A stretch of DNA of 64,000 nt from Chiloscyllium plagiosum (taxonomy: Eukaryota): assembly GCF_004010195.1 (NCBI RefSeq), contig NC_057718.1, forward strand, positions 43,098,395 through 43,162,394, in the 5' to 3' direction. The notes under the pieces were generated by a model, which saw nothing but the letters and a program-made list of their open reading frames with translations, did not search any database and had not been told where the DNA came from. Positions 1 through 64,000 of the stretch are shown piece by piece. How positions within the stretch are numbered: the first letter of the stretch is position 1; each line of letters opens with the position of its first letter. A program made the translations under genes and the position numbers.

Positions 1-817
1 TGGCAGATTAAGTTTAATTCAGATAAATGCGAGGTGCTGCATTTTGGGAAAGCAAATCTTAGCAGGACTTATACACTTAATGGTAAGGTCCTAGGGAGTG
101 TTGCTGAACAAAGAGACCTTGGAATGCAGGTTCATAGCTCCTTGAAAGTGGAGTCGCGGGTAGATAGGATAGTGAAGAATGTGTTTGGTATGCTTTCTTT
201 TATGGGTCAGAGTATAGAGTACAGGAGTTGGGAGGTCATGTTGCAGCTATACAGGACATTGGTTAGGCCACTGTTGGAATATTGCGTGCAATTCTGGTCT
301 CCTTCCTATCAGAAAGATGTTGTGAAACTTGAAAGGGTTCAGAAAAGAATTACAAGAATGTTGCCAGGGTTGGAGGATCTGAGCTACAGGGAGAGGCTGA
401 ACAGGCTGGGGCTATTTTCCCTGGAGCATCGGAGGCTGAGGGGTGACCTTATAGAGATTTACAAAATTATGAGGGGCATGGATAGGATAAATAGACAAAG
501 TCTTTTCCCTGGGGTCGGGGAGTCCAGAACTAGAGGGCACAAATTTAGGGTGAGAGGGGAAAGATATAAAAGAGACCTAAGGGGCAACTTTTTCACACAG
601 AGGGTGGTACATGTATGGAATGAGCTGCCAGAGGATGTGGTGGAGGCTGGCACAATTGCAACATTTAAGAGGCATTTGGATGGGTATATGAATAGGAAGG
701 GTTTGGAGAGATATGGGCTGGGTGCTGGCAGGTGGGACTAGATTGGGTTTGGATATCTGGTCGGCATGGACGGGTTGGACCGAAGGGTCTGTTTCTATGC
801 TGTACATCTCTATGACT
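1..817 (+). mobile_element. CR1-clade LINE (HER1-like) 3' end: C-terminal ORF2 (post-RT region) plus 3' UTR and tail
   Basis: Frame is open from base 1 to 741 (WQIKFNSDKCEVLHFG...LYRTLVRPLLEYCVQFWSP...LERVQKR...RRLRGDLIE...RTRGH...FFTQRVV..WNELP), typical of CR1 ORF2 C-termini. It ends in the gctgtacatctctatgact tail and continues 5' out of the window. Confidence 0.95.
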
Positions 818-1447
818 AAGTAACATGGGCGGAGACACTTTGATTTAGTCCATTAAAACTTTTCCCCCACAATTTGCGGAAACATTTGCACTTTTTAAAA
901 TTTTCATTTGTGCTAATTTAAGTTGCATTTGACAATCAGGGCACAAATTGTGATCAAGATTGCACCAATTTTCTGAATTGAAGCTTTTCCTCCAGTTTCC
1001 ATTTAAACTTACTGGTGAATCGGAACATAGAGCAATTGGGCCATGTTAAGTACATAATTTTCTTTGCTTTAATTTTTTTTTGCATATAGTTTGTGTGGAC
1101 AGCTGAAAATGGGTTTATCACCAAAAAAAGGACATAACACTTGGTGCCTATGTTTTGTGGGCCATACTGAACAGCATTCTGTGTAGTTTAATAGTGTGGG
1201 TACTGAGAGTCCCTCAAGTAAACAAAATAGGCATATTGTGACATCAGTTAGCTGACTTAACTCTATCAGTGCCATTTTCAACCCAAACATCCGACCTAAT
1301 ATTCTCTTTTAACCATGCGTGGCCGTGCATGTGTTCAGTAGCAGGAATGATTCCCCACCAGTGCTGTTTAAAGGAGCCATCAGTTTAGTTGCTGATTAAT
1401 TTCTACTGGCTAATGCTCAGTGAGCACAGATGGATTAACCTTTATAG

Positions 1448-1568
1448 AAGAAAGTGAGGAATGCAGATGCTGGAGATCAATGAAAAGTGTGGTGCTGGAA
1501 AAGCACAGCAGGGCAGGCAACATCCGAGGAGCAGGAGAATCAATGTTTCAGGCATAAGCCCTTCATCA
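1448..1568 (-). mobile_element. Short hammerhead-bearing PLE-derived repeat, family A (truncated)
   Basis: Matches the copies at 34542, 44670 and 52206. Minus strand reads TGATGAAGGGCTTATGCCTGAAACATTG. Confidence 0.8.
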
Positions 1569-1869
1569 TACTCTACTTAAGCTTACAGAGAGTGCTGTGG
1601 CATCAATTGGAGGCCTTGAGCCTGATTTCAACAGTTCTACTCAGGCCATTAGTCATGAGAATAGAGCATTTTCTGTTCCTTTTAGGTTACATCACAGGGA
1701 GAATGAGCAGAAGTGATTCAAAAGAGGAGAAGCTGTGGAAAGTGAGTAGGACAAAAGGGAGAAGTGCTATCAGCAGGAGGTTATATCTCTGCGCATCCTT
1801 TAGGGTGCAATTCTTAACATCAATGAGGAACAGCATGTTCAATGTCTCTGTTTCAATAAGAAGGCACCC

Positions 1870-2159
1870 ACTGAAGTCTACCGCCTGTTACAAGTAAACC
1901 CTCAGCTTCAGAGCAGGTTGAATGTAGCATTGCTAGTGGCTGTGTAGATGACTGTGACCATAATATTTTTCACTTTGGACTCCTTGCATGCTGCAGCAAA
2001 TGACCTCTCCAACATCCCTCTGTGCATTATGCATTGTTGTACAAGAGAGGCCACTGATGCTGAGCAGGTGGAGGGGTCAGTAGGTAGCATTCTTTCTATC
2101 TAAAAAGAACATGATGGAGAGAGCTTGTCACTTTGCTGGGAAGACAGGTTTCCCCACAG
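1870..2159 (+). pseudogene. Decayed PIF/Harbinger (HARBI1-type) transposase fragment
   Basis: Hand translation gives TEVYRLLQVNPQLQSRLNVALLVAV*MTVTIIFFTLDSLHAAANDLSNIPLCIMHCCTREATDA../..MMERACHFAGKTGFP. This follows the HARBI1 HTH region up to the GFP motif that precedes GAIDCTH, with a stop and a frameshift. Confidence 0.75.
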
Positions 2160-2773
2160 CATCACTGCCTCTCCCTCTCAGAGGCACCTCAGTAATCCTA
2201 ACAATATGTTGGAGGATAAATTCTTGGGCTTCTCCGAGATCCTGACAGTGCCTGTGAACACTGCTACCCAGTCATGATGACAGCTACCTGAGCTTGCATG
2301 ACACCAAGCTGCGCTTGCACAATCATGGTTTGAGCTTCCACTGTGGCACGCATACATTGGACGGGTTCGATTTGTGCTGCAGTGAAAGTTGAGACATCAG
2401 CCATCAGTCGCTCCAGCATTGTTTGGTCCACAAGTGTGCTCATGGAGTTGGTCACCACTTACACACTAAAAAGGATGGATTACAAACTCTGCAAAAACCC
2501 TGTGCCTGGACTCCTCCATTCTCCTTGACATTGACCACTGACTTTCTGCCGATCCATCAAGCTTTACATTGTGCATGCCTTTTTTTCTGCAGCTACACGA
2601 CCAAATACTTCATCCGAACACTCTCGAGCCGAAGTCCTATGTGACCTTGCCTCTGGCAAGCTGACACTCAGGCTAATCTTTTACCCTTGCATTAACTGAA
2701 GGCCACACGTACCTGATCTCTCCACATTTGGATCTCACCTCTAGTCCTTAAGGTACATGCAGCATCGATAGCT

Positions 2774-3430
2774 GAGCAATGTGTGCAATTCTGGTCTCCC
2801 TCGTATTGGAAGGATGATATGAAACTTGAAAAGGTTCAGAAAAAATTTACAAGGTTGTTGCCAGGATTGGAGGATTTGAGCTATAGGGAGAAGCTGAATA
2901 GGCTAGGGCTGTTTTCTCTGGAGTATTGGAGGCTGAGTGGTGACCTTATAAAGGTTTAAAAAATCATGATGGGCATGGATAGGGTAAATAAACAAGTTCT
3001 TTTCCCTGGGGTGGAGGAATCCAGAACTGGACGACATAGGTTTAAGGTGAGAGGGGAAAGATTTGAAAGGGACATAAGGTGCAACGTTTTCACACAGAGG
3101 GTGGTGCGTGTATGGAATGAGCTGCCAAAGGAAGTGGTGGAGGCTGGTACAATTACAACATTTAAAAGGCATCTGGATGGGTATATGAATAGGAAGGGTT
3201 TACAGGGGTATGGGCCTCATTGGTGCTGAAGAGCTTATGCCAAAAACATCGATTCTCCTGCTCCTTGGATGCTGCCTGATCAGCTGTGCTTTTCTAGCAC
3301 CACATTCTCGACTTCAGAGGGGCATGGGCCAAGTGCTGGCAAATGGGACTAGATTAGGTTAAGCTATCTGGTCAGTATGGATGAGTTGGACCGACTGGTC
3401 TGTTTCCGTGCTGTACATCTCTGTGACTCT
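2774..3430 (+). mobile_element. 5'-truncated CR1 (HER1-like) LINE inserted in the Harbinger fossil
   Basis: Homologous to 278-817, with in-frame stops and the same 3' UTR and tail. Interrupted at 3217-3315. Confidence 0.93.
3217..3315 (+). mobile_element. Family A hammerhead-type repeat fragment nested in CR1
   Basis: GCTGAAGAGCTTATGCCAAAAACATCGATTCTCCTGCTCC..., flanked by the duplication acaggggtatgggcc (3202-3216) / agaggggcatgggcc (3316-3330). Confidence 0.8.
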
Positions 3431-5800
3431 AAGTGATGTTCCTTCATTAGTCTCTTTCTGGTGTTGCACTTACTGCTCCTGAATCACTTTCTGGCCAGGC
3501 AGAGGTTCTTAGATAACTGAAAGATGAAAGGGAAAAGGGCAGGATTGTGGTGAGAGAAAAGCATGAGAATAATGCCTTAGACTGTTTGCAGCTTATAACT
3601 ACAAAAATGTCAGCAGTGACTATAAGTGGAATGTGCGAAGATTTGGATAGGTACTTACATCTTCCATACTTTCAGTCCCACTTTAGCCAAAGCTTCAGTC
3701 TAATCTGCTCCAATGATGGCCAGCACTGTCTCCATCAAGGGGGTGAGGACGTGCAACCCTGCCTGTCCCTCACTACTGAGGTGTAGCAGGCTATAATTGT
3801 GTGCCATCTGGTTGTGCAAAAGAAAGGAAAGTATGCCAGTCAGTTTGGTGAAATGTGTTTAGTTTATATGTCCCTGATTGTTGTATAGCTGGCAGTGTGT
3901 GCAGGCTGTGAGTATCACTCTAAGAGCAGTGCTAATCGTATGAGGATGGGGTGAAGCAATCTCTTAGCCGTGGGACAAGCAGCAGTGGTGAATAGAGAAA
4001 TACGAGTAGATAGTGATTCATTGATAAGGATATGATATATTCAAAGGTACATTCATTGACTTTGACCATTTTTGTGAGATCATCAAACTTTTTTGCTACA
4101 CTTCATCCAGCTGTCTGCTCCCAAGGCCGTCAAAGTTTTTCTCTGTGATTATAACATCTCTCTCTCTCTCTCGGAGAACCTTGGAGTATGCCTGGACATA
4201 CTCTCCCAGTAATAACTCACCTTCACCTTAAGGAGGGCAATCTGGTTTTAAGTAGTCCTAGCCTTGAGCAACATTGCTCCCTCCACTTAGATGTGCATCC
4301 ACTTAGCAGCACAGTTAGTGCAGTGTACACACTAGTGCCAAGCAAATGAACAGATTGCAGAGTTTGCATGTTCTGTACAGCGGAAATGACCGAGCTGAAT
4401 TAATTGTATCTCAATTTCCACGTCCACATATCAAACCTGGGTCTTTCCACCAATTATGAGGTTGTTGGAGTTGCCAGGGGGTGCGGAATATGTCAAGGAT
4501 AGAGTGGAGGACCCAATACCCTGAATGCAGAATGGAGATGGCTACAGGTGCTGAGGCAAGCTGTTTAAAAGGCCAATCTCAGATCCCTGGGACTTTGTCA
4601 CAGTTAATTTATCGAATATTACGCTCTTTAACTTTACCCCTCACATTCCCACCCAGTCCACGTATCCCACTGACATCAGCACATTCAAATCCAATCACTT
4701 CTTATATCATCATGCTTCACATCCTTCATGCTAACGCCTCTTCTAACCCACTCATATGGCTTCTAGCTTTCATGCCAACTTATGCCAACCCATCCTTTAT
4801 ACAAACATAATCCATGTCAATTCACTCAACATTAAAAAGACCCTAGGAACCATTTTGGGATTAAACAAAATAACGTTCTAACTATATTATAGTGTTACTA
4901 CATAAAAAAAAATCATCAAAGCCAATTCAAAGCATTTGAGTTCCCTCAATTATTTAATCCCTTTTAAAATCGTAAGTACTTGAATTCATGACCCTACATT
5001 AAAGATTTTTCATCCTTAAATTTAGGATTCCATGCTGAGGTAATAAGGTTTATGGAAAGCAGCTAAACAATAATGATAACGTAGTGATAACCCTTGGGAA
5101 AATCTCAACAAATAGTTAGCATATTTACTTGTAGAATCATTTTAAACTTTTCTGATTCAGACAAGCATTTTTTCATTTTTCAAGAGTTGTGAATTTAACT
5201 ATCTTCATAAGTTTGACTATTTAAAACACTGACTGTTGCATGCAGATTGTTTATATAACATTAGAGCTGGGAATTTCAATAACAAGGCTTGACAGTTCCA
5301 CAGACATAATCTGCTCTTCAAGAGCACATATGAATCCTCCCACAGTATTGGGTTCCAATGTCATGGTGATCCTCGTTTCCTAACTCTCTGATACATTCCT
5401 GGGCCTCTTCTCCCTACCAGTGAAAATGAGTTCTGTCGGAAATGAGGACAGGATTTCCACATTTGGGTCCTGCATACCATCTTTGGCAGGAAAAGTGCTG
5501 TCTTTTTGTCAATGTCTGTGAGAAATCTAATTTTAAAACAAAATGAGTTATTACCATTTACTCAAACCATTGGTGCAGTCAAATCTGATTCTTAATATTT
5601 AATACCTTTTAAAATATACATATATTTGCATCTTTGAACATAAAATTATTTATTTTTTTCTTTTATGTAATACTTGGAAATGTTTTTACTTGCTTCTCTT
5701 TCCTGTGGATTATTTCTTTGTATTTCTGTTTTCCAGTCTTTTTCATTTATTTGAGTTCTCTGAACGCTTATTCCTCTGTCACCTCCTCCGTGTCTTTCAG

Positions 5801-5893
5801 TTGGAGGACGGAGATGTTCCAAGATTCTCATATGTGTAAATGAATCTCTCGGAAACTGGAAAAAGCGACAAAGCATTGGCAACAGTGAATTGG
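5801..5893 (+). other. Candidate 93-nt exon of an unidentified host gene
   Basis: A long pyrimidine tract ends in tttcag at 5800 and a GG|gtaaag donor follows at 5894. One frame is open throughout (GGRRCSKILICVNESLGNWKKRQSIGNSEL); alternatively an ATG at 5840 gives MNLSETGKSDKALATVNW. Neither peptide was recognised. Confidence 0.25.
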
Positions 5894-6439
5894 GTAAAGT
5901 GTTTGTGACTGGACTATTATCAAAGATAGTAGCACCAAAGGGGGATCTCAAAAAGAGGGGTTATGAGTATCAAACAGTAGAACTGATAAAAGAGGCTGGA
6001 TTTGTAGGAGCGAATAGGTTAATAAGTTAGGTTAAGAATTAAATAGGAAGGGATATCTTTTACATTACTTAGGTTATACCCTTTCCTTTTTCACTGCATT
6101 TGTATCAAAACTTATGATTATGCTGTGTAGAGCAATTTTGGTTCCCACAGCAGTTTCTCAGACCTAGAAATGTGAAGCACAAAAATATCAAAATGAATAT
6201 TTTCTTATATTTTGAGACCAGCATTCAGCAAGCTTAATCATTGCAGTCTTAACAATAAAACAAGAATTTTATTCTTAGATACTTCAAAACAAAACTGAGA
6301 AATATTTGGAAGGGAATTAATTCATTGGCACAGCAACAACATTCAAACAATAAGGAAAGTGTGTGTCTCCTGAGTTTAAAGATCTGTGTCTGGTTTTAAA
6401 TCCATCACCTGCTACTGACAAAAAATTGGAAATAAGAGC

Positions 6440-6553
6440 TTGTGTTTGCACAATACCATGATGTCTATACTTCAAAAGTACATCATTGGTCATGAAGTGC
6501 TTTGGGATATCCTGAGGTCATGAATGATGCTATATAAGCACAACTTCTTTCTT
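6440..6553 (+). mobile_element. 3' tail of a Deu-domain SINE
   Basis: cttcaaaagtacatcattggtcatgaagtgctttgggatatcctgaggtcatgaatgatgctatataagcacaac matches the tails at ~20870-20960 and ~36590-36672. Confidence 0.7.
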
Positions 6554-7191
6554 TTAATGTGTTTCTCCCTTGGGTAGGAACATTTGATTGTTTTGATTTT
6601 TCTCCTTTTCCTTTCTGGTCTCATGGGCTATACAACTTCCAAAGCTGAGATGGCATGTACATCACCTGCTCTTTAGTTGATGAGATTTTCCCTGAATCTC
6701 TAGATTCTCTCTTACTTTTCCTGAGTTCTCAATTCTTCCTTATAGTGGTGTGAACTGATTTATTTTCTGTGCATTCTTGGTAAGAACACAGCATCTCTTG
6801 TGGCTTGAATGAGTTAATTCACCAAACTTAATCCATAACTGAAGTTATATCCTTGCATATTTCTTTCTGGAATGGGCTGTTTGGCTTTTTGGCTATTTAG
6901 CTTTGTGATTTACTTGGGATTTGTTTTCTCATCACCTAGTTGGGTACTGGAGAAAGTGATCATCTTCCCTTTGTGGAACATTCCTAATCTTCATTTTGTC
7001 ATAAATTCAAAATATATGAACCCTTTGCACTGAGTTTTTAAGACTAGTCTAAAAGTAATTTATTTGCACAGAAATGAAAATCTAAAACTCCAAGTAGCAC
7101 AGGATAGTGAGCAGCTATATGTGAACTATTCATTTGTCGACGTAGGGCAATGTTGAATGGCAGGGCATGACCATTACTTGATTCGTAATGT

Positions 7192-7372
7192 TAAAAATCA
7201 TACAACAGGTTATCGTTCAATAGGTTTATTTGGAAGTACAAAATTTCGGAGCGACCCGATAAAGGAACGGCACTCTGAAAGCTTTTATTTCCAAATAAAC
7301 CTGTTGGACTTTAACCTGGTGTTGTGTGATATTTAACTATCCACCCCAGTCCAACACCAGCTCCTCCACATT
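7192..7372. mobile_element. Family B hammerhead-type fold-back element (degenerate)
   Basis: Inverted arms ttaaaaatca...ttggaag / ttccaaataaacctg...gatatttaa, with TSD ttgattcgtaatgt (7178-7191) / ttgattcataatgt (7373-7386). Confidence 0.8.
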
Positions 7373-7454
7373 TTGATTCATAATGTAAGTTATCCAAATA
7401 CTTCAAGATTGAGTAACTCCAGTAAGGGAATTCTCATTTGCATCAATGTCAATT

Positions 7455-7568
7455 AAGAAGGGTTACACCTGAAACGTTGACTTCTCCACCTCCAGATGCT
7501 GCCTGGCTTGCTGTGTTCTTCTAGCTTCCTGCCTGTCTACTTTGGATTCCAGCATCTGCAGTTTTTGT
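7455..7568 (+). mobile_element. Family D hammerhead-type repeat, 5'-truncated inside the core
   Basis: AAGAAGGGT-TAC-ACCT-GAAACGTTG is followed by the gatgctgcctgg...tccagcatctgcagt 3' segment shared with families A and C. Confidence 0.7.
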
Positions 7569-7908
7569 GTTTGTCTCTATCCAAACTGGGAAATCAGCAG
7601 GCAAAATTGAGCGCACATTTGTCACTCAGTTGCTCTGGGCATTAGTATTTTGTCTCCCTGTGCTACTTTGCCATGCCACAAATGTACATGTTTGCCTATT
7701 TCACCACTGTTCAACCATAATTGAGATTGATGCAAATGAGAACTCCCTCACTGGAGTTTCTCAATCTTGAAGTATTTGGATAACTTACATTACGAATCAA
7801 TTTATGGAGGAGCCGGTGTTGGACTGGGATGGACAAACTTAAAAGTCACACAACACCAGGTTACAGTCCAACAGGTTTATTTGGAGATGCCGGTGTTGGA
7901 CTGGGGTG

Positions 7909-8408
7909 NNNNNNNNNNNNNNNNNNNNNNNNNNNNNNNNNNNNNNNNNNNNNNNNNNNNNNNNNNNNNNNNNNNNNNNNNNNNNNNNNNNNNNNNNNNN
8001 NNNNNNNNNNNNNNNNNNNNNNNNNNNNNNNNNNNNNNNNNNNNNNNNNNNNNNNNNNNNNNNNNNNNNNNNNNNNNNNNNNNNNNNNNNNNNNNNNNNN
8101 NNNNNNNNNNNNNNNNNNNNNNNNNNNNNNNNNNNNNNNNNNNNNNNNNNNNNNNNNNNNNNNNNNNNNNNNNNNNNNNNNNNNNNNNNNNNNNNNNNNN
8201 NNNNNNNNNNNNNNNNNNNNNNNNNNNNNNNNNNNNNNNNNNNNNNNNNNNNNNNNNNNNNNNNNNNNNNNNNNNNNNNNNNNNNNNNNNNNNNNNNNNN
8301 NNNNNNNNNNNNNNNNNNNNNNNNNNNNNNNNNNNNNNNNNNNNNNNNNNNNNNNNNNNNNNNNNNNNNNNNNNNNNNNNNNNNNNNNNNNNNNNNNNNN
8401 NNNNNNNN
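7909..8408. other. Assembly gap (500 N)
   Basis: Run of exactly 500 N. Confidence 1.
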
Positions 8409-8429
8409 AACAGGTTTAATTGGAAGCAG

Positions 8430-8458
8430 TAGCTTTCAGAGCACTGCTCCTTCATCAG
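8430..8458 (-). ncRNA. Minimal type I hammerhead ribozyme motif (family B), probably degenerate
   Basis: Minus strand reads CAC-CUGAUGA-A-GGAGC-AGU-GCUCU-GAAA-GCUA-CUG. The core is intact, but the first stem I pair is mismatched (sister copies read GUG). Confidence 0.65.
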
Positions 8459-11400
8459 GTGGTTGTGGAGTCCACAAACTTATGAAGGAGCAGCGCTCTG
8501 AAAGCTCGTGCTTCCAATTAAACCTGTTGGACTATAACCTGGTGTTGTGTGATTTTTAGGTATATTTGGAAGTAAAAGCTTTCGGAATGCTGCTCCTTTG
8601 TCAGGTAGCTCCGAAAGCTTGTACTTCCAAATAAATCTATTGAACGATAACCTGTTGTGTGATTTTTAACACTATGAATCAAGTAATGGTCATGCCCTGC
8701 CATTCAACATTGTCCCATGTCTATGAATGAATAGTTCACACATAGCAGCTCACTATCCTGTGCTACTTGGGGTTTTAGATTTTCATTTATGTGCAAATAA
8801 ATTACATTTGGATTCAACTTAAAAACTTGGTGCAAAGGTTTTGTTTATTTTGAGTTTATGACAAAATGAAGACTAGGCACACTCCACGTTCCACCTGAAA
8901 TGTTGATTTCCCAATTTTAGCAGCATAGGCAGTATAGTCATTGTATAGATAATGTATAGGGATAGAGAGAAAAGTGGAGGAGACTTCAACAGTGCTATCT
9001 TCTCCTGTGACCTCTACTGCTGCAAAGGACAATAGCAGTAATGTTGTGAAAACACTGCCACCTTCAAATTCTTTTCTAAATCACACATTTCCTGATTTAT
9101 ATGTATCTCATTGTTCGTTGTCTTTATGGTAATGACTTGGAATTCCCTGTATCGTATCCTACTAGTAGAACGATTGCCAGAAAGTCTGCAATTGCTCAAG
9201 GAGAATGTTCATTGTCATCTGTTCAAGGCAGCTAAAGATGGACAATAAACATAATGTTGCCTTTTCACTTAGAACGAAGAAAAAGTCAAATCTGTTGATT
9301 CCCCCAGTGCTTTCCGGTGACCAGTTAGGAAGACCAGAGGCTCAACAAGAAACAGGCCAATCATCCTCCCAGCAGCAGGTTTGCTGAGGCCAGGGAGATG
9401 GAAGATACGGTTTAATTTACCAGAAGAAAAATGCATTAAAAATTAAAAGAAATGTAACTGTACTATCAAATTCAAACATTCATCAGTATAAGAAAAACGT
9501 AGGCTAACTGTACAAGTTCAATGTCTCAGAACCTTGAAAGCCGACAATGATCATTTAGATGTTTTTATTTTAATTATATTCAAAAGAATGTATTAATCAT
9601 TTCATCCTGTCATTCCAGTTTCCATTTTCTCTGTATGTTACACTGTGCTAAATGGTGATGGATTTCATTTTTTTTCTGTGGTACTGTAATTAACTGAAGT
9701 CCGTACAACCTAATTTTGTGCACAAACATATATCCCGAATATTGCTTTGGCTTGTATCAAAAGTAATACATTTAGGCTTGTGCAGAACAAATTTAATTTG
9801 ATAGCAGATGGTTTGATAAATCAAGAGTCATGTACTTTTCCTTTTTTTCTGGGCTTGGATTATTGGGGTGAAAGGAAACGTCTTCAAAAGCTCTTCTTCA
9901 GCATATTAGTTGTTTAAGATCCAGAACTGAATCCAATGCAAATCAGGTTTTGTCTATCGAGATGTTAAGTTGTTTTTTATCATAAAGGTTATTTTTGTAT
10001 TAAAGTAAAGGCCATGACTGCATAGTGAGGAGAGAAATTAGAATACCACTAGTTCATATTTCGAAAAATGAAATTGAGATTCCCTAGAGGTTTATAAGCA
10101 GTTGCTTTAGGGAAGAGGAAACATTTAATGCTGCAGTGAAAGGAACCAAAATAAAGAGCTCACTGGTTCTTGTGTAGGCTGTAAGTAGCACATGAGAAGC
10201 AGCATCTAGCATCCGCGTATTCAGCATCAGCATTAGGTTTCATATCCTGTTAAAGATAGAAATATATAGCAGGTAAAATGAACATTGTGCGAATATTAGA
10301 GTATTGTTTCTAAGCTTTACATCAGAGCTGTCAAAATGTATTCACAGAATTGGCCATGCATTTAATCTTCAATAATTCTGTACAGTTTCTCAAAATATTT
10401 TTAAGTTCATAAATCTATCCTGTTGTATTCCAAAATTTTGCTTGACGTTTTGTCAGCACTGGTTATTCTGATATACTGTACGATTTATAAGACATTCTGG
10501 TCATTGAGAATTCCAGATTGGTACAAAGGAAATGGTTATAGCAATTCTTCCGTATTACCATAAATAATTTTCTTTTTGCACAAATCACTGCTGCATGTCA
10601 AGCAGTTCTTTATGAAGACAGTATGGTGTAGCCTGCCGATATGTCTGTGTCACTCCTTATTCACTTTTACCTGGGGATACACTGGAGGATTATAGAAAGT
10701 CATCGCTTCTTTTATTCCTGCATTTTCCACCCACCCATCATCAGAAATCAGCAACAAGATATTTCCAAACAGTTCCCTTGTAAACAATTAGGTTATACTC
10801 AAGATTACTTACATCAGTTTAATAAATCAAACACAAATCTTAGCTATGCAGATATCTGAGAGTTCATGACTATGTTAACTTGTATTAAGCTAAAAGAAAT
10901 TGCAAAATGATTGGGTTTCATTCTCTGAGATGTTTCAATAATTGACCTTTATAGTTTACAACCTCCGAATTTAACACAGAATGCTAACACTGGTAATGAA
11001 GATTAAATAAAGTCTTACCAAAAGCATCAAAGTGAAGATAGATTGAGTCAACAAAAACATTTGCTATAGATCAATGTTATAATATAGTAGTCTGTCTATT
11101 TTAAAGCTCTTCTGCAGAAATTTATTTCTGTCTGTTTCTGAGTAGGTAGAAGTAGAATAGGTAAGGCAGTTGGAATTATAGTAATTACTGTGGAATTTAA
11201 CAAGATGCTGAAAATAGTTTTTTTTGAATTTGTTTAATCATGGAATGTTCTAAATGTTATAATTTTTAAAAAATCCAAACAGGTTATCAAGATGACATAG
11301 AATGCTTATATTATCCAAGCACTGTAACATCTTGATGAGAAATACTATGATTGTTACCCATCCCTCTAAAGGGGTGTTATGCAGTAGACGCCTTAATCAG

Positions 11401-14400
11401 GTGGCAGAGCAGATTCAGTATCTGATGATTAGTAAGATAATACAAAGTAGACACAAAAAGTCAATCTTCAGTTACTTATCAATAATTTCTGACAAAGCAT
11501 GAGGAAGATGGTGAGCTAACAATATGGTACTTCTGTAAAGCGAGATTTAAGTCACAGAAACTACACTAAAAAAGAAACTGGAAGACCTTAGACTTTTATT
11601 ATGCTGTGCCATGTAAATTTAAAGTATTTTCTGTAAAGCATGAAGTTTGCAGGTACCTGCTGCTGATCCAGCTATCTTTTATTTCCAGTGCTATTTGTTG
11701 ATAGGAGCAGAAGAAAGTGATGGGCAATGTAATGTATTGCTCTCAGCTTGCAAATACTTCGTATAATTTAAGTTCTTGCATGCTATCCATCTTAGGTCTA
11801 TTTGTTGACCTGATTACATCTCTGAAAGCAAACTGGTCAGCATGTGCTCTCTTAAGTGGACACAAAAAGGGATCACTGGCCCATTACAGCTGTGTAAACT
11901 TGAAGCATACATTTTGTTTTGGGGTAGCGGAAACCTGCATTGCTACGGCTGTCAGGACTGAGTTTTAGTATGCAACCTGTTGCAACACTGACTCCCCTGT
12001 GGCATGCTGCAGTTCATTTTCCAAACATGCAGCATTGTTTTTAAATATGGAAATATATGGCCATCATTATTGGTGCATTTCTTCAAACGTGTCCAGCATT
12101 TGAACCTCAGGCTATAAAAATGTTGATCGGAAAATGGCAGCAGTCAGTTGATGAATGCAGAAGAGAGAAGCATAAATCAGTGCAGGGCACTTCTCTCCTT
12201 GTTCTCCACCCCCGCCCCCTCTCGTGTCCACCGAGAATTGTTGTCTATTGGTTCAGAAAATGGAGAAATGAATCTAGCAATACCCAGTGCTGGTTAGCAG
12301 ATTGTCATTTTTGGGTTTGATGTTCTTTGGTATAATTGTCTTTCATGTGAACAATGGCAGGAGATCTCTGGTGAGCCATGGAAGCATGATAAAAGAGGCT
12401 GATCTTGCATAGCAATGTCTTTTATTATTAGTGTATAAAATTAGCAAGCTGGATGTTGTTAGAATTAGCTTTACTGATGTTAATTGTAATGCAGTATGAA
12501 TTCTGTTAGCAGATTGTGCAGTAATTCTTTGTAAGACGATAGCTGCAACGATAGGTACTATTAATAGCCTTTTACTTATATTGTATCGTTTTAGTAGGCT
12601 TTAATAAGGCAGTCACCGTCAACGGGAATTTATTAGAAAAGTATAGTAATTGATGTATTGCAGCAAGTATGGGCAGAGGCTGAAGTTGATTAATGTATGA
12701 GTTGGCTTTTTTAAGGCAGTTTAAAAAGGCTTCTTAACTGGGTCTTCGGAGACCAACACAAACCTACTGTAAACTACTTCATTCCAGTCGGAAAATGACT
12801 TGACAGCTGCTCCAGTCTCTGGTGGTTTTGCTTTTCTGATCAGAGAAAATTGAAGTAATATAGTACTCATCAATAATTGCAGTGCTTAAAAATCTTATAA
12901 AGGGATTTTGACTGTTTTCCCCCCTGGAGATAAGTTTTCAAAGGTTAAATTAGTTTTACTTGCATTTGCTTCATATATTCAACCTAGAGTAAGGATCAGT
13001 TGTGCTTTAAATGGACTGCTGGTTGTGAGTTGCATGAAATTAACATCTTTGTGACTATCTACAGTGTTTAACTGCAAAGTGGTCTCTTCTGGGCAGCCAG
13101 TCTTTGTGGCTGCCATACCATAAAGAGACTATACATTAAAAGCACAACAGGGAAACAGGGAGGGAGTCATAGCGATGGTATTCTCTATTAAAACTATACA
13201 GTGCCCCCAGCAATTCCATCATTTTGCGATGAACAAAGGCCTGAGCAAGATACCTTTGTGAATACTTTGTATATTTATATATTTCATGAAGAAGATTAAA
13301 TAGCATATTCAAATATCTAAATGCTAAGCAGTATAATAGAAACATTCTGTTTGCACTTTTGTCTGATGTTTTATATATTTTTAAGCAAAACTATCAATAC
13401 TGAATGTTAAAGTAATTTTATCACAGAGCTAAGTTGTGGCTTATTGTTTTTAGTTGAAAGAAAAATGTGGACATTTACACAAGTTTATAGTGGCTTTGCG
13501 ATAAATTATAGCATGACCATCTCCTGGCGCTGAAGTTTCTGGCCAAGAAATGTCATGTACAGTAAACAAACAACTATCTCGCATTGTGTGAACAAAAATG
13601 GTATGGAAGACAAAAGTGCCAGACAATGTTTAACAGCTGCCCTCTTGACGCTTGTTCCAAAATGCTTCCCAACAGAATATGCATTTGGTTTGCCTGGTAA
13701 ATTGCCCTGAATTTATTTTTAATTGTATTTTCTTCAGTCGTATTGAAAGCATTGTTCTGTATCTCTGGAGCATTTTCTCACATATAATCCTTCAGAGAAA
13801 GTTGGCATTGTTTCTCTTAGTTTTCCTTTTGAAAAGCCTACTGATACACATATGCCTTCTATCAATGATAAACAGTTTAACAATGTTTCATATTTATTTG
13901 ACAGTTATACTATGATTCCTAAAGTTGTTGGATAAAGTCATTTGATGTTCTGCAGACACCTAAAACGTGCAAGTTAAGCAGGTATTTACTGATAGTGAAA
14001 GAATTGGAAAAACAAAAAGCATTTTATTGCACATTGGTATTATACTTCTCAACTGCCCCACATTTTCTGAGACATCACAGAAAGAATCTCTGCTGAGATT
14101 GACTGATTCAGTTCTTATTGACCAAGCGTTCATCTTATTAAAGCAGAGTTCTCTCAATAATTCTTTAAAATAAGCCTTGACAAAAAAAACTATTTATAAT
14201 GGCTGCAGCCAGTAGCAGGTGTCCCTCACTACAGGTAAATTTTGGATATTATTATAGCTTTTATCCACATTGACTAATAAAGAAATTTACTGTTGAGCTT
14301 AAAGTGTGGAAGATATGAGGAAGGTATTATTTTTGATTTTGGCTTTATTTGATTTTGCTGGGTTAATTTTCTCAATTTGCCTTGCAAATTGATTTATGAA

Positions 14401-14922
14401 AGAATGCATCTTTTCTTGTTTACTTTCAGCTTTGGTAAAAATCTCTGGGATTGCATTTATGTTAAATAATGCTGTCAATTAAGTTTTAGTTACAGTATTC
14501 GAATGGCCATTTTACCATGCTGACATCCTATGTTAGCAATTTCTAAGTACAAAATATATGACCTCTCTTCTATCTCCGATTTTCCAACCTATCCAAAACC
14601 CCCAATGATGTAAGTCCAGTCGAGGTCATTTTATTGAGTATGCGTAAATATCATGTATTTTCGGTTCATTCCAAAATCTTAATTTTTTTTTACTTCTGAC
14701 TGCCTATGGACAGTATTTCCTTGCTACATGGGCAAGCACCTGGTTTTGAGGTTTTGGTGAATGATGTGCTTCATCTTAATATGAAGCGAAGTGCACGACT
14801 AGTTTCTGCTGACATGTCTTCTTAATGTGTAATAAAAACTATGCATGGGTAATATTGGGATCATACTGCAGGCCGCCTGCATCTTGCAGCTACCCACCTT
14901 TTCCACGGAAAATGAATACTAA

Positions 14923-15201
14923 GGGCTGGATTTTAATTCAGAGGGGGAAATCATGAGTCAGTTCGCTTCTTAACTTGCAATTCTCTCCCAACCTGGTAGT
15001 ACCCTCCAATGGAATTTTTGTTGTGTGCAGTGGCAAGGTTGTGCTGGAGACAGGGACACCATCTGTTGACGGAGGAACAAGGTAGCAATGTGAGTGCTTG
15101 CTGAGGCTGCCTGTGTTCTCTGAAACATCTTCTCAGTTTCGTAGATGACTGATAGCTCTCACTCCTCATTTCTGCTCCACCAAAATCATAAAATTCAGCC
15201 C
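14923..15201. mobile_element. Non-autonomous DNA transposon (Harbinger-like MITE)
   Basis: Terminal inverted repeats GGGCTGGATTTTA / TAAAATTCAGCCC (12/13). No clean TSD. Confidence 0.55.
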
Positions 15202-15227
15202 ATCGTCAGCACTCACCTTCCAATGAA

Positions 15228-15497
15228 CCAGACCCATACAGTATACCCGCAACCCCACATTTACCATGCTAGTCCACCTAGCCCTACACATCCCTGAATG
15301 CGACGGACAGCTTCACCATAGCCAATCCCAATCAATCTGCACATCTTTGGACTCTGCGAGGAAGAGCACTCAGTGGTAACCCACAGAGACATGGAGGAGA
15401 GCATCCAAACTCCACACAGATGGTCACCCAACGCTGGGATTGAACTTGGGTCACTGGTGCTGTGATGCCGCAGTGATAATCGCTGAGCTACCATGCT
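15228..15497 (-). mobile_element. HE1-type V-SINE (diverged)
   Basis: The tRNA-like head (agcatggtagctcagcg...) and V-domain (gtgtggagtttg...gggttacc) match the other HE1 copies. Confidence 0.85.
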
Positions 15498-16634
15498 AAT
15501 CTAAGGTTCAAACCCCCATTTGTCTAAATTCTTTGTTTGACAAGTCAAACATGTGTGTCTCTGAAAGAGTCCAGAAGATGTTCATCCTATTTCAAAGATT
15601 TTGCTGCATTCATCTCTAGAGCCTTTGTAGGCAGGTTGTACAGTGGTACCCTATTTGAATACATGGCTCAGTTTCAATGCCCACTAATCAGTTGCTGGGA
15701 AAGGGGGAGGGAATCCCAGAATCTCTTCCTACCTGCCAGTTTTAAACCTGACCAGTTCCATTTTGACACAGCTGAGGATATGAAAATCCCATTCAAAGTT
15801 TCCAGATTTGCATAGGTTTGCAACTTGGACTGTTGTTCACAAATAGTGCTTTTGACATCATTTTAAGTCAGACACATTTTAGTAGTTTGGGAACCAGAGT
15901 AAATTAGTTGGATACCTGATATAAATATGGGTCAGTTTCAAGGCTTTTCTATCATTCTCAAGTTCCTCAGTGTTGAATTTGTCTATTATAAAACCTGCCG
16001 GTGAATGCTTGATGATGACAATCAAGAGGCACACCTGTCCTGATGTGGATTAAAGACATTGCAATTGAACTTAACTGAGTACGTGATTATTTAAAATGAT
16101 AGTGGGCTTTTTATACGTATTCCTGGTTGTATCGGGAAGTTGATTTTTGGAACTGAGAGAAAAGTTCTATCCTGGCCCTTGTTCCCTAATATCCTCTCAC
16201 AACAAGAGGGCCATAAAGAGAAGTGAGTGAAGGAGGTCAAAGGAGTCCTTATTCCAAATGCATTCACAGGACCAAACCATCTTTCCGCCAGAGGGGACGT
16301 TTGAACAAGTGATAATTTTTACGTCACAGCACCAGATGGACTGCAGCACAGGGTCACACATTTCAAAGCCTGACGCTCAGATGATGAATGTGGATCAAGA
16401 GTTTTTACACCACAGGGATATGATGGGTGGTGGCAAGTGGTAGACACACTTTGTCAAAGTAATTAGTACAGTTCCTTCATTGTGGAAACAGCAAAGTAGG
16501 AGATCAGGATTCTGGGCTTCTCCACACCTGGTGCAGCTTTTAATGCCAAGCTCGGTCCTCAGGAGCTTGGAGAATGCACGAACGAGAGGGATGTCCGTTC
16601 ATTGGCTGTGTAGCACATAATGTTGGCCTAGCTT

Positions 16635-16658
16635 GTGTGTGTGTGTGTGTGTGTGTGT
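16635..16658. repeat. (GT)12 microsatellite
   Basis: Read directly. Confidence 0.95.
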
Positions 16659-18204
16659 AGCATTCATCCTGCATCAGCTCCCAATAGATCCTCACTGCAG
16701 TTGCTGTCTTGGGTGATTAGTGGACTGCTTTTGTAAAGAATAATATGCTGTGATCCATGGTTCAGGAGAGCTTTCAGGAATCTATCACAGACCACAGAGC
16801 TGTGATTATGACTCTATCACTGGAGCCATGCCTGTATCTGAGGTTGGCACAAATCAACATCCCAAAACCTTGGATGTTCAGCATGAAAGCAGCCTGCATG
16901 TAGTTTTGAAATTGCTGAAGAATGTTATACACTGCATAGGTACACTGTATGCTTTAGGTCTTGAAAAGGGGCAAAAAACTGGGCTGAAGGATTAGAGATA
17001 TAGCTAAAAGTAGTGTCATAAGGTGCTGAGGAAGAGCAAAGGCACTAATCCTGTCAGCACTAGAACTGTATACCAGCAGATAATTCAGAAAAGCAATCAT
17101 CCCACCCCTACCCTGCCCCTATTCATACCAACAGCCCCTCCTACCATCAGACCCAGTCCTTCCATTCTCCAGATGAATGATCACAACTTAACCATCACCA
17201 TTGGTATTTTACACACATCACATAATCTAGTCAATAAACAATGAAGCTTTACAAAACAGGAAATTCAATGATCTGTAATGCCAAATTGGCGGAATATACA
17301 TACAAAATCTAAGTGTCACCCTGAGTTCTAGCCTGAAGTACTATTCTTACTCATCTTGTACTTAGCAAAGTGTTAGCCTACTATCTACAGGTTGAGAGAT
17401 GCAAGTCTGTTGTATTTCCACTGAGGATGCTTGGGATGGATATCATGGGTGACCTTGAGGAGCTCAGGCCCAGGAGTGTTTGGTTGCAGACTGCAGCATC
17501 TTCTCAGCTGCCAGAACAGTTTAGTTCAGCTACTTTTTTGACACCAACAATAAGCCTGGTATCAAGAGGTGGTAAATTGAGAAAAAATTACAACACGTGC
17601 CTACTCCTGAGAGGGTGATGCTATTACCACCAAATGAATTGTGCTTTGAGTGTTTACCTGTCTGAGTTCCTTAAGATCACTTACAATGGATGGCTATCTC
17701 GAGCACCCACATTGGATACACAGCAGCCATCTATTTGTAGCCAGTGGTTTAACACTTGGCTGGAACATGAGATGAGCATACAGAGTATTGAAGTGTTGTA
17801 GCAGTTTGGAACTCCATACCTGTGCTTTCCTTCTTCCTTCAGCAAGCTATAAGGGATTGAAGAAAGCTACAGCCTGAAAGTGTCTGAACTCAGCTTCTGA
17901 GCCTCCATGGAAATTGTTAGAAATTTCACAACTGCAACCTAGCCCTTGAAATGAAGTGTTTATCTTTTCAGAGACCAGATCCTTTCAGGCCCTGGCTTCC
18001 TCCAACTCCCTGCAACTTGCTTAAATAAGAAGGAAAACATCTTTTCAGACACTGGTCTGACTATTTACCTTGCTGACCACCTCCTATCATTCAATAATAA
18101 GATGTCCATTGACTTATTGTTCTTTTCCACAAGGACTTACATACTTCGGACTGAAAATCATTGCAGCACCCTTTTGGAGTACATTCTTCATGTTCAAGTT
18201 CAAA

Positions 18205-18507
18205 TGGGAGGCAACGGCCTTATGATATTATCACTGGACTGTTAATCCAGAGACCCAGGTAATATTCTGGGGACTAGGGTTCAAATCCCGCCACAGCAGA
18301 TGGTGGGATTTAAACTCAATAAAAATCTGGAATTAAGAGTCTAAACGATGACTGTGACCTCATTGTCAGTTGTCAGTAAAACCCACCTGGTTAACTAAAG
18401 CTGTTTCGGGAAGCAATTGGCCATTCTTATCTATGTGTGACTCCAGACCCACAGCAATGTGGTTGACTCTTAACTGCTCTCTGGGCAATTAGGGATGGCT
18501 GAGCTAG
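18205..18507 (+). mobile_element. tRNA-derived SINE (second family)
   Basis: B-box-like ggttcaaatcc, and body gtgactccagacccacagcaatgtggttgactcttaactg shared with the copies at 42518, 42880 and 58497. Confidence 0.8.
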
Positions 18508-20507
18508 TGAATGAGTTGAAAAAAAGTACTGGAGCCCATGGTACTGGCAAAGTAGACAATGCTGAAAGGAAGTGCAGACTATAACCGAATTCTTGCATTT
18601 CCTCTCCACCAGGAGATGAACTGCTAGTAACCAGTTGGAACAGCCATGATGTTAGTTACAAAAATTAGACAGAAAGCAGGTCAATTAAATTTCCTCATTT
18701 AGGGTCCTGAAGGAAGACAGTGACGCCACATTTTTGCCTGTCCAAGTCCAATGAATTTGATAAACCATGTAAATTCTATGAAAGTTTGAAGCTGCATTAA
18801 AGTGTGTGCTATTGAAATACAGCATCGAGTAGCATATTACTTTAAACGTGTCCTTTCATCAATTTTTTTCTGTTTGCAGTGGCTGTTTGTGTATGGTGAA
18901 TTTGGAAAATGATACAAAGTGTCTTGGATGATGATGATAAAAAATGACCCTAATTCTTTTTAAGAAGGAATTATGCAATACTTGAAGTTAGCACTTGCAG
19001 TTGTTCCCCTATCCACTCCCCTATCCGACTCTATCTTCCAAGATCTGAATCTTGGCCGAGCATTCAGAAGAAGGATGATTGTATCAGGACGATGGAAGTG
19101 AAGCCAGTAAATGAGTCAAACTCGCTCTCTTGTCAGACTTTTATGTGTTCTAGCAGATGAGGAGAGTACAGTGCCCAGAAAGTGATTTTCTGTCCATTCT
19201 CTTTGGTTTGGAGAGAACCTGAACTAGGTGTCAGTTTTTGTAAAAAAACTTTCCTTTGTTGAGGAAGGAAAAGTTAAATTCCTTCTGTCTTCTAAAAATG
19301 AATTTGTATATGAAATATAAAACATAATTCCTCTATGAAAGACGCATGTGCTACTTGCAACTAATTGTTTTATCGCCACTTAGGAAATAAGTGGCCAATT
19401 TTCACTGGCAATGTGTTATGCCACAGAGTGGTGGCTGATGGGATTGCATTTACAAATCCTTCCCAAATGTTGGGTTCGGTGGATGCCAGGCACCAGCCTA
19501 CAGGAAGGGAGAAGTGTGAGCCAGACTAGAACACTTCTGCACCCCCTGGTGGCTAGCTCAGAACAACATCTACAGTGCTCTGGGATCAGATCGACCAATC
19601 CCTGCATTGTAACCAGTGTGCAGAACAGAGAGATCAAACTGAGGAAGTTTGTAACTGAAGAAGGTTGGAGGACTCCGAGGAAAAAAAGAGAAAAAAACTA
19701 ATTTCTATTGGGTTAAATACACACTCATTATTCTTTCCCATTAACTAAGTGAATGATCTGTAATAGTTTTGACAATCAATGTAGAAAATGCTGACTATGC
19801 CTGATTTTAAGGTAGCCGACAGGTGGAATCAAGCTAGCAATGCAAAAGTGGCATCAAATCACTTACTGTCTCCTTTATGATGACTGCTAACATCTTGGAA
19901 GAGGCCTTATGATGGATGACAGGCACATCTGCCTGTTGTAGAGGTAGACACTTTTAATACGTAAGTTATGTCCCCTGTACATGTCTAGATAGCAATTTCA
20001 ACAAATCTTTTCTCATTTATTTTTTGTGAAACCAGGTGGAGACAATCCCGACTCCGCTGCAGTACTTTGGATTGCTGCCTCCTTACTCACTTATCCCATA
20101 TCTCCCATGATCAGCTCTCCCACCCTTCATTATCAAACCCACATGCTGCTGGCCTGCTCAGCTCTGCAGTTTGAGGGGTGAGGTGGAACATGTTGTATGT
20201 TTACAATGTACAATTCACTGGGGCCATGCAAAGCTAGTCCAACGGTCAATGGCAGAAAGGTCATAATCTACGTCATTATCTCTACCCTCTGTGCATGCAC
20301 TGCTCACAAGTAAAGAATTGGTGTTGTTTAGGAAACTCCAAAGTCTCTGTGTATCTACCGATGTATGTGTGTACGAGAGAGGGATGGAGATAGAAAGAGA
20401 CTGAGGGTGGAATTTTGACATTCGGGGAAGGAAACAGGAGTCACAAATGTTCTGTGATCTTGAACATGTCCCCAGGGTTCACAGTCATGGGAATTTGACC
20501 AGGAAAT

Positions 20508-20960
20508 CCGTGGCTCATTTAGTCACACTCTTGCTTCTGAGTTGCAAGGTACATGTTTCAATTCCCTGTCCGGGGCTGGAGAGGAAAGGCTGGCACTGGC
20601 GTGCAGTGCTGAGGAAGTATTGCATTGCCAGACATGCCATCTCTCAGATGAGGTGTTCCTGAGGCCCTATCTGCCTGTTCAAATGGATGTAAAATATCTT
20701 ATGGTGCTATTTTGAAGATGGACAAGGGAGTTCTCCTCAGTGCCCTATCCAATATTTATCCTTGATCAGGATCATAAAGACAGATTGCTTGGTCATTATC
20801 ACATTGCAGTTTGCAGGGATTTGCTGTGTGCTAATTGGGTGCTGTGTTTCCTGCATTGCTACAGTAACGTCAGTTCAAATGTAAGTATTTCATTTGCTGT
20901 AAAGCACCTTGATGCGTCCAGTGATTGTGAAAAATGCTATGTAAATGTAAGTCTTTACTT
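20508..20960 (+). mobile_element. Deu-domain SINE (SacSINE1-like), near full length
   Basis: tRNA-like head, Deu-domain-like gagttctcc...aatatttatcc...cagatt..tggtcattatcacattgc, and L2-type tail gctatgtaaatgtaagtc. Confidence 0.8.
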
Positions 20961-23900
20961 CTATTCTTTTTACAGAGCAGCCTTTTGCTGTGTCCACACC
21001 AGGAGGGCAGGGAAGATGTGAAGGCCTGCCTACAATACTGGCTTCCTGGCATGGCATGGGATCCAGGCAGTTAAACCCTCCCGTGTTGCCTTGGCAAACT
21101 GGAGGTTGAGTGTAAAATTTCACATGACCTCCTTTAAAGTGCCATGAATAAGTCCCTTAAGGAAGTTGCCTGGATCATGGAACAGATACTAGTCTGGCCT
21201 GCGCTGAATCCCCCTAAGCATAAAATGGCCGTGCCAGGAGCAAGGTCTGGATTCTGGCAGCTTGTCTGCTGGCAGTATGTTGGGGTTCTGCCCCCTTGTC
21301 TCTATCCTGGGCAAGGCTAGAAAATTCAGCATTAAATGCCAATGTGTATCACATGCTTTAAGATGATAACCTTTGGCATTGCACAAAGATGAAAGTCTTT
21401 ATGTTACTCAGTTTTTTTTAGTGAGAGAATATAAATGATGCTGCATAGTTACTGTTAAGGATATCATTTTATTTTGTGGGCTCAGGTGGAAGTAGTGACT
21501 GAACTTTATGATAAATTTGGTCACTCTGATTAAAGTACTGATATTATTTCTGTACATTTTTTCAGGCTGTGGCTATTGATTGTTTTAATATTAGTAATTG
21601 ACATGTTGGGATTTGTGAAATATGACACAATATTTTGTGAAGACTGGAATGCAGCATCATGTCTTGTGCATTTTTTCAGCTGACATTTAAAACTTATTCA
21701 AATGCTGCAAAATTAACAAAGCATGTTCACTGTTAGTTTTGTTATCACATCAATAATGTCAACTGACTTTGACAGAAAAGAATGCAAACTTGTTGGATTA
21801 GAGTTAATTCAGTAGCAACCACTTGTTTTAATTTGAAATCAAAGAAGTGAAGATGTCCACACAATCCTGCATTTCAAACAATAATGCAGACTCTTAAATA
21901 TTTTTCCAGCTAACAAATAATTTACCACAGTCAATGTTTATTTGATGATGATACTGAAAATGAAAGAGCTGTGCCTAGACCTAATTTTGACACTGTTGAT
22001 ATGGAATCAAGAAAATCTTTCCAGCATTATGAAAAGAAACAAAAAAAAGCTGCAGTCCAAGAGATTTTTTTCAATGCTGTGCGGCTATAATTGTTAAACT
22101 AGCTAAAACGATATACATGTAGAACATCAGGGTGGACAGACTTGCCCTCATTTCCATTGCTTTTCTGTGTTCGATCTGGAGGAATGCCTCCTTCAGATGA
22201 CCTGGCTGAGATGGGAAGGGTCAACAGATGTAGGATTACTGGGAAGAACCAGTTTTGTACCAATTTAATGCAAGATTTCTCTGTGCCGTTCCTACATTCC
22301 TGCTCACAGTTTGTTTTATTGTACTGAAGTTGATTGTAATGTTTTGGGGTTAGCTATTCTTTTTAAACAGGATAGATTTACTGTTTAAGTGTAGATAACT
22401 TCCAAAGGATTACCTTAACAAATGGTTCAACAGAATCACTGCAGTATGCTTTCAAACTTGATTGCAACTTTTTTGAGGCAGGGGCTGGTTTCAATTTGGC
22501 AAGGCTTGGATGGTATGCCTCTTGATTATAGCAATTGGGGTCCTATGCTACAGTTAGAGTGCTGATCACATTTATCAGGGACATATGGACAGTGGGCATT
22601 AAGGATCCTTAAAGGCACCTCTACTGGCTACCCCCAAAAAACTATTCCAAGACATTTCTCAGGTCACTGCAGGTCTCTGCCTGTCAGATCAGGACGTACT
22701 CACCTTCTTATTTGCTGGCCTCCCTCAGTCAAATTTCCCTTTAGCCTGATTCACTTATCTTTCTTGGCATCAGAATGCCTCATTGGACTGTAACTCCATT
22801 TCTAACCTACTGCAAATTTATTTAAAAGTAAGTGAACAAAAGGTGATGGCACATTGTTGAATGCAATGGACACAGGCTAAGCATTCTCCCTTCAAATTAT
22901 CCAGAATAAAAAAAAGTGAAGCAATGCAAATTTGTTGGAACAAAGGCCTTAATTTGAAAGGGTAGTGGGAATGATGCACAATGTCCAAAGATGCACCTAA
23001 ACTCGAGTGACTGAGAGGCGCAGTCAGTTTTCCTGGTGGAAAATAATTTAAATATATTCCTCATATCCCGCTCTGCACTTATCCAGATTCACTATCTGTC
23101 CAAAGGAACGGTGACTCTGAACTAAGTAGGCCCCCTCCTACTTTTAGTGTGACCCTTATTGATAGCTTGAATTGTCACCATAACAATCATGGTGGCTGGA
23201 AATGCTGCGGGTTGAAGCCAGTAGTTCGATTTTTAAACTTTTAAAGACTCCTAACATTACTTTGCAGTGAGTCAGGGGGTGGAGGTGAAGTGAGGGGAGG
23301 GGTTAAAATCCTGGTCTGGGTCTCTTGGTATTATTTTCAATGTTTTCTTTATTCAGTGTAAGCTTGCTGTTGATACTCCTTGGAGTTTCACTAACATACC
23401 TCTCTTCCTCATGGTTTATGACAGCCTACACAATTCATTTTTAAAGAAAACTGTGTAAAACAAGTTTCAACTCGTGTTCTCATATCCTCCAAACCAGCTG
23501 CTAATATGACACAAAACGCATAAGGTGTTTGTAGTTGAATTGGCTGAATTTAGTGTTTTACTGATTGACCTTCTGGTCAGACATAGCATCTATATTTTGT
23601 AGCTACTGTATCAGAAAAGGTGGACCATTTTCTGTGATTGGGCCTATTTTATAACACCAAGAAAGTAGGCAGTTCCATTCTCTCCAGTTTCACTCAGGAA
23701 GGAAAATAATGCACTGAATTGTAAAGGTGTAAGCAAAGTGAAACTATCTCAAAACGTTTTATTATTCATTCTTTCATGTTTCTCAGTCTTTTGATTTTCC
23801 AATAAGATTGGAACTTTTCTTTTAATCACTTTTTCCCTTTATCCATAAGAGAACCTTTTTGATCTTTAAATTAAAAAGTAACATTCCAGTGATAACAATA

Positions 23901-24730
23901 ACAATAGTGAATAACTAAGTGCATTCTTTTGATCTGTTCTCAACGTATATTTTTAAACAGTTTATTTTAGATAAGAGCATAGGAAAAATTATTTACATAT
24001 TTGATAACCATTTTAATAGCACTAAGACTGTGAATGCTATCAGAACTTGAAATAATTCTTTAATATTTAGCGATAACACTTTTGAGCATGTTTTGACGTT
24101 ACGTGCATGTTTTTCTGTTAAGTGCACATGACCAGTTGGATTTGATAAGACCAAAGACTCTGGAGTCAGTTGTCTGTGTTCTTGTTCACAAAGTTAAATA
24201 AAGAATGAACAGTGAACAATGTACCACAGTGGAAGTGGCAGTGTAGTACTACATAGATGTATTTTCAATGGAAAGTACATACGAGCAGTGTACTTTAAAC
24301 TATTTTTCTTCAACCAGTGTATTTAAATCTGCTAAAGTAAAATATTTTCTTTGTTCCTAATACTTTTAATTCAGTAACTTGTTAGATATTCGTTTTCAGG
24401 ACTGTTAATGCTTCAGCACAATATCAAAACATGCAAGTAAATTATAGTCTGTCTGATTATTGGGGCCATGTTTGGTGTAGAAGATACTGAATTGTCGAAA
24501 GAAATCATAAATTTCTGAAATTACGTGCCAAGAATATTTTAATATAACTCCCTGTTTTGTAAATTAATATGTTTTTAACTGAATCATTCTTTACATGACA
24601 TTACCTGTGTGTGCAATCTCCCCAGGCTGTATATTAGATGGTGAGATATTTTGGGGAATGGCGTAAGATTGTGAGTGAACCCTTTTCTAACCAAGCCCCA
24701 GATGTCGAGATGAGATATTTGCCTGTTATT

Positions 24731-25544
24731 CATAGAATCCCTACAGTGTGGAAGCAGGCCATTTGGCCCATCAAGTCCATACTGACCCTCTTGTATAGAT
24801 CCCACCCAGAACCAGATTCACCCCACCTACCCAATCCTATCCTTATAACCCTGCATTTCCCATAGCTAATCCACCTAGCCTGCACAACCCTGGACACAAT
24901 GGGCAATTTAGCATGGCCAATCCACCTATCCTGCATAACCCTGGACACTATGGGCAATTTAGCATGGCCAATCCACCTACACTGCACGACCCTTGGCACA
25001 ATGGGCAAGTTAGCATGGCTAGTCCACATATATGCATGATCCTGGACACAATGGGCAATTTAGCATGGCTAATCCACCTACCCTGCATGACCCTGGACAC
25101 TATGGGCAATTTAGCATGGCCAATCCACCTACATTGCACGACCCTGGACACAATGGGCAAGTTAGCATGGCTAGTCCACATATATGCATGATCCTGGACA
25201 CAATGGGCAATTTAGCATGGCTAATCCACCTACCCTGCATGACCCTGGACACTATGGGCAATTTAGCATGGCCAATCCACCTACCCTGCACGACCCTGGA
25301 CACTATGGGCAATTTAGCATGGCCAATCCACCTACCCTGCACGACCCTGGATACTATGGGCAATTTAGCTTGGCCAATCAACCTAACCTGCACATCTTTG
25401 GACTGTGGGACCACCTGGAGGAAACCCACGCAGACACAGGGAGAATTTGTAAACTCCACACAGACAGTTGCCCGAGGTTGGACTTGAATCAGGTCCCTGG
25501 CGCTGTGAGGTAGCCATGCTAACCACTGAGCCACCATGCTGCCC
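24731..25544 (-). mobile_element. HE1-type V-SINE with internally amplified tandem array
   Basis: Head gggcagcatggtggctcagtggttagc at 25544, V-domain, and tail ...cacactgtagggattctatg at 24731. Confidence 0.92.
24888..25395. repeat. Minisatellite of ~10 units of 50-51 bp with a 152-bp higher-order repeat
   Basis: Unit starts at 24888, 24939, 24990, 25040, 25091, 25142, 25192, 25243, 25294 and 25345. Consensus ccctggacactatgggcaatttagcatggccaatccacctaccctgcacga. Confidence 0.95.
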
Positions 25545-27709
25545 ATTAATGGGGATTATTGCTCATTATCAGCCTTGTTACTGCCTAATCTCACATCATT
25601 AATATGCACCCACCAGATAGAAGCGAGATGCCAAGAATACCCAGCATAAAAGTCAGAACGGGTGCCTGGAGATTGCATTCACTGCTTGCTCCTCCTGACC
25701 TGAGTATTGGACATCCCAGAAACAACATCCCAGGGAACGTTGCAGTGGCTACATGTACTCCACATCCATGGACAAATGCCAGCCCCTCCACATCATCGAG
25801 GTACATTTCCGATCCATTTACAATATTCTTCTGCACTTTAAAGATGTACTTTGCAGTGCACTGGCCCTGCTCATTGGAATGCTGCTGCAGGAACAGGCAA
25901 CACCCAGCTCACAGATTGGACCAGGCTGTATCTCAGGGCTGCTTGCTCCACCTCCTAGCGTTCATTCACTTCATGCCTACCTGGATGCTGGCAGCATCCC
26001 TGCATTGCCCTGCTTTGTCTTACCTTGTAGCACTTGGCCTCTCACTTAAAAGGCTCACAGTACTGCTGTCTCACATGGCTGGGGGTGGATGGGATCGTAA
26101 AGTGGTCAGATAAATGGGCTGAATGAGGACTTGAGGAAGTACAAAGACTGTGGGTTGATGGGGAGGGCTACGAGGAAAGGAATGTTTACATTTGAAGGTT
26201 CACCAAGGCAGAGTCCAAGCCTGAGACTCAATTTTTAAGGTTGTCCGCTGTTGCTTTCCATCATGCTGTAAAGAACATGTGCGTAATAGAGATGAACATG
26301 CAGTCACCACAGCCAGAGTGGGCAGGATAAGTGCTTTGTTCTGTGAGGGAGGAGGCTTTGAATTTTGAACGATGTGAGGCTCTTCAAAGTGTAACACCAT
26401 TACACGTAGCCAAAATATGGGAAGATTCAGCAATTCCCCCTGTCTCAACACACCGTTCAGAGCTGTATCTTCCATCTGTTGCTGTTTATGCATTGTGATC
26501 ATTTGTAATTACTGCTGCTGGACATTAAATTTTCAAGTGATGCATTTTTTGTTCCAGATGTTCCTATAATTTGAGACTATGTTAGCTTGTTGCTTAATAT
26601 TTTATACAGTATTTGAAATGTGAGTTGATGGAAGTAAGTAATCATCAGACAATATAGCTTTGAGTAAACAATAGTCAATAGTTGTAATAATATATAAGTT
26701 TTGTTGATGGCAGCATGCATATAAAGGGAAATTGATATTTCAAGGAATTGTGAGCAATTAGACGAATAAACAATAAACATTGATTGTATGTAGGTCTGTG
26801 GGTTAGTTAAAATTGGCCTACTTAAGATAGTATACATGGACAGCAGTAGAGAGAAGACTCCTCCATTGACACCAGGAGCAAAAGGAATTGCTGTAGATGC
26901 AGCTTACAGTTTTGCATGACTAAAAATAATGTCCACAATCAATATACTGAAGATAGCTTTCATTACCTCAGACAAAGAAGCAAAGTATCCTGTCTAAGGC
27001 AGTGTTGTTGCTCGGAATTCTGACATTTAAATGCGGTGTTAGCTAGTACTTGCTGAACCAAACTGCAACAGCAAGCATTTTGTTTCTTTTCAGGTACCAT
27101 ACCTAAGGGGGGTGGTTGCGACCATGGATTTGCATTGATTTGGTCAGTGAATATGTTTGACAGAATACTGCACTAGTTCATTGTTGCCTTTGTCTGGATG
27201 ATCGACTGGGAAAATCTCACAGTTCCCAGTTACTGTCAGCATATTGGAAGGATAAATGCTGGTAGTCAACCTGATTGACTGCATTATGAGCACCTGAATT
27301 GAGACCAAGTGTAGGCTCCATCAAGCCTGCTCGGCCAATTAATAACAGCATCATTGATGTAATTGTGGTCTTGAATACACTTTCTGACTTATCCCCGATA
27401 CCTTACAGCTCCTTGTTATTTATCGTCCATGGCCAACAAGTCCTGAAGCGGGAATAAACCCAGAGCTTCTGGCCCAGATGTAGAAATGCTACCACCATCC
27501 CCCTAGTCCTCTTCAGAGCAGGTATTAGGCTAATGAAAATATGTGACTTGGCCATTGGTAGCCCAGTTCAATTGACCTGCATCTTTCAGAGCTTACAGAA
27601 ATATGAATAATGGGAGGATTCTACTTAAGGGATTGGATTTTCAAATGTCGTTGGGGCCTTGATCCAATATAGACATAATTTCAAAATTGCAGTGCCAAAG
27701 GTAATCTCA

Positions 27710-27942
27710 CACAACATCAGCTTATAGACCTATAAGTTTATTTGGAAGCACTAGCTTTTGGAACACTGCTCCTTCAGCAAGTGGCTGTTGAGCAGGATCA
27801 TTAGACACAGAAGTTATAGCAAAAGATTACAGTATCATGCAACTGAAACAACATATTGAACATTGTTCAATTGTTCATTGAAATATTGTTCAATATGATT
27901 TTTAACTTTGTTCACTCCAATCCAACACTGGCACCTCCACAA
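27710..27942 (-). mobile_element. Family B hammerhead-type element with inverted segment
   Basis: ggaagcactagcttttggaacactgctccttcagcaagtgg is a degenerate core on minus. TSD aaaggtaatctca (27697-27709) / aaaggtcatctca (27943-27955). Confidence 0.78.
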
Positions 27943-28477
27943 AAAGGTCATCTCAGGATCCTATGCCCCTTGGATAGTTTCAAATTTTCCAAAGTCTGGC
28001 GGGGGTTTCAATTAATGGCCCACTAAGTTCATTTAAGAGCTTGTTAAATGCAGGATTTTCAAAGGACAAATCGCCAAATCCTAAAGATCTGATGGGAGTT
28101 AATGCCAAGCTGTTGCATTCATTGTAAGATTATCAGAAAATTTCTTGTATTTGTGGACAACTTGTAAAGGTCAAGTGCTGGACCTTTACTTTAAGTGCAT
28201 GACCATTTTCCATCATATCAAAGCTGCTGGCCTGCCTGCTGTTCCAGGCAATGCAGCATCATTCCCCATCATGGATGTTTCCTTTTCCACCAAAGCCAGG
28301 CTGTCAATCCTACCTCTTGATGTGACTAATTGAGCACCGGGATCATCTCTCTTCTAGTTAGGGTATTTACATTTTAAAACAACAGTGTGAAATTTATAAG
28401 CCCATCACATTCTGAATACCACTTCATAAATTTCATTGCAAATTTGTAGACGTCACCCAGGATCTTAGGCTGAAATG

Positions 28478-28661
28478 AGGTGAAATTGGTCTTGCATTGT
28501 AGTCCAGTGCAGGCAACAACAAATTGGCGGCCTGCTTTACATGTCTTCCATTCTCATTTTTCATCAAAATCAATTGAAAAGAATATCAGGTGGGGTATAA
28601 AATCAGCTGATAATTCACTATTATCCATTTTGTGTTAAATGACAAAGGCCAATTTAACCCT
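28478..28661. mobile_element. Probable MITE
   Basis: Imperfect TIRs ggtgaaattggtctt / aaggccaatttaacc. Confidence 0.45.
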
Positions 28662-31435
28662 CTAGGACTCTTTGACAATGTAGTTCTGTAATTCATTGCA
28701 GGAAAAACAGAATAATGTTTTTTTTTGAAAATTCATTTTGTATTGATATTCATCTGGTTATGTTTTGAATTGTGCAAAAAATAGCGTCAAATTAATGAGT
28801 TACCTATCCTTAAAGTAAGGTATTACTGGTTATTAGATTAGCTACAAAAAAATTGTGGCATTCCCCTAACATTTCCCTCACCACCACACATCACATGGGC
28901 AATACCGATAATTTATCTATGAAAAAATGAAAAGGTAACTATGAGCCCTTTTCCCACTGTGGATAAATGAGGTATTTAGCTCATGTTAAAAATCTACTCT
29001 CACGCCATCAGCTATTGAATGCATTTAATATATTATGAAAGGAGTTCTCATACAAGAACAAAGTCCTTAGTGCTGGGAGAGTGCAAAGTGCACTAACTAG
29101 AGAAACACGAAACCAGAGAGAAATTTACTTTCAGCAGAAAGGCAATAGTGATGGTTTTTGGTGTAACTTAAGACCCTGACTGGAAGGAAATGTGGAATAG
29201 AGAAGAGAACAGTTACAATCGCAATGATAAAGACTAAAGAATGGATTGTGGAGCAGAAGAACCTAAAACTAGTTCAGGAGAAATGACTGAAAAAAATGTA
29301 GTTCCAAAGATATTTCAAAATTTCCTTATCCTTTAATGATCTTATATTCCAACATAATTGCTGAATGTATGTAAATTATCTTGTGGGACAGTTTAACTTT
29401 CACTATATTTCCTGTTTAAGAGCAATGCTAAAAATATAGTTTAATAACTGGGTAATGAAATAAATAGTGCACCATGTATGCTTACAACATTAATTTTTCT
29501 TTATTTTGTTTGCTAAGGAGTGCACAACCAAAACCAGACCAGCGTTTGTACCAAGCATCCCCATGTCATGATTAAATGATCAGACAAAAGTTGAAGGCAC
29601 CTCTGTTTTGTAGATAGCTTTCAGAAACAATATTCCCTTTAAGCTGCATGGCATGTAGCAACCCACAAATCCCCATGTAGTCATACACATGGTCTCTTTA
29701 AATTTAATATATGTATGGTGGCACAAAAATGTTTAACACCTTTTGAGAAACTGCCCAGGCGTGCAAACACAAACATAAGTTACTCAGAATAACATGTTTC
29801 CCTATAGCAATGTACATTTTTTCAAAGCAAGCATTAGCAGTGATCTTTGTGACTTCTAAATATCCTATTTTAATCAATAAGTGGAATAAGAGACAACTTA
29901 TAGGTCCCTTTTTGTACAGTGGACTCACAACCTAATAGCTGAGTTGAAACTGCTTAAATCTATTCTTTGCCAAATATTGTGAGCAGAGGGAGAAGATTTT
30001 CATCTCATCAGTCTCAGCTACATCAGTCTCAACCCAAAGAAGTAAAGATAGTGTGATATTCATTTGAACGTTTCAGATGTTTTTGGTCAGATTGCACTCC
30101 TTTATTCAACAGGCATCTTTTCCTCATAGACTCTGTAGGACTTTGATTCATTAAAAACTCTGTTACCGCACATGAATGCATGCCTCAATATGCCATAGCA
30201 AGTGCTATAGTGTGCACGCAGTGGGAGCATCAGTCCTCAAAATAAATCAGGTTCTCCTCATGTAAACACCATGACAGCCTTTAGGCATTTTAACAGAGTA
30301 AAACACTGCAACTCTTAAGTTATTCAGAATGAATGATTTGAATTGGAACTGAGTTCCATGTAAACTGAAGTTAAGAGGCTTATTTCCCAAGCTGTTCTTT
30401 ATTAGCTGAAATTATTGTCCACCAATTGTGCACATTACAGCTACACAGCATGCTGCTGCCACAGAAATTCTAAACAGGAAAAAATGTAGAAGCAACTGAA
30501 GTAGCAGGGCATAGAGTTCAAATGTAAAAAAAATATTGCCGACACAGTTTTACTATACCTCCTGCAAAATTGAGGCATTTGTTCAGGTACCCAATTATAG
30601 TAATGTGGTATGCAGTACCTTGGTAGGTGTTTCTATACCAAGCCAGAAGAAACAATTGTAATCCTTTAAATGCACTTAAGAAATTGATGTTACAGCCTCA
30701 CAATCTGTTGCAGGACTTGCTTCCTGGCTGATTGCAAGCATTTCTATCTTAATTGGATCACTGGAATGTGATCTGTATTTTGGTTTTAAGATTATGTAAG
30801 ACTGTGACTTTGTTGTGACAGCCTAAAACAGATGCTGAATTGATGGATATTCTGACCCTTAATGTAGATAAGTGGTATTTGCAAATCTATCCACATAGAT
30901 CCTTGGAAAAACTGCATTAAAAAAGACAGTGTCCATCTTGTGCAGGAAGTTTAACTTAATTTTCATTTCTTTAATTTAATACCATAGCTATACAGAACTG
31001 CCATAGATAGCCCCAACAGTTTTTGAGATGAATTGTTTATTAATCCATTTTTAAATTGTACTGAAAGTGGATTTATAGCAATGACATATTTATGGTATTG
31101 CGTGTGGTATTTTGTTAAGTCATATTGATTTGTAAGTCATCGAACCCTAAAGGACAACATATTTCCTGTTGTTATTTAATATAACCCCATAACCAAAACT
31201 AGTCATAAAGTATGTGACTGTTGCTCCAGTTAACTTTGATTCACGCTCCTAGCTGAGATTGAATTTTCAGAGTCTAGTGGGGGTGGGGAGTGGGGTGGTG
31301 GGTGGGAGTGTAGGTATGAAGGCTGAAGAGCTCAGGATTTTATGCTGCCAGCCAATGTACCAGTTTCCTCTAATCATCCCAATCTGGACCTAATCTTCCT
31401 GGATGGAGATGGAATAGGAGCTGGAAGGGGTTGTT

Positions 31436-31782
31436 GAGCAGCACAATGGCGCAGAGGTTAGCACTTCTGCCTCTCAGCACCAGCGACCCAGGTTTGGTTC
31501 CAGCTTTGGGTAGCTGTCCATGTGGAGTTTGCACGTTTTCCCTATGTCTGCATGGGTTCTCTCTCGGTGCTCTGGTTTCCTCCCACAGTTCTCATATGTG
31601 GGAGATTAGGTGGATTGACCATGCTAAATTGCCAATAGTGTTCAGGGATGTGCAGGCTTTGTGGATTATCCAGAGTAAATGAGATTGATTGGGGGGGGGC
31701 AGAGTCTGGAGGGATGCTTTTTGGAGGGTCAGTACAGACTCAGTGGCCCAAATGGCCTCTTTCTGCACTGTAGAGATTCTGT
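31436..31782 (+). mobile_element. HE1-type V-SINE
   Basis: Head, V-domain (tgtggagtttgcacgttttcc...ggtttcctcccacag) and tail gcactgtagagattct. Confidence 0.9.
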
Positions 31783-31883
31783 AGTTGTGCAGCACAATTG
31801 GCTAATTTAAAGGAGATGATTCAGTTGGGGCCTATTAAGGCTCATATCTGCATTTCTAATTTGCTTCCAAGGCCATTAGTCAT

Positions 31884-32005
31884 TTTGATAATGAGTCACC
31901 GGACTCGAAACATTAACTTTGCTTTCTCCCTGAGAGGCTGCCGAAACTGTTGAGTTTTGCCAGCAACTTCTGTGTTTGTTTCAGATCTCCAGCATCCAAA
32001 GTTTT
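31884..32005 (+). mobile_element. Family C hammerhead-type repeat (degenerate)
   Basis: TTGATAAT-GAGTC-ACCG-GACTC-GAAACATTA, then ...tttcagatctccagcatcc. Confidence 0.7.
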
Positions 32006-32486
32006 ATCATCAGTTGGCAGCATGGGGCCTCACAGTGGAAGACTGGGTTGGGATTTGGAAAAAATATTCGAGGCAAGCTTAGAGGCCTACCTGGCCTTGC
32101 CTGCTTCATTTGCAGCTGTAGGCTGCCTTGTGCAGGAGCTTTCCCTCCAGAACAGTGTCCCAGGTTTCTTGTCAACATTTTGCATTCGAGAAAGTTAGAG
32201 GGGGTACCTCAAAATGGAGGCACTGTGTCTCACTCACCAGTGCTGCAAGTTGTTGCTTCTTCTGATTTCCTCTGAGATTGAGAGCCTTCTATTGCTCCTT
32301 GATATTCGAGAGCCAAAAGACCGAATAGCCTGCTCCTGCTCCTATTTTATGTGATTTTTTTTTCAATCCGACACCCATTTCTCAATGTTCTCAAGCCTGT
32401 GGGGGATAATCTTGCTCCCAGGTTTATTTTAACAGGAGCATTTTTGAATTGACAGCTGCTCTAGACTCTTAAGCCAGAATGTTCTA

Positions 32487-32703
32487 CAATCAGTTCTGCT
32501 ATAACGTGTTTCTTCAACACAAAATGGCTTTAATGCAATTGAAGAATTTAGATATTATTTGTAGAAGGCGGACTTTCCTAACCTGTGTTGGCCTGAACGT
32601 GATTCTGGTCCCACTGATTTAAATGGCACGGCTATTGCGCGATTTTCTTATAAAGTGAGATTGCATGTGAATGGAACTACAAGCCTTTTATCTGAACTGA
32701 CTG
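32487..32703. mobile_element. Tc1/mariner (Tigger/pogo-type) MITE
   Basis: TA dinucleotide on both sides (32485-86, 32704-05). TIRs CAATCAGTTCTGCTATAA / TTTTATCTGAACTGACTG. Confidence 0.75.
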
Positions 32704-33858
32704 TATTTGCTACCTGGGTTGTAATTTTGAAGAGCTAGAGGAAATTTCATATCATGGATGTAAATGCACTGTCTTAATAATAAGCTTGATTACTGACACG
32801 TTTCGTGATGCCAGGGAGGGTTTTAAACTTAGGTAAGAAAATGCCCGATTCTGGGTATCCCACTCCTGAACCCTGCACCCACCATGTGCGTTGGCGTAAA
32901 ACGCTATGGATTGTACTTTGCATATCCGTGTTGCATGAAGACAGCTAGATATAGCTGCCTTCAAGCAGTCAATTTTCATAATTGGGATATCCAACACATG
33001 TATTGTGGGCGTTATATCTTTCAGGAGAAGAACAAATGATGCCAGAGTTCTTTGGGAGGGTATCCTTCTGAAGAGATAAATGTTCCCTTTTAGATGGGCC
33101 CTGTGCAATATTATCACTCTGAATAGGTCCAGGGATACTTTTGAGAGAGATTCAGCACCATGTGGGAGAGGTAAAACACCCTTTAGAATTGTTGAAGACA
33201 GTCATGAATATGTATAAAAGAGAAAGGATGAACTTGTTGGAACATTCAAATTGATTGGAACTGACATGTTGTTTAGGGGACGTCAAGCCATCAAAGGAGC
33301 TGTCACAATATTAAGTTAACTGTCAAGTTAAATCTCCTCATCTTTAAATTGTTTACACAACTGTTGTGTATTAACCAAAAAGTATTTGCTATTTAATTGA
33401 TTGTCATTATGAACTTTGTGCTGATTCCAAAACCCATCCTTATCACGATGGGGCATCTGTCACTTAACAATTGGATTGGCAGCTCTGAACACTTAAAAAA
33501 ATTCTTAGAAGTGGGGCTATAAATAAAAATGATTATTGGTTGACCCTTCGTACTAAATGTCCAGAATTTCTCCTCTGGGGTCAGGAAATGTAGATATGAG
33601 CCTTAATAGGCCCCAACTGAATCATCTCCTTTAAATTAGCCAATTGTGCTGCACAACTACAGAATCTCTCCTCAGTTCTGTCTTAAATTATTATTTGTGG
33701 AAGGCATTAAGTAATTAGAGAATTTTGTTTTCACTGCCAGCCAGAATGAATTTTTAAAAATATTATCGATTAATTAATAGTTAATTAACTATCTATTTGA
33801 GTGGAGATTTCTCCTTCCTGTAATGTGAGCAATGGCAAGAATAGTGAGAAAATATTTT

Positions 33859-34105
33859 CATAGAGTCATAGAGTTTTATAGTGTGGAAAGAGGACCTTCA
33901 GTCCATTGTGTGTATGCTGGTCATCAAGCATCTATCTACTCTAGTCCCATGTGTCAGCACTTGGCCTGTAATCTGGAGGCTCTGGCACTTTAAGTTTTCA
34001 TCTAAATACTTCATAAATGTTGTGACGCTTCCTATCTCTACCACCCCTTCGTGCAGTGGGTTCACCATACCCATCATCCTTTTGGTGAAATAAATTCTGT
34101 CTTAA
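33859..34105 (-). mobile_element. Old CR1 LINE 3' fragment
   Basis: catagagtcatagag tail plus a diverged match to the CR1 3' end. Confidence 0.7.
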
Positions 34106-34541
34106 ATCCTTTACGTCTACATTAAATATATGCTTGGTTGGTTATGATGAGAATGAAAAAAATAATTGGAATCTCAATTTTGAGAAAATGTTTTGTGATT
34201 TCTTTTTACGTCTCAAACCTTAAATAATGACTTTAGATTCTCACCATTGAGTGGTGACAATCTTATTTCTTTGTATGTACATCTCATTGAAATAACAATG
34301 AGATTTATACTCCATTTATGCTCCTTATTTATACTCCATTTCTAACTCTCCTTTCCTGAGAAACTAGATGCTGCAAATTCATGTTAGTCTGAATACCTAG
34401 TGGCTGCAGCTCACCAAATGCTTGCCCTGGCCAATCTTGAACTACATCTTCTGCACAATCCCCCTGCCTGCTCCATCCTACCCAACTTTTAATCTACGCA
34501 ATTTGCCATAGTCAATCTACTAGCCTCACCATTTCATCATG

Positions 34542-34702
34542 GAGGAGACAGTGAGGTCTACAGATGCTGGAGATCAGAGTTGAGAGTGTGTTGGTGGAAA
34601 AGCACAGCAGGTCAGCCAGCATCCGAGGAGCAGGACAATCAATGTTTCGGGCCGGAGCCCTTCATCCTGAGGTGCTGTGCTTTTCCACCAACATACTCTC
34701 AA
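34542..34702 (-). mobile_element. Family A hammerhead-type fold-back element
   Basis: Perfect 17-bp TSD ctcaccatttcatcatg (34525-34541 / 34703-34719). 34673-34702 is an inverted copy of ~34580-34609. Minus strand reads GATGAAGGGC-TCCG-GCCC-GAAACATTG. Confidence 0.88.
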
Positions 34703-34892
34703 CTCACCATTTCATCATGTCTGTTCTCAGACCAAATCACACATTGCTTCTCCTCTTCAATACTCTGTCATTCAGGAACATCCATAACGGGCACATCTTT
34801 TGCCAGATCACTTTGTGTGCAGGGACACATACACATCTGACAGGTCTAAAATGTCCTGACCCCAGAGCAGAAAATCTGGACATTTAGTACAA

Positions 34893-35162
34893 AGGGTTAA
34901 CCATTTAAGACAGAACTGAGGAAGAATTCCTTTTCTCAAAGCAATTAGCCTTTGGCATTCTCTACCCCAGAGAGTTTGAATAGCTGAATATTTTCAAGAC
35001 TGAATTAGATAGATTCTTGAACTAAAGAGTAGTCAAATTTATGGGAAACATGCAGGAAAGTGGAAGTAAGGCCAAAATCAGAGCAACGCTAATCTTCACC
35101 ATTGAATGGTGAAGCAGTCTTCGGGGTGATATGGTCCACTGTTGATACAATTTCTTGTTCTT
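34893..35162 (+). mobile_element. Old CR1 LINE 3' fragment (different subfamily)
   Basis: ccatttaagacagaactgaggaagaattccttttctcaaag...tagatagattcttg...attgaatggtgaagcag. Confidence 0.65.
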
Positions 35163-36365
35163 AATATAAACTGTGTAATCGTTATCAATTTTCTTTCTCT
35201 TATAGTATGTACAGTCTTTTCAAAAAATTGATATGACTTGTCTCTTTTGCCCTTGAAATTAGCGCCTGTGATAATGATTTGAAAAAAATAATACAGGGAA
35301 CCAGTTGGTGAAGGTTGATTGAGCTTCCACAATACCAGGCTTGCTGTATGTATTGTGAACCAGCACCAAGGGCAATGTGCTTTTAGTCACATGGGATTGC
35401 AAGTTGTGTTTAAGGACAGCTTCAATTGTGTCCAAATGATGAATGTGGGGTTTATTTACTACCCGTCCCTCATTCTACCTCAGGTGTAGCTGAAACATAT
35501 GTAAGACAAAGAGTATAGTCACAGCATTATCATGAGGTAAAAACAGAAGAAGAAAGGAACTAGTTATCAGGATAATCATCCAATGATATGATTTAGTGTT
35601 ATTTGTTCTAAGCCTGATAAATAGGAAAGGCTGTTTCTGCTAGATGTTGCAAAATGTTTCCACCAAATACTAATAAATTACAAGCTGTGTAAAGCATAGT
35701 GTCAGGTCAGTGGCAGTGCACATGTTGGATAGTTGTGATATTTGTGTGGTATTTTAATCCTCAACATATGAATTAATATTCCTGCCTTGGTGTCTGAAGG
35801 TTTTATCTTTAAGGCTTTAGACCACCCTTTCTTCTTAATGGGTTCTCGTTATGGCAAATGTGATAACAGGACAGGGGAAATGAGTTGCTCTTGAGTTTTA
35901 AAAATCATCTCACCTTTTTCTTTATAGAAGAAGTACAAGCACTTGATTGTATTGCTGGAATAATCACCTCTTTGATCACTTACGTAAATATATATATATA
36001 TATTTTCTGTTTAAGATCTTGTAACTTTACTTATTATATAAAATATATAATAAAAGTTTTGGTGTTCTTCCTGAGCTTGCATTTAGATTATAGTAGAATT
36101 CATGTTTTTTTTAAAATCTAGTCACTTTGCACATTTTTTCGTTTTTCCACTCTGAAGTTCTAAAGCACTATTGTGTAGAAATGTGCTGGGGTTTTCATTG
36201 ATTAATCATAGTTTAATAATTTTCAACCAATTGAATGATCTTTAATCATTTAATTTACCTGTCATTAAGTCAGCGAGTGGCCATTTGATCCAGCTGTTTA
36301 AATGCTCTTATTTTAAAAGGGACACTACATTATGATAAAATCAGCACCATATTTCCATTGAACAT

Positions 36366-36672
36366 TCTGGCTGAGACTTTAAATTGTGGCCACATTTCCC
36401 TGTTCAGGTGGCTGTAGGTCCCATGACACTTTTTTGAAGAGCAAGGGAGTTCTCCCCAGTGCCTTGGACAATGCTTATCACTCAATCATTGTCACAAAAG
36501 CAGATTATCTGAGCACTATCACATTTTTGTTTGAAGGAATTTGCTGTACACATCTTGGCTGCTGTGTTTCCAAAATTACAACACTGACTGTACTTTAGAA
36601 ATACTTTGTTGGCTGGAAAGCAGTTTAAGATGCTGTGTTCATGTAAAACACTCTATGTAAATGCAAACTTTA
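36366..36672 (+). mobile_element. Deu-domain SINE fragment
   Basis: Homologous to 20640-20960. Confidence 0.75.
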
Positions 36673-36684
36673 TTTATCTATCCA

Positions 36685-36866
36685 CTTTTTTCCTCTTTCT
36701 TTCTCTGTTCCCTTTTCTCTATCACCGTCTTTCTCTATATCTCCCTCTCTTTTACCCTTTTTCTCTCTACATACCTTTCTTTCTTGCTTTCTTTCTTGTT
36801 TCTTTCTTGCTTGTTTTCCTTTTTCTCTTTCTTTTACTCTTTCTTCTGTTTTTCCTTTTCCTTTTT
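36685..36866. repeat. Polypyrimidine (CT/TTTC-rich) low-complexity tract
   Basis: Read directly; it follows the SINE tail. Confidence 0.85.
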
Positions 36867-37332
36867 AATCTATGTTTTCAGTAAGTAAGCTGTTAAAGCT
36901 GCAAAATAAAAGCCAGTTGCTGCAGTTGGTCTTTCTAAAAGGTGGAGTGATTGACCATGTTTCATACACTCTGCAGTGCCATTTGTTCTATATATTGGAA
37001 ACTGTTCCATGTGATCAACTTAAAATAACTAAGATAAAAATGATCATTCTAATGCAGGAGAAGAAATTATGTTTTCTTGAAACACGACAATTCTCAAAAA
37101 CATTCTGCAAAATGAATACATCTGGAAAAATGTAAATTTACTTTTCAAGGTATATAGAAATAAAGTGCTGATCTTGACAACTTATACATTGACAATTACT
37201 AACCTCAGTAAGTGAATTTTGTGTTGAAAAATTACTGGAGTGAGTGATACCAACTACATTAATAATCCCAAATACCTGGGATTTAAAGAAAAAATGTTTT
37301 GACTCTTTAGTTTAAAAAGGTATATAGAATTT

Positions 37333-38270
37333 TTGACATTTAAATAATTATTTTGCTGGTTTTATCATCTAGCTGTAGCTGTGTTTTGAGAGTAATGGTA
37401 TATAATCACTCACAATTTGTTTAATGAATTCAGAAACACAGTATTTTGTTTGGATTAAGAATTACGGCACATTTATGTATTATTTATGCATTTAATGACT
37501 AAATACATTATTATAATTATATGCTTTATGCCTGCTCTCTCAGTAAGTGGAAATAAAGAAAAACATTATGTAGGTTTGGTTGCAGACAAACCTATGAAAT
37601 GGGCTTGCAGTTATACAAGGAGCAGAAGTCAAAATCTTTTGTCTTTAATACATTGTGGGAGCTTAGTTAGAGAGCTGCAGTAGATTTACTAAACTGAAGT
37701 GATTCAAAGAGAATGACTTAAAGGTAATTTATAAATATGTTTGTTTGGTGCAAGCTCTCTTCTTGTATTTGTAAATACTACTTTCAATGCCACTCAAACT
37801 AGACCAACCCAATGCCAATTCTCACCTGGCATAATAGTTTCTGTTTTGCCGGTGCCTTGTCAAATTTGATTCAACAACACAAGGGTTTTAGATTAGCTGA
37901 GATGTTAGCATGCTGGCCTTCCTGTGCTGCCACCGATAGTTGTAGATCTGCTGACCCACTTGACGCGCAAATTGATGATTATGCTGAAAGAATAAGAAAT
38001 TGCAAGCGGCAGTCACCTTTATTCATTCAGGCTCGTCCATTTAAAAACAAGGAGAATTCCCTTCTCCTCTTGCTGCCTTGCTGCTAGTTCTGTTGTGTTG
38101 CTGCCAGCTTCCTGCCGTGTGATTACGGCCTGGCTATATTGGGTAGTTCCTGCAAATTTTGACTCAAATGGCTTTGCAAACATGCCACAAATTTCAATAA
38201 CTGGCACCACTGTTTCCAAAGACAGATATTGACATTTAAATAATTATTTTGCTGGTTTTATCATCTAGCT
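37333..38270. repeat. Perfect 42-bp direct repeat (37333-37374 / 38229-38270)
   Basis: ttgacatttaaataattattttgctggttttatcatctagct occurs twice, 896 bp apart. Confidence 0.95.
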
Positions 38271-40327
38271 AATATTGTTTATTTATTAAAACTAAACTGG
38301 TAGGGAAAATATACATTCTTTCGAAAACAATGTAAAGCTTCTCTTATCATAAGTAAGGAAATTCATTGCAAGCAAAGGTGTTTATCAAAAGAAAAATTGA
38401 TAATAATACATAGATCTATCTTGAACCAGTAAATAATTCATAAATATGCACGGTATTAGTGTGTTCCACTGTTACACTTAAACTCAAGTAGTAAAACCTA
38501 AGGACAGATAAAAATCAGCAGCATATAATACAATTGATTTACTTGGAATTTGGTTTCAGGAAGCCAGCGGGCCAATAATTTGTCTAAGCCTCCTCTCAGC
38601 AAAGCCTTTTTCATATAAAATAATAAAGATAAAAATATTTTAATAGTACCTTCCTTCGCTCTCTGCTGTCATCCTTCAACCAGCCCTACAAGGACATATG
38701 TTTCTAGATAGGCCAGCAGCTTGGTCCACTGGTTTTTTTTTCAAATGATTTTCCCATGAGATAATTAACAGGCCTCAATTTTTTTTATCTGAGCTACTTC
38801 CAGCTTTTTATATCTAACCCTGCATTCTCTGCTACCATGGATCACTAATGAAGAGAACGCAACAGCCGAGCCATTCCAAACTTCGTACTCGTTAGGAATT
38901 TGACTAATATGCTTTAAAGGAAGGTACAGGTCAACTAGAATTCAAACTACAACAGAGTTGAGTAGAGTGACCTGACAGCCTAAATATAAATACTGACTGA
39001 CCTTCAGTCTGAGAACACAAAATCCTGTCGCCTCAGAATTATGACAACCAAACCATTTCGCCAATGAAAGTCAGTTGACAGTTTTTAAAATTGGCAATGA
39101 CATTTTTTGTTTGATATTCAATTCTGGAATGAGCAGATTTTATTTCCACACGTTTGTCCCTGATTTTACTTTTAATAACAATTGAGTTAATCCATATAGA
39201 AACCATTTACCTACTCTCTTTATTTGAGAGGATGGCATGAAATTAGAGGCAAGTTGTTACTGTTTAATCAAAGGAAAATGTTTGTGCAGCACAGTAAACG
39301 GACAGGGATTTATCTTCTCCCTTTGCTGAGATGGATGGAGCATGACTCCATTCAATCCCACTTATTAAAATGACCACTGTAAATTGATCACCTGTGACTA
39401 TCTTTTTGTATACACTTACATATTTTGTTGAACCATTCATCAATATTTTGAGTATCTCCAAAATTTTCAGCATGGACACAATGCACTTCGAAAGAAATAA
39501 GCATCGTGAGAGATCCCACTAAAGCTATCTAGTTTTCTTGAAATCATCATGTCTGTCCAGCAGCTGATGGCTTCTCCTCTGTTTTTCCATTAAGTCCTAG
39601 ATCCCCAGGGTTCTGTCATTTTTATTTTATTTTATTGGTGGTACTACAGTCAGTGGTTCTCTGAGTTTTCTTTCCTTGCTCCATCTAAACGACACATTCA
39701 CCATCATACTTTTCCAGTTACATGGATTCCCCAATATGTCAAAATCAATATTTAATATATAACGGTGTCACCTATTCTTACTCATTCTTTCACAGGATCA
39801 CAAGTGTGTGGCACTCAGCAGCTCTTCCACTCTTTCTCACATCTACAACCTTTGGTTATAGGCTTTATTATAAAAAGCTTTTATACTCAAGGTTGGGCTC
39901 ACCTGATTGTTCATTCTCAATTTATTTTATGTACAGTGTTATAGGTGTCCAGCGCAATGAACCCTGATCCTTTACCTTGGTTTCTCACTTTTAAGAAATA
40001 AGATTAATCTTTTATTTGTTCTAAACCATCTAGTAATATTTTTTTTTAAATTATTTCACTATTCAAGTAATTTTATTTTAAAATTTGATTCGTGTGAAGA
40101 CTTAGGAACTGCAAATTAGTAACAGGAACTCTGATTGAATTTTTTTAGTTCTATATCACTGCCATCACTAATTAGTCACTTATTTTTCTCAGGATGACCA
40201 AGGAAGATAAAAAGTTGATGTCCATAAGCCTTTTGTATCTATTGCTAGTAATTTCTTAAATGTTCAAATCATTCGTATTGTTCAGTCTCAAAATGCATTG
40301 GTCAACGTATATCTAAGTATAAATTTC

Positions 40328-40946
40328 TGTTGTGATGATGCTATGGTTTTAAGAGATGTATTTTGCCCTTTTTTAAATGAAGACAGGTTGAGAGAGAGGT
40401 GATGAACAGTCTGCTCAGAGGCAATGAAGTAAACAGTTTGTGAGGCATTGGGTGTTTTCTTAAAGGTGGAACAATAGAAACAGCCCGACTGGGTGACGTC
40501 AAGCTCCCACAGAACAAAGATTTTCTGCAGTTGCTGGGGTCTTGAAGCTGGATGTGGAAGCTCTTTTTTTTTTCTTTGTTACAACTAAAAGCTGGGGTTC
40601 TCACCCTGCTACTAGAATTGCATGTGAGACAATCTATTTTACTGACTTTGTCTTTGCCAAGGGTGTGCTTATGGGATGCTACTATATTGGAACAGTTAAT
40701 GAATAGTTTATGATTTTGTTATTAAGTATTTCAGTGGAGTTACAGTTAAGCCAATTCTTTGCTTTCATTTTGTCTATATTTTAGCTACAGTGTGTGAATT
40801 AAGTGTGTTTTGCTTCCAGCCTGATAGTTTGACCAATTGAATTGCATCTGGAACACAGCACCTGTCATTTTGCCTTCAAAATAAGTTAAGATCTAGGTTA
40901 TTTCTTTGACATGTTTTGAGGGGGTTTTATCTGTCTTTAGGGAACA
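40328..40946 (+). mobile_element. Probable solo LTR
   Basis: TGTT...AACA termini, flanks tttc/ttta (3/4), about 620 bp, no coding capacity. It resembles shark LTRs from recall only. Confidence 0.45.
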
Positions 40947-42517
40947 TTTAAGAAGACTCATCACAGCAAGAAGTTAATTCTGAATTTTAAATTAATTCTG
41001 GATTAAATTTGCCATGCTACATATACATGCATTTATATTTATCTTATCTAAATGAATCTTCGCCATACACTTCAAGTAAATGTGCTGAAATGAAGAGACT
41101 AATAGAAGAAGGGATGGTAGAAAAATAATGAGGTACTGGGTATAGCCAAGAGCATGAAGCACACACCAGGGAATTCTTAAAGAAATGGTAGAGAGTAAGG
41201 TGACACTGGCAGAACTAGCTGACTGCTCATTGATAACTGAGAAGATGCATAGAAACAGAAAAGTTGCAATGAAATACTGTGAAAAATGTGGCAGAAGTGT
41301 TGAGTTGAGGAATTAAGTACTAAATTGTGTTAAGTTTGTGTTACATGTTTAAAGCATTAATGAAATGATTGAATATTATGAAGAAGCAAATTTGAAGTTA
41401 TTTGCTGCCTTAATTTACTGGATTTTAGTGAGATAATGAAAGTTATGTACCATGTTGCTTTCCACAAGGCACTTTGTAAGCATCTTATAGTAGCTTCTCA
41501 CCTCGCCTCTTTGCTGCAAGAAGAAAAATAAAATTTAACACACTGACACTTAATTCCTTGAGGAACAGGCTTCAGCATGGGACTTTAAGACCCAGAAGGT
41601 TGCCATTTTCTGGCAATATGGGTTGTCAGACACTTATCCTCATTGCCCTCTCAGTCCTGAATGAGCTGATTGGCAGCAATTGGTATGTAACCTTGCTTGT
41701 CAGGGTGACAGGGCATAGATCACCACCTATTAGAAGATAGAACCCACACACAGGAAACAAATGAAAAATTCTGTCAGTTGTCTCCAGATTAAATTGTAGC
41801 TTTGCAATTAGGTTTGCAGCAATCAAGAAACAGACACTAGCAGATTTGTGACTGGTTAAAGGGTGTGTCTAGCAGGCAAAGTTGGCTCCTTGGTGGAATT
41901 GGAGTCAGTAGAAACTGCTTTTCTTGTCTGGGAATCTTTCTTGGATAAGGGAAAAGGATGAGCTGTTGCATTGAACCCAGTGGTAGCTGCCCAGGGAGAT
42001 CAAGGCTTGGCAGTCTGTGGGAGGGAAGTTGGTAGAAATTCCAGGGATTTGGAGAGTTAGGTATGTGGGATATGGTATCAGTTCCAATTCAAAATCATAT
42101 TGTCGGATAGGCAGAATGATGCTGCTGGTTTGTGGCAAGAGGTAGTCTGTCCAGATGCCCTTTAAGTATGACTTTTGGACCTTCAACACCATGAGGTAAT
42201 GGTGGGGTCAGTGACCTCCTGCTTGCGTCAGTTCACAATTGGTTTAGCCACTTGCTTATGCATAGTTAATTAACTATCCACTGGACAGAAATGCTGCTCA
42301 TTTCAGTTCCTGTAGTTGAGACACAAATCCATGCAATACGATATGACATGTGAAGGCTTACTTAATTAGAAGCAGCAAATAAAACTAGCTCAACAGCTAG
42401 GATAAGTTCCCATAATTTGTACTGGGGCTGGATAATGGATGGACTTCCCAATGTTCTCTTTGTGAACTGGAGAATATTTTTGTAGGGAAAGGGTGGGCTG
42501 GCTAGATAACTGCCAGA

Positions 42518-42780
42518 GAAAAGTTAAGAATCAACCACGTTGCTGTGGATCAGGATTCACCTGTAGGCCAGATTTTCTCTCCTAAAGGGCATTAGTGAAC
42601 CAGATGTGTTTTTTTAAACAGTGCTTACATGGTTTATATTGCTTTTTATTCAAGACTTTTTAAAATTGAATTTGAATTTCGTCATCTGCCTGGTGCGATT
42701 AAAACCCATTCCCCAGAATATTAAGCCTCCTTGACTTCTGAATTATTCGTCTAGTTGCATTACCACTATGCTCCTGTCTT
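42518..42780 (-). mobile_element. tRNA-derived SINE (second family)
   Basis: Reverse-complement match to 18205-18507 (aatcaaccacgttgctgtgg...ttgaatttgaattt). Confidence 0.7.
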
Positions 42781-42879
42781 CCTCTATGGACTTTGCCAAT
42801 GTAAATTGCTAAATATTATTTTGAGCGAAAAAAAGTCTAGCAAATTGGAGCAAAGTCAGTGCTGTTTTTTGTATGAAAA

Positions 42880-43232
42880 TGGTGATATAGTGGTAATGTT
42901 CTTGGCCTGGGATTTTAGAGTGCATAGGTACATGGGTTCAAATCTCACTATGGCAGGAGGTGAAATTTGAATTCAGTAAAACAAAAATCTGGAATTTAAA
43001 AAATAAGCTAGTGCAAAAACTCACCTGTTTTACCCATATGCTGTTAAAGAAGGAAATGTGCCCTTATTACCTGGTCTGGCCTACACACAGTTCCCGTCCC
43101 ACAAGAATGTGGTTGACTGTTAACTGCCGTCTGAAATAACTGAGAAAACCAATCATTTCAAGTGCAATTAGAGATGGATCACCAATGCTGGGCTTGCCAG
43201 CAATGCCCACGTCCCATGTAAGAATTTTAAAA
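42880..43232 (+). mobile_element. tRNA-derived SINE (second family)
   Basis: gggttcaaatc B-box, aatgtggttgactgtaactgc body, and aatgctgggcttgccagcaatgcccacgtcccatg tail. Confidence 0.8.
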
Positions 43233-44059
43233 AGGTGCAACTTTTTAATGCATTTTAAAAATAGGTTGAAATTCTAATGCAATCTGATATAGTTTCAAAA
43301 TTGCTCATTGATCAGAAGTTTAAAAGAAGTCCCTGCTCCGAGATTGATTGGTGGAAACTTTCAAAAAGGAACTGGATACATATTTTCTTTCGGGATAAAA
43401 CATTACATTTGAGGCAAGGCAGTGATAATTTAGAACAAAAAGAAACTGTATGACAAGGTTGGGTTGCTGCACTGGTTGACTCAGTAAACATAATTTGAAA
43501 CTCAATGTATCTCATTTCAAAGATTTATGGATTCAGCCTATACAGCATTTCAACATTACAGGTTCTGTATACGCACAGAATGCACAGCAGATCAAATTCT
43601 CCCCTGAATGCAGATCGAACTAAATATGTTTACCTGCTTAGCTCTCTTACTGATCGTACAGAATGCCCCACTCATTCACATGCTCTTCACCATAACCAGA
43701 ATTCTGCATTTTGCATTACTTCCGGATACATTGCACCACTCATTGGTAATCTCTTCCATCGTAGGCACTACATTACATGGACTCCTTGTTCACTGGGGAA
43801 GTAAGTGAGCAGCTTTATACTAATGATTTTCAGATTGAACTAGCAGGCTATTCCCACGTGCCAAGGGAATCCTAATTGACCATAAATATTGCAATGTCTC
43901 ACTAAACATTACCTGCCCTATCCTAAAATAGTATGTACATTAACATAATGGTATTGACTCTATATACTTAATAACATTGGTCATACCTTACAAATGCTAT
44001 TCAGATTAATGCTCCAAAACATGTACACTGTGCATTAAGATTTTAGATCCTGGTTGTGT

Positions 44060-44320
44060 CCATCTCTATAACGTCTATCATTGGAAGCTACACTTTCAGC
44101 TGTTTAAACTCAAACCTTGGAATTTACACTCTAAACTTCTTCATCTTACTCTCCTTCTGCAAGTCATTCTTTAACTCCTACCTAGTTGACCAACCTTTGG
44201 CCATCTTTCATAATATTCCTATCTCTGTGTCTCAATGAAAAAATGTTTGATTATGTTCCCTTGAAGTACTTTAGGATGAGTTTGCAACATGAAGATATTT
44301 ATATCAATGTACTTTGTTGT
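44060..44320 (+). mobile_element. Old L2 LINE 3' end
   Basis: Diverged match to 52480-52810 and 62810-63145. Confidence 0.55.
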
Positions 44321-44729
44321 GTGTCAATGCCAGGAGCATTATTGCTGTTTAATGTTTGTAAAATAGTGTGTTCTATCTTATTGTTAATTGCAGTATCACA
44401 TAGTATCAAAGGCAGAATTCTCCACTCTCCTTGAACTATGTGGGATGAGAAAGTTGACAAAATAGGTTGAAAATGAAAAAATTAGGTTTTTGAATTTGAG
44501 AAAAAAATTCTTATTTTCCCTTTCAGATTTAAATGGTGAGTTCAGAAACTGACTAATGAGTAGTGACTTCCATGTAACATTTGCCTGAATGCTGTCATTT
44601 CTGTCCAGCTCCCAATTATCTCCTTTCCCAAGACAGGTGCCAATTCCTGACAGGAAAGTTAGAGCGGTAGATTGGAGTGGTGCTGGAAAGGCACAGCAGG
44701 TCAGGCAGCATCCGAGGAGCAGGAAAATT

Positions 44730-44757
44730 GACGTTTCGGGCAAAAGCTCTTCATCAG
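44730..44757 (-). ncRNA. Minimal hammerhead ribozyme motif (family A)
   Basis: CUGAUGA-A-GAGC-UUUU-GCCC-GAAA-CGUC: intact core, GUC triplet, one stem II mismatch. Confidence 0.7.
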
Positions 44758-44770
44758 GAGTGCTATATTC

Positions 44771-44798
44771 CTGATGAAGGGCTTTTGCCCGGAACGTC
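44771..44798 (+). ncRNA. Minimal hammerhead ribozyme motif (family A), core point mutant
   Basis: CUGAUGA-A-GGGC-UUUU-GCCC-GGAA-CGUC: perfect stem II, GAAA changed to GGAA. Confidence 0.6.
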
Positions 44799-45481
44799 GA
44801 TTTTTCCTGCTCCTCGGATGCTGCCTGACCTGCTGTGCTTTTCCAGCACTACTCTAATCTAGACTCTGGTTTCCAGCATCTACAGTCCTTGTTTTGACCA
44901 AGTTAGAGTGGTAACCTGGCGGCAGTGCTCATGGCATGTTTTCCGGACCTTCATCCAACCTTGTCTTCACCATAATGTCCCTGCATGCTCCATGGCCATG
45001 GTTCTCTTCCATCCTTCATCCAAGCAAGTTAGTGACAGCAAACTAGCAGCCTCACCAATCATTATGCTGGTTCTCATATTGACTTGCACACCATTTTAGC
45101 CCTTCAGAGCTTCATTTTGGAGCCCAGGGATACTTACGACTTACATCCTTTTGCCAAGTTGCATTGTGCACAGAGACATGCACATTTCTCATGCATCTGC
45201 ACAGGATACGTCTTTTGACTCCTAGCTTTAATCCTTAGCATTCAATCACCTTGCATTTACTTGGAGGTTGCTAGCCTCTGTGGCTTGCATTGATTTGTAG
45301 TAGGTAGCAACATGAAACAGTTCAGAGCACTGAACAGTAAAAGAGGTGGGCATATTGCTGTACAGCTCTGAGCTTTGTCAGTTTCACACCTACAGCCTGA
45401 GTCAGTTGCTTACTTGGCAAAAACAAAGCATATGTTTCAACCAAGCACCATACATGAAAATCAAAGGGAAAGTTCTTAACA

Positions 45482-45507
45482 GTGTGTGTGTGTGTGTGTG
45501 TGTGTGT
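45482..45507. repeat. (GT)13 microsatellite
   Basis: Read directly. Confidence 0.95.
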
Positions 45508-45974
45508 GGTGGGGGGATTACAGTTAATCAGATGCACCACCACAGATAGTCAAGGAGCTCATCTATTTCCTGTTCAGGGATTTGGCCATGGTCAGCCTTG
45601 CAGGTCAGAAGCAACCAGTCTGTGGATTACTGGAACATCATTTGGGATACTCAGAAGACATGGTCATGGGGGAATCATCAACATGGGATATTTCCTGCAA
45701 TGAGACAAAGGGAAGCACTAAGTATGATGAGAGTGGATGGAACAAGAGTGAGTAGCGATACAGGAAAAGGATATGTGATGACATTTTCTAGGTAAATAAG
45801 TAGGACATGCAGAGGGCAAGAAGGATTTGTAGTTTGGGAGGATGAGGTTAGCAAGAGCCTTGAGTGGACATGATGCATCAGTAATGGGCTTTGTTATCCA
45901 GGGGCCTTAGTGAGAGGCACGTGCAGTCAGAATGAATGTGAATGTGAAGTAGCACAGAGAAGATGGAGGCAGTT

Positions 45975-46205
45975 AATTTTGTGGAGAGCAGAGGATTGTT
46001 AACCTCCTTCCTAGAGGGCAGTGTGTCGTGTTTTACTGGGACATACACTGACCCCAATTTCAGTCCAGTCTGATTGTGTCTGGTGTTATGGCCTCCTTTG
46101 CCACTCAGCAGGGTACAACATTGCTTTTCTTTCCACCATGCTACCTGCCAACATCTTTAAGTCTCTGACAGCAAAGCAAGGAGCTAACTTGCCATTCTGA
46201 GCCAT
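45975..46205 (-). pseudogene. Decayed Harbinger Myb/SANT-like exon
   Basis: KLAPCFAVRDLKMLAGSMVERKAMLYPAEWQRRP*HQTQSDWTEIGVSV...RKEVNNPL fits the APxF..DL..L...R..L...W.EI...CRKK.NDL pattern. Confidence 0.65.
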
Positions 46206-49200
46206 TTCCTTGAGGGTAATACTAGAACCCCACAACGTGAAGGACACATCTGGGCTTGAAAAACTATAGAGCAGTAGTTCAAATATGGCACCAGTAACGT
46301 GAATGTTGCAAAGTCCCAGTAATGATGAGCCCTTCCGCCTCCTCTGCTACACGATTCTTCAAGACGGATGTTAAAAAGGCTGCTTATGTGTGTAGTAAGG
46401 CAAAGAGTGGACAGTTATATGAGAAATGTTGCCATGGGGCTTTGCTGATCGAGTGCCACGAGTCTCACTCATCAAAAGATTTGAACTGAAAACGGGAAAA
46501 ATCCACCTAATATTACAACTATAGAAAAGGAATAACCCATCATAGGGTTAATTTATTTCCGATTAATGTCTTAGCTGCGAGAATCATTTATGGCAGTTGT
46601 TGTGGTTCAAGAGCTGACTAAAGCAGTTGTTGAACAGTTGCTTTTCACTCTAGAGCTTTCCCACTCTCTTTAATTTGTTAAAATCATCAAGAGCTGCCTG
46701 TTTGTGGTTTTCCTCATAAATTCTGTACATCCTCTTGTTAGCAAAGTGTTGTGTACACTAAATACAAAAGCGCCTTGTGTCTTGGGCATAAATTACCTCT
46801 GTGCGTTACTGTCTCTGAATGGGCTCCCCAGTTATGGATTACTTTGTTCTAGACTTGACAGGAACATAATTAGAGCTGTTGATGAAATCTACAAAATTGT
46901 TCCTCAGTGGCTTCAATGGTTCAGAAATTCAGCACAGCTATATTTGTCAGCACCAAAGGGCTCTAAACAATTTATATTAACTATATTATTATGTACAAGT
47001 CATTATTCTTGGCTAATATTCTTTGCATTTTCTTGCTAGTGCACTTGATCTATTTGTTCACATGTAGTTTTTCAGTTTGTAATTTTTATCATGCAGACGG
47101 GGGCTAACGCAGGTAGATCGATAATGCTGATGGTTCATTTGTCTAAGTGATGCATTTTCTTTGGCTATCTCTCAGGCATGCATCCTTGTTTTCTTTTGTT
47201 TCAGTCATTATAGAATTAGCATTTTTTTTCTTCAGCAGATAAGTATTTCTCTGATCAAAACCACTTTGAATTCATGCAGTCTCAATAGAAGCAGCAGTGT
47301 AACAGGAAACCATTTCCCACTTTTCAAAAAAAAAAATATTTGGGTCTTTCATAACTGAATTTCTCATCAGCGGCACACAGTCTTTATTATATATCTTGAA
47401 GCTTTTGTTTAAAAGAAACTTAAAATATTTAGACCGAGAATACATCATGCAAATTACCATCCAACGTATTGTTCATTAATTTTGTGTGGTCTTGTTTCTG
47501 AAACATTTTCATTTATTCACATTATCGGTCATTCAGGAGGGCAGCAAATGATAATTTGAATGAAAATAATGTGCAATTGTGTTGGGAAAAGGCAGGAGAA
47601 AGGCACAAAGTCATAACACTTGTTTGGAGAGCTATTGCAGACATGATAGGCTGAATGGCCTCATTCTGTACCGTAACAGTTCTTTGATCTCATGGATATC
47701 AGGGACATAATACTTCAGTCAGTTGAATTTTTTTTGTGGTTATTAACTCTCATACATAATCAATGTTTGCCTTTTTGGTGAAGAAGGGTTAAGAAACTCT
47801 GGTATTTTCTATTAATTTGTTCCACTGTGGGAGAGCTAAACTGTGCAGAAGACAGCTGAGCTGCTGATCAACAACTTTGAGGGTCCTGACAAATTCGGTA
47901 TGTAGGAGAGAATGTGATTATTGTTTGTGCAAACTTGCATTTCAAAGGGCTGTAGTATAGAAATGGCTGTTTCCTGAAGGATGTACATTGCCGACTTTTC
48001 GGTAGTTATCATGTAATGTATAAACCAAGTAAAAATGAAAATGAAACCCAATTTAGCAGAAATTTGAAGTGGTTCACTCTAACAATTACCCTCTACACTG
48101 CTTCTTATGTGACAGTGACTGCCAGCTTGGACTTTTATCTATAAATAAAGTAAATGGGCAATATCAGTAATTCAAACTTGACCAGTTAATTTTGTGTTCA
48201 TACTGTATACAGACTTACTGCAATATTGTAATCATTGATGGATCCATTTTAGTCTTAAAGGACTTTAGAATTTCCCATTACTTTCTGCAGGGGTTGTTGA
48301 GCTGATTGTGACCTGATTCATCCAGAAAGGATTAAAGGTGCAAGAGTACAGTGAATGATCGAGTTCAATAGTGTACAGTATCCTGGCAAACATCCGTACT
48401 TGATATTGATATTCAATATATTGTAAAAGAAATAGATGGAAGCCTAGTGTCATTTTAGACATTGAATTCATTGACAAACATAACAAAAATCTTAATTTTT
48501 TTTTGTTTAAAGCAGCAATGCTTTGTGGCCCCTTCATTTCAGCTGAGAAAATGCTAACCTTGTCATATTCAGTGCAATGGTGCAGAAATGATAACTATAT
48601 GTTTTAGAAAGACATCTTATTTAAATCCTGAATACAGGCATGCCTCACATTCATTGCTACTGAAGAATTGCATATGGATTAGGAGGATGAATATTCCATT
48701 ATTTCAGTATATTGTGCTGATCTTCTTATTGGGACTTTATGGTGAAAAAAACCTGCAAGGAATTCAGTGTTTCCATCTTTGACAGTAATTTTGACTGTAT
48801 GTAAAGCACTTGATATTGTATTATTTGCGTGCTGGGGCATTTTATTTTGCTTAAATTTGCAATTGTTAACTTTCCTTAAAATACTACTTCAATATTTCTC
48901 AATATTAAAGATGTCAGTTATTACCAAAAGTAAATAATGCATATGAGAAGGAAATTTAATATTGAGCCTTACTTTAATGCTAATCCTTATTGGGTAATCA
49001 CAAAAGATGATTAAGTATTGTGTAGTTTTCACATTCCTGATTTTTATGGAGCTCTTAAGCCCATTTGTCTGTGGTTTAGAAAAAATGTAGTTAATCTTAT
49101 TTGCTTTTAAACTATGTGCGTGATCATGGGTTGAAATATCTTTATTTGTATTTCCCTCACATATGTGTTCTACATGTTTATTATGCGTTCATGATCCATA

Positions 49201-51058
49201 GGTTATCTTGAGTAGGTCTGTTGATGATTAATTGATTATAATTGATTGGAACATTTTAATCAACAAAAAATTAATCAATTAATTGACTTATTATTGAGCA
49301 GGCTGGCACAGACGTAGTTCAGTGCTGTCTACTCATTTGATCTTGTTGTTCTGATCTTATTCCTCAAAAGAATGTTCAGATTGTTGTAATAAAGTACAAA
49401 ACACAAATATTTTTTGGTCTTTTGTTTATTAGCTGAGCAAAGGGCATCAGCAATCTAAATAAACTAGAGTTTGTTCTATAGAGCCACTAGTGTATTACTG
49501 CCTTATGTAAGTGGAAGAAAATTTAGTACACAAGCAAGTTATGCCATTTTTTGAGAAATGATGTAAGGAAATCTGTTGAAGTAAAAAAGTGAAATATTTT
49601 ATGATTAAATAAATGACAGAGACTGATTAAAATAATATGCTGGAACTGTTTTAACAAGATGTCACCATATATTTTGAGATGTCAGACAGAATGAGGTGGT
49701 TTGATTGGAAATTCTTCTCACCATATATTTCTACTACCTCACTCCTCTCCTTGCTGCCAGTCATAGGGCAGCTGTTTTTGTCATTCTGCATTGGCAAACA
49801 AGAGCTCTATTTTTTGATGTTAAATGGAGCCCCTAATCAATTTACTTCACCTCTTGTTTAAAAAGAAAATGGAGTTGCTAAGAATTATAGCTGCTGGCCT
49901 GCCTAAGAGTCAATTGAATTTTGTGGGCAAAATAGCAGAGTCTAAATGTCGTTGGAGCCCTGTGCCATGTACCTGCCATCAGTCACTATTGTAAAGCAGT
50001 CTAGGCAAATAGACAAATAGGATTATAGGGCAAATACTATTCAGATCAATCTGTAAAATATCTTTTGGTGAGCTTATAGGTAAGCAAATTATTTGAAGGC
50101 ATAAAGTTGTATTATGGCTCAGTTTTACATGTAGCATCAGCCTATAGTCTCCTGTTGATGTGGTTATTCTTGGTATGTAAGCAGGGGCAGTGAATGTCTC
50201 TAGGATATTGAATCATGAGGGAAGTTGCATACTGGCACTTTCCATATGGAATCATTATATATAAATGTGGGGCAGTCTAGCTGTGAATTTTCACCTTTTT
50301 ATGTCTGGGATGCTGAAGCTAATTGGAACACTTCTCTGACACCTGGTTGAAACTTCTTAACTCAGAACATCTTGAACTGTATTGCTCAGTTACACATTGG
50401 TCAGTGCTCTTGTCAGTTGGATGAGTTGGGGAAGTACCAATCAAATTCATTAAAGTAGTGAATTATTTGAAGTTGGTATATATTTTTAATAAACTGGACT
50501 GAATTGTTTCAAAGGTTATTAATGAAATAGGGGTGAGCTTGCGTCTACAAAGCACTCTTGTTTGTCACTGTATTAATTTCAAATACATTTTATGTGTGCT
50601 ACAAATAACAGATTGAAAGTCCGTTCTGATGGTAAGGTAAGTTAAATCATTATTGATTTTCGTGATTTTTCCTTTTTATTAACCAGGTAGAAGCAATGTA
50701 AAGTATTACTGTAGTAACCCAAGATCCTGTGGCAGGTGGGATTTGTTTCGCATTTGGGAGATATATGTAAACAGTCCAAGAAGTACAAACTATGTTGAAA
50801 ATTACAAAACAACATTAATTGCCAGTGCTTATGTATGTTATTTTTCGTAGTAAGTATTTATTAGGTTTTAATAATTTAGCAGCTTGTTTTCATTTTCTGT
50901 TTTCTCTGCTAACCCCTTGCTTTTAATGACACATAACTTATTGGTCTGTTCACATAATTGAAAGGATAGTACCAGTAAGTTGCAAGCATCCAAAACTCCT
51001 GTCAGTCCCGCTCTATAATTTGCAAAAAGACGTGGGCCAGCAATAGTATGTATATGCA

Positions 51059-51165
51059 AAATGAACTAAAGAACTGCAGATGCTGGAGATCTGAAATAAA
51101 AACAGAAATTGCTGTGGGGAGAAAGCAGAATTAACACTGAGCCCAGTGGCTCTTCATCAGAACTA
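51059..51165 (-). mobile_element. Family C hammerhead-type repeat with internal deletion
   Basis: Minus strand reads CTGATGAA-GAGCC-ACTG-GGCTC (GAAA lost), then ...tttcagatctccagcatctgcagt. Possible TSD tatgtatatgca / tatatatgtgca. Confidence 0.7.
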
Positions 51166-51243
51166 TCAATATATATGTGCATGTGTCTGTTTGTCTATCT
51201 GTACCCTTCCCATGACTCTGGAAGTCTGCACCTTTCTCTTCGG

Positions 51244-51548
51244 TAGAATCATAGAATCCCCACAGTGCAGAAAGAGGCCATTTGGCCCATCAAGTCCACA
51301 CCAACTTCCTGAAGACCATCCCAACCAGACCTTCCCTATTCTTTGGCTAATTCACCTAGCCTGCCCTCCCAGGCACGTTAGCATGGCCAATCCACTTAAT
51401 CTACATATCTTTAGACAGTGAGCACCCAGATGAAACCCACTCAGACATGGGGAGAATGTGTAGACTCCACACAGACAGTTGCCCAAGCTGGAATCAAACC
51501 CAGATCCCTGGTGCAGTGAGGCAGCGGTGCTAACCACTGAGCCACCGT
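51244..51548 (-). mobile_element. HE1-type V-SINE
   Basis: Head cggtggctcagtggttagcacc, V-domain, and tail gattctatgattcta. Confidence 0.9.
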
Positions 51549-52205
51549 TCTTTCTATTCATCTTCATATTTGTTTTTCTCCTTTCCTTTCGACATTTTTC
51601 TTTACTTGCCATCTTTTCCTCTTTCAAAAAAAACCAAAGCCCACTTCAGTTTATCTCCCACCTTCCTCTTCTTTTGTCCCCAACAATCACCCCAATCCCT
51701 GTTCCACCAAATACAACTGCCCTTTGCTCCTTTGCCTTTCGTCCTCGTGGCCCACCTTACCTCATCTGCTGGTGCTGGCATGGCCAAGAGCTGATGAAAC
51801 TTGATGGTAACAGGTGGATATGAGCTTTGGGAATCAATCTCCCAAAGCCTAGAGCAGCACGATTGATTTTGTTGTTTGGATATACTCGCAGATAGCTGGG
51901 CAATGTGTATTTGGTATGTTTTTGCAATTACTGTTAAAATAATCAAAATGTTAATACAGTATTAGTGTATAATTACTTTGCTTCTAATTAGTGTCAAAAA
52001 AGAATCAAGCTATACGTTTTTCTGTCTGGTAGCTCAGGTTAAAGAGAGCTTTTTCGGCCAAATAATAATCTGTATTCTGGACTAGATTTTGAATGAGAAT
52101 TTGGCAAAATGTCTGTAACCTTGAGGTGATACAAAATTGCTGGCTTAACATGTAGTCATTCCCGAACCTCTATCAGCCCTGTGATCATTGACGCACATTG
52201 ACTCT

Positions 52206-52392
52206 GGAGAAAGTGAGGACTGCAGATGCTGGAGATCAGAGTCGAGAGTGTGGTGCTGCAAAAGCACAGCAGGTCAGGCAGCATCTGAGGAGCAGGAAAA
52301 TCGATGTTTCAGGCAAGAGCCCTTCATCAGGAATGAGCATTCCTCGGATGTTGCCTGACCTGCTGTGCTTTTCCAGCAACACACTTTCAACC
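52206..52392 (-). mobile_element. Family A fold-back element
   Basis: Minus strand reads CTGATGA-A-GGGC-TCTT-GCCT-GAAA-CATC. 52341-52391 is an inverted copy of 52241-52291. Possible TSD cacattgac / catattgac. Confidence 0.85.
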
Positions 52393-52479
52393 CATATTGA
52401 CACCAGGTCAACCAACATCTTAATTTTAGCATTCTCATCCTTATTTTTACACCCTTCCAAACCCTTAAAGCTCCCTTTC

Positions 52480-52810
52480 TCATAATCTCTTCCATCCATA
52501 CAACCCTCCACGATATCCCTGCTCCAATAATCTAGCTTCTTGTGTACTCCAATTCTAATTGCTCAGCCATTGCTGAGTGTGACTTCAATTGTGTAAGTCC
52601 CAAATTGTAGAACCCTCTGCCTATCTGTCACCCCCATCACCACCTCACTTTCCATCTCTAAGACTCTTCTTAAAAATGTATCTCTTTGACCAAGCTTTTG
52701 GTCATATGACTTAAAAGCTCCTCACGTGGTTTATTACCATATTTCCATTTATAATGCTCATTGATGCACCTCGGGACATTTGATTACATTAACAATGCTG
52801 CATAAATATA
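52480..52810 (+). mobile_element. L2 LINE 3' end
   Basis: ...cttaaaaatgtatctctttgaccaagcttttggtca...gcacctcgggacatttg...gcataaatata. Confidence 0.7.
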
Positions 52811-55800
52811 CTCTTCAAAAAAAATCTCTGACTGAATTAAGTGAAACATATGAGACACTTTTTCAGAAGTGTTGCCAAAACATCCAATTTTATTGCAAGA
52901 ACGACTTGGATCTTTGGAAACCAATTGGACATCTGTGGCATATGCACAGGTGCAAGTGTGTCTGTTAAAGCAAGTGGATATTTTACCCAGGCTGGTGACA
53001 GTGGCTGAACTTTCATCAGTGCTGCGGGTACATGTGAATTCTGACTATATGGCGAGCAAATCAAAGTACCTCCCGGGATTCATTGTCTGCCTTTTCCCTA
53101 GTGGCAAATCCTTTTTATTCTGAGGGTACACTGGTCCTTCTGAAGATGTAAGTGTTTTACCTTTAAAATATGAGAGTGTGCTGCTGCTGACACTTAAATG
53201 TTTCACAGACGGGTGTTATTTTTGTTTTTGCACATGTTGGAACGATGATCCCTTTAGGCAGTGAAATGACCATCCATGCTCACAGAGTAAACTGTTTTGT
53301 ACTGTGGCTGAGTACTGATTATTGCCAGTTCAAGATATCACTGCAGTGTAACAAACAGTCCAGTGATTCCCTGTGAAGTGACCTATCTTTTCACAGTCAT
53401 TTCCACACTCTGTTCCCTGCTTTGAATCCCTCTCTGTCATCAGGAGAGAAAAAAAAAATGATTTGAAGAATGCCCAATTTGTTCTGACATAAAGAGATGT
53501 TTAGCTTTGTGAAAGGTGATGGCAGTGGCAGTGGGCTATGTCTGACTGACAACTGAATAGTGCGTCTGCCGGGGCTGTTCACTTCATGTCCTTTCATATT
53601 CTTTCTATGTCCTGCATGAGTGGTGTTTGATCTCCGCGGCTAAATATCAACAGACCTTTGGATTTTCAGGAAAAAAAGTCCCTGGAACTTAACACCTCGC
53701 GCACCTATAGTGTGAACAGAGAGCACAGCATCAGAGCTCAGAGTATATGCTGTAGTGTTGAAAAGGAAAGTGCCAACTTTAGACTAGTTTCTAAGCATCA
53801 TTTTCATAGAGAATTGAATTAAATTCAGGCTGAATTAATTCAATTTGATAAGTCTATGTATGTTTCTCTCTCCTATTTTACAGTAGAAAATTAAGAGAAT
53901 GTAGGAGGAAGACCGTTGCCTTTCAACCACAGTGTTGAAGAGTACATATCGCATACTGGTTTTGTTTTAGGACTGTGTCTCCTCATATGGTGTATGCAGA
54001 AATCCATTCCAAACCCACTGTGAGGTTTGAAATTATTTCATTCTTTTTACCGGAGGGTGAAATCTAGATGGCATTGCTCTTCAGAGTTTATATGATGTAG
54101 ATTGAGCATATTGAATCTAAATGAATAAGTTATGAAAATATAACTAGAAAAAACCTTATTAGTTTTTTTGTGCCTTGGAGTTGAGGTTGTTTGAAGTCTG
54201 TTTGAACAGAAGTTAAATTTAATGTTATTCTAATATTTTATGGAATTAGGGGAATAAAGTATCAAAAATTGTAATAGGGAATATATGAGCATTTTTGTTT
54301 AGATGCGAAGAAGAATTAGGTTGTGAAGTGGAGAATTGCAAAATGTACAGATTTCTTCAGTGTTAGTCATTGAATGGTTACAACATTGGAGGTCATTCAG
54401 CCTATTGAGGCTGTGCCAGATGTTGTGAGCGTGTCCTGAGTGTATTTTGATAATTTAAGATTTGACATTAAAGATTTAATTTGGTTACTGGTACTGTTTA
54501 AAATATGTTTGAGACACTCTGCAGTATGTGAACATATTGTAGCTTCAGATTTGTCGTTTTCCTTTATGCTGCCAGACATGAAACTACTTGTATTAAGTAC
54601 TAAGCAGAATGGCTAAACCAATCTAAATCATGTATTCCACAGATAGTGACTGTATTTCTAATTGGCTTGCAGCAACATGACATTTGAATCATCTTGTGAA
54701 ATTATACAGTACCTTACAGGAAGAAGCTTCTTCAGTTTGTTTTGATGGAGGAACAATCAATTTGATAAGTGGTAACACATCTCATTGTCTCAGATTAATT
54801 ATACTAATTGCTTGATGTTAGCCTTCAAAACAAGCTGAGCCTGAAGAGGAGCAAGGCTATGGCCCTTTGCATGCAGTGTGAGTGCCAGTTCCAGTTGCTT
54901 GCACACAGACTGGATACAGCATTGTTAGAATTCAGGTCTGCACCCTCGCTGTCAGTACTGGTTCTGCTGTAGTCAAGTTCCTGCTCTGAGCAGAGCAAAT
55001 CTTTGCTCAGTTAAGTGAGCCTCAGTCACTGTTGCACTTTCAAAAGGTTTGGCCAACAGCCCAGGTTTGTTAGGCTTTCGAAGCTTCACCTGAATGAGAT
55101 ATTGACTAGGCTTTGTTACCTGAACATCTCCAAATAACACTGAAAAAAGATTTGATGATTAAATTGTCAGAATAGCGCTGTGATTTCTAAGCTTTTGGCC
55201 TCCAGTGGGATTATGCATCTAAGATTTTTTTTGATTGAAATTTGCTTGTGCAGGCATTGTCCTGCCAACCCTGAATTCCAATTCTTTTCCACTTTTCTCA
55301 AGATTTATTTAATTTTACTTCTTTGTCCTACGATTTCACCATAATGATGTCTTTATTCGTTGCCTAAGCGACTGCTTTTTTTTATTCTAAAGTGGCGTTT
55401 GCAGCCTGACACTGTATTCTGTGAAGCGTTGCTGTGTTGATTAGCAGAAAACAATTCCCTTGTGGACACAGTACCATTTTCCTGCCCCCTTGTAAATTCA
55501 GAACAGCTGAGAGCCAAGCAGTAACCTTATATATCTGGAGCACCTGGTCTCTAGGATTGGGTTACTGCAACTTTATTGTGGTTTTAAAGGTCAGTACTCA
55601 GCATGTGCTGCATTTCTTCAGAGGTGCTTATTCTAGCAGCCTGTTCCATGATAACACATTTGCCAACTGAAGTCACAACTAAATAAAAAGAATGAAGAGC
55701 ATGTTAAGCATCTCACCTTCCAAAAGAAGCATGTAATAATAACCAGCTCTGCCTTTGATGCATAGTGCAGTGCCTTTAAATATACTGTAAGAAAGGTGAT

Positions 55801-56160
55801 GTCAGATGTAATGACATTCTTTTAAGAGTTAGATTTGCTGCCTATATTTGTAACAGAATCAGTCAGAAGCATTGTTAGATTAATGCACAAAATGTAATCT
55901 CTGCTGTTATCAGATGCAATATTACAGTTTTGCTGAAAGAACATCTTTAATGAAAACCATTGTAGCAAGCAAAAATACTCTCTTATCAAATTATCATTGT
56001 CAATCGATGTACCAACTGGTACAGAGAACAAGCCTATCCCTTAGCAAATGCTCTTTAATTGTGCATTTATATCAGTAGAATGCATATTAAATGACCTGAA
56101 ATGTGCCAATTCTGCCACAGAACGGTGTAAACTTCAATTTTTTTTTGCACACTTTTGTGG

Positions 56161-56890
56161 GCAGGACTTATACACTTAATGGTCCTGGGGAGTGTTGCTG
56201 AGCAAAGAGACCTTGGAGTGCATGTTCCTTGAAAATGGAGCCACAAGGATAGTGAAGAAGGCATTTGGCGTGCTTGTTGTTATTGGTCAATCCATTGAGT
56301 GTAGGAATTGGAAGGCCATGTTTCAGCTGTACAGAACATTGGTTAGGCCACTATTGGAACAATTCATGCAACTCTGGTCTCCCTGCTTTATAAAGGATGT
56401 TGTTAAACTTGAAAGGATTCAGTAAAGATTTACAAGGATGTTGCCAAGATTGAGGGGTTTGTGCTATAGGGCGAGGCTGAATAGACTGAGGTTACCTTCC
56501 CTGGAGTGTCGGAAGCTGAGGGGTTTACAAAATCATGAGGGACATTGACAGGGTAAAGAGACAAGGTCTTTCCCTGGGTTGGGAGAGACCAAAACTAGAA
56601 GGTATAGGTTTAAGGTAAGAGGTAAAAGATGTAAAAGGGACCTAAGGGGCAACATTTTCACACAGATGGTGGTGCATATATGGAATGAGCTGCCAGAGGA
56701 AGTAGTTGAGGCTGGTACAATTACAACATTTAAAAGGCATCTGGATGGGTATATAAGTAGGAAGGGTATAGAGGAATATGGACCAAATGCTGGCAAATGG
56801 AACTTGATTTATTTAGGATATCTGGTTGTCATGGATAAGTTGGACTGAAAGATTTGTTTCCATGCTGTATATCTCTATGACTCCATGACT
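56161..56890 (+). mobile_element. 5'-truncated CR1 (HER1-like) LINE, frameshifted
   Basis: Homologous to 62-817. ORF pieces 56192-56425 and 56579-56848; tail ctatgactccatgact. Confidence 0.93.
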
Positions 56891-58496
56891 TTTTATTTTT
56901 TTCTTTTCTTGCCATACTGTTCTATGTGTACATTTTATCGCAGTGTAGCAGAGGAGAATTAATGGCAAAACGTTCCTCAATGCCTCATCAGCACCATTCT
57001 CTGGTACACTTACCAAGAGTGTACCTGGACTAATTCAAAACGAATTTACTTGAGATCCTATGGACTTTCAATGGAGAATAGAATCAGATAAGGTATCTGA
57101 CACAAATCTCTCAGTCTCTTGAGAGGCATATTAGATTATAGTTTCCCGAAGTCTTTCAGGAGAGAAACCAATGAACGCTTTTGGTGCAAAGGAAGATGAC
57201 ATGATTTGGTGGAGTGGGATTGCTATAAAAGAAGGTTTGACACAGGCATGATGTCTAAAACCTCCTTATTCTGTGCTGTAAATGTCTGTGGTTTACTTAT
57301 CTCACTCAACCAACATGTTCTGGTCAGGAATGGCAACACTTGCCTTATTAAGTAAAGCTGTGTACAGGTCAGCTCTGAGAAATTGAATCTTGGATTTGAA
57401 TGCACTTTGAGCAGGAAGTTGATGTTCAATTTATTCTCCTCAAGTGAGGAAAACACAAACATCATTTCTATATCATATTGTTGCATAATGTTTGCTGTAT
57501 CTGGCAAGACCTCTTTAGCAGGTAAATCTAAACTCGTACTTCTGAATTAGGAATCAATGTTGTAAAATAGTAACACTGCTATAGGCTCCCATTTAGAAGG
57601 TAAATCTTACATTATCTGTTTGCATTTACTCCATTTTATTCCCAGGAAAATGTACATTCTGTTTCTCCAGACTTTGTAACATTCTGATTATAATAGTAGT
57701 GCTTCCTATATCTTCACTTGAAATAAAAGGGAAGCCCACCACCAAATAATTGTTTAATCAATGACTCATCCATGTGTAGATTGAGGACAGTACATCACAT
57801 TGTATCTGGAGTTTTAAGGTTAGATAAAGCGGGCCATATAACCTATAACGAAACTTTCATTCTGGATGCTGTGGAGACAGCTCACCAACCCTCATAAGTT
57901 GTACAGTCCAGCTGACATGAGCTTGAGTGGTGTCAGATTAATGTGGAGAAATGGATAAGAAATTGTGTTTAAATAAATCCATGGAACTGAATTTTAAAGT
58001 CAAGGAAACCCTTCGAGGATCCCTTGCAACTTTGACTGTAATAGTCAGTGTTATTTCACTTCAATTATTTTAAATAGCAAAAGCAGTAACACTGTTTTTC
58101 CTTTCTTCACAATGGGTAACCTCAGAGATTCTTCATATCCTATTAGTTGCAGTAGTCATGTTCTACTGCTGAGGTCAGTATTCTTTGACATGGCTGAAGC
58201 TCCATCAATCCCGCCTAGTTATTTTGACAGTTTGTTTTTTGTGTTATTTCTACTGCGCCCTGCCTAGCTCTGTCTTGTCAGTATGATTACATTTGGCAGA
58301 TGGCACTTTTTAGGCCAATAAATTATCATTGTCTTGCACTTTGATACAGTCTGTGGTGCAGGTTATAATTTAACAGAACATGTTCAGAAATCATTTTTAG
58401 TTATGATCCAGACAAGATTATGTAGTAGCTATTTATTATTGCCATAGTCTTCATTTCTTAATACAAAAATTATCTCCAACGTTAAAATCCCCATTT

Positions 58497-58800
58497 TCTT
58501 TTTAACATGTTCATGGGATGTTGATGTCAGTGGCTTGGAATTCACTGTCCATTCCTAATTGCCCAGTTGGCAGTTATCAGTCAACCACATTGTTAGGGAT
58601 GTGGAATCACATGTCAGCCAAACCAGGTGAAAATGGCAGATTTTCCTTTCTTCAAGGGCAGTGAACCAGACCGGTTTTTATGACAATCGACAGTGGTTAC
58701 ACAGTCACCTTTCAACTAGCCTTTTTATTCCAGTTTTATTTTTATCGATTAAACATTTCACCACCTGTTCCATGGTGGGATTCAAATGTTTGTCCCTAAA
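58497..58800 (-). mobile_element. tRNA-derived SINE (second family)
   Basis: ttcatgggatgt...cctaattgccc...agtcaaccacattg...ccatggtgggattcaaa. Confidence 0.75.
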
Positions 58801-60991
58801 ACATTAGCCAGTCCCATGATTTATAGCACAAATAATGAAAACAGTTAAAGTGAAAAAAACAAAGGTTTTCTTTATATTTAACTGTATAGACTAGGGGTTC
58901 TTGGTACTTGAACTGATATGAAATTATGGGGGAGAAATTTGTTTAACAGAGTGCTGTTTCACTTGATATCTCTGAATAATGTTGGTTGGGCGGCCTAGGG
59001 CTGTTTCCCATGGAGAGTTCATGTAAGTGAGCATAGTGCTGTTAAAGCAGCTTGGCACAAAGACATTTCTCTCCTGTGTGGGCTTCAGTGGTCTCAGACA
59101 GATCCTAATACCCCCTCCTTTTTTTGAGTTGCCCAACGTAATCTTAAAGCTTGAATATTTAATCACATTTTCCATAAAGGTTACAATAGTCTGCCTCATC
59201 CATTCCCCATGGCACATCATTGGACGCTGCCACAAGTCTCACTGTAATAAAATCATATCCCCAAATCATATCCCCTGTCTTTTGCTTCACTCACTTCGTG
59301 ACCATCTCAAATTGTAACTCTTCATTGCTGACTTGACAACCTGAGGAAATAGTCTTCTCCTACTCTGTCCAAACTATTCATAATGTCAAAAACTGCTATT
59401 AAATTTTCTCTTAGTCTGGATTCCAGAGTCACAAAGTATCCTGGAAGAAGCTAAAACACAGATACCAAGCTATGTCAATTCAGGATCTAGAAAATTTCAT
59501 TCTGATGCCTTTAAGTGGTCAGACTTATCCAGGAGATCTCATGAAACCTGACCTGTATTGCAACTTAACTACGACTTGGATAAGTTGATTGCCAACTCAT
59601 CCAGAAATAGATACATCTTTAATTGAAAACTTCCAAAATCGGGGCAGAGGAGGGAGCGGAGATTTCAGATTGAGAGGATCATTTAATCAGATGGGATGAT
59701 GCTGAGTGGGAGGTACTCCCCTTCCCAACTTCGAGCTTCTGTATCAATTAAATATTGAATGGGAAGGTTCATGGCCTGCCTTACTGCCCCACCACTAATT
59801 AAAACACTAATGTGGACAAAACTCCCCATTTAACAGCCTAATTTCACTGTCACTGGCAGTCAACCAGCAGCGGGCAAATGAATCACCGTGCAGTGAGCTG
59901 AGAAAGCAAAGCATGTCCTGTCTGTTTGTGGATTTCAAGGGAATCACTCAGTGTCGGACTGTGGAAGCTGGCATTTGGAAGGGAAGAGATGCTGAGAAAC
60001 ACCTTCATATTCTTGCAACCGATCTCCCAGACACCTCTGATGCAGACCCCAACCCATGCTGAATCTTAGGCCCCTTGTAGATCCTGGTTCTTTGGTCAGA
60101 GCATTGCTGGTACCTGGCCCTGCTTCTTCTATCATTGCGTGATTGGCTGGCAGTTCTCAGGGATGAGATTTCCACCGCCAGGTTCCTTGATCCCAAGGCA
60201 GGCCTGCCATTGATCACTTTGTGCCTGAGTGACAGTGCACCTGGCAAACTTCTCCGAAGGAAGTGAGATGGGGTTCTTGCCAACTCTGTGTGAGACCTCA
60301 TCACCAGGAATAAATACCATCCAGGTTAAGCAATCACAGTGTGCAAACATTTGGTCCCCACTGCTTCTGCTGCTAACAGCATCAGCAAATATTGAGCTAC
60401 TTGCTTATTGAAATGTTTGTTGTGTATGTAGCCAGTGCTAAGTGTGCTGCTGTGTGGTTCGCTACCTGAGGGATAATGGGAAGATAGCACCAAGTAAAGA
60501 TGGGCAGTGTTTGCTGACAATCACAACTCCCAGTAACAATACATGGTCCATTATGCCATCACATAAGATTTGCATGTGACATCATGTGTAAATACAACAC
60601 TGCGCATGCACAGGGAAGACTTTTGAAATGAGATTTAGTCCTGGGGAGAGAGGTGGTGGGGAATTATCACCAAGAGGGTGGAGAGCACAGGAGTGGGGTG
60701 GGAGGTGGGAAAAGGAGAGCCCAGAAGCTGTCCTGCCACCACCTCACACCCTGATCCTGACCATCTCTCCCTGGTCCTATCCACTCCTGGTCCTGATTTT
60801 CCCTTCCTCACCCCACTCTGGGTTCCAGGCCACTTCCCCCGAAACGTTTGAATGCGCACATGCAATTGAAAGCAGTGCATAGCACACATGTGCTGGTGTC
60901 AACAAATGCAGCCTTCAAGATGAGGTGTACTACTTAAAGCCAACTTGCACTTCCAAACAGGAAAGACATTGTGTTTGGAGCATATTATGGT

Positions 60992-61500
60992 AGAGAGCAT
61001 GCTCCAAGTTTTTCCAGTGCTGAACTGCAGGCCTTGACCAATAACGAGCTGAGAATATGAAATGTGCAGGAGGCTGCAAGGCCCTGAGGACAAACTTGCT
61101 GTGGACAAGAGGCACAAATAACTGTGGGTTTCAGTGTCAGACATGTAGCTGGATTCAATACTGCAACCTCAATGACCTTACAAGCCTGGTCAAGGTCAGT
61201 AACTGCAATGTTAAATGCCATAACCCATCAGCTGCCCCAATAATCTCACATGCTACCCAATGCACCACATCCCAATCAATCAATGTGTTGCTCATACCTA
61301 ACTACGCACTGAGTTATTCCACCATGACAGTCACATCATCCAAACAATTGAGCACTCATTGACACTCTCTTGCTGGACAACTTGGCACATAGCAGGAAGA
61401 ATTGGAGTTAATTGGCAGCGATCAAGCATATCTACATTTTGTCATCATTGGAGTATCCATAGCTGAACAAACATGCCACTGGGGTAGAATCACACTTTAG
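60992..61500 (+). pseudogene. Decayed Harbinger Myb/SANT-like gene (two exons)
   Basis: REHAPSFSSAELQAL ... SWIQYCNLNDLTSLVK|gtcagt (donor at 61195). A second-exon remnant near 61375-61490 (LAHSR...VIIGVSIAE) parallels 3659-3810. Confidence 0.65.
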
Positions 61501-61759
61501 CACTGACAGGGGCAAAGACTCATAGATAACAGGGGATGTGCAAGGCTGATTAGCTTATTTTTGTATAAATCATTAATTGGAATGCTTCTTTTGTGTTGGC
61601 CTTTATTTCAGGATTGTATTGAAGAGAGTACGACAAAGGTTGGGAATGGAGGGAAGATGGAGGTTAGACTATTTTAGAATAGAGAATTGAGATTGTATTC
61701 AATGGTGCTGTATTCGGATGAGTGATTATAAACCAGGAAGGAACTGTTTTGTTGCCTCC

Positions 61760-62075
61760 TCCATTCCTCTTCTTGCTCCTTCTCCTCAGTTTAGCATCAT
61801 ATTGCTGGTGGCAAGGTCTGTGCCCTCATGATAGCAAGGTTGTTCAGCCTGTGGCAGGCCTTTACAAATCAAGACAATACTTTGGCACATACTGCAGGAC
61901 TTCTTCAGAGTAGTTCAGGCAATGGCATGTTGCCTCAGTGCCTTAATGGTTTGTGTAATGACACGTGGCAGCATAGATCTCATACTGTAAGCACTAGCCT
62001 CATTGTCAATGGGTTTCATACTGGAGTCATGAGTCAGGTACTAAGTGGACAAGCTTGGCCACCCAGTGGCCGCCT
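61760..62075 (-). pseudogene. Decayed HARBI1-type transposase C-terminus
   Basis: LGGQACPLST*LMTPV*NP...VITQTIKALRQ../CLNYSEEVLQY../CHRLNNLAIMRAQTLPP matches the LGDxGYP..WLMTP...R..IE..IG.LK.RFRCL...LQY....C..LHN pattern. Confidence 0.75.
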
Positions 62076-62809
62076 TCTACTTTGCTGTGATGGTTTAAAA
62101 TGCTGATGGTTCAAATATCTCTCATAGAATGGAGATTGCTGCCACGATACCAGACAGTGATTTTCATAATACGTTTTACATGGTCGCATATTACTTGGAA
62201 GGAGTGCAGTCAGTTCCTGTCATCGGCAATCAGTAGCTAATAAGTATGATTGTTCAACTAGGAAATTCCATGTCATTTGTCATTGGTTCTGTGGGTCCTC
62301 GCATGGTTGAAGAATCCCGATCCTCGATCTGCATCTCTGACCACATATTTGGCAGGTATTTCTGCGAGTTAGAATCGGTCATACATCTTAAGTGTTAACA
62401 TGCAGCTCCTGCAAAGTGAAGTGTGTACAATCAACGCAGACTGCATCATGGAGGGCCATGGTGAAGCTAAATGTCCCTCTGCTGTTGTCGAGAAGGAGCC
62501 TAACGTGTAACAGCTTATGACCATGGTCACCTTCACATCCACTGATGCGGTGTCGTCCTGGCTCTGTCCTGAAGCTATGACCGAGGTTGTAAGAGGTAAC
62601 CTACTTCAGTGTGCACTTGGTTGGTGAAGTAGAGGCAGTGATATGCCGTTCTTCGCTGAAGTTGAGAGAGGGAGAATTCTGTTCTGAACACCCTATGTGG
62701 ATATGGCCTGCTCAGAGCCCTTCTGTCCCAACTCTATTTGTTACATTTGTTCATTTTTCTTGTCATGGTGCAGGCCAAGGGGGATATAATCTATCCCACT
62801 CTCCATCGA

Positions 62810-63145
62810 ATTGCTATAATCTTCAGCTCCAAAACCCTCTGAGACATCAGCAGTCATTTGCCGTTGACTTCTTTAATATCTCTAATTTTGACTACTCCAC
62901 CGTGGGTGGTCATGCTTTCAGCTGTTTGGGCAGTATTTCTGTAATTTCTCTCGGCTTCTCTACTTTGTTTTTCTCCTTCAGCATGCTCCAAAAAACCAAC
63001 CACTTCAGCCAAGTTTGGTTATCTGCCCTTATACCTTCTTATGTGGCTCGATGTCGTATTTTGATTTATGATGCACCTGTGAAGTGCCTTGGGACATTTT
63101 GCCCCATTAAAGACACAATATAAATGCAACTTGTCATTGTTATTG
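62810..63145 (+). mobile_element. L2 LINE 3' end
   Basis: ggtcatgctttcagctg...atgcacctgtgaagtgccttgggacatttt...taaatgcaacttgtcattgtt. Confidence 0.72.
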
Positions 63146-64000
63146 TTGAACAACTGGAAGCCACAAATTATACTGCCGAATACACCCTGTGCTGACCACA
63201 ATGACAAAGGAGTTCTGAGTGCACATTCTTCATTAGAAATTTAAATTTTCATATCAGTGGCTCACTTGCAGGTATGTCTGTTTTCTCCCAACATTAAAAC
63301 TATGTAGCAAAAACCAGTGATGTTATGAACTCTGTGTGTGTAGCTGGTGTGTAATTCAAACAGCAGTGTGCAGTGACCGCTTGGGCATGGCTTCACATCC
63401 TTTGCTTCAACATGCTTCAGAGTCAGGTTTTAATCTGTTTCATGAGCTATGTTGCCATTCTTGTGCTGATGTGTATTCTTATAAAATATGACCGTTGAAC
63501 ATTAAATCTTTGAAATTCTGTTAACTCTTGTTGATAGCTTTTAAAGTTACTAGTGGTTTGAATCATGAAGCAATGATTCTATATTGTAGAATCTTTCTGA
63601 AATGAGCAGCAAGGTTAATGTATTTAATGTGCAATATTTGCATACTTATATTAAACAGCCAAATTGTTTGGACTAATAATGGTTTTGACTTGCATATGTT
63701 TTCAGAAGAGATGCACCCTATAATGGAGACAGCAAGGAACAAGCTAATTTGAGTCTTAGAAAGACATTTACCAACTGGCAGTCAACTTTAGTAACTTTTG
63801 ATTCCATACAAGGGAAGTAAATAAAATCAAACAGCTGACTCTAAATGATAATCCCTCTCAAGAAATGTAATTGATTGTTAGTTTTGAAGTTCGTCACCAG
63901 AATCCCTGTAATCTATATTCTTTTTACATCATTGGAAATCACATTTTTACTGATTTATTGTAAATACAGAAATTAAAAGCAAACAGAATTCAACCCCCTT

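Follow-up and report, generated by a model that had tools for sequence, protein, structure and literature searches.

Hammerhead cores in short insertions of the window

The stretch of the Chiloscyllium plagiosum genome analyzed here (contig NC_057718.1, positions 43,098,395 to 43,162,394; 64 kb, hereafter the window) is interspersed with short insertions carrying hammerhead ribozyme motifs, which raises the question of what these insertions are and how they were copied. Tabulating the cores with registers placed by hand, we found 14 hammerhead cores within 11 independent insertions, or about one insertion per 5.8 kb, in agreement with the preliminary description of about ten insertions at roughly one per 6 kb. 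All of the stem II variants quoted there were also present in the sequence, these being GGGC-UUUU-GCCC at 44771, GGGC-UCCG-GCCC at 34668, GGAGC-AGU/AGC-GCUCU at 8458 and 8479 (family B), GAGUC-ACCG-GACUC at 31885 (family C), GAGCC-ACUG-GGCUC at 51160 (family E) and GGGU-UAC-ACCU at 7452 (family D). Position 7886, however, which had been listed as core-bearing, is a family-B 3' end beside an N gap (7909-8408) and has no core, with cores found nearby at 8458 (minus strand) and 8479 (plus strand).

A descriptor of the minimal hammerhead ribozyme (min-HHR), composed after the motifs had been seen and controlled with 20 dinucleotide shuffles, gave six matches with at most one defect (0 in each of the 20 shuffles), eight with at most two (shuffle mean 0.2) and 13 with at most three (shuffle mean 3.5). 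Twelve of these 13 were inside insertions, and the match at 19292, outside them, is probably due to chance. Because MAFFT misaligns stems of different length, pairs in stem II were counted by script. The outer four pairs were canonical in 52 of 56 cells across the 14 cores (shuffle mean 40.7, with 52 reached in 0 of 20,000) and, using one copy per family, in 20 of 20 (shuffle mean 15.6, with 20 reached in 30 of 50,000), both figures being inflated by kinship among the copies. Compensatory changes were seen at three positions, with G-C/A-U at 10.2 and 10.3 and C-G/U-A/G-C at 10.4, in a count resting on only five related lineages.

An extra base was found between A9 and G10.1 in all 14 cores, and the G10.1-C11.1 pair was G-C or G-U in 13 of them. 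The palindrome replacing helix III (15.1-16.1/15.2-16.2), noted earlier as ACGU or AGCU following GAA, was intact in 8 of 14 cores, whereas the broken ones (6 of 6) read CA or TG, the pattern expected from CpG decay. Helix I was 4 bp in family E, 3 bp in the family-B core at 27780 and 2 + 1 bp across a U-U in family A, the edge of the insertion often truncating its 5' strand. Intact catalytic boxes (CUGANGA; GAAA-N..NUH) were seen in the cores at 44757, 52330 and 8458, the last of which was nearest to intact, having a C1.1/C2.1 mismatch in stem I as its sole defect. At least one defect was present in each of the 14 cores, as had been claimed for every copy. An Rfam scan, proposed earlier as a check, did not recover the motif: no hammerhead family matched at E ≤ 5 in the window, and the only matches were miRNA-type hairpins below the gathering score, located on fold-backs and reflecting fold-back structure.

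Anatomy of the insertions

Six of the 11 insertions (7192, 7889-8557, 27710, 34542, 44670 and 52206) have an inverted 5'-truncated copy next to the 5' end. The one at 44670..44899, of a second family-A subfamily, is a full head-to-head pair with cores at 44757 (minus) and 44771 (plus), a tail on the plus arm only and a 14-bp target duplication. Family A itself gave two such insertions, both on the minus strand. That at 52206..52392 has a 130-nt sense arm (52335-52206) with core 52330 and a 35-nt tail (52240-52206), an inverted short-end arm without core (52341-52392) and a weak target duplication, and that at 34542..34702 has a sense arm with tail, cut inside its core (34668), an inverted short-end arm (34666-34702) and a perfect 17-bp target duplication. 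Family A is also represented by two stubs, one with tail at 1448..1577 (minus; core 1569 with C3 mutated and the palindrome broken, a short inverted scrap at about 1570-1577 and no significant target duplication) and one without tail at 3217..3312 (plus; core 3223 heavily decayed), the latter lying inside another repeat and flanked by an 18-bp target duplication (3199-3216/3313-3330).

The family-B insertion at 7192..7372 (plus) combines an inverted short-end arm (7192-7253, minus) with a sense arm having core 7256 and a tail, within a 14-bp target duplication. An inverted duplicate of it is present on the minus strand in two parts, namely its 3' part with tail and without core (7794..7888) and the remainder with core 8604 (8558..8670). 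Nested in this duplicate is a head-to-head family-B insertion (7889..8557) that spans the N gap, contains cores 8458 and 8479 and has a candidate 16-bp target duplication (7873-7888/8558-8573; 13 of 16 alike). The family-B insertion at 27710..27942 (minus) comprises a minus arm, whose core 27780 is decayed and which extends about 85 nt further upstream, a plus arm that is the tail end (27894-27942) and a 13-bp target duplication. Families C, D and E are represented by stubs, at 31880..32005 (plus; core 31885 decayed), at 7454..7575 (plus; with tail and with its 5' end falling inside the core) and at 51059..51169 (minus; core 51160 with GAAA partly deleted, an internal 28-nt deletion and a weak target duplication), respectively.

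A tail of 33-40 nt, at one end only, was found in family A, its second subfamily and family B, and the same 33-40 nt separate the seven short ends of the window from its 11 long ends. With insertion ends set by hand, the distance from A9 to the long end was 110-123 nt in seven of eight measured insertions and 97 nt in family E, which has a deletion. The damaged core sits close to the 5' edge of the insertions, and their 3' end follows either at this distance or one tail sooner. Target duplications, 13-18 bp in length, were found at p<0.01 in five of ten insertions, with two weak and three without. Inspection of 16 tandem rows revealed no head-to-tail tandem array of hammerhead units in the window; for 10 of 14 cores no other same-strand core lay within 1 kb, and cores 146 and 196 nt from a neighbour on their strand are members of separate insertions. 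The centres of the fold-backs differed between insertions. Fold-back structure was strong in three of them (z -26.5, -9.2 and -13.8), and folding predicts that the ribozyme structure would be lost through the inverted arm in two of three such insertions examined, the stem II pair probability going from 0.97 to 0.00 once both arms of the 44670 insertion are folded together.

The sequence downstream of the core is common to families A, C, D and E (nhmmer E 3e-9 to 1e-4), with family B alone being unrelated. The 'at least four lineages' counted previously are thus really two groups.

Family A in sequencing runs

Family A was very abundant in two species, with 136,300 of 21.2 million contigs in run X1 and 122,606 of 25.2 million contigs examined in run X12, from another species, aligning to one family-A copy. 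The summed contig depth on family A (0.7-10 million versus about 6 outside) was not taken as copy number. Among the 40 of 53 variant rows listed, the majority letters together with the loose-end consensus gave a majority sequence with an intact core, as anticipated for a family consensus and in support of a Penelope origin; within the same rows, the majority sequence too had a poor stem I (2 pairs, a U-U and 1 pair). The commonest letters undo defects of the window copy, with 52311 A>G at 60% and 52305 T>C, which mends the palindrome, at 46% of depth in X1, and both at 77% of RNA reads.

The 5' boundary of family A was located about 4 nt ahead of C3, at 52334, where loose ends agreed at 0.30-0.44 compared with 0.63-0.66 for the shared continuations at 52243 and 52341, and the contigs had no shared sequence upstream of this boundary. 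A tail-sized 33-nt duplication joint was found in nine contigs of X1 and seven of X12, and head-to-tail joints of 127-131 nt were rare (10 and 15 contigs in X1). Opposite-strand joints from 52239-52245 to 52378-52388 were rejected as short ends, because a collinear copy can have one part aligned to each arm of the reference. In RNA, 3,982 of 12.96 million reads were on family A, in both directions and with 1,986 under 90% alike, and these reads derive from many loci. RNA run X21 had no pile-up of starts or ends, and none at the cut site, this poly(A) single-cell library being a weak test.

Search for a Penelope reading frame and comparison with known systems

The window contains 160 stop-free frames of at least 70 aa, and none of the 150 searched against Pfam matched a reverse transcriptase (RT) or GIY-YIG family (there were three sub-threshold matches, none of either kind), which is as expected for stubs. 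A protein search with the translated family-A pair, seeking longer proteins, gave no match. Pattern scans of metagenome, viral and prokaryotic contigs, and blastn against plasmids, found no related locus, which is unsurprising for a repeat from an animal.

The motif class was known before, as were its covariation and its association with Penelope. The min-HHR consensus of metazoan Penelope-like elements (PLEs), NNN CUGANGAH GNNNN..NNNNC GAAAN-palindrome-NUH (Cervera and de la Pena 2014, PMC4209133), agrees with the window motif, down to the extra base that follows A9 and the G10.1-C11.1 pair; helix I, of about 3-5 bp in min-HHRs, also seems short in the window. Published GAAA-GC-UA/UU rows (shrimp, turtle) are counterparts of family B, and GAAA-CG-UC rows (tick, fugu) of family A. 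Massive multi-family covarying sets, mostly single motifs of truncated PLEs together with opposite-strand pairs, were described in the same paper and resemble what is seen here, with several covarying families in one genome, mostly as single motifs and some as opposite-strand pairs. The preliminary description, which took the diversity in this lineage as perhaps undescribed, overrated its novelty. The density, at 11 insertions per 64 kb, appears far above that of coelacanth and Xenopus, for which 4,000 and 9,000 motifs are given (PMC4209133), and the searched part of that paper's supplement includes no cartilaginous fish. The window also differs in its short stem II (4-5 bp), and in that no PLE ORF turned up among the 150 frames searched.

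According to Arkhipova 2013 (PMC3846280) and Craig 2021 (PMC8557442), the unit of endonuclease-bearing PLEs has a pLTR, an inverted 5' copy and a 30-40-bp tail. The window insertions are similar in their head-to-head inverted copy, one-end tail, target duplication and strong 5' truncation. They are different in that the duplications are 13-18 bp, compared with the 8-10 bp given for rotifers, that the units are only 96-233 bp and that the 5' end of family A is fixed. No partial tandem (pLTR) arrangement is seen in the window, and rare head-to-tail joints of 127-131 nt are present in contigs. In Anolis carolinensis, reverse transcription of the Poseidon element PAc begins at +111-118 from stem II (Frangieh 2024, PMC11167929). 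The window insertions likewise end about 110-120 nt beyond stem II and have two ends one tail apart; they also share with PAc public reads without RNA ends at the cut site, insertion into their own repeat (the nested family B) and, presumably, uncleaved RNA as template. The PAc ORF begins at stem II, whereas the window families are known from stubs alone. Animal non-LTR retrozymes (Cervera 2020; Li, Clavereau and Pollet, bioRxiv 10.64898/2026.07.22.740005) are defined by units repeated head to tail, every one of which bears a hammerhead; they resemble the window copies in being non-coding, in having a type I hammerhead, in kinship to PLE repeats and in one reported chondrichthyan case, but the window copies are single or head-to-head.

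Discussion

Taken together, the motif consensus, the one-end tail, the inverted 5' copy and the target duplication argue that the insertions are likely to be dead-on-arrival end-stubs of endonuclease-bearing PLEs, in keeping with the preliminary description of truncated or non-autonomous PLE derivatives with minimal type I hammerheads. Our best reading is that the stubs would be inert copies made when reverse transcription ran off the end of an uncleaved Penelope RNA. An autonomous PLE located elsewhere in the genome would supply a protein that nicks target DNA, and reverse transcription would begin inside the PLE RNA at one of two sites one tail apart, as for PAc in vitro (PMC11167929). The reverse transcriptase would then run off, or halt, just upstream of the core, at a point that is probably the start of the copied RNA, yielding stubs of about 130 nt in great excess over full elements, and priming on both strands would give a head-to-head pair with a tail at one end. 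The stubs extend across the predicted cut, which would fall after GUC in family A, GUU in families C, D and E and CUA in family B, so that the template RNA would have been uncleaved. Selection on the hammerhead would have acted on the master elements, where cleavage would be weak, as a dimer or with protein help; the window copies would decay neutrally, and are probably inert.

Several observations sit less well with end-stubs: three insertions lack a target duplication and two have a weak one, stem I of family A is poor even in the majority sequence of the variant rows listed, one family-B copy extends 85 nt further upstream, and a fixed 5' end would also be expected of a short element that propagates itself. 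Known geometry likewise differs from a start only 4 nt ahead of the core, since the Drosophila virilis Penelope transcript begins about 120 nt upstream and an intron ends at helix I. For family A specifically, we tentatively suggest, while considering it somewhat doubtful, a discrete 130-nt ribozyme-headed unit of about 100,000 copies, whose fixed 5' edge may represent run-off of the Penelope RT from uncleaved RNA after internal initiation.

The sharp boundary at 52334, with no upstream sequence shared, could also be produced if families A, C, D and E were discrete retroelements in their own right, about 130 nt long, non-autonomous and either SINE-like or retrozyme-like, that arose from a PLE end, were transcribed alone and were recopied by PLE protein in trans. 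This boundary lies on the A of TCATTCC, which fits the initiator consensus YYANWYY, and the several diverged families of equal length, the few 127-131-nt joints and the retrozymes reported as PLE derivatives (one chondrichthyan included) point the same way. We nevertheless find such elements unlikely, as the unit forms no tandem array in the window, the head-to-tail joints are few compared with 136,300 family-A contigs, RNA starts and ends have no pile-up in X21 (again a weak test) and a palindromic unit has not been copied whole, given that fold-back centres differ between insertions. Retention of some copies by the host, as working ribozymes or hairpin sources affecting their transcript, could draw on the bidirectional RNA reads, on 8458 being one mismatch short of intact and on the long double-stranded RNA that fold-backs would form, but is highly improbable considering that all 14 cores are defective in a CpG-decay pattern, that a same-strand partner is more than 1 kb off for 10 of 14 and that the RNA reads come from many loci, with no pile-up at the cut site. 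Miniature inverted-repeat DNA transposons with an incidental hammerhead match, although compatible with strong fold-backs and target duplications, are equally improbable and already largely refuted by arms unequal by one tail, six insertions with little or no inverted arm (a full one being absent from five or more), long and variable duplications, varying fold-back centres and a stem II that covaries between families.

Returning to the end-stubs of PLEs, published work leaves unsettled what the hammerhead does in Penelope transposition or shows the ribozyme to be dispensable in vitro (PMC8557442, PMC11167929). A genome with very many stubs that start shortly ahead of the core, extend across the cut site and have two fixed end points is good material on this role. 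PLE palindromes of this kind may also be mistaken for DNA transposons or miRNA hairpins in annotation. If family A does number about 100,000 copies, no larger population of hammerhead motifs would be known from any vertebrate, and if its 5' edge does stem from run-off, family A would constitute a genome-scale record of both ends of Penelope copying, which may be used to probe the role of the ribozyme in the cycle.

Hammerhead motifs and their covariation

Comparison of the window sequence with itself resolved 11 independent insertions within 64 kb, with hammerhead motifs present at the positions given in the preliminary description. Five insertions belonged to family A (1448, 3217, 34542, 44670 and 52206) and three to family B (7192, 27710 and a nested copy at 7889–8557), while families D (7455), C (31884) and E (51059) had one each. 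The earlier proposal of several lineages held for family B, of which the window copies gave no nhmmer match to A, C, D or E, but not among the latter four, which have the region downstream in common (E between 3e-9 and 1e-4 in nhmmer). Profiles made from the window copies found no further convincing members in the whole window, all other matches having E ≥ 0.15, like a reversed-sequence control. A descriptor of the minimal hammerhead motif, drawn up only once the motifs had been seen, gave 6, 8 and 13 matches at up to one, two and three defects, as compared with 0, 0.2 and 3.5 in shuffles (n = 20). The Rfam scan that had been suggested as a check gave no hammerhead match in the window at E ≤ 5.

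Fourteen cores were aligned by hand, with registers set manually. An extra base followed A9 in all of them, the closing pair of stem II was G-C or G-U in 13, and the palindrome after GAA described earlier (15.1–16.1, 4 nt) was unbroken in eight, the six broken ones all having CA or TG. It was also borne out that stem II differs in sequence between families with its pairing kept: 52 of 56 outer cells were paired (shuffle mean 40.7), a count in which related copies are not independent, and using one copy per family all 20 of 20 were paired (mean 15.6; reached in 30 of 50 000 shuffles), with compensatory changes on both sides between families at three stem II positions. At least one defect was found in every core, as previously claimed, that of core 8458 being solely a mismatch at the first stem I pair. 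The same core features are given as hallmarks of minimal hammerheads in the sections of Cervera and de la Peña considered here, and the window motif equals their consensus (PMC4209133). Judged from sequence, the motifs appear to be minimal hammerheads, with every test that could be run in agreement except that of helix I, which is doubtful in family A.

Anatomy of the insertions

Target duplications of 13–18 bp were found at five of the 10 insertions tested (p < 0.01 against 3000 random flank pairs), were weak at two and missing at three; the nested family-B insertion at 7889–8557 had a candidate duplication with 13 of 16 bases alike. Six of the 11 insertions contained a head-to-head inverted copy, and there were two classes of 3′ end, 33–40 nt apart, with the tail confined to one arm in paired insertions. 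In these duplications, inverted copies and one-arm tails, the insertions match endonuclease-bearing Penelope-like elements (PLEs) as described in the portions used of PMC3846280 and PMC8557442. From A9 to the long 3′ end we measured 110–123 nt in seven of eight copies, to be compared with Anolis Poseidon, where reverse transcription initiates internally, 111–118 nt downstream of the point at which stem II begins; for that element, the relevant part of PMC11167929 further describes a tail equal to the interval between two such start sites, nicking and extension on both strands, and uncleaved RNA as the substrate, the ribozyme cleaving only with protein. Arms of families A, C, D and E in the window begin from about 9 nt before the core to 3 nt inside it, and one family-B copy extends 85 nt further upstream.

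No reverse transcriptase (RT) or GIY-YIG match was seen among the 150 frames scanned of 160 long frames in the window, and DNA and protein searches for relatives of the insertions (prokaryotic, viral, plasmid and metagenome collections; protein search) gave no match. By their organization the insertions seem to look and work like PLE ends, and the preliminary reading as truncated PLE derivatives with minimal hammerheads was judged correct, since anatomy and motif match published PLE features.

Family A in sequencing runs

Sequencing runs were compared with window 52120–52480, holding the family-A reference copy 52206. This copy was fitted by 136 300 of 21.2 million DNA contigs in one species (run X1) and 122 606 of 25.2 million in a second (X12), counts that refer to assembly fragments and not to copy numbers, and that show family A to be highly abundant and diverse. 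The most frequent letters in these contigs mend both defects of the 52206 copy. The consensus of the loose ends at 52341 contains an unbroken stem II together with GAAACGUC, and among the 40 variant rows listed of 53, the only varying core position besides the free N7 was G12 (8–10%, CpG). The family is sharply bounded at 52206 (3′) and at about 52334 (5′), four bases upstream of C3, loose-end agreement at the latter being only 0.30–0.44; 15 of the 16 longest pieces listed span these two points. Head-to-tail joints were rare, turning up in 10 and 15 of the X1 contigs. In a poly(A) single-cell RNA run (X21), 3982 of 12.96 million reads fitted family A; they ran in either direction, and neither their starts nor their ends piled up anywhere.

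The first ten or so letters of the loose-end consensus at 52334 are similar between X1 and X12, despite an agreement of 0.30–0.31, and may come from a longer family-A minority with common upstream sequence, a lead to the master element. At 52326 (N7), the A7 variant made up 29% of RNA reads vs about 1% of DNA contig depth, which may reflect other families mapping there or the difference between reads and contigs.

Neighbouring rearrangements and other repeats

An inverted duplicate of about 470 bp of host DNA (6983–7455), with the 7192 family-B insertion in it, is present at 7718–8877 (88–89% alike), which is why the 7192 copy occurs twice. The inner end of this duplication coincides with the point where the family-D stub begins at its 5′ edge (7455), and a scrap of 22 nt resembling family D (8890–8911, E 0.85) lies just beyond the outer end; a template switch during insertion could be the origin. 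At 7889–8557, a family-B pair has inserted at an AT-rich point of a family-B copy that is older, and the 500-N gap inside the pair (7909–8408) probably represents no more than some tens of bases, going by the length of family B. Just upstream of the family-C stub, 31772–31856 has a 99% inverted copy at 33585–33669, itself placed between inverted copies of 34851–34903 (91%) and 34903–34922 (100%); this patchwork (33537–33688) looks like a locally templated insertion. A tandem array of 51-bp units (24861–25393; 10.5 copies, 152-bp higher order) sits inside a dispersed, presumably SINE-like repeat with other copies at 31600–31780 and 51250–51560. A long repeat at 166–845, 2663–3456 and 56246–56910, the second copy of which carries the 3217 stub, we take to be a LINE 3′ end.

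Activity of the window copies

The window copies are predicted to be inert, because all cores are damaged, same-strand partners are mostly distant and stem II is lost in two of the three fold-backs examined. For 10 of the 14 cores the nearest same-strand core is more than 1 kb away. In predicted folds, the stem II pair probability fell from 0.97 to 0.00 when the arms of the 44670 pair folded together, and from 0.37 to 0.00 for core 8479 of the 8409–8557 pair; core 8458 had no predicted stem II even when folded alone. Stem II survived in the fold of 52206, an insertion with no core in its inverted arm.

Origin of the fixed 5′ edge

Insertion anatomy, covariation, the intact family-A majority core and the fixed ends are established by the data, and we propose the following mechanism. 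The RT-endonuclease of an autonomous element would prime on nicked DNA, beginning at either of two sites inside the element RNA and halting shortly before the core is reached, probably where this RNA starts; priming on both strands would give the head-to-head pair. The template RNA would be uncut, as stubs span the predicted cut site. TCATTCC at the family-A 5′ edge fits the initiator consensus. Against a stop at the RNA start counts the Drosophila virilis transcript, which, in the passages drawn upon from PMC4209133 and PMC2377424, begins 46 nt ahead of an intron of 75 nt ending at helix I. The 5′ edge may therefore instead be a splice boundary, the point where RT halts at a fold bound by protein, or the end of a self-propagating short element.

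At the tail start, where family A reads CTG, families C (31975–31990) and E (51090–51105) show a stretch of pyrimidines closed by TTTCAG that resembles a 3′ splice site; this run may be a PLE intron end, since PLE repeats carry introns.

Relation to known hammerhead families

We found no paper describing families A–E in sharks in the literature searched, which includes few subscription papers. Hammerhead tandem repeats and PLEs are reported in one chondrichthyan in the main text of a 2026 preprint (10.64898/2026.07.22.740005), whose supplements may list such families. The preliminary suggestion that diversity and density may be undescribed stood in part: large sets of families with covariation, in which most motifs stand alone in truncated elements and some form opposite-strand pairs, already appear in the sections used of PMC4209133, whereas density adds something, with 11 insertions in 64 kb as compared with 4000–9000 motifs per genome reported in coelacanth and Xenopus, although counted differently. 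The observation is real and the minimal-hammerhead kind already known; what is added to the known picture is only the density and the fixed 5′ edge.
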